DNA of 64,000 nt from Callorhinchus milii (GCF_018977255.1 NW_024704821.1:124001-188000); one strand, 5' to 3'. Shown: positions 1 to 64,000, counted from the first letter of the stretch. Notes: a model not told the origin generated them from the sequence alone. Made by a program: numbers and translations.

Positions 1-639
1 ATCGATTGTATTATTTGACTGAACATTTAGCTGACTAAGAGCATTTTACACCAGTTCAACAATAAATTGGCATTTCTGTAAATCGAATCAGTCAGGAGGA
101 CGTCCCAAGCTAAATGTGCTCACAAGACATAAAAAAAGTAATCTTCATTATTCTTCTTTAACATCAATACGTTGATTTGTTTTGTTTCTCTCGTGACTTG
201 CCGAAGAGAATGTACATGCGTTTGATGTTTGCTTTGTTTCCACGCATCAATTAATCTGTTATCACTACACAATCTGGAATGAATGGATTATCTGTAAACC
301 AAACATCAACGTAGAGCACTATCACCGTCAGGTTTTGTCGAAGATCACAGAGCCCTGAACTTCTCCGTGTTTCTACGCCACAGAAAAGTGACAGCATTAA
401 TTACAGACAGTCTGGAAACGATTCATCAGTTTTATTAAAGTGAATACCACTGGGCCCTGAGGCTGTGTAAATCTCGGGCTCAGATGCCCATCCTTATTTC
501 CATTTAATCATCCTCAGATCGCAACTGATGATCTTCCGTCACCACTCTGCCTCCTGTCACCAGCCTTTACCCTGGTTCCTTGACAACCTATATCACTGTT
601 ATGCACTGCGAAACGCCCCATTGCGTGGAAATCGCTAAA

Positions 640-965
640 TAGGAACCAGAGGAGGCCTTTCAGTCACTCGAGATGGTTGTAACGTTATATTACACCATGG
701 CTCACCTATCTCTCCACATAAAATACCCCCCTTTTCCGCGTATCCATTCAAATTCTGAGCGAAAATAAATGTATCCAACTGAGTCTGGAAAATGTGAATG
801 AATCAACATCCACGGCTTCTTTGTGGAAGATTTCCAGATTTCATTAACAAGTTCGCAATTTTTTTCTCCCAGTTTCTTTCCTAACTGGCCTCCTCTGATT
901 CTTAGCTAATGCACACTTGATCTGCATTGCCCCACCAACCAGAAGAAATATTTCCTCTTTAAATA
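640..965 (-). mobile_element. Degenerate CR1 LINE 3' fragment
   Basis: Resembles the antisense 3' end of shark CR1 as I recall it (..CATGGCT..ATCCAACTGAGTCTGG..TTCCAGATTTC..); shared with 19125, 32115 and 46480. Confidence 0.6.
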
Positions 966-1124
966 GCGGAAACATTTTCCCTGTTGACAGCAAAAATGTG
1001 CCCTCTTGTTTTGCTGTTTACTTACTTAAGGTAACACCACATAAAGAACTTTGCAGGTAGCAGCGCTCCCCATGAAGAAAGACATTTCTAAGTATTTTTG
1101 TACAATAACATGACCATAGTTAAT

Positions 1125-1480
1125 AACAACAATAATAATAATAAACATGTTTGCATTTGATATATTGCCATATTATATTTCCGTGATGGCCACACAGTGC
1201 TTCATACATTACACTGCTTTCGCGTTGAATGCATGTTGTCAGGGCGAAGCACGGCAACATTGGATAAGGTGATCAATTGATTGTTGATATTATTATTTCG
1301 ATGGAATTATTACACCTGGAAAATCCATAGGCTGATCGACTAACAATCGGCTTCCTTCTTGGTAATCAGAGACGTGGGTGTGGAGTTCGGAAAGTTGCAC
1401 AATGATTCGTTTTGCAGGCAATCGAACCCATGTCTCACGCTTGAGAGTCGAGTGCTATAATCATTGAGCTACAGCACTCC
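1125..1480 (-). mobile_element. tRNA-SINE starting 7 bp behind the V1 nonamer
   Basis: Head GGAGTGCTGTAGCTCAATG..GGGTTCGATTGCC; degenerate body and AAT-repeat tail. Equivalent copies start at 6652, 19614, 24757, 33012, 36892, 47337 and 53454. Confidence 0.75.
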
Positions 1481-1526
1481 ATACGGCAGTTTTTGTAGGG
1501 CGGAATCGCTGATCTGAGCCTCTGTG

Positions 1527-2621
1527 GGGCTCAGTGCACAGTAATACACCGCGGAGTCTGTAACTCTCACTTGGATTATATTTAATGGGACGGTACTTCT
1601 CTCTTGATCAGCATTCACTGAGAAACGTTCTGTTGCAAAGTCCGCATGTTTCTGGTTCTTGTTGCCTTTGTCTGTCCTGATGATATATTCTGGAGTTTTT
1701 TCGGGATACTGACGGTACCAGAAAAGATATTCAGAGCCGTAGCCTGCAGCTGTATAATTACATTGCAGATAAACTTCCTCCCCTTCATTCACTATCACGG
1801 TAGATTGGGGCTGTGATACAGCGTCTGCTCCAACATATCCTGGAAAACAGACACACATCAGCCTTCAATACAATAGCAATAATAATAATCATTGCATTTA
1901 ATGCAGCACCTTGACGCGTCACCCAGCGCTTCACAGAATATACTGCGACTATGCATTTTGGTGGCGAAACATGGCAGTCGATTGCGCACAACTTTCTCCC
2001 ACAAACGGTCTTGAATTGAATGATCTTACAATCGTCTAACATAGCGTACCTACTTCCTGCTGCGTAAAGATAATAATAATAATCCTTGCATTTGATATAG
2101 AGCTTTTCACGTCAGGACAACGTCCCAAAGCGCTTCACAGAACACACTGTAAAGTGAATTGACTGTATATTTGTGGGCGAACGTGGCAGCCAATTGCGCA
2201 CAGCAATGTCCCACAAACAGTCGTACATTGAAATTGACCAATCTATTATTATTTTTGGTTTTGGAGGGTTTATTATTAGATGTGTCAAGTAGGAAAACTT
2301 GCCCAAGGTTTCGCCCTCTGCCTGGAATTGAACTCAGGTATTTCGCTTCCAAAGCGAGTGCTCTAACCACTGAGCTACAGGACTCCACAATAGGTGTGTG
2401 TAAGGAGTAAAGAAAATTGCCTTAGCTTTCGCCATGTACTCCTGCACAACTCCTAACGCTTGCTTGGCCAGTTCACGCGATGCGATGAATGGTGCAGCGA
2501 ATTGGATAGTTTATGCAATAAAACTAAAATTTTGGATTAAATGTGCAGGAACCATTCTGAAAGAATGAGTTGATCGCTTACCTGACAAGGTAATGATGGC
2601 TGCTGCCAGATAGATGTACAT
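1527..2621 (-). CDS. TCR alpha/delta-type V segment V1 (family A), apparently functional
   Basis: Leader exon 2621-2582 (MYIYLAAAIITLS, GT donor); V exon 1839-1527 after AG acceptor with C23, W41 (YLFWYRQ) and C104 (DSAVYYCALS). RSS: CACAGAG 1526-1520, 23-bp spacer, ACAAAAACT 1496-1488. Confidence 0.93.
2070..2386 (-). mobile_element. Near full-length tRNA-derived SINE in the V1 intron
   Basis: Reverse complement of the same SINE family; head GGAGTCCTGTAGCTCAGTGG at 2386, (TAT)n tail near 2070. Confidence 0.85.
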
Positions 2622-2639
2622 TGCTATATGTATTTAATG

Positions 2640-2860
2640 GCGCGGGGCGTTGAGATAGCGTTGTTGGTGTAGTTGGAGAAAGTTGGCTGAGAGGCTATAA
2701 GCTACCGTGAGGAGGGCTGAACAGGAAATGACAAACAGAAGTTATCATATACTGTGAGGGAGCAGGTCTGAGGGTTATGCACAAACCTTGTATCTCTGTC
2801 ATTGTGTATCATCTCCGCTGCACTGCCATCTGGCTCCTCCATTGGTCCTCTCTCATCCCT
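2640..2860 (-). promoter_or_regulatory. Conserved family-A proximal promoter (representative copy)
   Basis: The block upstream of A leaders (GGGGCGTTGAG, CTGTGAGGGAGCAGGTCTG, minus-strand CCAAT near 2840) recurs upstream of V3, V8, V10, V13, V15, V19 and V22. Confidence 0.5.
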
Positions 2861-3384
2861 AACATGTCTTCGTTCAGCCGGGTGTCTGACGCATGCAGAC
2901 ACTTGCACCCATATTTAAGTTCATCCAAAATGAATGCATGATTTTCACACATATGTGCCATCTGTGCGTCTGGATGTGCCTCTGGAAAGTCACTACCTCT
3001 TTCTCTCTGGAGGAACATATACGGTTTGCTTAATATCGCAGCTAACCAGTTGCTGACAGGCAACAGATGAGACGAGGGGAGGTCAATTTGTTTTGGGCTG
3101 CATTCTGATGACATAGTCATTAAATCTCTTATGGTTAGTTTTCACGTTTGATGACGGCAACTGTCTGCTGGTAGGACAAACTCTCTCTTTAGATCGAAGC
3201 CTCTTGCAAGGCGACTCCTTTAACCACTAGACTACAGGACTCCACAGCTTCCGGACACCACCCTTTCTGCTTTAATTGTGTAACCACATCAGTCTGTTGA
3301 ACGCACCAATTTAAAGGTGTCAGAGAAAATCATGATTTCCTGCTGACTTTTTGTACGGGGAATCTGTCTTCCTGCAACATTGTG

Positions 3385-4559
3385 GGCTCCAGGGCACAGT
3401 AGTAGACACTGCTGTCACCCACAACAGCCCTGTGTATCTGCAGATTCATTATTCTATTCCTTTTGTTCACGTAGGCAGCGAAACGGTGAGGAAGACCAGG
3501 AGGTTTGTCTACTCTTCCAGAGGTATATATGCTGAGGAAATACTGAGGTGCTCCATCTGGATATTGCCTGTACCAGAGAATTGTTTCCAATCTTGAAATA
3601 TTGCAGTTGAGTGTTACGTCTTGGCCTTCAATTTCTGTTATCTCGGGAATATTTGGGGATATCACATCTTGCCCGCCGACTTCTGCAACAACAGCTTATT
3701 TTAGTTTAACAGGATACTGAACCGTTCAATTTACAGGATATTCTGGTAAATGCTTTCAAATGGCATCAATACTAATTGCGTTCGACATCACACAATTGAG
3801 ACTTCTGTAAACCATCCGCGGTATGTAGTGTAAAGTGAACCGATCATGTATTTTGTGGGTGATCAGTGGCTGATAAACATGCACAGTGACGCCCTATAAA
3901 CATCCGTGGAATGAGTGACCCATTTATTATTCCCCTCTGCTGAAGCACGGTTACACTCAGAGAGCAAACCTGCAATCGTCTAACACCTGGGATCCCACTT
4001 AATAAATGTGAAACAGAGGCCTGAGTCTGAAATGCGGAAACTTCGCTGAGGTCTCCCGCTGTCCTGCCCGGGAATCGAAGCTGTGTCCTCTATCTTGGAG
4101 TCCTGTAGCTCAGTGGTTAGAGCACTCGCTTTGCAAGCGAGAGACCTGAGTTCAATTCCAGGCAGAGGGCGAAACCTTGGGCAAGTTTCCTTACTCCACA
4201 CAGAGCCTAATAATAATCCCTCCAAAAACAAAAACAATAATAAATTGGTCATTCTCAATCTACGACTGTTTGTGGGACATTGCTGTGCGCAATCGGCTGC
4301 CGCGTTCGCCCACAAATATACAGTCAATTCACTTGACAGTATATTCTGTGAAGCGCTTTGGGACGTCCTCCCGACGTGAAAAGCGCTATATCAAAAGCAA
4401 GGATTATTATTATTATTATTATTATTATCTTGCGAAGCGAGCTCTCCAATTACTTCACTTCTAATACTATATAGTGCACAAATCATGCGCTGGGCATGTG
4501 CACACATACTTACCGGCTATGGTGAGGATTGCTATCAGTAACTCGCAGAGAGCTGTCAT
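3385..4559 (-). CDS. TCR V segment V2 (family B), apparently functional
   Basis: Leader 4559-4514 (MTALCELLIAILTIA); V exon 3682-3385 (QDV..LNC..LWYRQ..DSSVYYCALE). RSS: CACAATG 3384-3378, 23 bp, ACAAAAAGT 3354-3346. Confidence 0.92.
4097..4428 (+). mobile_element. Near full-length tRNA-derived SINE in the V2 intron
   Basis: A box TAGCTCAGTGG, B box GTTCAATTCC, central TGCTGTGCGCAATCGGCTGCCGCG domain (Deu-like by recall, not searched), L2-like tail GTGAAGCGCTTTGGGACG..AGCGCTATAT and (TAT)n end. Confidence 0.85.
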
Positions 4560-5519
4560 GTTGGCTGCTGAGGTGTGGACAGATAATGGACTCTCTTCCT
4601 TTGTATATCGCTGTGTTGCTGCTTCAGTGACAAGATGTGAGGAAGCGGCTGATCTGACGCGTTCAGTGGTTTACTGTGTACAATTGTAGGCGTTTTCCGC
4701 AAACCAGAGGATCTTGAACTTGATTTTCTGGCGACTATTAGCCAATGGGTCTGGGTTTTGTATTGTTTGGGAACATAGAGTAGCGTTTCACCTACAAAGA
4801 ATGTATTTACAGTATTTGCTGGGAAGTGCTTTGACACGCCTCGAAGAAGTGATAACACGCTCTAACTGTCATTGCATTAATGTTGTTGATGCTGAACCAT
4901 GCAGACTAGCCTAAAGGAAAACAGATTTACTTTCTCTCTTCACGGCTAAGGTGAATATGCGCCTCTGATGCTGATAATATTTGGAGTCACAATGTTTTTG
5001 TCTCGGGACCCACGTCGACACTTTGAGCTCACACTCCAGACATACAGTCAAAGTCAACACTGTATGAGGCCTGAATTGTCAGTAACACCCAGATAAGTGC
5101 CATCGCCGAATTTATTATATTTATGTGGAATCACTGTGCGCAAATGCCCTAGTTTGCTTGCCTATAAATTGCAGTAACGTATTTTTCAGCAGCTGACATT
5201 AACCTCTTTGAAAAACCTTCAACATGAAAGACGCTATATGAAAGGCAACGATTATTATATTTTATCGCTGTCCAGATCTGTGTTGATTTACGTCGAAGAC
5301 ATAGCAACAATATAAGATAGTTCTTCAATTCCTATATCAAACTAAATTAGGTCAGTGTTAATCTTCTTCCCAAATTAATACAAAACAAATCATTATAATG
5401 CGTGAAAATGTATTCATGTATTGGCCTACAGCATACTATGAATACTTTTTTACAGAAACGAATATTAAATGCTTGGCCACAGCCTCCAACTTAAAAGACG
5501 CTGTATCAGGTGCAAGTAT

Positions 5520-5635
5520 TATGATTATTATGATTTATCATAATAATTATTATATTTTTTATTATAATATTATTATTATAATTATTATTATCTTTACTAT
5601 TACTGTTATAATTATTATAATTATTGTGATTCTTA
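5520..5635. repeat. Imperfect (ATT)n low-complexity tract
   Basis: Runs of att/tat; a shorter paralog lies at 23650-23735. Confidence 0.85.
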
Positions 5636-5899
5636 TCGTTTTCCCGTCCTTCTTAGCATTGCATCAAACTAAGGAATCTACAAACTCAGATGTCCAAATT
5701 AAATTAAACAAAGTGAGCTTTAATCTTCTTCTGAAATTAAACAAAAGCTGATGTCCATATTACCGTTAACAACATCAAACACATTTATTACCGCAGTGAC
5801 ATCCACTGAAGGGCCACTGCTTATTTGGGAGAAAGATAATAAAATACAAAATATGCAATTGAAATTGCTTCCTGAGCAGCCGAAAGCCATGCTTTAAAC

Positions 5900-6085
5900 A
5901 AAGTTTGTACTTTACATTTGAAGCAGCCATAGCTTGTATGAGGGAACTATGTCAACTGTACCAGGAAGCACCTGTTGTTGCTGCCAAGAAAGTTAGTTCC
6001 AGAAAGAAACGTGTCAATTTATGAGAGTTACAGCTCCTGTTCTATATTTAGTTCGCCATCTGCTGGTGTACTGTAGCTGCAGCAC
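5900..6085 (-). promoter_or_regulatory. Conserved Ets/E-box/CTCF-like module, copy 1
   Basis: AGGAAGCACCTG 5963-5974; CTCF-like CCAGCAGATGGCG on minus at 6066-6054. Confidence 0.6.
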
Positions 6086-6697
6086 GAGTGCAATTGGAGA
6101 CATCTGATTGTAAATTGTTTTTACACCATTTTATATTTAGAATTGTGAATGGCGCTATATAGTACTAAGTTGTTTTGACGTTTTCGTACTTATTAACTTG
6201 CCAAAGGAAAACACGTGCATATGGTAGAACTTCTCAGAATGTAAGACGTTTTAGGTAATTTCTGTGAGTATAAGATGATTATATATAATAATAATCATTG
6301 CATTATTGCTTTGGATATAGCGCTTATCACGCCTACAAAACGCCTCCAAGTGCTTCACAGAATATGTTGTAAACTAGTTGACTGCATATTGTGTAGCCGA
6401 AGCACAGCACCATATTGCTCACGTCAATCTCCCTTTGGATTGAGGGATCAATTTATTATTACCACTATGTTGAAGAACTTATCACAGCTGGAAAAAGATT
6501 CAACATGGACCAACAACCACACTGCAAGGTAACCAGAGGTGTGTTGCTGCGTGGAGTAGGGAAACTTGCACAATGATTGGTTCTGGTGGCAATCGAAACC
6601 AGTTGGTGTCGTTTGCGAGGCGAGTGCTCCGACTATTGAGCTACACGACTGCACTTGTCAGTTTTTGTACAGCTAATCACTGCTCTACGCCACTGTG

Positions 6698-7571
6698 GGG
6701 CTCAGTGCACTGTAATACCCCGCGGAGTCTGTAACTCTCACATGGGATATATTTAATGGGACGGTTCGCTCCGCTTTAGACACATTCGTTGAAAAGCGTT
6801 CCTTTGCGAAGTCCGCGTGATCCGGGAACTTGTTGCTGGTGTCTGTTCTAAGGATATATTCTGGAGGTTTGTTGGGACAGTGACGGTACCAGAACAGATA
6901 GGGATTATTGTCGTTTGTAGCTGTGTAATTACACTGCAGATAAACAGTCTCCCTTCTTTCACTGTTACAGTAGCTTGGAGCTGTGTCACAGAGTCTGCTC
7001 CACAATGTCCTGAAAAACAGAGAGATATCAGCGTTCAACACAACAGCAACAACGGCAATAAAATCGATTTAATAATTGGATTTGTTGTGGCCGCTAATCA
7101 CATGGTTCAGACGTCTGCAAATGCTTCACAGAATATATCTTTGCTTTGTAGTTTGTGGGCGAAACGTGGCAGGTAATTGCGCGCAACATTCTCCACAAAG
7201 AGCATTGCATTGAATGAACGCATTCTTATTGTTATCAAAATTACAATTATTTTTAAGCATTATTTCCCCCGAAATCTGATCCAATTAAAAAATGTGTAGC
7301 TATTTAGCGCTGGGTAAACAGAGGTTTGTATTTGTAGTGTGAGGAAACTCGCTCATGTCACGCCGGGAACCGAACCCATTCCTCACGCTTCCGAGGCCAG
7401 TTCGCTATCCGCTGAGCAACAGGACTACATGAGTCATGCAGCATATTGGATATTTAATGCAATATAACATAGACATTGGAGGATATGTGCAGTAACCAGA
7501 CGGATAGATCTAATGTATGGTTTACCTGACAAGGCAATGATGGCTGCTGCCACATAGATATACATTGTCAT
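6698..7571 (-). pseudogene. TCR V segment V3 (family A), C104S plus -1 frameshift
   Basis: Leader 7571-7526; V exon 7009-6698 is 312 nt versus 313 in paralogs, with a G missing at 6951-6953; YYSALS replaces YYCALS. RSS: CACAGTG 6697-6691, 22-bp spacer, ACAAAAACT 6668-6660. Confidence 0.88.
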
Positions 7572-8811
7572 GTGTATGTATTGGCGCGGGGCGTTGAGAA
7601 AGCGTTGATGGTGTCGTTTGAGAATATTGGCTGGAAGGTAGTAAGATACCATGAGGAGGGCTGCACAGCAAATGACATATAGCAGTTGCTATATACTGTG
7701 AGGGAGCAGGTCTGTGTGTTATATACAAACCTCGTGTCTCTGTCATTTTGCGTCATCTTCCCTGCACTGCCATCTCCCTCCTCCATTGGTTCTTTTCCAT
7801 CAAGGATATGTTTTTGTTCAGCTGGGTGTCTGACAGCTGCTGCGAGTTGAACCCATATTTAGGTTCATCCAAAACATATGCTTGAGTTCTGCCTATGAAT
7901 GCCATCTGTGCATGAAAATAAATGAATAAATAAATGTGGAAAGGAACTTGATTTATGTCCCTGGTTTGTTATGTTTCGCAGTGTACTTGGCGCAGAATGG
8001 CAAGAAACACGACTTGGGGAGGCAAACCTAACTTGAGCTACATTCAGATTATGTAATCAATAATTCACTTTTATTATTAATGTCTAGTATGATTACGCCA
8101 GCTGTCTGCTGGCATGGTTACCCTCCTTCCTTCAGAATCCACAGAGTATCCACAAGTTTGCATCTATAACAACAGCAATGATAGCATTTGATGTATCTCT
8201 CCCTCTTGACATCAAGATCTCGCAAAGGCCTTCACAGTATATAATGGTAACAATCATTATAACTGTTATTGGGTTTCATATACCGCCTAGTCACATCTTA
8301 TAGTAGTCTCAACGGACCTCAGCGAGTATGCAACAATAACAAAGATACATTTTTAAATTGTATTACATTCAAGCGAAATCATTGATTATTTTTCGCGCGA
8401 AATAAGGCAGCCAATTGAGCTAAGCCATGTCCCTTGAGCAATCTTGTGTTGAATGACTAAATTCTCTTAATTATTATACTTTTAAAAACAGGTTTGAGGG
8501 ATTATTCCACGCAGCAATGCAATCTGACAATCGACTGAGCGAGCTTTTTCCTTCTTACTGCTATGTAAAACGAAGGTTGCGTGTGGAGTAGAGAAATTTG
8601 TTTCTTCCTGTCTCGCCTTGGAATTGAGCCCAGGTCCTCTCGTTCAAAAAAAATAAGCTACAAGAAACCACAATCCTGCAGACATAATACGAAAGTGCCG
8701 TCATTAACAAAAAAGTTGAGGCTGATCAGTTATTGTGATGAACAAAAGGGGAATTGCTGGCTGATCTCTGGAGGTTTTTACAAGGCCTCTCTATGTGATT
8801 GACTCACTGTG

Positions 8812-8975
8812 TCTGCCCTTTACCAGTAGGTGCCTTCTTTGCCTGTAATTCTCAGATTACTGCTCCTGTCTCTGCAGTTCATTGCATTCATTTCATCCTT
8901 TCTTTCTGCTGCTCTCCTGGCGTTCCATTTACCAAGTGTTTGAGTGTCTCGTTGGGATACTGTCTGTACCATTGT
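8812..8975 (-). pseudogene. Degenerate 5'-truncated V remnant (family D)
   Basis: Reverse strand reads QWYRQYPNETLKHLVNGTPGEQQKER with stops on both sides. RSS: CACAGTG 8811-8805, 23 bp, decayed nonamer GTAAAAACC 8781-8773. No leader; the 5' part is replaced by the SINE behind the V4 RSS. Confidence 0.85.
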
Positions 8976-8984
8976 TAGGCTTCA

Positions 8985-9144
8985 TTCTGTCCACCAATCG
9001 ACTTGCAACCAGGTTCCTACATATCGACAGGTAAACAGGCGCATGTGGAGTAAGGAAATTTGCCCACCGTTTTGCCTTAACGGGAATCGAACCGAGGCCC
9101 CCTTTTGCGAGCGAGTGCTGTCACTATTCAGTTGCAGTACCTCC
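8985..9144 (-). mobile_element. tRNA-SINE head starting 4 bp behind the V4 nonamer
   Basis: GGAGGTACTGCAACTGAATAG..GGTTCGATTCCC. Equivalent copies start at ~13402, 27253, 41708, 56122 and 58767. Confidence 0.75.
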
Positions 9145-9187
9145 AGGATGTTTTTGTACAGGTGCCTCTTCGACACACAGCACTGTG

Positions 9188-9642
9188 CTCACCGCACACA
9201 AGTAAGCAGCGGTGTCTGTCGCTCGCACGTCTTGGATCGTTAGAGTGCTGTTTTTCTCTTTGCTATTAACCAAAGCTCTTATCCTGTCCTTCACGTTGAT
9301 ATCTCTTGTTCCCAAAACCAAGAACCGGATGGTGCCGTTTCCATACTGTGTGTACCACTGAAAGGTAGGGCTGGGCAAAGTGGTGGTGCACTCCAGAGAT
9401 ACATTTCCATTTTCGGTCGCTGTCACGGCCTGAGGTCTCTGTGTTACGTCGCTTTCAGCCAAAACACCTGGAAAACAGAAATGAACATGCTTAGAAATAA
9501 ATTCGGAACATATCTGCAACGAAAATTTGTAACTATTTAGCAGTAAAACAAGCATTTATGTGTCCAAACTCATACATTACTTACACTTCAAAAATATTGT
9601 TAAACTATAAATCATATATGTTGCTCTGTAATTGTGCTTCAT
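9188..9642 (-). CDS. TCR V segment V4 (family C), apparently functional
   Basis: Leader 9642-9585 (MKHNYRATYMIYSLTIFLK); V exon 9467-9188 (ESDVTQ..LEC..QWYTQ..DTAAYLCAVS). RSS: CACAGTG 9187-9181, 23 bp, ACAAAAACA 9157-9149. Confidence 0.92.
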
Positions 9643-10854
9643 TCTCAACACTCGTTGATTCACGTGAAAATCTTTCGCTGAAATGCAACGGAAAATCATC
9701 CATAGGTAGTGTCTGGTTTATGAACGTTCACTTGAGGAGTTATCTCTGATGCCCGCGTCATTATCTTTTCTCTGGTCATTGCTGGAGGTGTATTGCGACT
9801 CCTCCTATCGTTGATGTACAGATTCCCTTCGCCTCGCTGTGGCAAGCCACAGTAGTGTGTGAAAGATATTGTGTAGAGAGTCCGATTTACAAAGTCTCAA
9901 GGAACGAGACAAACAATAAAAATAATAATCCTTGCATTTGATATAGCGCCTCATCGCGTCTTTTAACTTATTGTTAAACCGGACATCTTTACGCCATTCG
10001 ACTAACAACGGGGTTTCTATTTAATGCTCCGTTAAACAGAATCTTTTGGATTAAGGAAACATTTCGCAAAGCTTAGAATCGTAACCGTGTATCCTGCTTC
10101 CGAGGCGAGTATTCTCACAACCAAACTATCGTTTGCTAAATGCACTTTGGCAAAGAGCACACATCTTGATAATTGGTCGACTTGAAGCAGCAGTATGTGA
10201 ACAACTGTGTGACAAAGGGAATGAAATCAAATGTTTCTCTGTGTTCCTTAGAAATCAGGTTTAGGATTCTTTCGGATATGCGGAATAGGTTTTCCAGTAA
10301 TCGTGGGAGTGATACACCCTAATATTGTGTCGACTGGTCACCTACAATTTGTAATAAACTTTTGTTTCCAATACTCTACGTTTCGAGTATATCTGTTGTT
10401 CAGAAAGGAAAGTGTAAAACAAGCAATGGGAATGCGATTGATGACCTCTGTGAAAACGATTCCAAAAGGGGTACAGAAACCTGCTTTATTGAACCATTAT
10501 TCACACGCTTTCAAGTCGGTGGTTAGTGAACAGAATATCAGCGCACGAGACGACACCCAGTGGTAATACAATACAATTTTTACCCTGAACAAATGATAAT
10601 AATATAAATGTTTGCATTCGATCCTCTGACTTATCATGATGCTAAGGCGTCTGAAATCGTTTCGCACAATATACTGCCGGAATGCATTGCCTGAAAGGGT
10701 GGTGGGAGCCAAATCGACAACATTTTAAGAGGGAAAGATTATACAGCAGAGAGATTGGATTAAGGGCGGCTGCTTATTTGGGGAAAGGTGACACCGAAGA
10801 TGCTTCTTGAGCAAACTAAGCCTTTTGTTGCTCATGCTTTGGAGAAAGCTTTGT

Positions 10855-11030
10855 ATTTTTCAGCTGAAGCAGCAATAGTGTATGAGGGAACCAATGCCAA
10901 CTGTAACAGGAAGCACCTGTTAGTGTTGCCAAGGCGAGCAGCAGAAAGGAACGTGACAAGTTATATCAGTTGCAGCTCATGTTAGATATGTGTTTGGTTC
11001 GCATTCTGCTGGTGAATTGCAGCTACATCA
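10855..11030 (-). promoter_or_regulatory. Ets/E-box/CTCF-like module, copy 2 (CTCF site degenerate)
   Basis: AGGAAGCACCTG 10908-10919; CCAGCAGAATGCG on minus at 11012-11000. Confidence 0.5.
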
Positions 11031-11657
11031 ACCTGTACAATTGGAGACAGTTGATAGCAAATAACTTTCAACCCATTTGGTAATTCCCGTTGTGTATGGC
11101 AGTATTTGAATCTGAGTTCTTGTGGTTGATGTCATCCTGCTGGGTATAACACCACAGAAAGGCACGCGCATGTGGTTGTCGGCATTGCCCAGGGAAGCAA
11201 GACTTTGAGTTTATTATTTCGACGATAACATGATTAAATTTAATTCGATTTATAATCTTTTCATTCGATATTGCACATTGTTACATCTTCCAGACGCCGC
11301 AAAGAGCTTCACGTTATACACTGTAAACGAATTGGTTGCATATTTCGTGAGCGAATTGCAGCAGCAAATTGTTAACTTCAGTGTCCCATTGGGTTGAGTG
11401 ACTAATTTGTCATTATTATTGAAGGAAATATTACACGACCTGCCCGGAATCGAAACAGGTACTTTCGCGCTAACCACTGAGCTACAGGACACCACCTGTC
11501 CTGCAGACATGACATGAACATGCCATTGTTAACAAGGAAATTGAGGGAGACTAAGAGGCGGTGGGTGCTGAGCAGTTATTGTAGTGAACAAGAGTGGAAT
11601 TGCTGACTGATCACTGGGGGTTTATGTGCGGCCTCTCTATGTGATTGTGTCACTGGG

Positions 11658-12107
11658 TCTCCACTGGACACAAGTAGGTGGCGGCGTCTGTCACTTCTGT
11701 GCCTGTGATGCTCAGATGACTGCCCTTCTCTTTATAGTTCATTTTTGCTGTGATCCTCTCCGTCTGCTGCTCTCCTGTCTTTCCTGTTACCAAGTGTTTG
11801 AGAGCCTGGTTCGGGTACTGTCTGTACCATTGTAAGACCTGATTGGTATCTGTTGTGGAACAGCTGATAAAAAACTTGTTCCTTCTCCCCAACAGTCACA
11901 GAGAGTGGCGTCTGGTAGACTTTCTCCTGACCACTGACTCCTGGTAAACGAAAGAAAATCTGTTATTGAAACTCACTCGTTAATTGTGGTCGAATTAAAC
12001 ACAATCTCTCACAATGGGCAAGCGACATTTGTCTGTGAAACATACTCACCCCAAAAGAACACGGCAGCTTTCAGGAGGATGAAGAGTAAAGTATATTCGC
12101 GATTCAT
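11658..12107 (-). pseudogene. TCR V segment V5 (family D), frameshift and mutated heptamer
   Basis: Leader 12107-12050 (MNREYTLLFILLKAAVFFW); V exon 11940-11658 is 283 nt versus 282, with an extra base in the run at 11869-11874; ends YLCPVE. Heptamer CCCAGTG 11657-11651, 23 bp, ACATAAACC 11627-11619. Confidence 0.88.
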
Positions 12108-13447
12108 AGCCATTCTTTCAACGCTTTATTGAAGAAATGCAAGTTTCCTTTAAAAGTTAAACAGGTTTCCTAATTCCACGCCCCTCTGTCTTCCCAATAA
12201 TACGTAGGAAACCGTTTGTTAGTCGATTTGCAGGTCCTTTTCCAGGGTTAATTTTCACTAAAAAAAAATAGTCACTCAATCCACGACTGTTTGAGAGACT
12301 CTGCTGTGTCCAATTCGTTCTCGAGTTTCGCCCATAAAATACACAGTCAATACACTTTGCAGTATAGTCTGTCAAGCGATTCGAGTTGTGTGATTTATTT
12401 GATAGGCGCTGTATCAAAGGTCACGGATTATTATGATACAGATACTTTGGACGAGGTAGTTAGTGGAAGCCCCCGAGTGTGTGCAGACGGCTCGACAATG
12501 GCATAATGTGTGTTGGCTTCACATCTCTGAGGGCAGCTGTCAAATTCGTAACGCGATGAAACGAGCCATTGAGAGGGTTCAAAGCTAAAAAGGAGGAGCC
12601 ACGTGTCGTCAGCAATATCTCAGACATCCCTGCCCCAGTTAGTTGAAAGTTTCCATTCTGCCCCTTTCCGGTCTATGGATCTGGGTTACAGCAATTTGGG
12701 TCGATTTTATAGCTAGAATTTGTTTTACTGCACGGTTTATTTCACTGAATGATGCTTCATGTATTCACATTAATGTTTGTAAACTATGTGTCTGACACAT
12801 GGAAAAAAAACTTCACTATGATTTTGAGTATGCGAACCAAACAATGCTTATAATAATAAGCTTCTCTATTGCTATTGCGACAAATTCTCAAAGTGCTTTA
12901 CGCTTACACTTTAAAGTATCGTGACTGTATTTTGTGGTGACGGAACTTGGCTGCCGGTTGCGCACAGCAACATCACACAAAGATGGGATTGATTGAGTGA
13001 CGACATTAGCTATATTTAGTTTGAAGGAATTGTTACACTTTCTTATAAGTTTTGATCCCGCCAATTGATGACCAAACAGTTTACTACTTAATGCCAGGTA
13101 AATAGACTTATTGGGTGTAAGACATGTGTGATGGTTGTCTGTTTTTTGTATGAAACACGGCAGATAATTTCACACAACAGTGTCACATAGTAGTTTGATC
13201 GATTAAATACTCTTTACCGATTTTTTTAACGAACTATTATTCCAGGGAATATGGTCCGCTCATCGACGAACAATCGGGTTTCTAATTAAACAAACAGTGG
13301 CATGTGGAGCAATGAAATTTATCCACCGTTTTGCACAGCCTGGAATCGAACCCAGCCACTCGTTTGCGAGGCGATTGCTCCATCCAATGATCTACAGTAT
13401 ACGCAGTAGGTTTTTGTACAGTTCCCTCTTAGACAGACAGCACTGTG

Positions 13448-13900
13448 CTCACCGCACAGAAGTAAGTGGCGGTGTCTGACACTCTCACGTTTTGGATCGT
13501 TAAGGTGCAATTTCTCTGTCTTGTATTAGCCAAAGCTCTTATCCTGTCCTTCACATTGATGTCACTTTTTCCCAAAACCAGGAACCGGATGGAGCCTTTT
13601 CCGTACTGTGTGTACCACTGAAAGTAAGGGTTGGTTTCAGTGATGCTGCACTGCATAGGTGCACTTCCATGTTCATTCTCTGTCAGGGCCTCCGGTCTCT
13701 GTGACACATCGCTTTCAGACAAAACAACTGGGAAATAGAAATGAAAATTCTTTGCAAGAAATTCCGAAAATATCTGCGAAGAAAATTTTAAATCACTTTG
13801 CAGGAAAACTAGAATATTTGCCCAAACTCCTGTGCTACTTACAGAGTGGAAATATAACTAAATTCAAAATAATATATTTTGCGTTGTAATTCTGCTTCAT
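13448..13900 (-). CDS. TCR V segment V6 (family C), apparently functional
   Basis: Leader 13900-13843 (MKQNYNAKYIILNLVIFPL); V exon 13727-13448 ending DTATYFCAVS. Consensus RSS: CACAGTG 13447-13441, 23 bp, ACAAAAACC 13417-13409. Confidence 0.92.
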
Positions 13901-15012
13901 TCTCAACTCGTGTAGATTCAAGTGAACTTGTTTCGTTGACATGCAGTGAGAAATCGTTTAAGCGTAGCACCCGGTATATAGACTTTTGTCTATGTGAGAA
14001 GATGGCACTATCTTTTCTCTGTTTATTGCTGAAGGTGTATTGCGACTTCGCCTATCGTTTATGCTCAGATTCCATTCGATTCGCTGTGGCAAACCACAGT
14101 AATATGTGAAAGAGACAATGTAAAGTGACACAGTTACAAATAATGAAGGAAAGATACAAATAACAGTAATGATTTTTGATATTGACATAGAGCCTTTTCA
14201 CGTCATTGTGTCGTCTCGAATTCTTTCACAGATTATACTGGACCGTCAATTAACGGTGTAATTTCAGAGTTTACAAGTACGCCATCCAATTGTACACAGT
14301 AATGTCACACATACAGTCTTGGATGGAGAGACCAATTTACCACTATATTGAAAGTTTTATTCCACCGGAAATCGATCTATCATCCGAGTAACAAACGGGT
14401 CCCTATTTGCTGCGAGGTTAAAACGAGACATGTGGATATGGAAACATGGTCAAAATTCCACCCCGATGGTAACCGAAAACACGTCTCCTACTTGCGAGAA
14501 GACTGCTCTAACCACTCAGCTAAAGGACCATGATATCCTTGGAAAGAGCCCAGATCTTGATAACTTGGCGACATGCAAGAATAATATATCAGGAACCTTC
14601 ATTGTCATTGAGAGAATTAGATCATACGATTCTCAGTGTCCTACAGATGCCAAGTTAAGGATATACGAAGAGGAATTCCAATAATCGTGGGAGCAGGACA
14701 GTCAAAGATTCCTGATGCACCCTAACATTGCGTAGACTGATCACCTACACTTTGTGATAAACTTTGATTCGAATAATCTACGTTACGATTGCATTTTTGT
14801 TCATAATGGAACGTGCAAACCAAGCAAAAGGAAGACGTTGGCAATCTTCGGAAAACGATTGGAAATCGGGTACAATAATATATGTTATTGAATTTTTAAA
14901 GACTTTTCAACAATTCGTGTCTGGGGGAAGCATCAGCGCACCAATGACACCCAGTGGTCATGCTTCGCAATATAATTGTTCAGCTGAACCCAAAATAACA
15001 ACTATGATAATA

Positions 15013-15642
15013 TTGAGCGAAGTATGTAGACAGGAGCGTTGCTGGAAGCTTTTCTGTACCAGTAGAGGTAGGAGGTGTCACTGATTTTCTTTAAGCTGCA
15101 GGATAATTTCACATCATTTCCCTCTTCAACTGTTGTATCGCCTTTCTGTTGTTTCACCGTGTTTTGCAGACTGTTTCCTGTGATTCAAAAGAAAAGATAG
15201 TGGAACAGCAAGTTTGTCTTATGTGGAGCTCTGCAGTGTATTGGTGACAATATTCGCATCACAAGCAAGAGGGTCTATACCAGGACAGGACGAAAGCTTT
15301 CGAAATGATCCTTGCTCCATATGCCTCTGTTTATCAAGCAGTAAATCGGAACACGTTTGTTAGTCGATTGCAGTTTATCTTTTCCAGGGGTAATTAGCCC
15401 TTCAATGTTAATTTAATAAAGAAAGGTAATAACTTGGTTACTCAGTCCATGAACATTGGGTCAAAACTGTTGTCCGCAATCGGCTCGAATACATGAAAAG
15501 GGACTATATCTAATCAAAGGATTATTATAGTTGTAATGTTGTAAAAGGTATAATAAGATATTAAAAAAAAGAAAATATACAAAAGACACTAACTGCAAAG
15601 TAAGCTGAGAATGATTGAGAGCGCAGCACATGTCTCCCACAT
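15013..15642 (-). pseudogene. TCR V segment V7 (family E), 3'-truncated, no RSS
   Basis: Leader 15642-15594 (MWETCAALSIILSLLC, GTTAGT donor); exon from 15177 reads RNSLQNTVKQQKGDTTVEEGNDVKLSCSLKKISDTSYLYWYRKASSNAPVYILRSI and then breaks at ~15012. The 3' half and RSS are deleted relative to V18. Confidence 0.88.
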
Positions 15643-15699
15643 GAGCATCCTGATCCCGTGTCTGACATTAACTCCCCAATGTGGATTGATGGATCTTTT

Positions 15700-15905
15700 T
15701 GGCTCAGTCGCCGCCAAGTTACAGCCCCGCCCACACAGGGCCACGCCCACAGCCACTGCCACGCCCGTAGAGCTATGACACTCACTCACTGCCCCGCCCA
15801 CACAGAGCCCCGCCCGCACAGCCACCGCCACGCCCACAAACGACGTCACCCAGTCACTGCCCCGCCCGCACTGAGCCGCATCGCCCAATCACTGCGGTTA
15901 CTTTA
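15700..15905 (-). promoter_or_regulatory. GC-box/CRE-rich tandem-repeat promoter of family-E V7
   Basis: Repeated GCCCCGCCC (Sp1-type), ACGTCA (CRE half-site) and a CCAAT, beginning ~60 bp upstream of the leader ATG; CpG-rich in an AT-rich background. Confidence 0.6.
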
Positions 15906-17089
15906 CAGCGCCCCGTCCACACAGCACCCCGCCCACTCCACTCACCCCACACAAACACACAGTGCCACACAATCAGGTCATTCAATCCACAACAATGTTG
16001 GGCCACTGTTTTATACAGCTGGCTACCGAGTTTGGCCCACACAATACAATCTAACGACCCATCCAACCCCTCCCCCCCTCCACACCACACACCGCACTCT
16101 CCCACATCCAAAGTTCCAAAAAATAAGGCAACTCAAACTACAACATTTTGTGGGACACTGCTGTACACAATTGGCATCAAACAATACAGTCACTCCACTT
16201 TTCAGAGTATTCTGTGAAGAGCTTTCAGACATCTCAATGACATAATATGGCAGTATAACAATTGCAATCTTTGTTATTATTATCGTTATTATTAAAGTGT
16301 TGAATAAGACATAAGACATAATGAACAATTGTGTTCATTAACCGTGTTTGAGAAACGCTTTTATCAAATACAGCCTTGTCATTTGGTCAATACGCCACAA
16401 AACTCCTCGTTGGTTTTAATGTCGAGTGCAGCGACAGCGTGTTTGTCAACTTAGCACCCAATTTGTGCACAGCACTGTCCCACAAACAGCTATGAATGAA
16501 CGATGAATTTTACAGATGGAAAGTCTTCCCAGACAGCGTTAGACACCTGGATATTTCTCGAGAAATGCAATGGCATTTTTATAGTCCCTTCATTCAAGCC
16601 GCCTGGACCTGGGTTTAATATCTACTCGGTAGGACGAGCTTCACCGACAATAAAGACAGCCAGGCCTGCTCCAGAGCGTCAGCCCAGAAGAGAAGAAAAT
16701 AATCCAATACATATTACATAGTGATCGTTTCTGTCGCATTTCAATGTGTCAGTTGCGGGATGAAATATCAATGTTTTTATTATGATTTAATACACCTATT
16801 AAATAGTTTGATGTTCACGTTTAATGTAGTTGCCTAACCAAACAGTGATGAGGGGAGACGTATGTTTTTTTCACACAACAAATTGTTCCGATCTTGAATG
16901 CGTTGCCTGAAAGGGCGACTGAAGCCGTTACGGTTACAACTTTCAATAGGGAATTGTTATACCGCAGATAAAACTATTTATTAGCGGCTGTTATTTGGGA
17001 TGAAGGCAGAATATTCAACATGCGGCAGAGAAATTGTTTCTTGATCAACCTAAGCCTTGTGTGAATACTTTAGGCCAATATTTGGAAAT

Positions 17090-17235
17090 TTCAGTTGAAG
17101 CAGCAATAGTGTGTATGAGTGAACACTGTCAAATGCAACAGGAAGCACCTGTTACTGCTGCAAAGGAAATTAGTTAAAGAAAGCAACGTGACAAGTTATG
17201 TAAGTTGCAACTCATGTTCTATGTGTTTGTTTGGT
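17090..17235 (-). promoter_or_regulatory. Ets/E-box module, copy 3 (CTCF position falls in the N gap)
   Basis: AGGAAGCACCTG 17140-17151; the sequence breaks into Ns just before the position where other copies carry the CTCF-like motif. Confidence 0.5.
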
Positions 17236-17265
17236 NNNNNNNNNNNNNNNNNNNNNNNNNNNNNN
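17236..17265. other. Assembly gap (30 N)
   Basis: Run of N. Confidence 0.99.
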
Positions 17266-18114
17266 TGTCAATATTAGTATCTCCCAGGCTGCCTTTATTC
17301 GTGAGGCTTGAATCGCCGCGTAGTAGGGCTCTCTAGACAGAATATAATGCGAATTGATTCTCTTTTGTGGGTGAATTGCGTCATCCAATTTCCCACAGTA
17401 ATTTCACAAACCTCCGGGGATTAAGTTATCAAATTGCTATTATTCTTCTTTCTATTATCAAGGCTGAGCTGAAAACCTGCCTCTGTTGGTTATACTTTCA
17501 TATATGATCACAATGTTGTTGGTTCAGGCCCCATGTCGACAATTTGAGCTCACAGACTAGACTGAATTTCAACTCAAAACTATGTGACGGCTGTGTTGTC
17601 CACAAATCCCAGAGACAAGCCATCAATCACTTTATTAATGTTTGTGGGGAAACTACTGCATGATAATTGCTTCTGGTGTTGGCCTACAATCTAAAGTCAC
17701 TTCTTATTAGAAAACGGATACTAAGCTTTGCTGATGCCTGCAAATTGAAAGGCGCTGTACCAAAGGCCAGTAATATTATTATTGTAATTTTATCATTATT
17801 ATGATTATTATTATCATGATTTTTATTAATATTATCATCGTTGTGCACTTCTTCTTAGCATTGCATCCAAGTAAGCGAGCTGCAACTCAAGACGCTAAAT
17901 TACACTAAACAAGGTCAGATTTAATCTCCTACCCAACTTAAACCAAAACAAATGTCCATATTGCCGTTTACAAAATCTAACCCATGTATTACAGGAGTGA
18001 GATCTTCTTCAGGGCGTCTGCTTTCCTGGGAGAAAGATATTAATGTACAAAACACGAAATTGAAGTTGCTTCTTCAGCAAACTAATGCAGTGCTTCAGAC
18101 AAATGTTTGTCAAT

Positions 18115-18290
18115 TTCAGTTGAAGCAGCAAAAGTGTATATGAGTGAAGAATGTCAACTGTAATAGGAAACATCTGTTATTGCTACGAAGGAAGTTAGTT
18201 ACAGAAAGTTACGTGTCAAGTTTATCAGTTGCAGCTCATGATATATGTGTGTATTGTGCGCCTTCTGCTGGTGGATTGCACCTGGAGAAC
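18115..18290 (-). promoter_or_regulatory. Ets/E-box/CTCF-like module, copy 4
   Basis: AGGAAACATCTG 18165-18176; CCAGCAGAAGGCGC on minus at 18271-18258. Confidence 0.55.
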
Positions 18291-19124
18291 TGGTAAAATT
18301 GGAGACTTTTGATAGTAAATTATTTTGGGCCTGTCTTAACTTTCCTGGAGCTATCTCCTCCACTGGAAGTTTATACCATATTCTCATTTGCCGGCTCGTT
18401 CCTCATATTGTCATTAATATTATTTGACTGAGCATTGAGCTGCGATGGAGCATTTTACAAAATAGCCACTATATCTTTACACTTATGTTCCTCCGTTCAC
18501 TTCAGGAGATTATGCCATTGCACTCTGTTCAATAGACATAAAATATCATTTCATCTTGACTACTATTCAGTAACGTAAATAGTACAATTTGTGTTCTTTC
18601 GTTAGTGACTCGCCGAACAGTACACATACGTGTTTAGCGTATGCTTTGCTTCCAAGCATTCCTTGAACCTGATATGACAGCAAAACCTGAACTGAATTGA
18701 TCTGTAATCCAAAGAGCACAAGGGAAAAATTTACAGTATCATGTTTTGGACAGAGATTACAGTGCATTGAATATCTATGTGTTTCTGTACCACAGAAATA
18801 TGACAGTATTTATTATGGGAAGTCTGTAAATGATTCCTGTGGTTTGTCACTGTCAAAAGCACTTTTCCCTGAAGCTGTGCCAGTCTATGTCTGAATCCCT
18901 CCAGCTTGGCCACACTAACCTAAATAACTTTCTTTATTACTGTGCCTCCTGTGAACAACCGTTGTTCCTGTTTCTTGGCCAAGCACCAACATTGTTAAGC
19001 TCAGTGAAAGACACACCCCTTGAAAGGTACTTTAGAGGAGAAGGAGGAAGACATTCAGACACTTGTGCATTTTCCTAAATTAAATTGCATCATTGCTAAT
19101 CTATACGTCAACTGCAATGACCAG

Positions 19125-19375
19125 CCCTCGCTCGCATCCCAGACCTAACATATCTCTATCCACTGAAGCATAGAAAATAAGAATGGATCCGGCATCCACA
19201 TATATTTGGTGAAAATGTTCTGTATTTCCATTACCATTTGGGTTAGTGCAAATGCACCACAATTGCTCTCCTTACTTGCCTGACTCTAATTTTAAAATGA
19301 TACCCAGTTTTTCAGGATTTCCCACACACCAGAAGAAACTGGTTTTCTGTAAATGGAGGAAATAGTTTCTCTGTA
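19125..19375 (-). mobile_element. Degenerate CR1 LINE 3' fragment
   Basis: CTCTAATTTTAAAATGATACCC is the antisense of the CR1 G-H-x-L-K-I-R motif region. Confidence 0.6.
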
Positions 19376-19661
19376 AACAATATATTTGCAACCTGTTATT
19401 TTGGATGTTTTTCTACGTATTTAAGAAACACAAGAAACGTACACGTGCATGGGGCCCCTCTACCCAGACAGCAAGATCACTCAAGTCGTTTCGGTGAAAA
19501 TAATACGAGTTCGTGGAACAAGGAAACATGCCCAACGTTTCCCTCTGCCGGAAATCGAACCCAGATGCTGTCATTTGCGACGCGAGTTCTCCAACCACTC
19601 AGTCACAGGAATCCACTCAGCAGTTTTTGTAGGGGCAGAATCGCTGATCTGTGCCTCTGTG

Positions 19662-20760
19662 GAGCTCAGTGCACAGTAGTACACCGCGGAGTCTGTAACT
19701 CTCACTTGGATTATATTTAACGGGACGGTACTTCTCTCTTGATCAGCATTCACTGAGAAGCGTTCTGTTGCAAATTACGCATGTTTTTGGTTCTTGTTGC
19801 CTTTGTCTGTCCTAATGATATATTCTGGAGTTTTTTCGGGATACTGACGGTACCAGAAAAGATATTCAGAGCCGTAGCCTGCAGCTGTATAATTACATTG
19901 CAGATAAACTTCCTCCCCTTCATTCACTATCACGGTAGATTGGGGCTGTGATACAGCGTCTGCTCCAACATATCCTGGAAAACAGACACACATCAGGCTT
20001 CAATACAATAGCAATAATAATAATAATTCCATATAATACAGCACCTTGACGCGTCACCCAGCGCTTCACAGATTATACTGCGACTATGCAATTTGGTGGC
20101 GAAACAAGCCAGTCGATTGCGCACAACTTTCTCCCACAAACGGTCTTGAATTGAATGATCTTACAATCGTCTAACAAAGCGTACCTACTTCCTGCTGCGT
20201 AAAGATAATAATAATAATCCTTGCATTTGATATAGAGCTTTTCACGTCAGGATAACGTCCCATAGCGCTTCACAGAACACATTGTAAAGTGAATTGACTG
20301 TATAATTGTGGGCGAACGCGGCAGCCAATTGCGCACAGCAATGTCCCACAAACAGTCGTAGATTGAAATTGACCAATTTATTATTATGCTTGGTTTTGGT
20401 GGGTTTATTATTAGGTGTGTGGAGTAGGAAAACTTGCCCAAGGTTTCGCCCTCTGGCTGGAATTGAACTCACGTCTTTCGCTTCCAAAGCGAGTGCTCTA
20501 ACCACTGAGCTACAGGACTCCACAATAGGTGTGTGTGCGTACGGAGTAAAGAAAATTGCCTTAGCTTTCGCCATGTACTCCTGCACAACTCCTACCGCTT
20601 GCTTGGCCAGTTCACTCGACGCGATGAATGGTGCAGCGAATTGGATAGTTTATGCAATAAAACATAAATTTTGGATAAAATGTGCAGGAACCATTCTGAA
20701 AGAATGAGTTGCTCGCTTACCTGACAAGGTAATGATGGCTGCTGCCAGATAGATGTACAT
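19662..20760 (-). pseudogene. TCR V segment V8 (family A), in-frame stop; paralog of V1
   Basis: Leader 20760-20721; V exon 19974-19662 (313 nt) with TAA replacing GAC after KHA (~19775). RSS: CACAGAG 19661-19655, 24-bp spacer, ACAAAAACT 19630-19622. Confidence 0.9.
20205..20521 (-). mobile_element. tRNA-derived SINE in the V8 intron
   Basis: Paralog of 2070-2386. Confidence 0.85.
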
Positions 20761-21522
20761 TGCTATATGTATTTAATGGCGCGGGGCGTTGAGATAGCGT
20801 TGATGGTGTAGTTGGAGAAGTTGGCTGGAGGCTATAAGATACCGTGAGTGAGGGCTGAACAGGAAATGACAAACAGAAGTTATCATATGCTGTGAGGGAG
20901 CAGGTCTGAGGGTTATACAAAACCTTGTATCTCTGTCATTGTGCATCATCTTCGCTGCTCTGCCATCTGGCTCCTCCAATGGTCCTCTCTCATCCCTAAC
21001 ATGTCTTTGTTCAGCCGGGTGTCTGACACATGCAGACACTTGCACCCATATTTAAGTTCATCCAAAATGCATGCATGATTTTTACACATATGTGCCATCT
21101 GTGCATCTGGATGTGCCTCTGGAAAGTCACTTCCTCTTTCTCTCTGGAGGAACATATACAGTTTGCTTAATATCGCAGATAACCAGTTGCTGACAGGCAA
21201 CAGAGGAGACGAGGGGAAGGTCAATATGCTTTGGGCTGCATTCTGATGACATAGTCATTAAATCTCTTACGGTTAGTTTTCACGTTTGATGACGGCAACT
21301 GTCTGCTGGTAGGACAAACTCTCTCTTTAGATCGAAGCCTCTTGCAAGGCGACTCCTTTAACCACTAGACTACAGGACTCAACAGCTTCCGGACACCACC
21401 CTTTCTGCTGTAATTTTGTAACCAAATCAGTCTGTTGAACGCACCAATTTAAAGGTGTCAGAGAAAGTCATGATTCTCTGCTGACTTTTTGTACGGGGAA
21501 TCTGTCTTCCTGCAACATTGTG

Positions 21523-22690
21523 GGCTCCAGGGCACAGTAGTAGACACTGCTGTCACCCACAACAGCCCTGTGTATCTGCAGATTCATTATTTTATTCCTT
21601 TTGTTCACGTAGGCAGCGAAACGGTGAGGAAGACCAGGAGGTTTGTCTACTCTTCCAGAGGTATATATGCTGAGGAAATACTGAGGTGCTCCATCTGGAT
21701 ATTGCCTGTACCAGAGAATTGTGCCCAATCTTGAAATGTTGCAGTTGAGTGTTACGTCTTGCCCTTCAATTTCTGTTATCTCGGGAATATTTGGGGATAC
21801 CACATCTTGCCCGCCGACTTCTGCAACAACAGCTTATTTTAGTTTAACGTGATGCCGTCCATTCACTTCATAGTATATTCTGGTAAATGCTTTCAAATGG
21901 CATCAATACTAATTGCGTTCGACATCACACAATTGAGACTTCTGAAAACCATCCGCGGTATGTAGTGTAAAGTGAACCGATCATGTATTTTGTGGGTGAT
22001 CAGTGGCCGATAAACATGCACAGTGACGCCCTATAAACATCCGTGGAATGAGTGACCTATTTATTATTCCCCTCTGCTGAAGCACGGTTACACTCAGAGA
22101 GCAAACCTGCAATCGTCTAACACCTGGGATCCCACTTAATAAATGTGAAACAGAGGCCTGAGTCTGAAATGCGGAAACTTCGCTGAGGTCTCCCGCTGTC
22201 CTGCCCGGGAATCGAAGCTGTTTTCTCTATCTTGGAGTCCTGTAGCTCAGTGGTTAGAGCATTCGCTTTGCAATCGAGAGACCTGAGTTCAATTCCAGGC
22301 AGAGGGCGAAACCTTGGGCAAGTTTCCTTACTCCACACAGAGCCTAATAATAATCCCTCCAAAAACAAAAACAATAATAAATTGGTCATTCTCAATCTAC
22401 GACTGTTTGTGGGACATTGCTGTGCGCAATCGGCTGCCGCGTTCGCCCACAAATATACAGTCAATTCACTTGACAGTATATTCTGTGAAGCGCTTTGGGA
22501 CGTCCTCCCGACGTGAAAAGCGCTATATCAAAAGCAAGGATTATTATTATTATTATTATCTTGCGAAGCGAGCTCTCCAATTACTTCACTTCTAATACTA
22601 TATAGTGCACAAATCATGCGCTGGGCATGTGCACACATACTTACCGGCTATGGTGAGGATTGCTATCAGTAACTCGCAGAGAGCTGTCAT
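21523..22690 (-). CDS. TCR V segment V9 (family B), apparently functional; paralog of V2
   Basis: Leader 22690-22645; V exon 21820-21523. RSS: CACAATG 21522-21516, 23 bp, ACAAAAAGT 21492-21484. Confidence 0.92.
22234..22560 (+). mobile_element. tRNA-derived SINE in the V9 intron
   Basis: Paralog of 4097-4428. Confidence 0.85.
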
Positions 22691-24009
22691 GTTGGCTGCT
22701 GAGGTGTGGACAGATAATGGACTCTCTTCCTTTGTATATCGCTGTGTTGCTGCTTCAGTGACAAGATGTGAGGAAGCGGCTGATCTGACGCGTTCAGTGG
22801 TTTACTGTGTACAATTGTAGGCGTTTTCCGCAAACCAGAGGATCTTGAACTTGATTTTCTGGCGACTATTAGCCAATGGGTCTGGGTTTTGTATTGTTTG
22901 GGAACATAGAGTAGCGTTTCACCTACAAAGAATGTATTTACAGTATTTGCTGGGAAGTGCTTTGACACGCCTCGAAGAAGTGATAACACGCTCTAACTGT
23001 CATTGCATTAATGTTGTTGATGCTGAACCATGCAGACTAGCCTAAAGGAAAACAGATTTACTTTCTCTCTTCACGGCTAAGGTGAATATGCGCCTCTGAT
23101 GCTGATAATATTTGGAGTCACAATGTTTTTGTCTCGGGACCCACGTCGACACTTTGAGCTCACACTCCAGACATACAGTCAAAGTCAACACTGTATGAGG
23201 CCTGAATTGTCAGTAACACCCAGATAAGTGCCATCGCCGAATTTATTATATTTATGTGGAATCACTGTGCGCAAATGCCCTAGTTTGCTTGCCTATAAAT
23301 TGCAGTAACGTATTTTTCAGCAGCTGACATTAACCTCTTTGAAAAACCTTCAACATGAAAGACGCTATATGAAAGGCAACGATTATTATATTTTATCGCT
23401 GTCCAGATCTGTGTTGATTTACGTCGAAGACATAGCAACAATATAAGATAGTTCTTCAATTCCTATATCAAACTAAATTAGGTCAGTGTTAATCTTCTTC
23501 CCAAATTAATACAAAACAAATCATTATAATGCGTGAAAATGTATTCATGTATTGGCCTACAGCATACTATGAATACTTTTTTACAGAAACGAATATTAAA
23601 TGCTTGGCCACAGCCTCCAACTTAAAAGACGCTGTATCAGGTGCAAGTATTATGATTATTATTATTATAATATTATTATTATAATTATTATTATCTTTAC
23701 TATTACTGTTATAATTATTATAATTATTGTGATTCTTATCGTTTTCCCGTCCTTCTTAGCATTGCATCAAACTAAGGAATCTACAAACTCAGATGTCCAA
23801 ATTAAATTAAACAAAGTGAATTTTAATCTTCTTCTGAAATTAAACAAAAGCTGATGTCCATATTACCGTTAACAACATCAAACACATTTATTACCGCAGT
23901 GACATCCACTGAAGGGCCACTGCTTATTTGGGAGAAAGATAATAAAATACAAAATATGCAATTGAAATTGCTTCCTGAGCAGCCGAAAGCCATGCTTTAA
24001 ACAAAGTTT

Positions 24010-24190
24010 GTACTTTACATTTGAAGCAGCCATAGCTTGTATGAGGGAACTATGTCAACTGTACCAGGAAGCACCTGTTGTTGCTGCCAAGAAAGTTAGT
24101 TCCAGAAAGAAACGTGTCAATTTATGAGAGTTACAGCTCCTGTTCTATATTTAGTTCGCCATCTGCTGGTGTACTGTAGCTGCAGCACGA
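24010..24190 (-). promoter_or_regulatory. Ets/E-box/CTCF-like module, copy 5
   Basis: AGGAAGCACCTG 24066-24077; CCAGCAGATGGCG on minus at 24169-24157. Confidence 0.6.
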
Positions 24191-24803
24191 GTGCAATTGG
24201 AGACATCTGATTGTAAATTGTTTTTACACCATTTTATATTTAGAATTGTGAATGGCGCTATATAGTACTAAGTTGTTTTGACGTTTTCGTACTTATTAAC
24301 TTGCCAAAGGAAAACACGTGCATATGGTAGAACTTCTCAGAATGTAAGACGTTTTAGGTAATTTCTGTGAGTATAAGATGATTATATATAATAATAATCA
24401 TTGCATTATTGCTTTGGATATAGCGCTTATCACGCCTACAAAACGCCTCCAAGTGCTTCACAGAATATGTTGTAAACTAGTTGACTGCATATTGTGTAGC
24501 CGAAGCACAGCACCATATTGCTCACGTCAATCTCCCTTTGGATTGAGGGATCAATTTATTATTACCACTATGTTGAAGAACTTATCACAGCTGGAAAAAA
24601 GATTCAACACTGGACCAACAACCACACTGCAAGGTAACCAGAGGTGTGTTGCTGCGTGGAGTAGGGAAACTTGCACAATGATTGGTTCTGGTGGCAATCG
24701 AAACCAGTTGGTGTCGTTTGCGAGGCGAGTGCTCCGACTATTGAGCTACACGACTGCACTTGTCAGTTTTTGTACAGCTAAATCACTGCTCTACGCCACT
24801 GTG

Positions 24804-25681
24804 GGACTCAGTGCACTGTAATACCCCGCGGAGTCTGTAACTCTCACATGGGATATATTTAATGGGACGGTTCGCTCCGCTTTAGACACATTCGTTGAAA
24901 AGCGTTCTTTTGCGAAGTCCGCGTGATCCGGGAACTTGTTGCTGGTGTCTGTTCTAAGGATATATTCTGGAGGTTTGTTGGGACAGTGACGGTACCAGAA
25001 CAGATAGGGATTATTGTCGTTTGTAGCTGTGTAATTACACTGCAGATAAACAGTCTCCCCTTCTTTCACTGTTACAGTAGATTGGAGCTGTGTCACAGAG
25101 TCTGCTCCACAATGTCCTGAAAAACAGAGAGATATCAGCGTTCAACACAACAGCAACAGCAATACAAATCGATTTAATAATTGGATTTTTTGTGGCCGCT
25201 AATCACATGGTTCAGACGTCTGCAAATGCTTCACGGAATATATCTTTGCTTTGTAGTTTGTGGGCGAAACGTGGCTGGTAATTGCGTGCAACATTCTCCC
25301 ACAAAGAGCATTGCATTGAATGAACGCATTCTTATTGTTATCAAAATTACAATTATTTTTAAGCATTACTTCCCCCCGAAATCTGATCCAATTAAAAAAT
25401 GTGTAGCTATTTAGCGCTGGGTAAACAGAGGTTTGTATTTGTAGTGTGAGGAATCTCGACTCATGTCACGCCCGGGAACCGAACCCACTTCCTCACGCTT
25501 CCGAGGCCAGTTCGATCTCCGCTGAGTAACAGGACTACATGAATCATGCAGCATATTGGATATTTAATGCAATATCACGTAGACATTGGAGGATATGTGC
25601 AGTAACCAGACGGATAGATCTAATGTATGGCTTACCTGACAAGGCAATGATGGCTGCTGCCACATAGATATACATTGTCAT
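24804..25681 (-). CDS. TCR V segment V10 (family A), open frame but C104S (ORF class)
   Basis: Leader 25681-25636 (MTMYIYVAAAIIALS); V exon 25116-24804 in frame, with WYRHCPNK and YYSALS. RSS: CACAGTG 24803-24797, 23 bp, ACAAAAACT 24773-24765. Confidence 0.85.
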
Positions 25682-26920
25682 GTGTATCTGTTGGCGCGGG
25701 GCGTTGAGAAAGCGTTGATGGTGTCGTTTGGGAATATTGGCTGGAAGGCAGTAAGATACCGTGAGGAGGGCTGCACAGCAAATGACATACAGCAGTTGCT
25801 ATGTACTGTGAGGGAGCAGGTCTGTGGGTCATATACAAACCTCGTGTCTCTGTCATTTTGCGTCATCTTCCCTGCCCTGCCATCTCCCTCCTCCATTGGT
25901 TCTTTTCCATCAAGGATATGTTTTTGTTCAGCTGGGTGTCTGATAGCTGCTGCGAGTTGAACCCATATTTAGTTTCATCCAAAACATATGCTTGAGTTCT
26001 GCCTATGAATGCCATCTGTGCATGAAAATAAATGAATAAATAAATGTGGAAAGGAACTTGATTTATGTCCCTGGTTTGTTATGTTTCGCAGTTTACTTGG
26101 CACAGAATGGCAAGAAACATGACTTGGGGAGGCAAACCTACCTTGAGCTACATTCAGATTATATAATCAATAATTCACTTTCATTATTACTGTCTAGTCT
26201 TGTTTACGCCAACTGTCTGCATGGTTACCGCTCCTTGCCTTCAGAACCTACAGAGTATCCACAAATTTGCATCTAAGACAGTAGCTATGATAGCATTTGA
26301 TGTATCTCTCCCTCGTGACATCAAGATCTCGCAAAGGCCTTCACTGTATATAATGGTAACAATCATTATAACAGCTATTGGGTTTCATATACCGCCTAGT
26401 CACATCTTCTAGTAGTCTCAACGGACCTCAGCGAGTATGCAACAATAACAAAGATACATTTTTAAATTGTATTACATTCAAGCGAAATCATTGATTATTT
26501 TTCGGGTGAAATAAGGCAGTCAATTGAGCTAATCCATGTCCTTTGAGCAATCTTATGTTGAATAACTAAATGCTCTTAATTATTATACTTTTAAAAACAG
26601 GTTTGAGGGATTATTCCACGCAGCAATGCAATCTGACAATCGACTGAGCGAGCTTTTTCCTTCTTACTGCTATGTAAAACGAAGTTTGCGTGTGGAGTAG
26701 AGAAATTTGTTTCTTCCTGTCTCGCCTTGGAATTGAGCCCAGGTCCTCTCGTTCAAAAAAAATAAGCTACAAGAAAACACAATCCTGCAGACATAATACG
26801 AAAGTGCCGTCATTAACAAGAAAGTTGAGGCTGATCAGTTACTATGATGAACAAAAGGGGAATTGCTGGCTGATCTCTGGAGGTTTTTACAAGGCCTCTC
26901 TATGTGATTGACTCTCTGTG

Positions 26921-27085
26921 TCTGCCCTTTACCAGTAAGTGCCTTCTTTCCCTGTAATTCTCAGATTACTGCTCCTGTCTCTGCAGTTCATTGCATTCAT
27001 TTCATCCTTTCCTTCTGCTACTCTCCTGGCGTTCCATTTACCAAGTGTTGAAGTGTCTCGTTCGGATACTGTCTGTACCATTGTA
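26921..27085 (-). pseudogene. Degenerate 5'-truncated V remnant (family D), paralog of 8812-8975
   Basis: Same decayed WYRQYPNETL..HLV.. sequence. Heptamer CACAGAG 26920-26914, 23 bp, GTAAAAACC 26890-26882. Confidence 0.85.
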
Positions 27086-27296
27086 AGGCTTCATTCTGTC
27101 CACCAATCGATTTGCAAAAAGGTTCCTACATATCGACAGGTAAACAGGCGCATGTGGAGTAAGGATATTTGCCCACCGTTTTGCCTTACCGGGAATCGAA
27201 CCGAGGCCCCCTTTTGCCAGCGAGTTCTGTCACTATTCAGTTGCAGTACCTCCAGGATGTTTTTGTACAGGTGCCTCTTCGACACACAGCACTGTG

Positions 27297-27750
27297 CTCA
27301 CCGCACACAAGTAAGAAGCGGTGTCTGTCGCTCGCACGTCTTGGATCGTTAGAGTGCTGCTTTTCCCTTTGCTATTAACCAAAGCTCTTATCCTGTCCTT
27401 CACGTTGATATCTCTTGTTCCCAAAACCAAGAACCGGATGGAGCCGTTGCCGTACTGTGTGTACCACTGAAAGTTAGGGCTAAGCAAAGTGGTGGTGCAC
27501 TCCAGAGATACATTTCCATTTTCGGTCGCTGTCATGGCCTGAGGTCTCTGTGATACGTCGCTTTCAGCCAAAACACCTGGAAAACAGAAACGAACATTGC
27601 TGGAAATAAATTCGGAACATAGCTTCAACGAAAATTTTTAATTATTTAGCAGTAAAACAAGCATTTATGTCCAAACTCATACATTACTTACACCGCAAAA
27701 ATACTGTTAAACTATAAATCATATATGTTGCCTCTGTAATTGTGCTTCAT
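27297..27750 (-). CDS. TCR V segment V11 (family C), V exon intact, leader has +1 indel (status uncertain)
   Basis: V exon 27576-27297 open. Leader 27750-27692 is 59 nt (58 in V4; extra base at 27731-27732), but an internal in-frame ATG at 27722 gives MIYSLTVFLR. RSS: CACAGTG 27296-27290, 23 bp, ACAAAAACA 27266-27258. Confidence 0.82.
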
Positions 27751-29300
27751 TCTCAACACTCGTTGATTCACGTGAAAATCTTTCGCTGAAAATGCAACGG
27801 GAAAATCATCCATAGGTAGTGTCTGGTTTATGAACGTTCATTTGAGGAGTTATCTCTGATGCCCGCGTCATTATCTTTTCTCTGGTCATTGCTGGAGGTG
27901 TATTGCGACTCCTCCTATCGTTGATGTACAGATTCCTTCGCCTCGCTGTGGCAAGCCACAGTAGTGTGTGAAAGATATTGTGTAGAGAGTCCGATTTACA
28001 AAGTCTCAAGGAACGAGACAAACAATAAAAATAATAATCCTTGCATTTTGATACACCGCCTTAAAGTGTCTTGGATAGTCTCGAAATGCTTCGCGGAAAA
28101 TGCAGCGAAATTAATTGGCTCTATTTATAGAGCGATGCGTGTAGCCACGTTTGCATTGCAGAAGCCCAGTCGATGATTGGGTGAACACTTCACAACATTT
28201 TGTAAGTTACTATTACCCCGGATACCGATGCGCCATTCGTTTTCCTGCTTGCGAGGAGACTGCTCTAACCACTCAGCTATAGGACCAAGATAGCTTGGAG
28301 AATCCCAGATCTTGGTAACTTGGCGACTTGCAAGAATAATATATCAGGAACCTTGTTGAGATGAATAATACGATTCTCAGTGTCGTACAGATGCCAAGTT
28401 AAGGATAGTTTAGGATATAAGGAATAAGCTTTCCAATAATCGCGGGAGTAGGACAGTGAAAGATTCCTGAAGCACTCTAACATTGTGCAGACTGATCACC
28501 TACACTTTGTGATAAACTTTGATTCGAATAATCTACGTTTCGAATGCATCTGTTGTTCATAATGGAATGTGCAAACCAAGTAAAAGGAAGAGGTTGGCAA
28601 TCTTCTGAAAACGATTGGAAATCGGGTACAATAATATATGTTATTGAATTTTTATTTTCAACCATTGGTGTCTGTGGGAAACATACCACGACACCAGAGT
28701 CACCCAGTGTTCAGGCTGAAATAATTTGTTACTAGCTGAACTCATAAAATGTTTCACTAATGTTGCATGATACCTTAAGGCCGTTGAGGACGTCTTTCGA
28801 GGATATTGTGTGTGGTGTAATAATGTACAGCGTTTTTCGGGAGCGAAAAGTGGTGGTCTATTGCACAAACAGTCAACGATTGTGTTACCAAATTGTTGTC
28901 ATTATTTTTAAGGGATTATTAATCCTGGAAAAGCGATCCGAATGACAAACCGTGTTGCTCCAACCTCAAGGTATGCAGAAGCATGTGTGCGGAGCAAACA
29001 CATTTGCCATGTTTTCCCACCCGGGAATCGATCCCAGAACTTCATGCTTGCGAACTGAATTGTCTTAAGTCTAAACAAGACACCACAGGACTCTCGACAT
29101 GATTCCCTTTAATTTGATTATATCATGTTTTAAGCGCTGCTTTGATTATAAACAAATCAGCAAATTTCGCCCTTGTCTCCAATCTGCTTGGGATTTTCTC
29201 TTAGTTAAAATACAATACAAATGCAATGACTCCCCTGGCGGTTAGCGATAAAACAAGTTGGAGTTTTTGTACGGAGCCGCCATAGTACGGCAGCAATGTG

Positions 29301-30035
29301 GGCCTTGGCGCAGTAATACACGGCACTGTCCTGATCAGGACGGTTACAATACTCAGTTCGAAATCTTCACTTGTTTTATTGACTGGAGGAAGAATCGATT
29401 TGAGAAGTCAGAGCTCATATAATCCGTTCCTGAATTGAGACGAAGTATGTAGACAGGAGCGTTCCTGGAAGCTTGTCTGTACCAGTAGAGGTAGGAGTGT
29501 CACTGATTTTCTTTAAGCTGCAGGATAATTTCACATCATTTCCTCTTCAACTGTTGTATCGCCTTTCTGTTGTTTCCACTGTTTTGCAGACTGTTCCTGT
29601 GATTCAAAAGAAAAGATAGTGGAACAGCAAGTTTGTGTTATGTGGAGCCCTGCAGTGTACTGGTGACAACATTCGCCTCACAAGCAAGAGGATCTGTATC
29701 AGGGCAGGACGAAAGCTTTGAAAATTATCCTCTCCATACGCCTTCTGTTTAATAAGCAAAATAGGAACAACGTTTAAGTCGATTGCAGTTCTATTCCAGG
29801 GGTAATTAGCCCTCCAATTAATGTTAATAAAAAGAAAGTAATAATTTGGTCTTCAATCCATGAATTTGAGTCAAAACTGTTGTCCAATGGCTCGAATATA
29901 TGAAAGGCACTATTCATAATCAGATTATTAATGTTTAATGTTGTAAAAGGTATAAAAGATATTAAAAAAGAATATACAAAGACTAACGGCAAAGTAAGCG
30001 AGAGTGATTGAGAGCACAGCACATGTCTCCCACAT
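29301..30035 (-). pseudogene. TCR V segment V12 (family E), multiple small indels, possibly sequencing errors in a functional gene
   Basis: Leader 30035-29988 (48 nt versus 49); V exon 29596-29301 (296 nt versus an expected 304) still encodes YLYWYRQ and SAVYYCAK. RSS: CACATTG 29300-29294, 23 bp, ACAAAAACT 29270-29262. Confidence 0.8.
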
Positions 30036-30094
30036 GAGCATCCTGATCCCGTGTCTGACATTAACTCCCCAATTGGATTGATGGGGCTTTTGGG

Positions 30095-30330
30095 CTCAGT
30101 AGCCACACAGTACAGCCCCACGAGCCCCGCCCACACAGCCACGCCTGCCCACGGCTACGTCACTCATCACGCCCGCCCACACGAGCCCGCCCACACAGCC
30201 ACTGCCACGCATCAGACTACGTATCAGCCACTGCCCCGCCACTGAGCCCCGCCCACAAGCCCTGCCACGCCACAGAGCCGTCACTCAGTCACTGCCCCGC
30301 CCGCACTGAGCCGCATCGCCCAATCCTGCC
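30095..30330 (-). promoter_or_regulatory. GC-box/CRE-rich tandem-repeat promoter of family-E V12
   Basis: Same repeat units (GCCCCGCCCACACAGCC, CTACGTCACTCA, GTCACTGCCCCGCCC), with a different copy number and order. Confidence 0.6.
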
Positions 30331-31469
30331 GTTTTTACAGCGCTCCGCCCACACAGCGCCCCGCCCCTCCACTCCCCCCACACAAACCACACAGTGCCAC
30401 ACAATCAGGTCACTCAATCCACAACATTGTGTGGGCCACTGTTTTACAATTTGGCTACACGTTTGGCCCACACAATACAATTCTAGGACCCACCACAGCC
30501 TTCACCCCCCACCTACAATTTCCACACACACACAATGCCGCAAAATAAGGCAACTGACACAACTTTGTGTGGGACACTGCTGCACATAATTCCATAAACA
30601 ATGACATAGTGTCACCCACTTTTCAGCGTATTCTTTGAAGAGCTTTGAGACGTCTCAATGACCTAATATTGCAGTGTATCAAATCCAACGTTTGCTTTTA
30701 TTATCGTTATTATTACATGTTGAATGGACATGACCTTACAAATGTTTTTACTATTCGTGTTTCAGAAATGCTTTTAGCCAACAAAGCCTTGTCATTTAGT
30801 CGATACGCCTCAGACCTCCTCAAACAAGTTGGCCTCCAATTTGTATACAACACTTTCCCACAAACAGCTATGAATGAAAGATGAATTTAACCGATGGAAA
30901 GTTTGTCCAGACACCTGTGGAAAACTTGTTCTTTCTCGAGCATTACAATGGAAACACAAAAGTCCCTTCATGCAAGACGCCTGGACCTGGGTTTAATATC
31001 TCCTCGGTAGGACAAGCTTCACCCACAGTACAGACAGCCAGGCCTGCTCTAGAGTGTCAGACCAGAACAGCAGAACACAATCCAATCTGAATTTCACAGT
31101 GAGCACTTCGGTCGCTTTTGAATGTTTCAGTTGCGGGATGACATATCAATGATCTTTTATAATTATATTGTAATAAACGTAATAAATAGCTTAATGTTCA
31201 CGTTTAATGTAGTTGCCTGAACAAACTGTGAGGAGCAGATTTTTTTTTCACACTGCCAGTTGTTCTGATCTTGAATGCATTGCCTGAAAGTGTGGCAGAA
31301 GCCGATACTGTAACAAATGTCAACAGAGAATTGCTGTACCGCAGCGAAAACAATTTAAGAGCGGCTGCTAATCGAGAATAAAGGCAATAATTAAAATAGG
31401 TGAGATAGAAATTGTTTCATGAGCAACCTAGGCCTTATGTTAATACTTTAGGCAAATATTTGTAAATTT

Positions 31470-31645
31470 CTGTTGAAGCAGCAATAGTGTGTATGAGTGA
31501 AATATGTCAACTGCAACAGGAAGCACCTGTTACTGCTGCAAAGGAAGGTAGTTACAGAAAGGAGCGTGACGTGTTATGTGAGTTGCAGCTCATGTTATTT
31601 GTGTTTGTTTAGTGCGCCATCTGCTGGTGGATTGTAGCTACAACA
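31470..31645 (-). promoter_or_regulatory. Ets/E-box/CTCF-like module, copy 6 (best CTCF match)
   Basis: AGGAAGCACCTG 31518-31529; CCAGCAGATGGCGC on minus at 31627-31614, matching CCASYAGRKGGCRS. Confidence 0.65.
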
Positions 31646-32114
31646 CGTACACAATTGGAGAGGTTTCATAGCATAATTATTTTGGGCCCGTCTTACCTTT
31701 CCTTGGTGCTATCTTCTCCATAGGAAGTTTATGCATTAGTCTAATTTCCCTGCTCGTCCCACATATTTTATCTTCCTCTCTAGAACATTCGGACATTCGG
31801 TGTCATTCACGTTCTTTTACATTGACGTGTCTCTCTGCTAACACTTGCTGTGCCACTTGCTCCTCCATTTCTATTCAATTCCTTGTCCTATTATTTCATC
31901 GATTATATCATTTGACTGAACAATTAGCTGACTTGGAGCATTTTGCACCAGAGTGACAGCATATTGATATTTATTCAAGTCGGTTCACGTCAGGAGGACG
32001 TCGCAATGCAAATGTGCTCACTAGTCTTTAAATGAAATTTAATGTTCATACTTCTTTAACTTCAATACACTAAATTGTTTCGTTTCTTCAGTGACTCGCC
32101 AAGAACGCTCCCAT

Positions 32115-32450
32115 ACGTGGAAAGCGCTAAATAGGAATAGGAGCAGACCATCAGGTCCTTGAGTTTGTTCCAACGTTATATTACATTATGGCTGATTTAT
32201 CTCTCAACACATATTCTAACCTTTTCTTCATAACCCTTGATATTCTGAGCTAAAATAAATGTATCCAACTCAGTCTGGAATATATGAATGGAACCAAGAT
32301 TTCCAGAATATTTGTGGAAGTTTTCCAGATTTCCTTAAATTTTTCCTAATTTTTTTCCCCCAATTTCTCTGCTAACTGGAATGGCTCTAATGCACCCTTA
32401 TTCTGCATTCCCCCAACCATCAGAAGAAACAGTTTCTCTTCAGATAGTTT
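32115..32450 (-). mobile_element. Degenerate CR1 LINE 3' fragment
   Basis: Paralog of 640-965. Confidence 0.6.
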
Positions 32451-32584
32451 TTGTTTAAGCAATTTAAACGGAAATTGTTTGATTTTATGTTTACTTACTT
32501 AATAATGCAGCATAGAAAGAATCGTACATGTGGCAGCGCTCCCCAGAAAGCAAGACATTTTGTATTATTACTTTGATGATAAGA

Positions 32585-33012
32585 TGACTACAGTTTATAA
32601 CAATAATAATTATAGTTGCATTTGATATAGCGCCATATCACATCTTCGAGACGCCACTCGGTGCTTCATTCAATATACAGTAAACGAATTGACTGCATAT
32701 TGTGAGGGGCAGTGATTGAGTGACGTAGCGTGGCAGTGGCTGTGTGGGCGAAGCACGGCAGCAAATTGTAATTATCGGTGACTCATTGGATGAAGTGACC
32801 ACTTTATTATTAACACTGTTATTCAGAAGGAATTATTGCCTCTGAAAAATCGATACTCCAACCGATTAACAACCTGCTTCCAATTTACTGCTGGTAACCA
32901 GAGACTAGTGTGTGGAATAAGGTAAGTTGCGCAATGTTTCGTTCTGCAGGTCATTGAACCAACGTCTATCGCTTGTGAGGCGAGTGCTGTAACGACTGAG
33001 CCACAGGACCCC
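32585..33012 (-). mobile_element. tRNA-SINE behind the V13 nonamer, carrying a 40-bp foreign insert
   Basis: Head GGGGTCCTGTGGCTCAGTCG..GGTTCAATGAC; insert at 32706-32745. Confidence 0.75.
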
Positions 33013-33058
33013 ACATGGCAGTTTTTGTAGGGCGGATCCGCTGATCTGTGTCGCTGTG

Positions 33059-33905
33059 GGGCTCAGTGCACAGTAATACCCCGCGGAGTCTGTAACTCTC
33101 ACTTGCAATATATTTAATGGGACGGTTCTCTCTGCTTTAGACAAATTCGTTGAGAAACGTTCTTCTGCAAAGTCCGCGCCGTTCTTGATCCTGTTGTTGG
33201 TGTCTGTGCTAAGGATATATTCCGGAGATTTGTTGGGAAAGTGACGGTACCAGAACAGATAGGTATTGTATTCGCTTGTAGCTGTATAATTGCACTGCAT
33301 GTAAACATCCTCCCTTCAGTCACTGTCACAGTAGATTGGAGCTGTGTTATAGCGTCTCCTCCACAATGTCCTGGAAACCAGACCCATATCAGCGTTCAAT
33401 ACCATAACAATAATCATAATACAAATTATTGCTTTTCATACAGCGCCATACTACATCATTGCGTATCCAAATGCTTCATAGAATATTCTGAGAAGGTGTA
33501 TTGTGTGGGCGACAAGTGGCAGCAAATTGGGCAGAGCATTTTCCTAATAAAAGTTAATGGAATGACTGATAGCATTATTATCACTGGTACCCGTTAAGAG
33601 ATTATTAACACCGAAAACTGATCCGATGATCGACCAACGAACGGGTACCTACATATCTCGATGTAAAAAGCGGTGCGTGTGTCGAAGGAAGGAACTTGCC
33701 TGAGGTTCCGCTGTATCCAAGGCGGGAACTAAACCCAAGTCAACACGTTTGCTGCAGGAATGCATGAGTCGTGTACCGTATTGGTTATGTAATGCAAAAA
33801 TATATATTCTTTGGATATATGCACATGAAGCAGACTAATAGAGCGAGTTTGTCGCTTACCTGACAAGGTAATGATCACTGCTACCACATAGACATACATT
33901 GTCAT
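33059..33905 (-). pseudogene. TCR V segment V13 (family A), single -1 homopolymer frameshift, otherwise intact
   Basis: Leader 33905-33860 (MTMYVYVVAVIITLS); V exon 33370-33059 (312 nt) with GGG instead of GGGG at 33312-33314; YYCALS intact. RSS: CACAGCG 33058-33052, 23 bp, ACAAAAACT 33028-33020. Confidence 0.82.
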
Positions 33906-34642
33906 ATGTATTAATGTCACGGGACGTTGTGAGAGCGTTGATGGTGGAGTTGGAGAAAGTTGGCTGGGAGGCTGTAAGATACCGTGAGGAGAGCTGAACA
34001 GGAAATAACATACAGAAGTTGTCATGTACTCTGAAGGAGCTGGTCTGAAGGTTATGCACAAAACTTGTGTCTATGTCATTGTGCGTCACCTTCTCTGCTC
34101 TGCCATCTCACTCATCCAATGGTCCTCTTCCATCAGTGACACGTCTTTGTAGAGCAGTGTGTCTGCACCAAGTTACACCCATATTCCAGTTCACGAAAAC
34201 ACACACATCAGTTCCACATATATATGTCATCTTCACGTGTAAATGTGCCTATGGAAACGATTTTTTTCTTTCTCCCTGGAGGAACGCATAGTGTTTTCTT
34301 AATTTAACAGATTACTGGGTGCTGACAGGCAAGAGACAAGATTTGGTGAGGTATATCTATTTTGGGCTACATTCTGGTACATTAGTTCTCTTTTGTTGTT
34401 ATGTTCAGCCGCTGTCTGCTGGCAGGAAAAAGCGTTTTTTCCATAGAACCGGTTCCCCTAGCTGCAAAACGACTGCTTAATCCCACACACAACAAGACAT
34501 CACAGCCTGTTTACACCACTCTCCTTCTTATCATTGTATAACTACATCAGTTTGTTGAAAGCACCAAATTAAATGTGTGAGCGGAAGTCATGACTTTCTG
34601 CTGAGTTTTTGTACGGGGTATGCGCCTTCCTGTAACAGTGTG

Positions 34643-35419
34643 GGGTCCAGGGCACAGTAATATACAGCGCTGTCACCCACAACGGCACTGAGTATCTGCA
34701 TCTTAATTACTTTATTCTCCTTGATCAGCTCAGCAGTGAAACGTTCAGGTAGATCAGGAGATTTAGGTACCTTTCCAGAGGTAAATATCTTGAGCGCGTA
34801 TTGAAGAGCTCCGCCGGGGTTTTGCCTGTACCAGAAGACAGTATCCAATCTTGAAATATTGCAGTTTACTGCCACGTCTTGCCCTTCAATTTCTGTTTTC
34901 TCGCGAGGATATTGTGATACAACATCTTGCCCGCTAACTTCTGCAAGAACAAGAGCAACACATTTTTCTGAGCAACTTATAATTTGCTTTTATCCACTTT
35001 ATAGAGCACGTTACCGCACAGTACATCAGTCTCAAAGAAACCACAGAATATATTGCAAAGCGAATTGATTATATCTTTTGCGAAACTGAGCAGATAATTG
35101 AAAACCGCAGTATTCCACCGATATATTGTCAATTGATTTATACGATAATGGGTTATTGACCTCCGATAGCGATCGGGGAATCGACTATCAACATGTTTCC
35201 TACATAATGCTGTGGAAACAGATTGGTGAGGTGTGAGCAAACGCATTGAAAGGTTTCATTGCCCTGCAATCAAACTCGGGTTCTCTCGCTGGTGAGGCGA
35301 CCTCTCTAAACATTATGCTTCGGAATGTTTATGATGTAAAGTTCATGCGCTGGGTATGTCCTCACACACTTACTGGCTATGGTGAGGACTGCTATCAGTA
35401 ACTGGCAGTGAGGTGTCAT
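34643..35419 (-). CDS. TCR V segment V14 (family B), apparently functional
   Basis: Leader 35419-35374 (MTPHCQLLIAVLTIA); V exon 34940-34643 ending DSAVYYCALD. RSS: CACACTG 34642-34636, 23 bp, ACAAAAACT 34612-34604. Confidence 0.9.
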
Positions 35420-36389
35420 GTTGGCTGCTTAGGTGTGGACAGATAATGGGATCTCTTCCTTTGTATATCGCTGTGTTGCTGCTTCAGTGACCATTGTGAG
35501 AAGCGGCTGATCTGACGGGTTCAGTGGTTTACTGTCTCCAATTGTAGGCGTTTCCCACTAACCAGAGGATCTTGAACTCGATCTTCTCCGATTGAAGCGA
35601 ATGGGTCTGGGTTGGATGGGAATATTGCCGCACGTATCACACAACAACAATTCATTTTACTGTTTAATGAGTGAACCGATTTGAAGTGAATCGTTGAGCC
35701 ATGCAGCAGAGCCTAAAGGAATAAGGTTCAGTTTCTGTCATCAAGGCTGAGTAACAACTTTTCCGCTTTTGATGTCACTTTCTCTAATGAGGATCTTGAA
35801 CTTGATCTGCCGCGGATTGGAGGCTAGTAGGTCTGGGCGAGGTTGCGAGGAGTGCGTTTCACCCACTAACAATTTGCTTTACTGTTCATTTGTGAAGCGC
35901 TTCAGGACGCCTTCGAGACGCAGTATGGATGTATATCAAATGATTAAATGGCATTTTTATTTTCAATACTGTTCTGAATGCATTCATTTGGTTGATCTTG
36001 AACAATGCAGCCTAGCTTTAAAAAAGGTTTACTTTCTATCAAGGCTGAGTTGAAAACCGGCATCTGTTATTGGTACTTTCTCCTATGTGTCTGAATGTTA
36101 TTGGTTCTGGACCCAGATCGACAGTTTGAGCTCCCAGTGTATCAGAGATTGCGTTTCAATTCTTACATTAAGTTAAACGAGGTCAGTTGTAATCTCGTTT
36201 TCAAATTAAACAAACATAAATGACCATATACCATAACAAAATTTATCACATTTTTTATCTCAGTGTGAACCACATGAGGGCGAAAGCTTCTGGTAGAGAA
36301 AGACAACACATCTAAAAAGTGACACAAATACTGTTCTTTGAGTAATCTAAATTTTGTGCCAATCATGATTTAGACAAGGTTTTTGCACG

Positions 36390-36545
36390 TCAGCTGAAGC
36401 AGCAATATGTATGTCAGGAAACTATGTCAACTGCAACAGGAAGCACCTGTCAGTGACATAAAGGAACGTGAAAAGGTATGTCAGTCGCAGCTCATGTTAT
36501 ATTATTTTTAGTGTGACATCTGCTGGTGGATTGCAGCTACAGCAT
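36390..36545 (-). promoter_or_regulatory. Ets/E-box/CTCF-like module, copy 7
   Basis: AGGAAGCACCTG 36438-36449; CCAGCAGATGTCAC on minus at 36526-36513, with one core mismatch. Confidence 0.5.
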
Positions 36546-36938
36546 GTGTACATTTGGAGACAGTTGATTGCAAATTATTTTCGGCCCGTCTTAACTTTCC
36601 CGCTATGAATGTCGCTACGTAGATGCAAGTTAATGTTTCTTATTGTTTCCTACTTGTTCAAATAGCAGAGAAGGACAATTCCAGTGTTGGTCTACCCGGA
36701 TTGCAAAATATATGAAGATATTTCTGTGAAAATAACATGAACGTATTTAGCAATAATAATCGTTGCATTTATTATAGTGCCAAACCACATCGTCGAAAAG
36801 CCTCAAAGCGCTTTGCCGTGAATGGAACACACGTATCTCGCTTGCTTGCTGCTTGCGAGGTGTGTGCTATAACCACTGAGCTACAGGACTCCACATGGCA
36901 GTTTTTGTAGGGCGGAGCCGCTGATCTGTGCCTCTGTG

Positions 36939-37814
36939 GGGCTCAGTGCACAGTAATACCCCGCGGAGTCTGTATCTCTCACTTGGGATATATTTAATGG
37001 GACGGTTCTACGACTTTCATCCAGTTTCGTTGAGAAACGTTCTTTTGCAAAGTCTGCATGTTGCGGTTGGCCCCTGCGTATGTCCAAAGGATATATTCTG
37101 GAGCTTTGTTAGGATACTGACGGTACCAGAACAGATAGAGAGTGTTGCTTGTAGTTGTGTAATTACACTGGAGAGTAACATCCTCCTCTTCATTCACTGT
37201 CACTGTAGATTGGAGCTGTGTCACCGAATCACCTCTACAATATCCTGGGAAACAGATACAATGCAACAGCGTTCAATAAAATAATTATGATGACCGTGAT
37301 AAAGCTTGCAACTCATATAGCGAATTATCACAGCTTGGAGATGGCCAAGCGCTTCACACAATGGTTATTAATTGTATTTTCCGGGCAAAGCACACCAGCG
37401 TATGCACAGTGCAGTAACGCACAAAATGTCCTGCATGACGCCCCCATATTATCACAGGTAACATTTTTTGAGGGATTAACACCACCATAAAAGGCATCTG
37501 CCCATTGACTTATACCTGGAATCCTACGTATTCATAGGAAAGCACTCGCGAGTGTGTGGAGTCTGGAAACTTGCTGAAGGTTTTGACCTGTTCCGTCCTG
37601 GAATCGAGTCCAGCTCCTCTCCCTTGCTAGACAAGTGATCTAACAACTGAAGTGTAGTACTCCACGACCACAAGTGTCCTGTACCGTATCGGTTATTTGG
37701 TGCAATAAAACATAAGTTTTGGATTTCATTTGCAGGAACCAGACTTAAGGGGTAAGTTTTCCGCTTACCTGACAAGGCAATGATGGCGGCTGCTACATAC
37801 ATATACATGGCCAT
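36939..37814 (-). pseudogene. TCR V segment V15 (family A), frameshift in CDR2
   Basis: Leader 37814-37769 (MAMYMYVAAAIIALS); V exon 37244-36939 (306 nt) changes frame near 37060-37080, seen as two ORF-track halves. RSS: CACAGAG 36938-36932, 23 bp, ACAAAAACT 36908-36900. Confidence 0.85.
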
Positions 37815-38954
37815 ATATATTTAATGACGAGACGCGTTGAGACTGCGTTGATTGAATATTTGGAGAATGTTGGCCTAAAGATTCCGTGAGTAGGGCTGAA
37901 CAGGGAACAACAACACACAGAAGTTGTCATATATTGTGAGGGAGCAGGACTGAGTGTTATGTACAAGCCTTGTGTCTCTGTCATTCTGCGTCATCTTGTC
38001 TCGTCTGCCATTTCGCTCCTCCATTGGTTCTCTTCCATCGCTGACATATATTTGTTCAATCGGGTGTCTGAAACATGCAGCAAGTTACACCCATATTTAT
38101 GTTCAGCGAAAACATATACATGAGTTCCACAAAGGTGTGCCATCTGTGGAGGCCTGAAGCTCACTGTTTAAAGCCCTCACCATACAAGACCTGCGTTCGA
38201 TTCCAAGCAATCTGAAATGTTGGCCAGTTTCGCAACTCCCAACAAACAATTTTACCACAATTTTTTACAACTTTCATCAATAAGTAGGAAACTTCTTGTC
38301 AGTCGACTGTCGGTTACTTTGCTGGGGATAACAATCCCGTTTCGTATTTAAGATACACAGTGGCAACACTTTAAAGTAGACTGTGTGAAGCGCTTTAAGA
38401 CATCTCAGAAGCGCGATAAGGTGCCGTTTAACGTTCATGGATTAATATTATATACAGTCAAAAAAGGGAGTAGGAGATATTAAGCGGTAGCCCCTGAGTG
38501 TGTGCAGACACAATGGCCTAATGTGTGGGTTTTACTCCCCAGTTAGTTGAAAATTCCTTTCCTGCCCCTTTCCGGTCCATACATCTGGGTTTCAGCCGTT
38601 TGGGTACAAAACACATGTTTTTTTATTTTCAAAAAATAATTCATGCCTAATTCATATCTACAATTTATTTGCGCTGTATTGTGTATTTCGCTGAATCACA
38701 CTTAATATTTTAATATTTATTTTGGTAAACCTGGTGTCTGACACTGACACTTGTGGAATTCCAACACCATTCTTATGAGTATTCAAATAAACATAGAAAT
38801 ACAGCAATAATTCTTTCAGTTGATATCGCGCCTTGTCACATAATACAGACGTCCGAGAGCGTCTCACGTAATACATTGTATAGAAAATTTGTTGCATGGT
38901 TCGTGGAAGAAATGAGGCAGTAAAAACAACTTGGATATATATATATATGTATAT

Positions 38955-39300
38955 ATAGCGCCCTCCATGCAGAAAGTGTCTCAGAGCTTCACAGTAACGG
39001 ATCCCGGGCCGAGTCAGGGGCAGGGGGAGGAAGGTGACTAAAGTCGCGGCCGAAAAGAAAGGTCTTCAGCAGAGACTTAACTTTAGGAAGAGAAGGGGCG
39101 AGGCGAAGGGCGGGAGGAAGTGAGTTACAGAGCCTCGGGGCATATTGGCGGAAGGCACGGCCGCCGATGGGTTGAACGGAGGAGTCGGGGGATGAGTAGG
39201 AGGACAGACCCGGTGGAACGAAGGCAACAGGAAGGGTTTTGAGGAGTAAGGAGTTCAGAGAGGTGGGTGCAGAGGGGTGGAGGGATTTGAAGAGAAGGCT
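38955..39300 (-). mobile_element. L2-clade LINE 3' fragment (end of ORF2 plus tail)
   Basis: The ORF track gives GGRAFRQYAPRLCNSLPPALRLAPSLPKVKSLLKTFLF, the typical L2 ORF2 C-terminus, followed by a GTGAAGCTCTGAGAC..GGCGCTATATA tail and a (TA)n run. Confidence 0.85.
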
Positions 39301-39945
39301 GAGGCAGCCAATTTTACACAGCGGTGCCGCATAAGTAGTCATGAAATGCGTTTTAGTCCTTATAATTTAAAACAATATTTTAAGAGATATTACCCGAGTA
39401 TCAATATCTACTTAAGCGGAGTTATGCGTGAAGAGAAAGCAAACTTTTCAAGGGTATAGCCCTCTACTGTCGGGTACTCGAACCCAGTTACTCTCGCTTG
39501 CAAGTCGAGTCCTCAAACTATTATACTACAGGATAGCACAATCCGGCAGATATGATATGAAAATTTCGTGATTAAGGAGGTTGAAGGAAACTCAGAGGCA
39601 GAGGATGCAGTACGTTTATAATGGTGAACAAAAGGGGAATTGCTGGATGATTTCCAGCTCACTGCAAGGTAAACCGAGGTATGTCTGTGAAGAAAGCATA
39701 TTTGCTTAAAGTTACCCCCTTCATTGAAATCGATCCCACGACCCATCGCTTGCGAGTCGAGTGTTCTCAACAGTGATTTACACGTCTCCACAGTCCTGCA
39801 GCCATGACATGAACATCCCGACATTAATAAGGAAATTGAGGGAAACTAAGAGACAGTGAGCGCTGAGCAGTTATTGTGATGAACAAATTGCTGACTGATC
39901 ACTGGAGGTTTGTGTACGGCCTCTCTATGTGATTGTCTCACTGTG

Positions 39946-40394
39946 TCTCCACTGCACACAAGTAGGTGGCGGCGTCTGTCACTTCTGTGCCTGTGATGCT
40001 CAGGTTACTGCGCTTCTCTCTATAGTTCATTGAAGCTGTGATCCTCTCCTTCTGTTGCTCTCCTGTCTGTCCTGTTACCAAGTGTTTGAGAGCCTGGTTC
40101 GGGTACTGTCTGTACCATTGTAAGCCCTGACCCTGTTCTGTTGTGGAACAGCTGATAAGCACTTGTTCATTCTCACCAACAGACACAGAGAGTGGCGACT
40201 GGGAGACTTTATCCTGTCCACTGACCCCTGGTAAATACAAGACAATCTGTTTAAGAAACTCACTCGTAAATTGTGGTGGAATTAAATACAATTACACACA
40301 ACGAGAAAACGGGTCTTGTCTGAGAACCAAACTCACCCCAGAGCGAAAGGTCAGCTTTCAGGAGGATGATTATTAAAGAATAATAGCACATCAT
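39946..40394 (-). CDS. TCR V segment V16 (family D), apparently functional
   Basis: Leader 40394-40337 (MMCYYSLIIILLKADLSLW); V exon 40227-39946 ending DAATYLCAVE. RSS: CACAGTG 39945-39939, 23 bp, ACACAAACC 39915-39907. Confidence 0.92.
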
Positions 40395-41751
40395 AGCCGA
40401 TCTTTCTGCGACTTGATGAAGAAACGCAAGTTTCCTTAAAATACAGGCAGGTTTCCTTACTCCACAAGGATCTGTTTATCGAGAAGTAAGTAGGAATTAG
40501 GTTGTTAGTCGATTGGCGGTTTGATTTTCTGGGGAATGATAATCCCTGAAAAAAAATATTACACTCTATCGTCGGCTGTTTGAGAGACTCCGCTGTGCGC
40601 AATAGCAATACGTTTTCGTTTCTCGCCAATGCATTGCACAGTCGCTGAGCTTTACAGTATATTATGTGAAGCGCTTTGAGAGGCTTCAGTGACGAATTAA
40701 GGCGCGGAATCGAGTGTCAAGGATTATTGTTACATAGAGAGTCAAAATAAGGTAAGACGAGGTATTCAGTCGAAGCCCCTGAGTGTGTGCAGACGACTGG
40801 ACAATGGCCAAATGTGTGTTGGCTTCACATCCCCGGGGGCGGGTGTCAATTTGATAACGAGGAGAAACGAGCCATTGAGAGGGTTCAAAGCGGAAAGGGG
40901 GAGCCACGTGAAGTCAGCAGTTTCTCAGAAGTCTCTGCCCCAATTAGTTGAAAGTTCTGCCCCTTTCCGCTCCAGGATTCTGGTTTACAGCCGTTTAGGT
41001 CGATTTTGTAGCTAAAATTTGTTGTACTCTACGGTTCATTTCACTGAATGATGCTTCATGTATTAACGTTCACGTTTGTAACCTGTGTGTCTGACACATG
41101 GAGATAAACTTCACTGTGATTTTGTGTATCCGAAACAAACTGCGACTTACAATTATCAGCTTATGTATTTCTATTGCGACGTATTACATCTTCTGGACGT
41201 CTCGAAGTGCTTCACGGTTATAATTTAGTATATAGTGACTGCGTTTTGTGGTGACGGAACTTGGCTGCCAGTTGCGCACAAGAATATCCCACAAAGATTG
41301 ATTGATTGGGTGACCACATTATCTATCTTTAATTTGAAGGAATTGCTACACTTTCTTATAAGTTTTGATCCCGCCAATCGATGACCAACCAGTTTCCTAC
41401 GTAATGCCAGGTAAATAGAATTATTGGGAGTAAGAAATATGCAGTGGTTGAAACACGGCAGCCAATTTCACACAACGGTGTCACGTAGACATGCGATCGA
41501 TTAAGTATTCTTTTTCGATATTTTTTACGAATTATTATTCGCGGAACTGTGTTCTGCTAATCGACGTACAACCGAGTTAGTAATTATTGCAAGTCAAACA
41601 GTGGCACGTGCAGCAACGAAATTTATCCTCCGTTTTGCACAGCCTGGAATCGAACCCAGCCACTCGTTTGCAAGGCGATTGCTCCATCCAATGATCTACA
41701 GTATACCCAGAATGTTTTTGTACAGGTCCCTCTTAGACACACAGCACTGTG

Positions 41752-42204
41752 CTCACCGCACAGAAGTAAGTGGCGGTGTCTGATACTCTCACGTTTTGGA
41801 TCGTTAGAGTGCAGTTTCCCTGCCTTGTATTAGCAAAAGCTCTTATCCTGTCCTTCACATTGATGTCGCTTTTTCCCAAAACCAAGAACCGGATGGAGCC
41901 GTTTCCATACTGTTTGTACCAGTGAAAGTAAGGTTTGTTTCCAGTGATGCTGCACTCCATAGATACGTTTCCATGTTCATTCTCTGTCATGGCCTCAGGT
42001 CTCTGTGACACATCGCTTTCAGCCAAAACACCTGGGAAATAGAAATGAAAATTCTTTGCAAGAAATTCCGAAAATATCTGCGAAGAAAATTTGAAATCAC
42101 TTTGCAGGAAAACTAGAATATTTGCCCAAACTCCTGTGCTACTTACACAGTGGAAATATAACTAAATTCAAAATAATATATTTTGCATTGTAAATCTGCT
42201 TCAT
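41752..42204 (-). CDS. TCR V segment V17 (family C), apparently functional
   Basis: Leader 42204-42147; V exon 42031-41752. RSS: CACAGTG 41751-41745, 23 bp, ACAAAAACA 41721-41713. Confidence 0.92.
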
Positions 42205-43898
42205 TCTCAACTCGTGTAGATTCAAGTGAACTTGTTTCGTTGACATGCAGTGAGAAATCGTTTAAGCGTAGCACCCGGTTTATAGACTTTTTATTATGTG
42301 AGAAGATGGCACTATCCTTTCTCTGTTTATTGCTGAAGGTGTATTGCGACTCCGCCTATCGTTTGTGCTCAGATTCCATTCGATTCGCTGTGGCAAACCA
42401 CAGTAATATGTGAAAGAGACAATGTAAAGTGACACAGTTACAAATACTGAAGGAAAGGTACAAATAACAGTAATGATTTTTGATATTGACATAGAGCCTT
42501 TTCACGTCTTCGAGTCGTCTCGAATTCTTTCACAGATTATACTGTTTTGCCAATTGATTGTGTAATTTCAGGGTTTACAATTACGCCATCCAATAGCACA
42601 CAGTAATGTCACACATACAGTCTAGGATGGAGTGACCAGTTTACCACTCTATTGAAAGTTTTATTACACCGGAAATCGATCCATCATCCGAGTAATAAAT
42701 GGGTTCCTATTTACTGCGAGGTTAAACCGAGGCATGTGGCGTAAGGAAACTTGGCCAAAACTCCGCCCCGATGGGAATCGAAAACACGTCTCCTACTTGC
42801 GAGGAGACTGCTCTAACCACTCAGCTATAGGACCAAGATAGCTTTGGAAAGTGCCCAGATCTTGGTAACTTGGCGACTTGCAAGAATAATATATCAGGAA
42901 CCTTGTCATTGAGAGAATTAGATCATACGATTCTCAGTGTCGTACAGATGCCAAGTTAAGGATAGTTTAGGATACAAGGAAGAAGATTTCCAATAATCGT
43001 GGGAGTTGGACAGTGAAAGATTCCTGAAGCACCCTAACATTGTGTAGACTGATCACCTACACTTTGTGATAAACTTTGATTCGAATAATCTACGTTTCGA
43101 ATGCATCTGTTGTTCATAATGGAATGTGCAAACCAGTAAAAGGAAGAGGTTGGCAATCTTCTGAAAACGATTGGAAATAGGGTACAATAATATATGTTAT
43201 TGAACCAATTTTTTGAACCATTGGTGTCTGTGGGAAACATCAGCGCACCAATGACACCCAGTGGTCATGCGTCGCAATAGAATTGTTCAGCTGAACCCAA
43301 AATAACAATTATGATAATACTAATGGTTGCATTTGATGCAACGCCTCATAATGCCGTTGGGACGTCAGAAAGAGTTTCGTAGGATATTGTGTGTGGTGTA
43401 ATAATGTACAGCGTTTTTCGGGAGCGAAAAGTGGGGGTCTATTGCACACAATCAGTCAACGATTGTGTTACCAAATTGTTGTCATTATTTTTAAGGGATT
43501 ATTACTCCTGGAAAAGCGATCCGAATGACAAACCGTGTGGCTGCAACTGCTAGGTAGGCAGAAGCATGTGTGTGGAGCAAACACATTTGCCCAAAGTTTC
43601 GTTCCACCCGGGAATCGATCCCAGAACTTCATGCTTGCAAACTGAATTGTCTTAAGTCTAAATAATACACCACACGACTTTCGACATGATTCCCTTTAAC
43701 TGATTTCATCGATAACGTTTTAAGCGCTGCTTTGATTATAAACAAATCAGCAAATTTCGCCCTTGTGTCGCCAATCTGCTTGTGAAATTTTCTCTGTATT
43801 AAAATAAATACAAATGCAATGACTCCCACTCGCGGTTTCGCGATAAAACAAGCAGCTGGAGTTGTTGTACGGAGCCGCCATAGTACGGCAGCAATGTG

Positions 43899-44666
43899 GG
43901 CCTCTTGGCGCTGTAATATACGAACTGTCCCTGATCAGGACGGTTACAATACTCAGTTCGAAATATTCACTTGTTTTATTGACGGTGGAGTAGAATCAAT
44001 TTGGGAAGTCAGAGCTCATATAATCCGTTCCTGAAATTGAGCGAAGTATGTAGACAGGAGCGTTCCTGGAAGCTTGTCTGTACCAGTAGAGGTAGGAGGT
44101 GTCATTGATTTTCTTTAAGCTGCAGGATAATTTCACATCATTTCGCTCTTCAACTGTTGTATCGCCTTTCTGTTGTTTCACCGTGTTTTGCAGACTGTTT
44201 CCTGTGATTCAAAAGAAAAGATAGTGGAACAGCAAGTTTGTCTTATGTGGAGCTCTGCAGTGTATTGGTGACAACATTCGCATCATAAGCAAGAGGATCT
44301 ATACCAGGGCAGGACGAAAGCTTTCGAAATTATCCTTGCTCCATACGCCTCTGTTTATCAAGCAGAAAATCGGAACAACTTTGTTAGTCGATTGCAGTTT
44401 ATCTTTTCCAGGGGTAATTAGTCCTTCAGTGTTAATTTGATAAAGACAAGTAATAATTTGGTTACTCAATCCATGAATATTCGGTCAAAACTGTTGTCCG
44501 CAATCGGCTCGAATATATGAAAAGGCACAATGTCTAATCAAACGATTATTAATGTTGTAATGTTGTAAAAGGTATAATAAGATATTAAAAAAAAGAAACT
44601 ATACAAAAGACACTAACGGCAAAGTAAGCTGAGAGTGATTGAGAACACAGCACATGTCTCCCACAT
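43899..44666 (-). pseudogene. TCR V segment V18 (family E), stop, frameshift and C104S
   Basis: Leader 44666-44618 (MWETCAVFSITLSLLC); V exon 44201-43899 with CGA>TGA (DFPN*), a -1 indel before YY, and YYSAKR. RSS: CACATTG 43898-43892, 23 bp, decayed ACAACAACT 43868-43860. Confidence 0.9.
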
Positions 44667-44729
44667 GAGCACCTGATCCCGTGTCTGACATTAACTCCCC
44701 AATGTGGACTGATGGGGCTTTTGGGCTCA

Positions 44730-44990
44730 GTAGCCACACAATTAATCCCCGCCCACAAAGGGCCCCGCCCACACAGCGACTGCCACGCCCACGGAGCTAC
44801 GTCACTCAGTCACTGCCCCGCCCGCAGAGAGCCCCGCCCACACAGCCACTCCCACTCATACTGCTACGTCATCAGTCACTGCCCCGCCCGCACTGAGCCC
44901 CGCCCACGAAGCCTCTGCCAAGTCCATACTGCTACGTCATCAGTCACTGCCCCGCCCGCACTGAGCCGCATCGCCCAATCACTGCAGTTA
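44730..44990 (-). promoter_or_regulatory. GC-box/CRE-rich tandem-repeat promoter of family-E V18
   Basis: Three CTACGTCA..GTCACTGCCCCGCCC units plus a CCAAT upstream of the leader. Confidence 0.6.
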
Positions 44991-46049
44991 CATTCAGAGC
45001 TCCGCCCCCACAGCGTCCCGCCCCATCCACTCCCCTCACGCAAACACACACAGTGCCACACAATCAGGTCACTCAATCCACAACAATATGTGGGCCACGA
45101 GTTTGCAAAGTTTGCTACCAAGTTTCGCCCACACAATACAATCTAACAACCCAAGCAACCCCTTCCACACTCCACCCCACACCCCACACTCTCCCACACC
45201 CACAGTGCCGCAAAGTAAAGCAACTCAAACCACAACATTTTGTGGCATATTGCTGTACACAATTGGCATCAAACAATATAGTCACTCGACTTTTCAGCGT
45301 ATTCTTTGAAGAGCTTTCAGACATCTCAATGACATAATATGGCAGTATATCAAATACAATGTTTGTCATTATTATCGTTATTATTACTGTGTTGAATAAG
45401 AAATGCCCTTACAATTGTGTTCATTAACCGTGCTAGAGAAATGATTTTATCAAATACAGCCTTGTTATTTGGTCAATACGCCACAAAACTCCTGCGGTTT
45501 AAAACTAGTTATTTCTCGAGCAGTGCAATGGCAGCTTTATAGTCCCTTCATACAAGCCGCCTGGACGTGGGATTAATATCAACTCGGCAGGACGAGATTC
45601 ACCGACAATAAAGACAGCCAGGCCTGCTCTAGAATGTCAGCCCAGAAGAGAAGAAAATAATTCGATACATATTACACAGTGATCTTTTCAGTCGCATTTC
45701 AATGTGTCAGTTGCGTGGTGAAATATCAATGTTTTTATTATGAAGTAATACACCTATTAAATAGCTTAATGTTCACGTTTAATGTAGTTGCCTAACCAAA
45801 CAGTGAGGAGTGAGACGTATATTATTTTCACACAGCAACTTGTTCCGATCTTGAACGCGTTGCCTGAAAGGGCGACTGAAGCCGTTACGGTTACAACTTT
45901 CAAGAGCGAATTGTTTTACCGTAGATAAAACTATTTATTATCGGCTGCTATTTGGGATGAAGGCAATAATATTCAACATGCGGCATAGAAATTGTTTCTT
46001 GATCAACCCAAGCCTTGTGTGAATACTTTAGGCAAGTATTTGGAAATTT

Positions 46050-46225
46050 CAGTTGAAGCAGCAATAGTGTGTATGAGTGAACACTGTCAACTGCAACAGG
46101 AAGCACCTGTTGCTGCTACAAAGGAAGTTAGTTACAGAAAGCAACGTGACAAGTTATGTTAATTGAAGCTCATCTTCCATGTGTTTGTTTAGTGCGCCAT
46201 CTGCTGATGGATTGTAGCTACAGCA
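46050..46225 (-). promoter_or_regulatory. Ets/E-box/CTCF-like module, copy 8
   Basis: AGGAAGCACCTG 46098-46109; TCAGCAGATGGCGC on minus at 46207-46194. Confidence 0.6.
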
Positions 46226-46479
46226 CGTATACATTTGATGGGGTTTCACAGCATAATTGTTTTTGTTTTTGCACTGGAATTTGATATACTAGTCGCATTT
46301 CCCTGCTCGTTACTCCTATTTTCTGTTGTTCCCTGGAACATTCGTGTACAACGTCAGTCACATTCCTCAATTTGACCTTTCTCTGTGCAAACATTTGCTG
46401 CCTCACTTGCACCCCCATTTTAATTCAATTCCTTGCATTTTCAGTTCATCGCCAAAACGCTCCCCTAAGTGGAAAGCGC

Positions 46480-46810
46480 TAAATTGGAATACCAAGAGGC
46501 CATTCTGCTCCTTGACCCTTTTCCAACGTTATATTATATCATGGCTGATCTATCCCTCAGCTCATATTCCCGCCATTTCGCCCAAACGATTGAAATTCGG
46601 AGCAAAAATAAACGTATTGAACTACGTCTGGAAAACACGAATGGAACCAACATCCCTAACCTCGTTGTGGAAGTTTTGCAGATTTCCTTAAATTTTTCAT
46701 AATTTTTTTTCTCATTTTCTCTGCTAACTGGACTGGCTCTAATGCACTCTTATTCAACATTCCTCCACCAACCAGAATAAGCAGTTTCTCTATACATGGA
46801 GGAAATAGTT
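46480..46810 (-). mobile_element. Degenerate CR1 LINE 3' fragment
   Basis: Paralog of 640-965. Confidence 0.6.
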
Positions 46811-46959
46811 TTTGTGTAAACTGTATAAATGGGACATGTTTATTTTGATGTTTTCTTGCGTAATAAAGCAGCATAGAAAGAAACTTGCAAATAACAGCGT
46901 TCCCCAGAGCTAAGCCATTTTGAATTATTACTTGGATGATAACATGACTACAGTTAATA

Positions 46960-47337
46960 ACAATGATAGCAATAAAAGTTGCATTTGATATAACGACATA
47001 TCACATTTTCGAGACGCCTCACAGTGCTTCATATAATATACCGTAAATGAATTGACTGTATATTGTGAGTGCAAAGCACTGCAGCAAACTGTACACAGCG
47101 CTACCCCAGTGGACGAAGTGCCCAATTTATTATCAACACTAATATTCCGAAGGAATTGTTATCTCAGGAAAATCGAAACACCAATCTATTAACAACCTGC
47201 ATCCAACTTACTGTTGGTAACCAGAGACGTGTGTGTGTGGAATAAGGAAAGTTGCACAATGTTTCGTTCTGCTGGGAATTGAACCAAAGTCTCTCGCTTG
47301 TGAGGCGAGTGCTATAACCATTGAGCTGCAGGACCCC
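46960..47337 (-). mobile_element. tRNA-SINE behind the V19 nonamer
   Basis: GGGGTCCTGCAGCTCAATGG..GGTTCAATTCCC head, degenerate central domain and tail. Confidence 0.75.
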
Positions 47338-47383
47338 ACAGGGCAGTTTTTGTAGTGCGGAACCGCTGATGTGCGCCTCTGTG

Positions 47384-48199
47384 GGGCTCAGTGCACAGTA
47401 ATACCCCGCGGAGTCCGTAATTCTCACTTGCAATATATTTAATGGGACGGTTCTCTCCGCTTGAGACACACTCGCTGAGAAGCGTTGTTTTGCAAATTCC
47501 GCGTGGTCCTTGTTCCTGTTTTTGGTGGATGTTCTGAGGATATATTCTGGAGCTTTGTTGGTTAAGTGACGGTACCAGAACAGATAGTCAGAGCCGGTGT
47601 TTGCACCTGTATAATTACACTGCAGAGAAACATCCTCCCCTTCAGTCACTGTCACAATAGTTTGGAGCTGTGTTACACCATCTCCTCCACAACGTCCTGG
47701 GAACCAGAAGTAGAATGATAACAGTAATAATAGCTGTTCTTATATTTGATACAGAGCTTTTTCATGTCGTTAACTTATCACCAAACATTTCACAGAGTAT
47801 ACTGTCTCTGTGCATTTTGGGCGCGAAACTTGTGACCGCATTGCTATTAGTAATTGTTTTTTTAAAGGATTATCAGTCCCGAAATGCGATCCATCGATCG
47901 GCAAAATAAATGTCACCTATTTACTGCTTGGTAAAGAGTTACATGTGAGTAGATTAAAGAAACTTGACTAACGTTTCACTGTGTCTCAACGGGGAACTGA
48001 TCACAGTTCCTCTCACTTGCGAGGCCGATTCGCTGTCCAATAAGGTACAGAACCTTATGTATCATTTCACCTGTTAGTTATTTTGTGCAATAAAACATAT
48101 GCATTGCATAATACGGTCAGGAACCAGAATGATAGAGCGAGTTTATCGCTTACCTGACAAGGTAATGATCACTGCTACCACATAGATATACATCGCCAT
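47384..48199 (-). CDS. TCR V segment V19 (family A), apparently functional
   Basis: Leader 48199-48154; V exon 47696-47384 ending DSAGYYCALS. RSS: CACAGAG 47383-47377, 23 bp, ACAAAAACT 47353-47345. Confidence 0.93.
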
Positions 48200-49346
48200 A
48201 TGTGCTTAACGGCGCGGGGCGTTGAGAGAGCGTTGATGGTGTAGTTGGAGAATGGTTCCTGGGAGGCTATAAGATACCCTGAGGAGCGCTAAACAGGAAA
48301 CAACATACAGAAGTTAATATATACTGTGAGGGAGCATGTCTGAGGGTTATGTACAATCCTTGTCTCTGTCACTGTGCGTCATTTTCTCTGCTCTGCCATC
48401 TCGCTCCTCCATTGGTTCTCTTTCATCACTGAGATGTCTTCGTTCAGGCGGGTGTCTGACACCTGCAGCAAGTTACACACATATTTCAGTTCATCCAAAA
48501 CAATTGCATGTGTTCCACATCTCTGTGCCATCTGTGCATGACAATGTGCCTGTGGAAAGGAACATGCTTTCTTCTTGGAAGGACATATCCAGATTAAGTA
48601 TCTTCGCAGATCCCTAGGCAAAGACCGTCAAGGGTCTTGGGCATGTTTCCTTACTCCATACGCCTTATTATATTCCCTCCAAAACAATAATAAATAGATC
48701 ATTTCAACGACTGTTTGTGGGTCACTGCTGTGCGCAATTGGCTACCGCGTTTGGCTTACAAATATACGGTTAATTCACATTACTGTATAATCTGTGAAGC
48801 GCTTTGAGAAATTTAGAAGACGTGAAAAGCGCTATATCACAAGCAACGATTATTTATTATTATTAGAAGCAATAACACACTGATTCTGATTTAAGTACTT
48901 TAAATTTTCTTTTCTTGTTAATATCTAGGATTGGTATGCCACCTGTCTCGTTGCAGGAATAACATACTGGTATCTCCAGAAGCTGCAACATGTAAAGATT
49001 TCTGTTTATATAATAGCAATCCTTGACTTCGATATAGCACCTAATCCTGCATTCGAGATGTGTCGATGATCTTAAAAGGATATAATAATCATTATGATAA
49101 TCATTGCGTTTAATATATAACCTGATCACGTGATCGAGACGTCTCAAATCGCCTCACACGATATCACGTAATATGAATTGGTTCGATGTTTGTTGGGCGC
49201 AGTGTGGCGGCAAACTTACCCCGAATTAAGAGGCAGAAACTAAGAGGCAGTGTGTGCTGAGCAGTTACTGTGATGAACAAGAGGGGAATTGCCGGCTGAT
49301 CACTGGAGGTTTGTGTACGGCCTCTCTGTGTGATTGTCTCACTGTG

Positions 49347-49768
49347 TCTCCAGTGCACACAAGTAAGTGGCGGCGTCTGTCACTTCTGTGCCTGTGATGC
49401 TCAGATTACTGCCCTTCTCTCTATAGTTCATTGTAGCTGTGATCCTCTCCTTCTGCTGCTCTCCTGTCTGTCCTGTTACCAAGTGTTTGAGGGTCTGGTT
49501 CGGATACTGTCTGTACCATTGTAATACCTGCGATTCTGTTGTGGAACAGCTAATAATTACTTGTTCCTTCTCCCCAGCAGTCACAGGGAGTGGCGACTGG
49601 GAGACTGTATCCTGACCACTGACATCTGGTAAACACAAAACAATTTGTTTGTGAAATTCACCCATTAATTTAAGTAGAACTACATACAATTTCTCGAAAG
49701 CACACTCACCCCAGAGGGTCACGGCAGCTATCAGGAGCAGGAATGCTAAAGTGTAAATCGCACTTCAT
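49347..49768 (-). CDS. TCR V segment V20 (family D), V exon intact, leader +1 frameshift (status uncertain)
   Basis: V exon 49625-49347 open (YLCALE). Leader 49768-49710 is 59 nt, with an extra base in the run at 49755-49757. RSS: CACAGTG 49346-49340, 23 bp, ACACAAACC 49316-49308. Confidence 0.8.
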
Positions 49769-50671
49769 AACGAATCTTTCAGCGATTTGATGAACAAATG
49801 CAAGTTTCCTTTGAAACATTCATCAAAGTTTCTCACTCCATACGCCTCTGTTCACGGAACACGGAGTAGGAATCCGATAGTCAATTGGCGAATCGCTTTC
49901 AAAGGATAATTATCCCTAAAAAAATGGGACTCGAACCGCGACTGTTTGATTGTCTCTGTTTTGTTCAATCGTTGCTATAATTTCGACCATACAATACGCA
50001 GTCACTACACTTTACAGTTTATCATGTGAAGCGCTTCCACATGTCTCAGAGATGATTTAAGGCTCTGTATAAAGCATCAAGTATTGTTATGATAGTCACA
50101 AGAAGGCAGGACGATGTATTCAGTCGAAGACCCTGAGTGTTTGCGGGCGACTACTCTATGTGTTGGCATCAAGTTCCCGGGGGCAGGTGTCAAGTTGATG
50201 ATAAGTTGAAAGGAGCCATTGCGAGGGTTCAAAGTGAAAGAGGAGGAATCACGTAATATCAGCAGTTGCTCAGATGTCTCTGCCCCAATTAGTTGAAAAT
50301 TTCCTTCCGGTCCATTTCCGCTCTATGCATCTGGGTTTCAGAAGTTTGGGTGCAAGACACAATTATTTCTGGCATAATTCATTACTACAAATTATTCTTC
50401 TCTGCTCTTTATTTCGCCGAATGACGCTTCATATATTAACATTTATTGTTTTTAATCTGGTGTGTGAAATATATGGATACCCATCACCATCATTATGAAT
50501 ATATATATTATATATATTATATTATATGGGCGAAACACAGCAACAAATTGCACGCATCAGTGTCACACAGACTGTGGTGGACAGAGTGACAATGTCTTCA
50601 AAAAAATCTAATTTTTATATTTTTTCATTATTAATTTCCATGCGTCCACGCTACACCTGGAACTTTTCCAT

Positions 50672-50807
50672 NNNNNNNNNNNNNNNNNNNNNNNNNNNNN
50701 NNNNNNNNNNNNNNNNNNNNNNNNNNNNNNNNNNNNNNNNNNNNNNNNNNNNNNNNNNNNNNNNNNNNNNNNNNNNNNNNNNNNNNNNNNNNNNNNNNNN
50801 NNNNNNN
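50672..50807. other. Assembly gap (136 N)
   Basis: Run of N. Confidence 0.99.
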
Positions 50808-51372
50808 CTCGATCTTTCTCTCTAACATTACCAATTCTGTTTACTGAGATACGGAGAGTATTAATAATAATCATGATCCTCACCCTTGACATGGGCCGTA
50901 ATATGTCTTGAAGACATCTCAAAATGATTTTCAGATTACACAGTGAAGAGAATATGTCAAATGAATTTTTGGAATAGGCAAATCTAGGAACGTCAGAGTC
51001 TGGAAATTAAATCTCTTGGAAATTAAATCACTAAAACGCGAATTAATTTCCAACGTCTTATCACGTGCTGGAGAAGTCTCAAAGCATTTTGCTGAGCATA
51101 ACTGTGAGGCAATTTACGCAATGTTTTATTTGAGAAACGCGGCAGCCATTTCTGTATAGCAGTGACCCAAAAATATTCGCATGTTGACGGAATAAAAAAA
51201 ATTCTTTGTGAAGGGAATATTACCCAGGAATAATGCGATCCACCAATCGACTAACGGTTCCTATTTACTCCTCGGTAAACATTGGTGACTATGTGGAGCA
51301 AGGAAAATTGCCTAAGTTCATGAGTGTCTGCAGAGTTTTTGTACGGGGAATCTGCCTTCCTGTAACAGTGTG

Positions 51373-52190
51373 GGATCCAGGGCTCAGTAATACACAGCGC
51401 TGTCACCCACAACAGCACTAAGTATCTGCAGGTTAATTACTTTTTTCTCCTTGATCAGCTCGGCAGTGAAACGGTCAGGAGGATTGTCTACCTTTCCAGA
51501 GGAATATATCCTGAACAGGTACTGAGGAGCTCCATCTGGATTTTGCCTGTACCAGAAGGCAGCGTTTATTGTGGAATAACTGCAGTTCATTGTCACGTTT
51601 TCTCCTTCAAAATTTGTTATCTCGGGAGGATATTGGGTTACCACATCTTGCCCGTAGACTTCTGAAAGTACAAAAAAAACACATTTTGCTGAGCAGCGTT
51701 CAGTGGAGATTTGCAATCTGATTATCATAATAATAATTTCATTTTCTATAATTGGTTACCACACGTTTTGGGCGTCTCAAAGCGCACACAGAATACATTA
51801 TTGTGAGAATTGACTCCATATTTTGAGGGAGAAAAGTTGCAGCCAATTAAGCGCTGCGTTGTCGCCCAAACCGTCATGGAATGATTAACGAAATTATTAC
51901 AGACTGACTTATCCTTTAATATATTGTTACTCTCGGATAGCTATCCCTGAAACAATTATCAACCGGGTTCCTACTTACTGCCGATAATCACAGGCTTGAG
52001 GTGTAAGCAAATTTGCTGGAAGTTTCACGTTGCCCGGGAATCGAACACAGGTTCTCTCGCTTGTGAGGTGAGTGCTCTCAACACTAAGCTTCTGATCAAG
52101 TATAATGTAAAGTTCATGCCCTGGGTATGTCCACACATACTTACCGGCTATTGTGAGGATTGCTATCAGTAACTGGCAGAGAGCTGTCAT
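51373..52190 (-). pseudogene. TCR V segment V21 (family B), C104 codon mutated to TGA
   Basis: Leader 52190-52145 (MTALCQLLIAILTIA); V exon 51661-51373 reading DSAVYY*ALD. RSS: CACACTG 51372-51366, 23 bp, ACAAAAACT 51342-51334. Confidence 0.9.
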
Positions 52191-52542
52191 GTTGGCTGCT
52201 GAGGTGTGGACAGATAATGGAATCTCTTCCTTTGTATATCGCTGTGTTGCTGCGTCAGTGACAAGTTGTGAGGAAGCGGCTGATCTGATGTGTTCAGTGG
52301 TTTATTACCTCCAATTGTAGGCGTTTCCCATTCACCAGAGGTTCTTAAATTTGATCTTCTGGCGATTGGTAGCCAATGGGCCTGCGATTGGATGGGAGCA
52401 TCGACTCGCCTTTCACCCACAAAGAATGTAATTTACGTTATATTCTGTGATGCTATTTGAGACGTCTCGAATACTAACGAGTATTTGATCTTCGAGTATG
52501 GGACGTCCTCCTGACGTGAAAGGCGCTCTATAAATGGAATCT

Positions 52543-52569
52543 TCTTGTTGTTGTTGTTGTTGTTGTTGA
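52543..52569. repeat. (GTT)n microsatellite at a SINE tail
   Basis: cttgttgttgttgttgttgttgttg directly after GGCGCTCTATAAATGG. Confidence 0.85.
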
Positions 52570-53500
52570 TGGTAGTACCTATTCTGAGTCAGAATGTTGT
52601 TGGTTCAAGAGACAAGTCGGCACTTTGAGTTCACAGTCTCGACTGAAAGTCAAATAGAGGACTATGTGTGGGGTATGTTGTCCTCAAAACTCAGATGAAA
52701 CCGATCATTGACGTTGTGAATATTCGTGGGGAAATTAATGTTTGAATATTGCTTCATAATTTGGCTCACAATGTGCAGTCAATGCTTTTTACATAAATGC
52801 GATTTAAAGTTTTGGATCCGCCTCCAACGTGAAAAGAGCTGTATCAAAGGCAAGGATTATTGTTATTATTTTTATTGTTATTGATGGCCAAACCTTCTTG
52901 TCATTGCATCAAAATAAGGAATCTGCAAACTAAGATACCTAAACCATGTTAAACAAAGTCAGCTTTAATCTTCTTCTGCATTGAAATTGTTGTTTCGGAT
53001 GTACGTCTACTTATTTAAACAGCACAGATGGACATGCACACGTGGCGAGACTCCCAAGGAAGCAAGAAGTTTGAAGTTATTTATGTGAATATAGCATTAT
53101 TATATTCAATAATGATAAAAATATTCATTGCATTAATTCACTTGGTATAGCGCCATATCTCGTATTCGAGACACTTCAAATCGCTTCACAGAATAGACTG
53201 TACACTAGTTGACTGCATATTGTGTGGGTGAAACGCGGCAGTCAATTGCTCACATCAGTGTCCCACTGGATTGAGTGAACACTTCAGTAATAATATTATT
53301 GTTTTGAAGAAATTATTACCGCTGGGAAATCGATTCGCCAATCGAATAACAACCGGGTTCCTTCTTTTACTGCTCGTTGAACAGAGTTGTTCGTGGAATA
53401 AGGAAACGTGCACAAAGCGAGGCGAATCCTCTCTCTACTGAGCTACAGGACTCCACATGACAGTTTTTGTAGGGAGGAATCGCTGATCTGTGCCTCTGTG

Positions 53501-54352
53501 GGGCTCAGTGCACAGTAATACACCGCGGAGTCTGCAACTCTCACTTGTAATATATTCATGTGAACGGTTGTCTCCGCTTGAGACACGTTCGTTGAGAAAC
53601 GTTCTTTTGCAAAGTCTGCATGTTGCTGCTTGTTATTCCTGATGTAGGTATTAAGGACATATTCTGGAGCTTTGTTGGGGTAGTGTCTGTACCAGAACAG
53701 ATATGGATTATCGTTGTTTGTAGCTGTATAATTGCACTGCAGATAAACAGTCTCCCCTTCATTCACTGTCACAGTAGATTGGAGCTGTGTCACAGAGTCT
53801 CCTCCACAATGTCCTGGGAACAAGACAAAAATCAGCGTTCAATACAGTCACAACATTAATAATAATATTATTGATGCAGCGACTGATCATGTCTTCGTAA
53901 CATCTCAAAGTACTTCACAGAAAACACTTTAACTGTATTTCTTCGGCCAATGCAGCTCCCAGTTATGCAGCAGCCCACAAACAGTCGTGGTTTGATTGAA
54001 CGAATCGTGAACAAAATCGTAGGGATTTTCCTACCATGAAAATCCATTCGCAAATTCACTTACAACGGATTCCTACAGCTATTGAAACAGAGTCGTGTGC
54101 TCGTAGTAACGAAGTTCACCTCAGGTTTCTCCCTGCCCAGGCATCAAACCCAGGTCCTCTCTGTTGCGATGCGAGTGCTATATCAACTGAGCTACAGGAC
54201 TCTATAACGCCAAAATTCCTGTAGCGTTTTGCTTATCTAATGCAAGAAAATAGGCATTGGACAATATCTTCGGGATAGAGACTTCTTGAGCGAGTTGATG
54301 GCTTACCTGACAAGATAACGATGGCGGCTGCCACATAGATATACATTGTCAT
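53501..54352 (-). CDS. TCR V segment V22 (family A), apparently functional
   Basis: Leader 54352-54307 (MTMYIYVAAAIVILS); V exon 53813-53501. RSS: CACAGAG 53500-53494, 23 bp, ACAAAAACT 53470-53462. Confidence 0.93.
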
Positions 54353-56165
54353 ATGTATTTAATGGCAACGGGCGTTGACAGTGCGTTGATCCTGTAGTTG
54401 GAGAATGTTGGGTGAGAGGAAGTACGATACAGTGATGAGCTGAATAAGAAATCATTCGCAGAAGTTGCCATATGCCGTGAAGGAGCAGGTCTGAGGGTTA
54501 CGTACTAAACTTGTGTCTCTCTCGTTGCTCGTCATCTTCTCTGCTCTGCCATCTCGCTCCTCCATTGGTTCTCTTCCATCACTGACATGTCTCTGTAGGT
54601 CCGGGTGTCTGACACATGGAGCGAGTTACTCCCTCCTTAAACTCCTCCAATGCCTGTACATGAGTTCCACTTAAGTGTTCCCTTGAAGGACTCATCCTGA
54701 TCAGTTAACTTTTCATGTCACGAGGCGGAGACTGGCCAAGAAACTAGACTCGGGGCAGGTAAATCTCTGTTGGGCGACACTCTGATCATGTACTTATTAA
54801 TTGTCTTTTATTACTCAGGTCCACGCTTGTTATGCCAACTATCCGATGGCAGGACAATCCCTCCTCGCCCTCCCCCCCAGTCCCCAATCCCCGCCTTTCA
54901 CAAACAGCAGATTTTCACATCTCTGCTTCTATAGTGACAGTAATCAATGCATTTGATATAGTTCCTGATCACGTTACTGTGACCTCTCATTGCGCTTCTC
55001 AGTTTGTGCATTAAACTGTAGTGACTGTTATGTGGACTAAACGCGGCAGCCCATGTGCACGCAAGTTGTCTCACAAACAGTGCTGGATGTGGTGAGCACA
55101 TTTGAAAAACAAGTCCTGTGAACAACCTCTCAAAAGTTTATCGCTGAAACCGCGACTGTTGCGTGAAATTGGTTCCCGAGTTTCGCCCATAAAATTCACA
55201 GTCACGACACATTATACTGCATTCTCTGCAGTGCTGTGAGGCATCGCGGAGACGAGATGAAGCGCTGTATCAAATGTCAAGATTTATTGTGATATAGATG
55301 GTTAAAACGAGGTCGGATGTTGTATTAAGTGGAAGCCCCTGAGTGTGTGCAGACGGCTGGAAACTTTCTGCCAGTTACTGTGTTGTACGATTTATTTCGC
55401 GGAATGATCCTTCATACATCATCATATAGTTTTGTTAAACTGGTGTCTGACATATGTGGAAACCATTTCCATGCATATGGTTATCTAAACCAACCTTTGG
55501 GTTATCATAAAAGCGCTTGTAATTAACATAACGATTTATCACTTGTACGAGTCGACTGTACGGTCTTCACAGGGTACCGTGTAAAGTGCATCGACAGTGT
55601 ATTTTGTGGGCAACACCTGGCAGCCAAGTGGATACTGCAGCGTCTCTCAAACAATCTTTGATCGAGTGATCCATTTTGTTGATGGATTATTACACCCGAA
55701 AAAGCGATCATTCAAACTACTATCAAACGGGTTCCTATTTCCGGCTCAGTAAACCATTAAACATAATAAGGAACTTTGCATTTAACATAGCGCTTCATCA
55801 CCTATTCGATGACACATAGCATTTGGTAGGTTGTACGGTGAAGTAAATTGACTGTTTATGTTATGGCCGAAATGTCGCAGTCGTTTGCGCGCAGCAGTGT
55901 CCCACAACAGTTGGGGATTGAAATTTTTTCTCTATTTATAGGAGTTATCACCATCGGAAAAGCGATCGGTCAATCAATTAACAACCATATTCCGACTTAC
56001 TGCTGGATATACAGACGCATGTGGAGTAACGAAACTTGGCCAACATTTTGCACTGCCCGATATTGAACCCAATTATTTCGCTTGCGAAGCGAGTGCTCTA
56101 ACCATTGAGTTGCAGTAAAACCAACAAGTTTTTGTACAGGTACCTCTTGGACACACAGCACTGTG

Positions 56166-56622
56166 CCTTCCGCACAGAAATAAGTGGCGGTGTCTCTCAC
56201 CCGAAGGTTTTGGATTGTTAGAGTGCAGTTTCTCTGTCTTGTATTAGCCAAAGCGCTTATCCTGTCCTTCATGTTGAAGTCTTTTGTTCCCAAAACCAAG
56301 AACAGGATGGAGCCGTTTCCATACTGTGTGTACCAATGAAAGTTTGGGCCGGACACAGTGGTGTTGCACTCCATAGATACGTTTCCATTTTCATTCCCTG
56401 TCACGGTCTGAGGTGACTGTGAAACATCACTTTCAGCCAAGACACCTGGAAAGGTAACAGAAATGAACATACTCGCAAATGAATTAAGATAGTGTCTGGC
56501 GCGATAAACTAACTTTTTAGCAGGTAAAGAAGAATTTGTTGATCCAAATTCATGCACTACTTACACAGAAGCTTTATTGTTAAATTCAAAATAATATACG
56601 TTGCGCTGAAAATCTGCTTCAT
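56166..56622 (-). CDS. TCR V segment V23 (family C), apparently functional
   Basis: Leader 56622-56565; V exon 56445-56166 ending DTATYFCAEG. RSS: CACAGTG 56165-56159, 23 bp, ACAAAAACT 56135-56127. Confidence 0.92.
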
Positions 56623-58811
56623 TCTCAACTCTCTTCGATCCACTTCAATATATCTGGGTGAATTGCAACCAGAAATCATCTAAAATCGGTACCTGGTGGA
56701 TAAATTTTGGTTCACTTGAGATGTTGACTCTTATCAACGCGTCGTTACTCTGCCTCTGTTCATTGCTGGAGATGTATTGCGACTCCTCCTATCGTTTATG
56801 TTCAGATTCCCTCCGCCTCGCAGTGGCAAACCATAGTAATGTGTGAAAGAGACAGTGTAGAGGAAGCGAGTTACAAAGACTGAAGCAGATCAATTTAAAA
56901 ATAACAATAACCCTTTCTTTTCATATAACGCCTTATCACGTCATTGAGACGTCTCAAAGCGCTTCATGGAGTATACTGTAAAGTTAATTGACTGCATAAG
57001 TTGTGGGAAAGTGCGGCAGATAATTAAGCACATACGTCGCCCCCAAATACTTGTGGGGTGAATGACTTATTTAGCCCTTTTTAGGGAAATCTTACCACTG
57101 AAATTGGCGAATTGCAAGAATAGTGTATCAGGAACTTTGTGATTAAGGGAATGAGATCAATAGCTTCTCAGGATTCCGTCGAATCGAACTTTACAATAGT
57201 TTAAGATATAAGTAAGAGATTTTCCAGTAATCGTGGGATCTGAACAGCCAGAGATTCCTAATGCACACTTATATTTTGTGGACTGATTACCTGCACTTGT
57301 AATGAACTGTGATCCCAATAATCTATGTTTCGAGTCCATCTGTTCTTTTTTTCTGAATGGGACGTACAAACCGAAAAAAGGGACGGGAGTGACAACTATT
57401 ATTCTGAAAACTATTGAAAGAAAAGGTATAGGAATATGTGTTATTGAACCAGTTTTCGAACACTTTTCAGCGAGTGTTGCCTGGAGAAAATATCAGAGCA
57501 CCAGCGACAACCGATGTCCAGGCAACCGACTTCATTTACTGAAACCAAAATTACAGATATGATAATACTAATGATTGCATTTGATACAGCGCGTAATAAT
57601 GCCACTGGAACGTCAAAAAAGTTTAGCAGAATATTCTCTTCAGCGTAATGATGCACAGTGTTTTTCGGAGGCGAAAATTGGTAGTCTATTGCTCACAAAC
57701 ACTGATAAATTGAGTGAACAAATAGTTTTTCTTTAGGGGTTATTTCTCGTGGGAAAGCGATCAGCCAATCGACGAGTAACCGTTTTCTGCTTTTGCTAGG
57801 AGGACAGAGGCATTAGTGTGGGGTAAATAAAATATTTCCAGTTGTCTAACCCTGGGCTTGTTGCTTGCGAAGTGAATGCTTTGAACAATACTCTTCAGTA
57901 CTCTAGACATAGTTCCCTTAATTTATGTCAGTGATAATATTTTCAGCGCCGCTCTCCGCTCAAGGCATCTGGGTTACAACAGTTTGTGTACAAAACACAA
58001 GTTTCCTCTCATAATTCAATTCTACAAGTGACTGTGTTGTAAGATTTATTTCGCTGAATGATTCTTCACAGATTCACATTTATTTTTCTTAACCGGTGTT
58101 TGACACGTGTGGGAACACCCATCACCATTCTTATGAGTATCCAAACCAACCTGTGTGTCATAATAATTGCCTTTGCGTTTCATATCAAGCCTTATTAATT
58201 TCCGAGTAACTTATACTCTCTTCACAGTGCAAAGTTTATCGAGAGTGTATTTTGTGGACAAAACCTGGCAGCTAAGTACACAGAGCAGCTTCTCACAAAC
58301 GGTCTTTGATTGAGTGATCCACTTTTTGGTTTGATTAAAATAGATCATCCAAACTCCTATCAACCTGGTTCTTATTTCCCGCTCAATAAACCAATAAAAA
58401 TAATAATAAGCATTGCGGTGGATATGGCTCCTGATCACGTCTTCGAGATATCACACAGCATTTCATAGTTGTATTGTGAAATGAATGGACTGTGTCTGTT
58501 ATGGGAAAAATGCGGCAGCCGATTGCACACAGCCGTGTCCCATAAACTGTTGCGGAATAAAGAGAATTTCTATTTTCCGATGTAAACAATTCTTGCACTC
58601 TGAAAAGAGATCTGCCAATCAATTAACATCCAGTTTCCTACAGACTGCTAGGTGAGCAGACGCATGAGGTGTAAGAAAACTAGCACAACATTTTGCCAGG
58701 ACGGAAACCGAACCCAGGTCCTCACGTTTGCGAGCTGAGTGCCCTCACCATTGAGTTGCAGTAAACCTAACATGTTTTTGTACAGGCCCGTCTTAGGCAC
58801 ACAACACTGTG

Positions 58812-59271
58812 CTCTCCGCACATAAGTAAGTGGCTGTGTCTGATATTCGCACATCTTCGATTGTAAGCGTGCAGTTTTTCTGTTTTCGCTCAGCCAAAGC
58901 TCTTATCCTGTCCTTCGTATTTACGTCGGTTTTTCCCAAAACCAAGAACCGAATGGAGCCGTTTCCATAATGTTTGTACCACTGAAAGAGAGGGTTGGTC
59001 ACAGTAGCGATGCATTCCATTGAAACATTTCCATTTTCATTCACTGTCACGGCCTGAGGTGTCTGTGAGACATCACTTGCGGCCAAGACACCTGGAAAGA
59101 AAGTAGAAATAAATATTTTTGGAAACGAATTCGGAAAACATCTGCCACGACAATTTGTAATTATTTATCAGGAAATAAAAGCGTTTGCTTGCACACAAAC
59201 ATTATCTACTCACACCGTAGGAATAGTATTACATTCAAAATCATATATTTTGCATTGTGATTCTGCTTCAT
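58812..59271 (-). CDS. TCR V segment V24 (family C), apparently functional
   Basis: Leader 59271-59214 (MKQNHNAKYMILNVILFLR); V exon 59091-58812. RSS: CACAGTG 58811-58805, 23 bp, ACAAAAACA 58781-58773. Confidence 0.92.
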
Positions 59272-60644
59272 TCTCAACTGCCGTCGATTCACGTCAATAT
59301 CTTCCGTTGAAATGCATCGAGAATTTATCCAAACGTAGCGTCTGGTTGATAAACGTTTCTCCATTTGAGGAGTTGTCTCTTATCCCCGCGTCATTATCTT
59401 GTCTGTGATCTTTGGTGGAGGTGCATTGCGACTCCCCCTAACGTTTACATTCAGATTCACTTCTCCTCGCTGTGGCAAACTATAGTCACGCACCAAAGAG
59501 ACAGTGCAGAGAGACCTGATTACAAAGACTCAAGAAATTATACAAATAATAATAATACTAAGTGCCTTATCAGGTCTTGGACACGTCTCGCATTGTCTGA
59601 GGAATATAGAGTAAAATAATTTGACTGTGCTTTTAGAGTGAACCTCGGCAACCTGATGCACACAGCTGTGCCAGGCATACAGTCCTTGAATGAATGACCA
59701 ATTTACCACTTTTTTACGGTGTTATTCCCCTGTCAAACTGTTCGCCATTCGGCTGATAACCGGGTTCCTATTTACTGGTCGGTTAAACAGAAGCTTGTGC
59801 AGTAAGCAAATTTGCGCAGAATTGCTCAATGCTGTGAATCTCCACTGCATGCGAGGCTAATGCTCTAACCAACAACCCATAGGACTAAGATGTGCTTTGG
59901 CAAAGAGCACAGATCTTGATAATCGGTCGCCTTGCAGGAATACTGTATGAAGAAATTTGTGTTTCAGGAAAAGAGATACCAAAAATCTCTATATTCTGTA
60001 GAAACCAGGTTTAGGATTGATTCGGATATATGGAATAAATTTTTCATTAATCGTGGGAGCAGAACAGTCAGAGAATCCTGAAACACCCGTACGTTATGTC
60101 GACTGATCCCATACAATTTGCAATAAACTTTGATTCCAATAATCTACGTTTCGAGTATATCTGTTGTTCAGAATGGAACGTGTCAACCAAGCAATGGGAT
60201 GCGGTTGGCAACCTTCTGAAAACGTTTAGAAGAGGTGTGCAGGAATATGATTTATTGAACAATTTTCACAGGCTTTCAAGCCCGTGGTGTCTTGTCAGAA
60301 TATCAGCGCCCGAGAGACACCCAGTGGTAAGACACTGCAATGTAAATTTTACCCTGAACCAGGAATAATAATATATATGTTTGCATTTGTTCCTTTGACA
60401 TATGATGCCGGTGATGCGTCTGAAAGCGCTTCCCACAGTATACTGCATGAATATATTGCCTGAAAGTGTGGTGGTAGCCAAATCGACAACATTTCCGGAG
60501 AGAAGCATTATACAGCAGAGAGATCGGATTAAGGGCGACTGGTTATTTGGGAGACAGGCAATAATCTAGAAACAGTGACACAGAAGCTGCTTCTTGAGTA
60601 AATTAAACCTTTTGTTACTTATGCTTTAGAGAGACCTTTGTATG

Positions 60645-60820
60645 TTTCAGCTGAAGCAGCAATAGTGTATGAAGGAACCAATGCCAACTGTAACAGGAAG
60701 CACCTGTTAGTGCCGGCAAGGCGAGCTGCAGAAAGGAAAGTGATAAAGTTGTATAAGTTGCAGCTCATGTTATATGTGTGTTGGGTTCGCCTTCTGCTGG
60801 TGAATTGCAGCTGCATCACC
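60645..60820 (-). promoter_or_regulatory. Ets/E-box/CTCF-like module, copy 9
   Basis: AGGAAGCACCTG 60695-60706; CCAGCAGAAGGCG on minus at 60800-60788. Confidence 0.55.
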
Positions 60821-61458
60821 TGTATAATTGGAGACATTTTATGGCAAATATTTTTCTGCCCATTTTTTATTTCCCGTTACGTATGGCTGTATTTGACTAT
60901 GAGTTTTTGTATTTGATGTTATCCTGCTGATTAAAACACCACAGAAAGGCTCGTATATATGGCGGCTTAGCCACAGAGAGCAGGACTTTGAGGTTATTAC
61001 TGCGACAATAACATGATTAAATTTAATCATGGTTATAAATTTTCATTCGCTATTGCACATTGCTGCATCTTCCAGACGCCGCAAAGTGCTTCACATAATA
61101 TACGGTAAACGAATTGGCTTCACACTGTGTGAGCGAAACAAAGCAGCCGAGTGTTAACTTCAGTGTCACAATGGGTTGTGTGACTAAATTTTTTATACGT
61201 TTTGTCATTTTGAAGGAAACATTAACCCCGTAAAATCAATCAGCCCGGATTCGAAACAGGTCCTTTCGCTCTCACTATTGAGTTACATGACACCACATGT
61301 CCTGCAGACATGACATAGACATCCCGCCATTAACAAGGAAATTGAGGGAAACTAAGAGGCAGTGGGGGCTGAGCAGTTATTGTGATGAACAAGAGGGGAA
61401 TTGCTGGCAGATCACTGGAGGTTTGTGTACGGCCTCTCTATGTGACTGTCTCACTGTG

Positions 61459-61907
61459 TCTCCACTGCACACAAGTAGGTGGCGGCGTCTGTCACTTCTG
61501 TGCCTGTGATGCTCAGATTACTGCTGCTGTCTCTATAGTTCACTGTCGCTGTGATTCTCTCCTTCTGCTGCTCTCCTGTCTTTCCTGTTACCAAGTGCTT
61601 CAGAGCCTGGTTAGTGTACTGTCTGTACCACTGTAAGGCGTTATTCGATCCTGTTGCCGAACAGCTGATAAAAACTTGTTCCTTCTCCCCAACAGTCACA
61701 GAGACTGGCGACTGGGAAACTGTATCCTCACCACTGACTCCTGGTAAATACAAGAAAATCTGTTAATGAAACTCACTCGTTAATTGCGGTCGAAATAAAT
61801 ACAATGACACACAAAGCTCAAGCGGGGTTTATCGGTGAAACATGCTCACTCCAGAGGAACACGGCAGCTTTCAGGAGGATGAAGAGCAAAGTGTACTGGC
61901 GCTTCAT
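61459..61907 (-). CDS. TCR V segment V25 (family D), apparently functional
   Basis: Leader 61907-61850 (MKRQYTLLFILLKAAVFLW); V exon 61740-61459. RSS: CACAGTG 61458-61452, 23 bp, ACACAAACC 61428-61420. Confidence 0.92.
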
Positions 61908-62866
61908 AGCCAATCTTTCAGCGCTTTAGTGAAGAAATGCAAGTTTCCTTTAAACCTTAGGCAGGTTTCCTTATTTCGAGCCCTTCTGTCTACCGAATAA
62001 TAGGAAGGAAACCTGTTTGTTAGTTGATTTGCGGATACCGTTCCAGTTGAAATTGTCCCTGAAAAAAAATTGTCACTCAATCTACGACTGTTTGAGGGTC
62101 TCTGCTGTGTCCAATTCGTACTCGAGTTTCGCCCATGAAATACGCAGTCACTAACATTGCAGTATTATCTGTCAAGCGATTTGTGGTGTCTCGTTGATTT
62201 GATAGGCGCTGTATCAAATGGCAAGAATTATTATCAGATAGATAGTCAAAAAGAAGGTTGGACGAGGTATTCAATGGAGGCCGCTGAGTGTGTGCAGACG
62301 GCTCGTGAATGGCCTCATGTGTGTTGGTTTCACATCCCCGGGGGCACTTTGTCAATTTGGTAACGAGCCATTGAGAGGATTCAAAACGAAAAGGGAGGAT
62401 CCACGTGAACTCAACAGTTTCCCAGATGTCTCTGCCCCAGTTAATTGAAAGTTTCCTTCCCGCCCCTTTCCGGTCTCTGTTTCCGGGTTCGAGCCGTTTG
62501 GGTAAAACACAGGTTGGTTTGTCTGTTCAAAGCGTTTTCTGGCCTAATTTACAGCTTCATGTCATTGCACTGTTCTGTGTAGTTCGCAGAATCAGACTTC
62601 ATAATTTACCATTTATTTTCGTTAACTGGGAATCTGTCACATGTGGAAACCTATCATCTTGATTATGGTTATTCAATTCCAGATCAAGCGGAGAAATATC
62701 GGGTTAATCGTTCCATTTGATACAACATCTTATCGCATCTTTTAGACGGCCGAAAGTGCCTCGAAGAATATAATGTAAAATAATATAAGGACAAGTTGAG
62801 AGTGGGAGACAGGATTTGTCCTTAAATTGTCCTAAGAAACATCTCTCCCATCCAACAGACCCCAGT

Positions 62867-62999
62867 TCTGACGAAGAGTCGGTGACCGGAAGCGTTGACT
62901 CACTTTACTTTCTCAATAGATGCTGTCTAACCTGTTGAGTATCTCCAGCTCTCTCTGTTTTTGTTTCAGATTCCAGCATCTGCAGTATTTTGTGTTTCG
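62867..62999 (+). mobile_element. Penelope-like terminal repeat fragment common in cartilaginous fish
   Basis: TCTGACGAAGAGTC..GAAGCGTTGACTC..GATGCTGTCTAACCTGTTGAGTATCTCCAGC..TTCCAGCATCTGCAG; family assignment is from memory. Confidence 0.5.
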
Positions 63000-63441
63000 A
63001 TAATGTAAAGTAAATTGACAGTCTGATTTGCGGATAAATTACGCAGCCAATTGTGCACAGCAATGCCCCAAATATCTAGTTGTGAAACATGTTTTAATGA
63101 TTGTTATTAAATATATTTTTNGGGTATTGCCAAAATTTCATACTTATAGTTCGATAAACAGGGGCGAGAGTGTAAATAAAGGAAGCTTGGGTCGGGTGTA
63201 GCGCTCTCATTATCGTTAATGAAACCCAGGTCCTCTCGTTTGCAAGGCGAGTGTTATAACCACAATATTACAGGACACCAAAGCCCTGCATACGTGACAC
63301 GAACAGGCCGTCATCAACAAGGAAATTGAGGTAAACTTAGTGCGGTGAGTGCTGAGCAGTTATTGTGATGAACAAGAGGGGAATTGCTGACTGATCACTG
63401 GGGGTTTATGTACGGCCTCTCTATGTGAATGTGTCACTGTG

Positions 63442-63890
63442 TCCCCACTGCACACAAGTAAGTGGCGGCGTCTGTCAACTCTGTGCCTGTGATGCTCAGA
63501 TTACTGCCCTTCTCTTTATAGTTCATTGTTGCTGTGATCCTCTCCTTCTGCTGCTCTCCTGTCTTTCCTGTTACCAAGTGCTTCAGAGCCTGGTTCGGAT
63601 ACTGTCTGTACCACTGTAAAGCTTGAGTTGTTCCTTTTGCGGAACAATTGATAAGCACGTTTTCCTTCTCCCCAACAGTCACAGAGAGTGGCGTCTGGTA
63701 GACTTCCTCTTGACCACTGACTCCTGGTAAACGAACGAAAATCAGTTAATGAAACTTACTCGTTAATTATGGTCGAATTAAATACAATTTCTCGGAAAGC
63801 GCAAGTGGGGTTCATCTGTGAAACATACTCACCCCATAGGAACACGGCAGCTTTCAGGAGGATGAAGAGTAAAGTGTATTCGCGCTTCAT
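63442..63890 (-). CDS. TCR V segment V26 (family D), apparently functional
   Basis: Leader 63890-63833 (MKREYTLLFILLKAAVFLW); V exon 63723-63442 ending YLCAVG. RSS: CACAGTG 63441-63435, 23 bp, ACATAAACC 63411-63403. Confidence 0.92.
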
Positions 63891-64000
63891 AGCCAATCTT
63901 TCAGCGCTTTAATGAAGAAACTATAATTGCCTTTAAAACCGTAGGCAGTTTTCCTTATTCCACGCGTCTGTTTAACGAAGAGTAAACAGGAACCCGACTG

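Follow-up and report, generated by a model that had tools for sequence, protein, structure and literature searches.

A non-coding block of ~290 bp recurs between the V genes of a TCR alpha/delta-like V array, which makes up the window (the whole 64-kb stretch of DNA analysed). Its inner part changes more slowly than its flanks and carries an Ets/E-box pair as well as a CTCF-like motif, and the block is therefore a credible candidate regulatory element. The reading that we favour, with a probability of about 0.5, is that the block may be a selectively maintained lymphoid regulatory module resembling the PAIR elements of mouse Igh (see below), in which CTCF binding is plausible in a subset of the copies.

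An nhmmer profile search of the window recovered exactly nine copies, all on the plus strand (E values from 1e-65 to 1e-92), and revealed no additional, more diverged copies in the window. The nine-copy, same-orientation arrangement given in the preliminary description was thus upheld, with the qualification that two of the copies are recent twins and one is cut by an assembly gap. The combined Ets/E-box string AGGAAGCACCTG occurs eight times without a mismatch, each time on the plus strand (5963, 10908, 17140, 24066, 31518, 36438, 46098 and 60695), compared with a chance expectation of 0.27 in the window; the ninth copy, c18170, has the variant AGGAAACATCTG at 18165. The modules are spaced ~7 kb apart on average and are 84-92% identical to the core consensus. 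Copies c5963 and c24066 lie inside a recent 8.6-kb duplication of 96.4% identity (1389-9962 = 19522-28072), so that at most eight copies are independent. The copies, one assembly gap, and one intergenic stretch that lacks the module are listed below.

5854..6136 (+), copy c5963: between pseudogene C6700 and D3387; nhmmer E 8.5e-86; Ets/E-box 5963-5974 (+); CTCF-like motif 6051-6069 (-), 15.1 bits; 1711 bp from the D3387 ATG at 4252; the most diverged core, 84% identical to the consensus.
10788..11081 (+), copy c10908: between pseudogene A11662 and B9193; nhmmer E 3.9e-86; Ets/E-box 10908-10919 (+); decayed CTCF motif at 10997-11015 (-), CCAGCAGAATGCGA, 7.8 bits; distance to the ATG at 9937, 971 bp.
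17022..17235 (+), copy c17140: upstream of pseudogene E15014; nhmmer match covers model positions 1-211 only; Ets/E-box 17140-17151 (+); CTCF position inside the N run 17236-17265.
17236..17265, assembly gap: between c17140 and the left flank of c18170.
18055..18341 (+), copy c18170: downstream of C19664; nhmmer E 1.2e-82; variant Ets/E-box at 18165 (+); CTCF-like motif 18256-18274 (-), 17.7 bits; mosaic flanks, the left like that of c5963 and the right like that of c31518.
23957..24239 (+), copy c24066: between C24806 and D21525; recent twin with a core 100% identical to that of c5963; Ets/E-box 24066 (+); CTCF-like motif 24154-24172 (-), 15.1 bits.
31401..31698 (+), copy c31518: between pseudogenes C33061 and E29365; nhmmer E 9.7e-92, the best-preserved copy; Ets/E-box 31518 (+); CTCF-like motif 31612-31630 (-), CCACCAGCAGATGGCGCAC, 20.3 bits, the top score of the window.
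36319..36596 (+), copy c36438: between pseudogene C36941 and D34645; nhmmer E 5.3e-73; Ets/E-box 36438 (+); CTCF-like motif 36511-36529 (-), 15.5 bits, in which T replaces a critical G.
45980..46265 (+), copy c46098: between C47386 and pseudogene E43921; nhmmer E 1.3e-86; Ets/E-box 46098 (+); CTCF-like motif 46192-46210 (-), 15.4 bits, in which the CCA triplet has T in place of its first C.
52978..52989, "empty" site: intergenic stretch from C53503 to D51375 without the module.
60575..60870 (+), copy c60695: between A61463 and B58814; nhmmer E 2e-84; Ets/E-box 60695 (+); CTCF-like motif 60785-60803 (-), 14.9 bits; 1424 bp from the ATG at 59271.

On the left, the gap at 17236-17265 interrupts a module just before its CTCF position, and the sequence to the right of it (17448-18054), which forms the left flank of c18170, is homologous to a flank of the D-upstream type (4930-5859). 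The two sides are not colinear, and the apparent 1-kb tandem pair of c17140 and c18170 therefore depends on the scaffold join. At the "empty" site, flanks homologous to 5611-5741 and 6169-6717 abut each other, and the equivalent of ~5739-6166 (~428 bp) is missing. A deletion is the more parsimonious explanation there, because the module is present in the sister unit (c36438) as well as in the outgroup unit (c5963).

All 28 V exons of the window lie on the minus strand, and their closest protein matches all come from Callorhinchus milii, so that the source is most likely the elephant shark. The window as a whole is a mosaic of duplications. The V cassettes form a higher-order unit, C-module-E-B-A / C-module-D, repeated about three times, together with an A-module-B arrangement. 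The module is preceded by a C-family V gene in six cases and by an A-family gene in two, and is followed by D (three), E (three) or B (two) genes, while other A, B and C genes in the window are without it. A second assembly gap (50672-50807) falls in a D-to-A intergenic stretch, a class in which no paralogous unit carries the module. In six copies, the next leader ATG is 971, 1019, 1424, 1432, 1477 and 1492 bp away from the Ets/E-box, in agreement with the 1.0-1.5 kb previously proposed for eight, and in the two remaining measured copies it is 1677 and 1711 bp away, which falls outside that range. Equally well, the arrangement can be read from the other side, where an A- or C-family V exon precedes the module by 345-1363 bp. 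The block does not have the position of a V-gene promoter, which would be expected within a few hundred bp of the leader ATG; the closest copy is 971 bp from its ATG, with the rest at 1.0-1.7 kb. Three of the eight downstream V sequences, all of family E, are pseudogenes rather than the genes they had been taken for; pseudogenes also occur among the other neighbours, and the copy with the best CTCF-like motif, c31518, is flanked by two. The module is not tied to functional or intact V genes.

Conservation of the block was assessed with eight related sequences from this single window of a single species. In three independent paralogue pairs, the substitution density of the inner 175 bp was about half that of the homologous flanks (8.1 versus 14-18%, 11.2 versus 23-25%, and 20.5 versus 29-34%; combined p 2.7e-7). 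Across the same duplications, identity was 0.75-0.86 for the core, 0.78-0.86 for V exons and 0.59-0.70 for V introns, and the block thus appears as a discrete conserved island with conservation near the level of V exons. Copies that adjoin different V families and have unrelated flanks are still 75-90% identical in the core. The pattern of conservation is punctate: at recognisable motifs, columns are invariant over whole runs, and variable columns separate these runs. Slowest of all are the Ets/E-box and a TTGAAGCAGCAATAG box, which fall in the lowest 1-3% of windows with 0.17-0.20 parsimony steps per column; the Ets/E-box alone has 0.17 steps per column (lowest 2-3%), and the TTGAAGCAGCAATAG box is just as invariant. 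The CTCF motif has 0.53-0.57 steps per column, where the core averages 0.74, and lies between the 14th and 28th percentiles. Thus the Ets/E-box is indeed among the best-kept parts and evolves more slowly than the rest, as had been proposed, whereas the CTCF motif does not stand out within the core and the equally invariant TTGAAGCAGCAATAG box had been overlooked. Conservation of the core is only partly specific to the Ets/E-box and CTCF motifs. The CpG observed/expected ratio is 0.37 in the core versus 0.85 in the flanks, and the CpGs still present in the core lie within conserved ACGTG and GGCGC strings, as expected of an old sequence that keeps only its constrained CpGs. Strings resembling SOX/TCF (AACAATG), Myb (CAACTG) and Ikaros (GGGAA) sites were also noted in the core; as string matches, these are suggestive.

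The CTCF-like motif was scored with an approximation of the JASPAR MA0139.1 matrix (consensus CCASYAGRKGGCRS), so that the scores are approximate. On this scale, the module sites of seven copies (14.9-20.3 bits) are the seven best matches of the 64 kb, and matches this strong are expected 0.33 times per random 64 kb. When many transcription factors are considered, however, it is not unusual for 290 bp to contain a good match to the matrix of one of them. All seven scorable sites read on the minus, V-sense strand; the claim that the motif always does so holds for these seven and not for c10908, where it has decayed, or c17140, where its position is hidden in the gap. The distance between the Ets/E-box and the CTCF-like motif, earlier put at 75-95 bp, is 75-96 bp in the seven copies; the shortest spacing, in c36438, is due to an 18-nt internal deletion. 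Copies c31518 and c18170 have strong motifs, five copies have moderate ones, and one copy has lost the motif. Its CCAGCAG half is nearly invariant, critical positions of its GGCGC half are changed in c10908 and c36438, and three copies in all (c46098, c36438 and c10908) have substitutions at high-information positions. Upstream of B genes, a weak ACCACTGGGTGTC motif (9-12 bits) suggested a possible second class of CTCF site, which we discarded because of mismatches at two critical positions.

The preliminary description was not aware of an earlier account of this composite element. As a concept, it has a precedent in the PAIR (Pax5-activated intergenic repeat) elements of the distal VH cluster of mouse Igh, reportedly also the subject of work by Ebert and colleagues in 2011. 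This intergenic repeat, 470 bp long and present in 14 copies, is bound by E2A, CTCF, Pax5 and YY1 (Hill et al. 2023, PMC10390877). Like PAIR, the chimaera module is a multi-copy repeat of a few hundred bp (nine copies of ~290-430 bp here) that lies between V genes within duplicated V cassettes, appears to adjoin particular V families, and combines an E-protein site with a CTCF site, both predicted here; in both cases, only some of the copies appear fully intact or active. The two differ in that PAIR belongs to a mammalian B-cell locus and the module to a holocephalan T-cell-receptor locus, in their spacing (~50 kb versus ~7 kb), and in the Ets motif of the module; sequence homology between them would not be expected over such an evolutionary distance. 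Binding, lncRNA transcription and an effect on recombination have been shown for PAIR4. An Ets core abutting an E-box is a classic lymphoid enhancer arrangement, exemplified by muA-muE3 of the Igh intronic enhancer. The CAGGAAGCA Ets core of the module likewise abuts its E-box directly, a likeness that concerns a short string only, and the module has CACCTG, an E-box of the E2A/HEB/ZEB type, in place of CATGTG. In mammals, most CTCF-binding elements associated with V genes adjoin the RSS (proximal VH) or lie near the promoter (V-alpha, V-beta). For the chimaera motif, by contrast, the next ATG is ~1.1-1.8 kb away and the previous RSS 0.4-1.4 kb, and only about one V in three is accompanied by such a motif. 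The mammalian elements of the Igh, Tcrb and Tcra/Tcrd loci are treated by Loguercio et al. (2018, PMC5859386) and, as cited there, by Shih et al. (2012).

Several other explanations of the block were weighed. In line with the preliminary description, the copies might primarily form an architectural array of CTCF loop anchors, in which a selected common orientation guides V choice by loop extrusion and the Ets/E-box is accessory. The seven V-sense sites, the sole strong CTCF matches in the 64 kb, speak for such an array, as do the V-region CTCF sites of mouse Igh and Tcrb, which are uniformly oriented (PMC5859386) and whose core motif, like that of the module, reads toward the presumed D-J-C end; in the little skate, a cartilaginous fish, the same CTCF matrix and orientation code hold (PMC10115646). 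The appeal to common orientation in mammals was, however, correct for mouse Igh and not for Tcra/Tcrd, where V sites occur in both orientations (PMC5859386). Moreover, the uniform orientation offers no independent evidence, contrary to what had been argued from it, because it is the automatic product of tandem duplication of same-strand V cassettes. CTCF is also the less conserved of the two motifs, being lost in c10908 and critically changed in c36438 and c46098, and J/C and any convergent partner sites fall outside the window. We regard this account as doubtful. A slightly better case can be made for a functionless passenger of segmental duplication, whose apparent conservation reflects a locally low mutation rate or concerted evolution, through gene conversion or unequal crossing-over between the copies, although we still think it improbable. 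It would suit the mosaic nature of the window and the moderate, ~2-fold excess of conservation. All four pairings of left (L1, L2) with right (R1, R2) flank types occur, and the core tree joins c36438 with c10908 and c60695 while the flanks join it with c5963. Both findings point to exchange at the module or inside it, and the apparent conservation may consequently be inflated by gene conversion or by differences in rate. A fast c5963 lineage would also account for the conflict between the trees, however, and one would have to explain why conversion should be limited to the same ~175 bp in each lineage. The punctate pattern, with its invariant motif runs, and the retention of the core between copies with unalignable flanks likewise argue against a passenger.

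That the block is a genome-wide dispersed transposable element, which carries a CTCF motif and is present in the V array incidentally, is unlikely. Transposable elements with a CTCF motif do exist, rodent SINE B2 being an example, and the block is a discrete unit of ~290-430 bp with fairly sharp homology boundaries; one paralogous site is cleanly without it, and copies of the C-to-E class have an additional 780-bp segment that adjoins the same right boundary. Yet the nine copies share one orientation, one context (V-V intergenic) and a network of flank homology. Within the window, no opposite-strand matches and no shared terminal inverted repeats were found, and the block does not behave there like a dispersed transposon, whereas tRNA-derived SINEs of the same window lie on both strands with an opposite-strand depth of up to 13. 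The block has no tRNA/Pol III head, no Rfam match, and no poly-A or microsatellite tail; the "empty" site has no convincing target-site duplication, and parsimony among the D-gene units favours deletion there. A 35-base degenerate pattern gave no matches in one metagenome scan, which argues only weakly in the same direction. We consider it very unlikely that the block encodes a product, be it a small exon, a peptide or a structured non-coding RNA. Splice-site-like strings, TTTCAG (+) and CTAAC..TTTGCAG (-), are present, and an AACAGG/CCTGTT palindrome could form a hairpin. Every copy, however, has stops in all six frames, a permissive Rfam scan of one copy returned no family at E<=1, and the RNAalifold covariation term is -0.58 kcal/mol, with practically no compensatory pairs. 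An Rfam scan of the window at gathering thresholds detected only tRNA-like SINE heads, which lie outside the block.

Under the favoured reading of a PAIR-like regulatory module, the block would be a non-coding cis-regulatory element of an ancestral V-V intergenic segment, copied along with the V cassettes. Its most constrained part is a ~60-bp cluster that comprises TTGAAGCAGCAATAG, AACAATG, CAACTG, and then the Ets GGAA fused to the CACCTG E-box. E proteins of the E2A/HEB type and an Ets protein may bind this cluster and open the local chromatin in thymocytes; where the CTCF-type motif is intact, it could stall cohesin and favour contact of neighbouring V segments with the recombination centre on the J/C side. 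Such a design, with an enhancer or promoter joined to a CTCF site, would correspond to that of PAIR. We infer the protein-DNA interactions, the cell type and the effect on V usage alike from the motifs. Our literature searches on regulation of the elephant shark or chimaera TCR locus found no V-array regulatory elements, and a search for the AGGAAGCACCTG 12-mer and its complement returned only PCR primers.

A further and more tentative proposal is that the holocephalan TCR alpha/delta V array might possess its own PAIR-like element, a composite of E-protein/Ets and CTCF sites to which proteins would bind in thymocytes and which would adjust V usage. To our knowledge, the access of distant V genes to the recombination centre is understood almost solely in mouse and human. 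If the proposal is true, repeat-borne modules of enhancer plus CTCF site, and hence loop-extrusion-assisted V(D)J recombination, were either present in the jawed-vertebrate ancestor or arose convergently in cartilaginous fish. Should the block turn out to be unbound, it would remain a neat illustration of how concerted evolution can give rise to a conserved island within a tandem gene array. If it is bound by CTCF/cohesin and lymphoid factors, it would represent the first candidate for a regulatory repeat of a V array from the oldest jawed-vertebrate lineage alive today, and the antiquity of loop-extrusion-guided V(D)J recombination would become testable through nine natural variants in 64 kb, in a window where the CTCF motif occurs in strong, weakened, lost and deleted forms.

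Profile searching (nhmmer, with a 297-position profile built from the aligned copies) recovered exactly nine copies of the non-coding module lying between TCR alpha/delta-like V genes, all on the plus strand with E values from 1e-65 to 1e-92, and nothing else in the window at E < 1, bearing out the nine-copy, single-orientation block of the preliminary description. The repeat therefore exists as described, subject to the corrections given below. The Ets/E-box string AGGAAGCACCTG (a GGAA core fused to a CACCTG E-box) has eight exact occurrences, every one on the plus strand, against 0.27 occurrences expected by chance in the window. The CTCF-like string CCAGCAGATGGCGC occurs seven times at ≤2 mismatches, all seven on the minus strand, as had been described. 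The length common to all copies is ~290 bp, extending to 360-430 bp in some pairs.

Module copies (named by the approximate start of the Ets/E-box) and scores of their CTCF-like sites against JASPAR MA0139.1; scores are approximate, and the maximum possible is 28.7 bits
c5963: 15.1 bits
c10908: 7.8 bits at the CTCF position
c17140: ends at 17235, just short of the CTCF position
c18170: 17.7 bits
c24066: 15.1 bits
c31518: 20.3 bits
c36438: 15.5 bits
c46098: 15.4 bits
c60695: 14.9 bits

Copies c5963 and c24066 have identical cores and lie within a recent 8.6-kb segmental duplication (1389-9962 and 19522-28072, 96.4% identity; C, D, C and B genes and one module), and were therefore counted as one. 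Copy c17140 stops where a run of N starts. The sequence to the right of this gap (17236-17265) is the left flank of c18170, homologous to 4930-5859, rather than a continuation of the module; the two sides are thus not continuous, and the 1-kb tandem pair c17140/c18170 rests on a scaffold join. A second gap, 50672-50807, falls in a D-to-A intergenic stretch, where no paralogous unit carries a module, and there is one isolated N at 63121.

The hosting array comprises 28 V-exon matches in the window (tblastn, queried with four of its own V translations), and all V segments are on the minus strand. A heptamer/23-bp spacer/nonamer signal follows most V exons. The genes were sorted into five families.

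V gene families
Family A: ..YLCAVE
Family B: ..YFCAE or YLCAV
Family C: ..YYSALS
Family D: ..YYCALE
Family E: 15014-15330, 29300-29640 and 43898-44300, minus strand; three pseudogenes only, with stops and frameshifts

In the E pseudogenes an RSS-23 survives (CACATTG..ACAAAAACT at 29300), as does a leader that can still be recognised (MLMWETCA..). Among solved structures, A-family V domains matched almost only TCR alpha chains, and D-family domains gave mixed matches to antibody V domains and TCR alpha. A C-family V exon matched proteins of Callorhinchus milii only (best identity 92%), which makes the elephant shark or a very near relative the most probable source and upholds the assignment to a cartilaginous-fish V array. 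The window is free of J and C segments; given deletional joining, these should lie past its low-coordinate end. The higher-order unit of the array (M, module) is C-M-E-B-A followed by C-M-D, repeated ~3 times, plus A-M-B twice, so that the nine module copies reduce to three positional classes. A frameshift of 1 nt near codon 20 disrupts C6700 but not its twin C24806, and C33061 is broken at the same place, which could be real pseudogenisation or homopolymer sequencing error. A-family V exon fragments (residues ~27-62) at 8894-9001 and 27003-27110 on the minus strand, immediately 3′ to the RSSs of B9193 and B27302, are what is left of a deleted V segment.

Leader exons were located by an ATG, a hydrophobic peptide and a GT donor.

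Distance of the Ets/E-box upstream of the leader ATG
B9193: 971 bp
D34645: 1019 bp
B58814: 1424 bp
E43921: 1432 bp
E29365: 1477 bp
E15014: 1492 bp
D21525: 1677 bp
D3387: 1711 bp

The proposed placement 1.0-1.5 kb upstream of the ATG held for six of the eight copies and failed for the two at 1677 and 1711 bp. Every copy also follows an A- or C-family V exon, at a distance of 345-1363 bp, and, since V-V intergenic stretches are just 2-3 kb long, position upstream of one gene is inseparable from position downstream of another. Pseudogenes are frequent neighbours; c31518, the best preserved of the copies, is flanked by two.

Conservation of the module moderately exceeds that of neutral sequence. 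Identity in the core was 0.72-0.92 over all pairs, and homologous 500-bp flanks, where alignable, gave 0.63-0.90, falling to 0.63-0.69 with more indels in older pairs. Rates were compared in three phylogenetically independent paralogue pairs, using the inner 175 bp and homologous flanks 100-700 bp away, and the difference was significant (Fisher combined p = 2.7e-7).

Divergence of inner core and flanks
c10908/c60695: core 8.1%, flanks 14-18%
c31518/c46098: core 11.2%, flanks 23-25%
c5963/c36438: core 20.5%, flanks 29-34%

Calibration with the C-family genes preceding modules gave identities of 0.78-0.86 for V exons, 0.75-0.86 for modules and 0.59-0.70 for leader introns. Against the core consensus each copy shows 84-92% identity, and centres remain 75-90% identical in copies with unalignable flanks. 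The CpG observed/expected ratio is 0.37 in the core versus 0.85 in the flanks, and the remaining core CpGs sit in the conserved ACGTG and GGCGC; this pattern fits, but does not decisively establish, an old, methylated sequence that has kept its CpGs only where they are constrained.

Conservation is motif-specific only in part. Fitch parsimony over the eight independent copies placed the Ets/E-box 12-mer (0.17 steps per column) in the lowest 2-3% of windows and TTGAAGCAGCAATAG, missed in the preliminary description, in the lowest 1% (0.20), with an inner-core mean of 0.74. The CTCF 14-mer and 19-mer, at 0.57 and 0.53, reached only the 14th-28th percentile, so the expectation that motif columns evolve more slowly than the rest stood for the Ets/E-box and was not clearly borne out for the CTCF motif. 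The Ets/E-box is altered in c18170 alone, with the GGAA core and a CANNTG E-box retained. Of the CTCF motif, the half reading CACCAGCAG is nearly invariant; in the GGCGC half, high-information positions are altered in c10908 (GG to TG) and c36438 (GG to GT), and in c46098 a T replaces the first C of the CCA triplet.

The same CTCF matrix is valid in little skate, where domain boundaries follow a CTCF orientation code (PMC10115646), and MA0139.1 can thus reasonably be used in a chimaera. At these approximate scores, the seven module sites were the seven top matches of the window on either strand, where a first-order Markov model of the window predicts 0.33 matches at this level per 64 kb. All read in the V-sense direction; this uniformity is expected from tandem duplication of same-strand cassettes and carries no evidential weight. 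A 13.2-bit match, ACACAAGTAGGTGGCGGCG, recurs in A-family V exons on the strand opposite the gene (11668-11686, 39956-39974 and 61469-61487, plus strand); its position within the FR3 codons for ..AATYLCA makes a by-product of coding sequence the probable explanation. A weak string of 9-12 bits, ACCACTGGGTGTC, mismatched to the CTCF core at two critical positions, is common to B-family upstream regions (10548, 14942, 43249 and 60312, minus strand), ~1.04 kb upstream of the leader ATG in three of four B genes and ~0.6 kb for B9193, whether or not a module is present.

In its behaviour within the window the module is unlike a mobile element: its opposite-strand matches are zero and its same-strand depth is exactly eight, whereas tRNA-derived SINE-like repeats there, which served as the internal contrast, are found in both orientations at depths up to 13. 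The module lacks a tRNA or Pol III head, an Rfam match, an open reading frame and terminal inverted repeats shared between copies, and a single metagenome scan gave zero matches. On the left its flanks are of two types (L1, L2) and on the right likewise of two (R1, R2), in all four combinations; homology among the copies is networked, as it should be if unequal exchange had reshuffled a single ancestral intergenic segment. In the C53503-to-D51375 stretch the block is cleanly absent, and positions equivalent to 5741 and 6169 meet near 52978-52989. Because the sister (c36438) and outgroup (c5963) units are both filled and this site shows no convincing target-site duplication, it was read as a deletion, although it may instead reflect an old insertion. 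Concerted evolution is a serious rival explanation of the apparent conservation: the core tree groups c36438 with c10908 and c60695, whereas the c36438 flanks group with c5963. This conflict may alternatively stem from a fast lineage leading to c5963, the most diverged copy. A structured RNA was unsupported (covariation term -0.58 kcal/mol).

Other repeats in the window
2065-2393 (minus), 4090-4431 (plus), 20205-20528 (minus), 22227-22562 (plus), 47264-47335 (minus), 48636-48865: tRNA-derived SINE-like repeats; Rfam tRNA matches of 35-44 bits, ARAGORN tRNA-Ala(TGC) at 4100-4170
6285-6433, 24388-24536, 32548-32704, 53182-53266, 56011-56115: ~100-150-bp repeat between V RSS and module, on both strands (depth 8 on the same strand, 3 on the opposite one); transposon-like in look
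31700-32478, also 18342-18631, 46266-46450, 1-207: ~780-bp extra segment abutting the module's right edge in C-to-E class copies only, at most ~30 bp from the right-hand breakpoint of the module-less site; the stretch at 1-207 suggests a further module copy just outside the window start

The module would be a lymphoid cis-regulatory element, whose essential part may be the ~60-bp cluster from TTGAAGCAGCAATAG through the Ets/E-box, with E2A/HEB and Ets factors as its predicted binders; the CTCF-type site would be an adjunct that some copies keep intact and others are losing. The interpretation in the preliminary description is partly sustained at the sequence level. The stronger proposal, an architectural CTCF array selected for orientation, is weakened by the unexceptional conservation of the CTCF motif and by the mouse loci: its premise was a common orientation in mammalian Tcra/Tcrd, but mouse V-region CTCF sites there lie in both orientations, those of Igh and Tcrb being uniform (PMC5859386). 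The design resembles that of the PAIR elements of mouse Igh, a 470-bp repeat present in 14 copies, most of them adjoining VH8 genes, and bound by Pax5, E2A, CTCF and YY1; only PAIR4 and PAIR6 have strong activity; PAIR4 and its V-associated enhancer stimulate V gene recombination over ~100 kb (PMC10390877). Membership in the PAIR family, whose defining features are binding and mouse sequence, cannot be claimed for the module. No such element was found described for cartilaginous-fish TCR loci in the searchable literature; a kind of element known from mouse would here appear in a new lineage and at a new locus.
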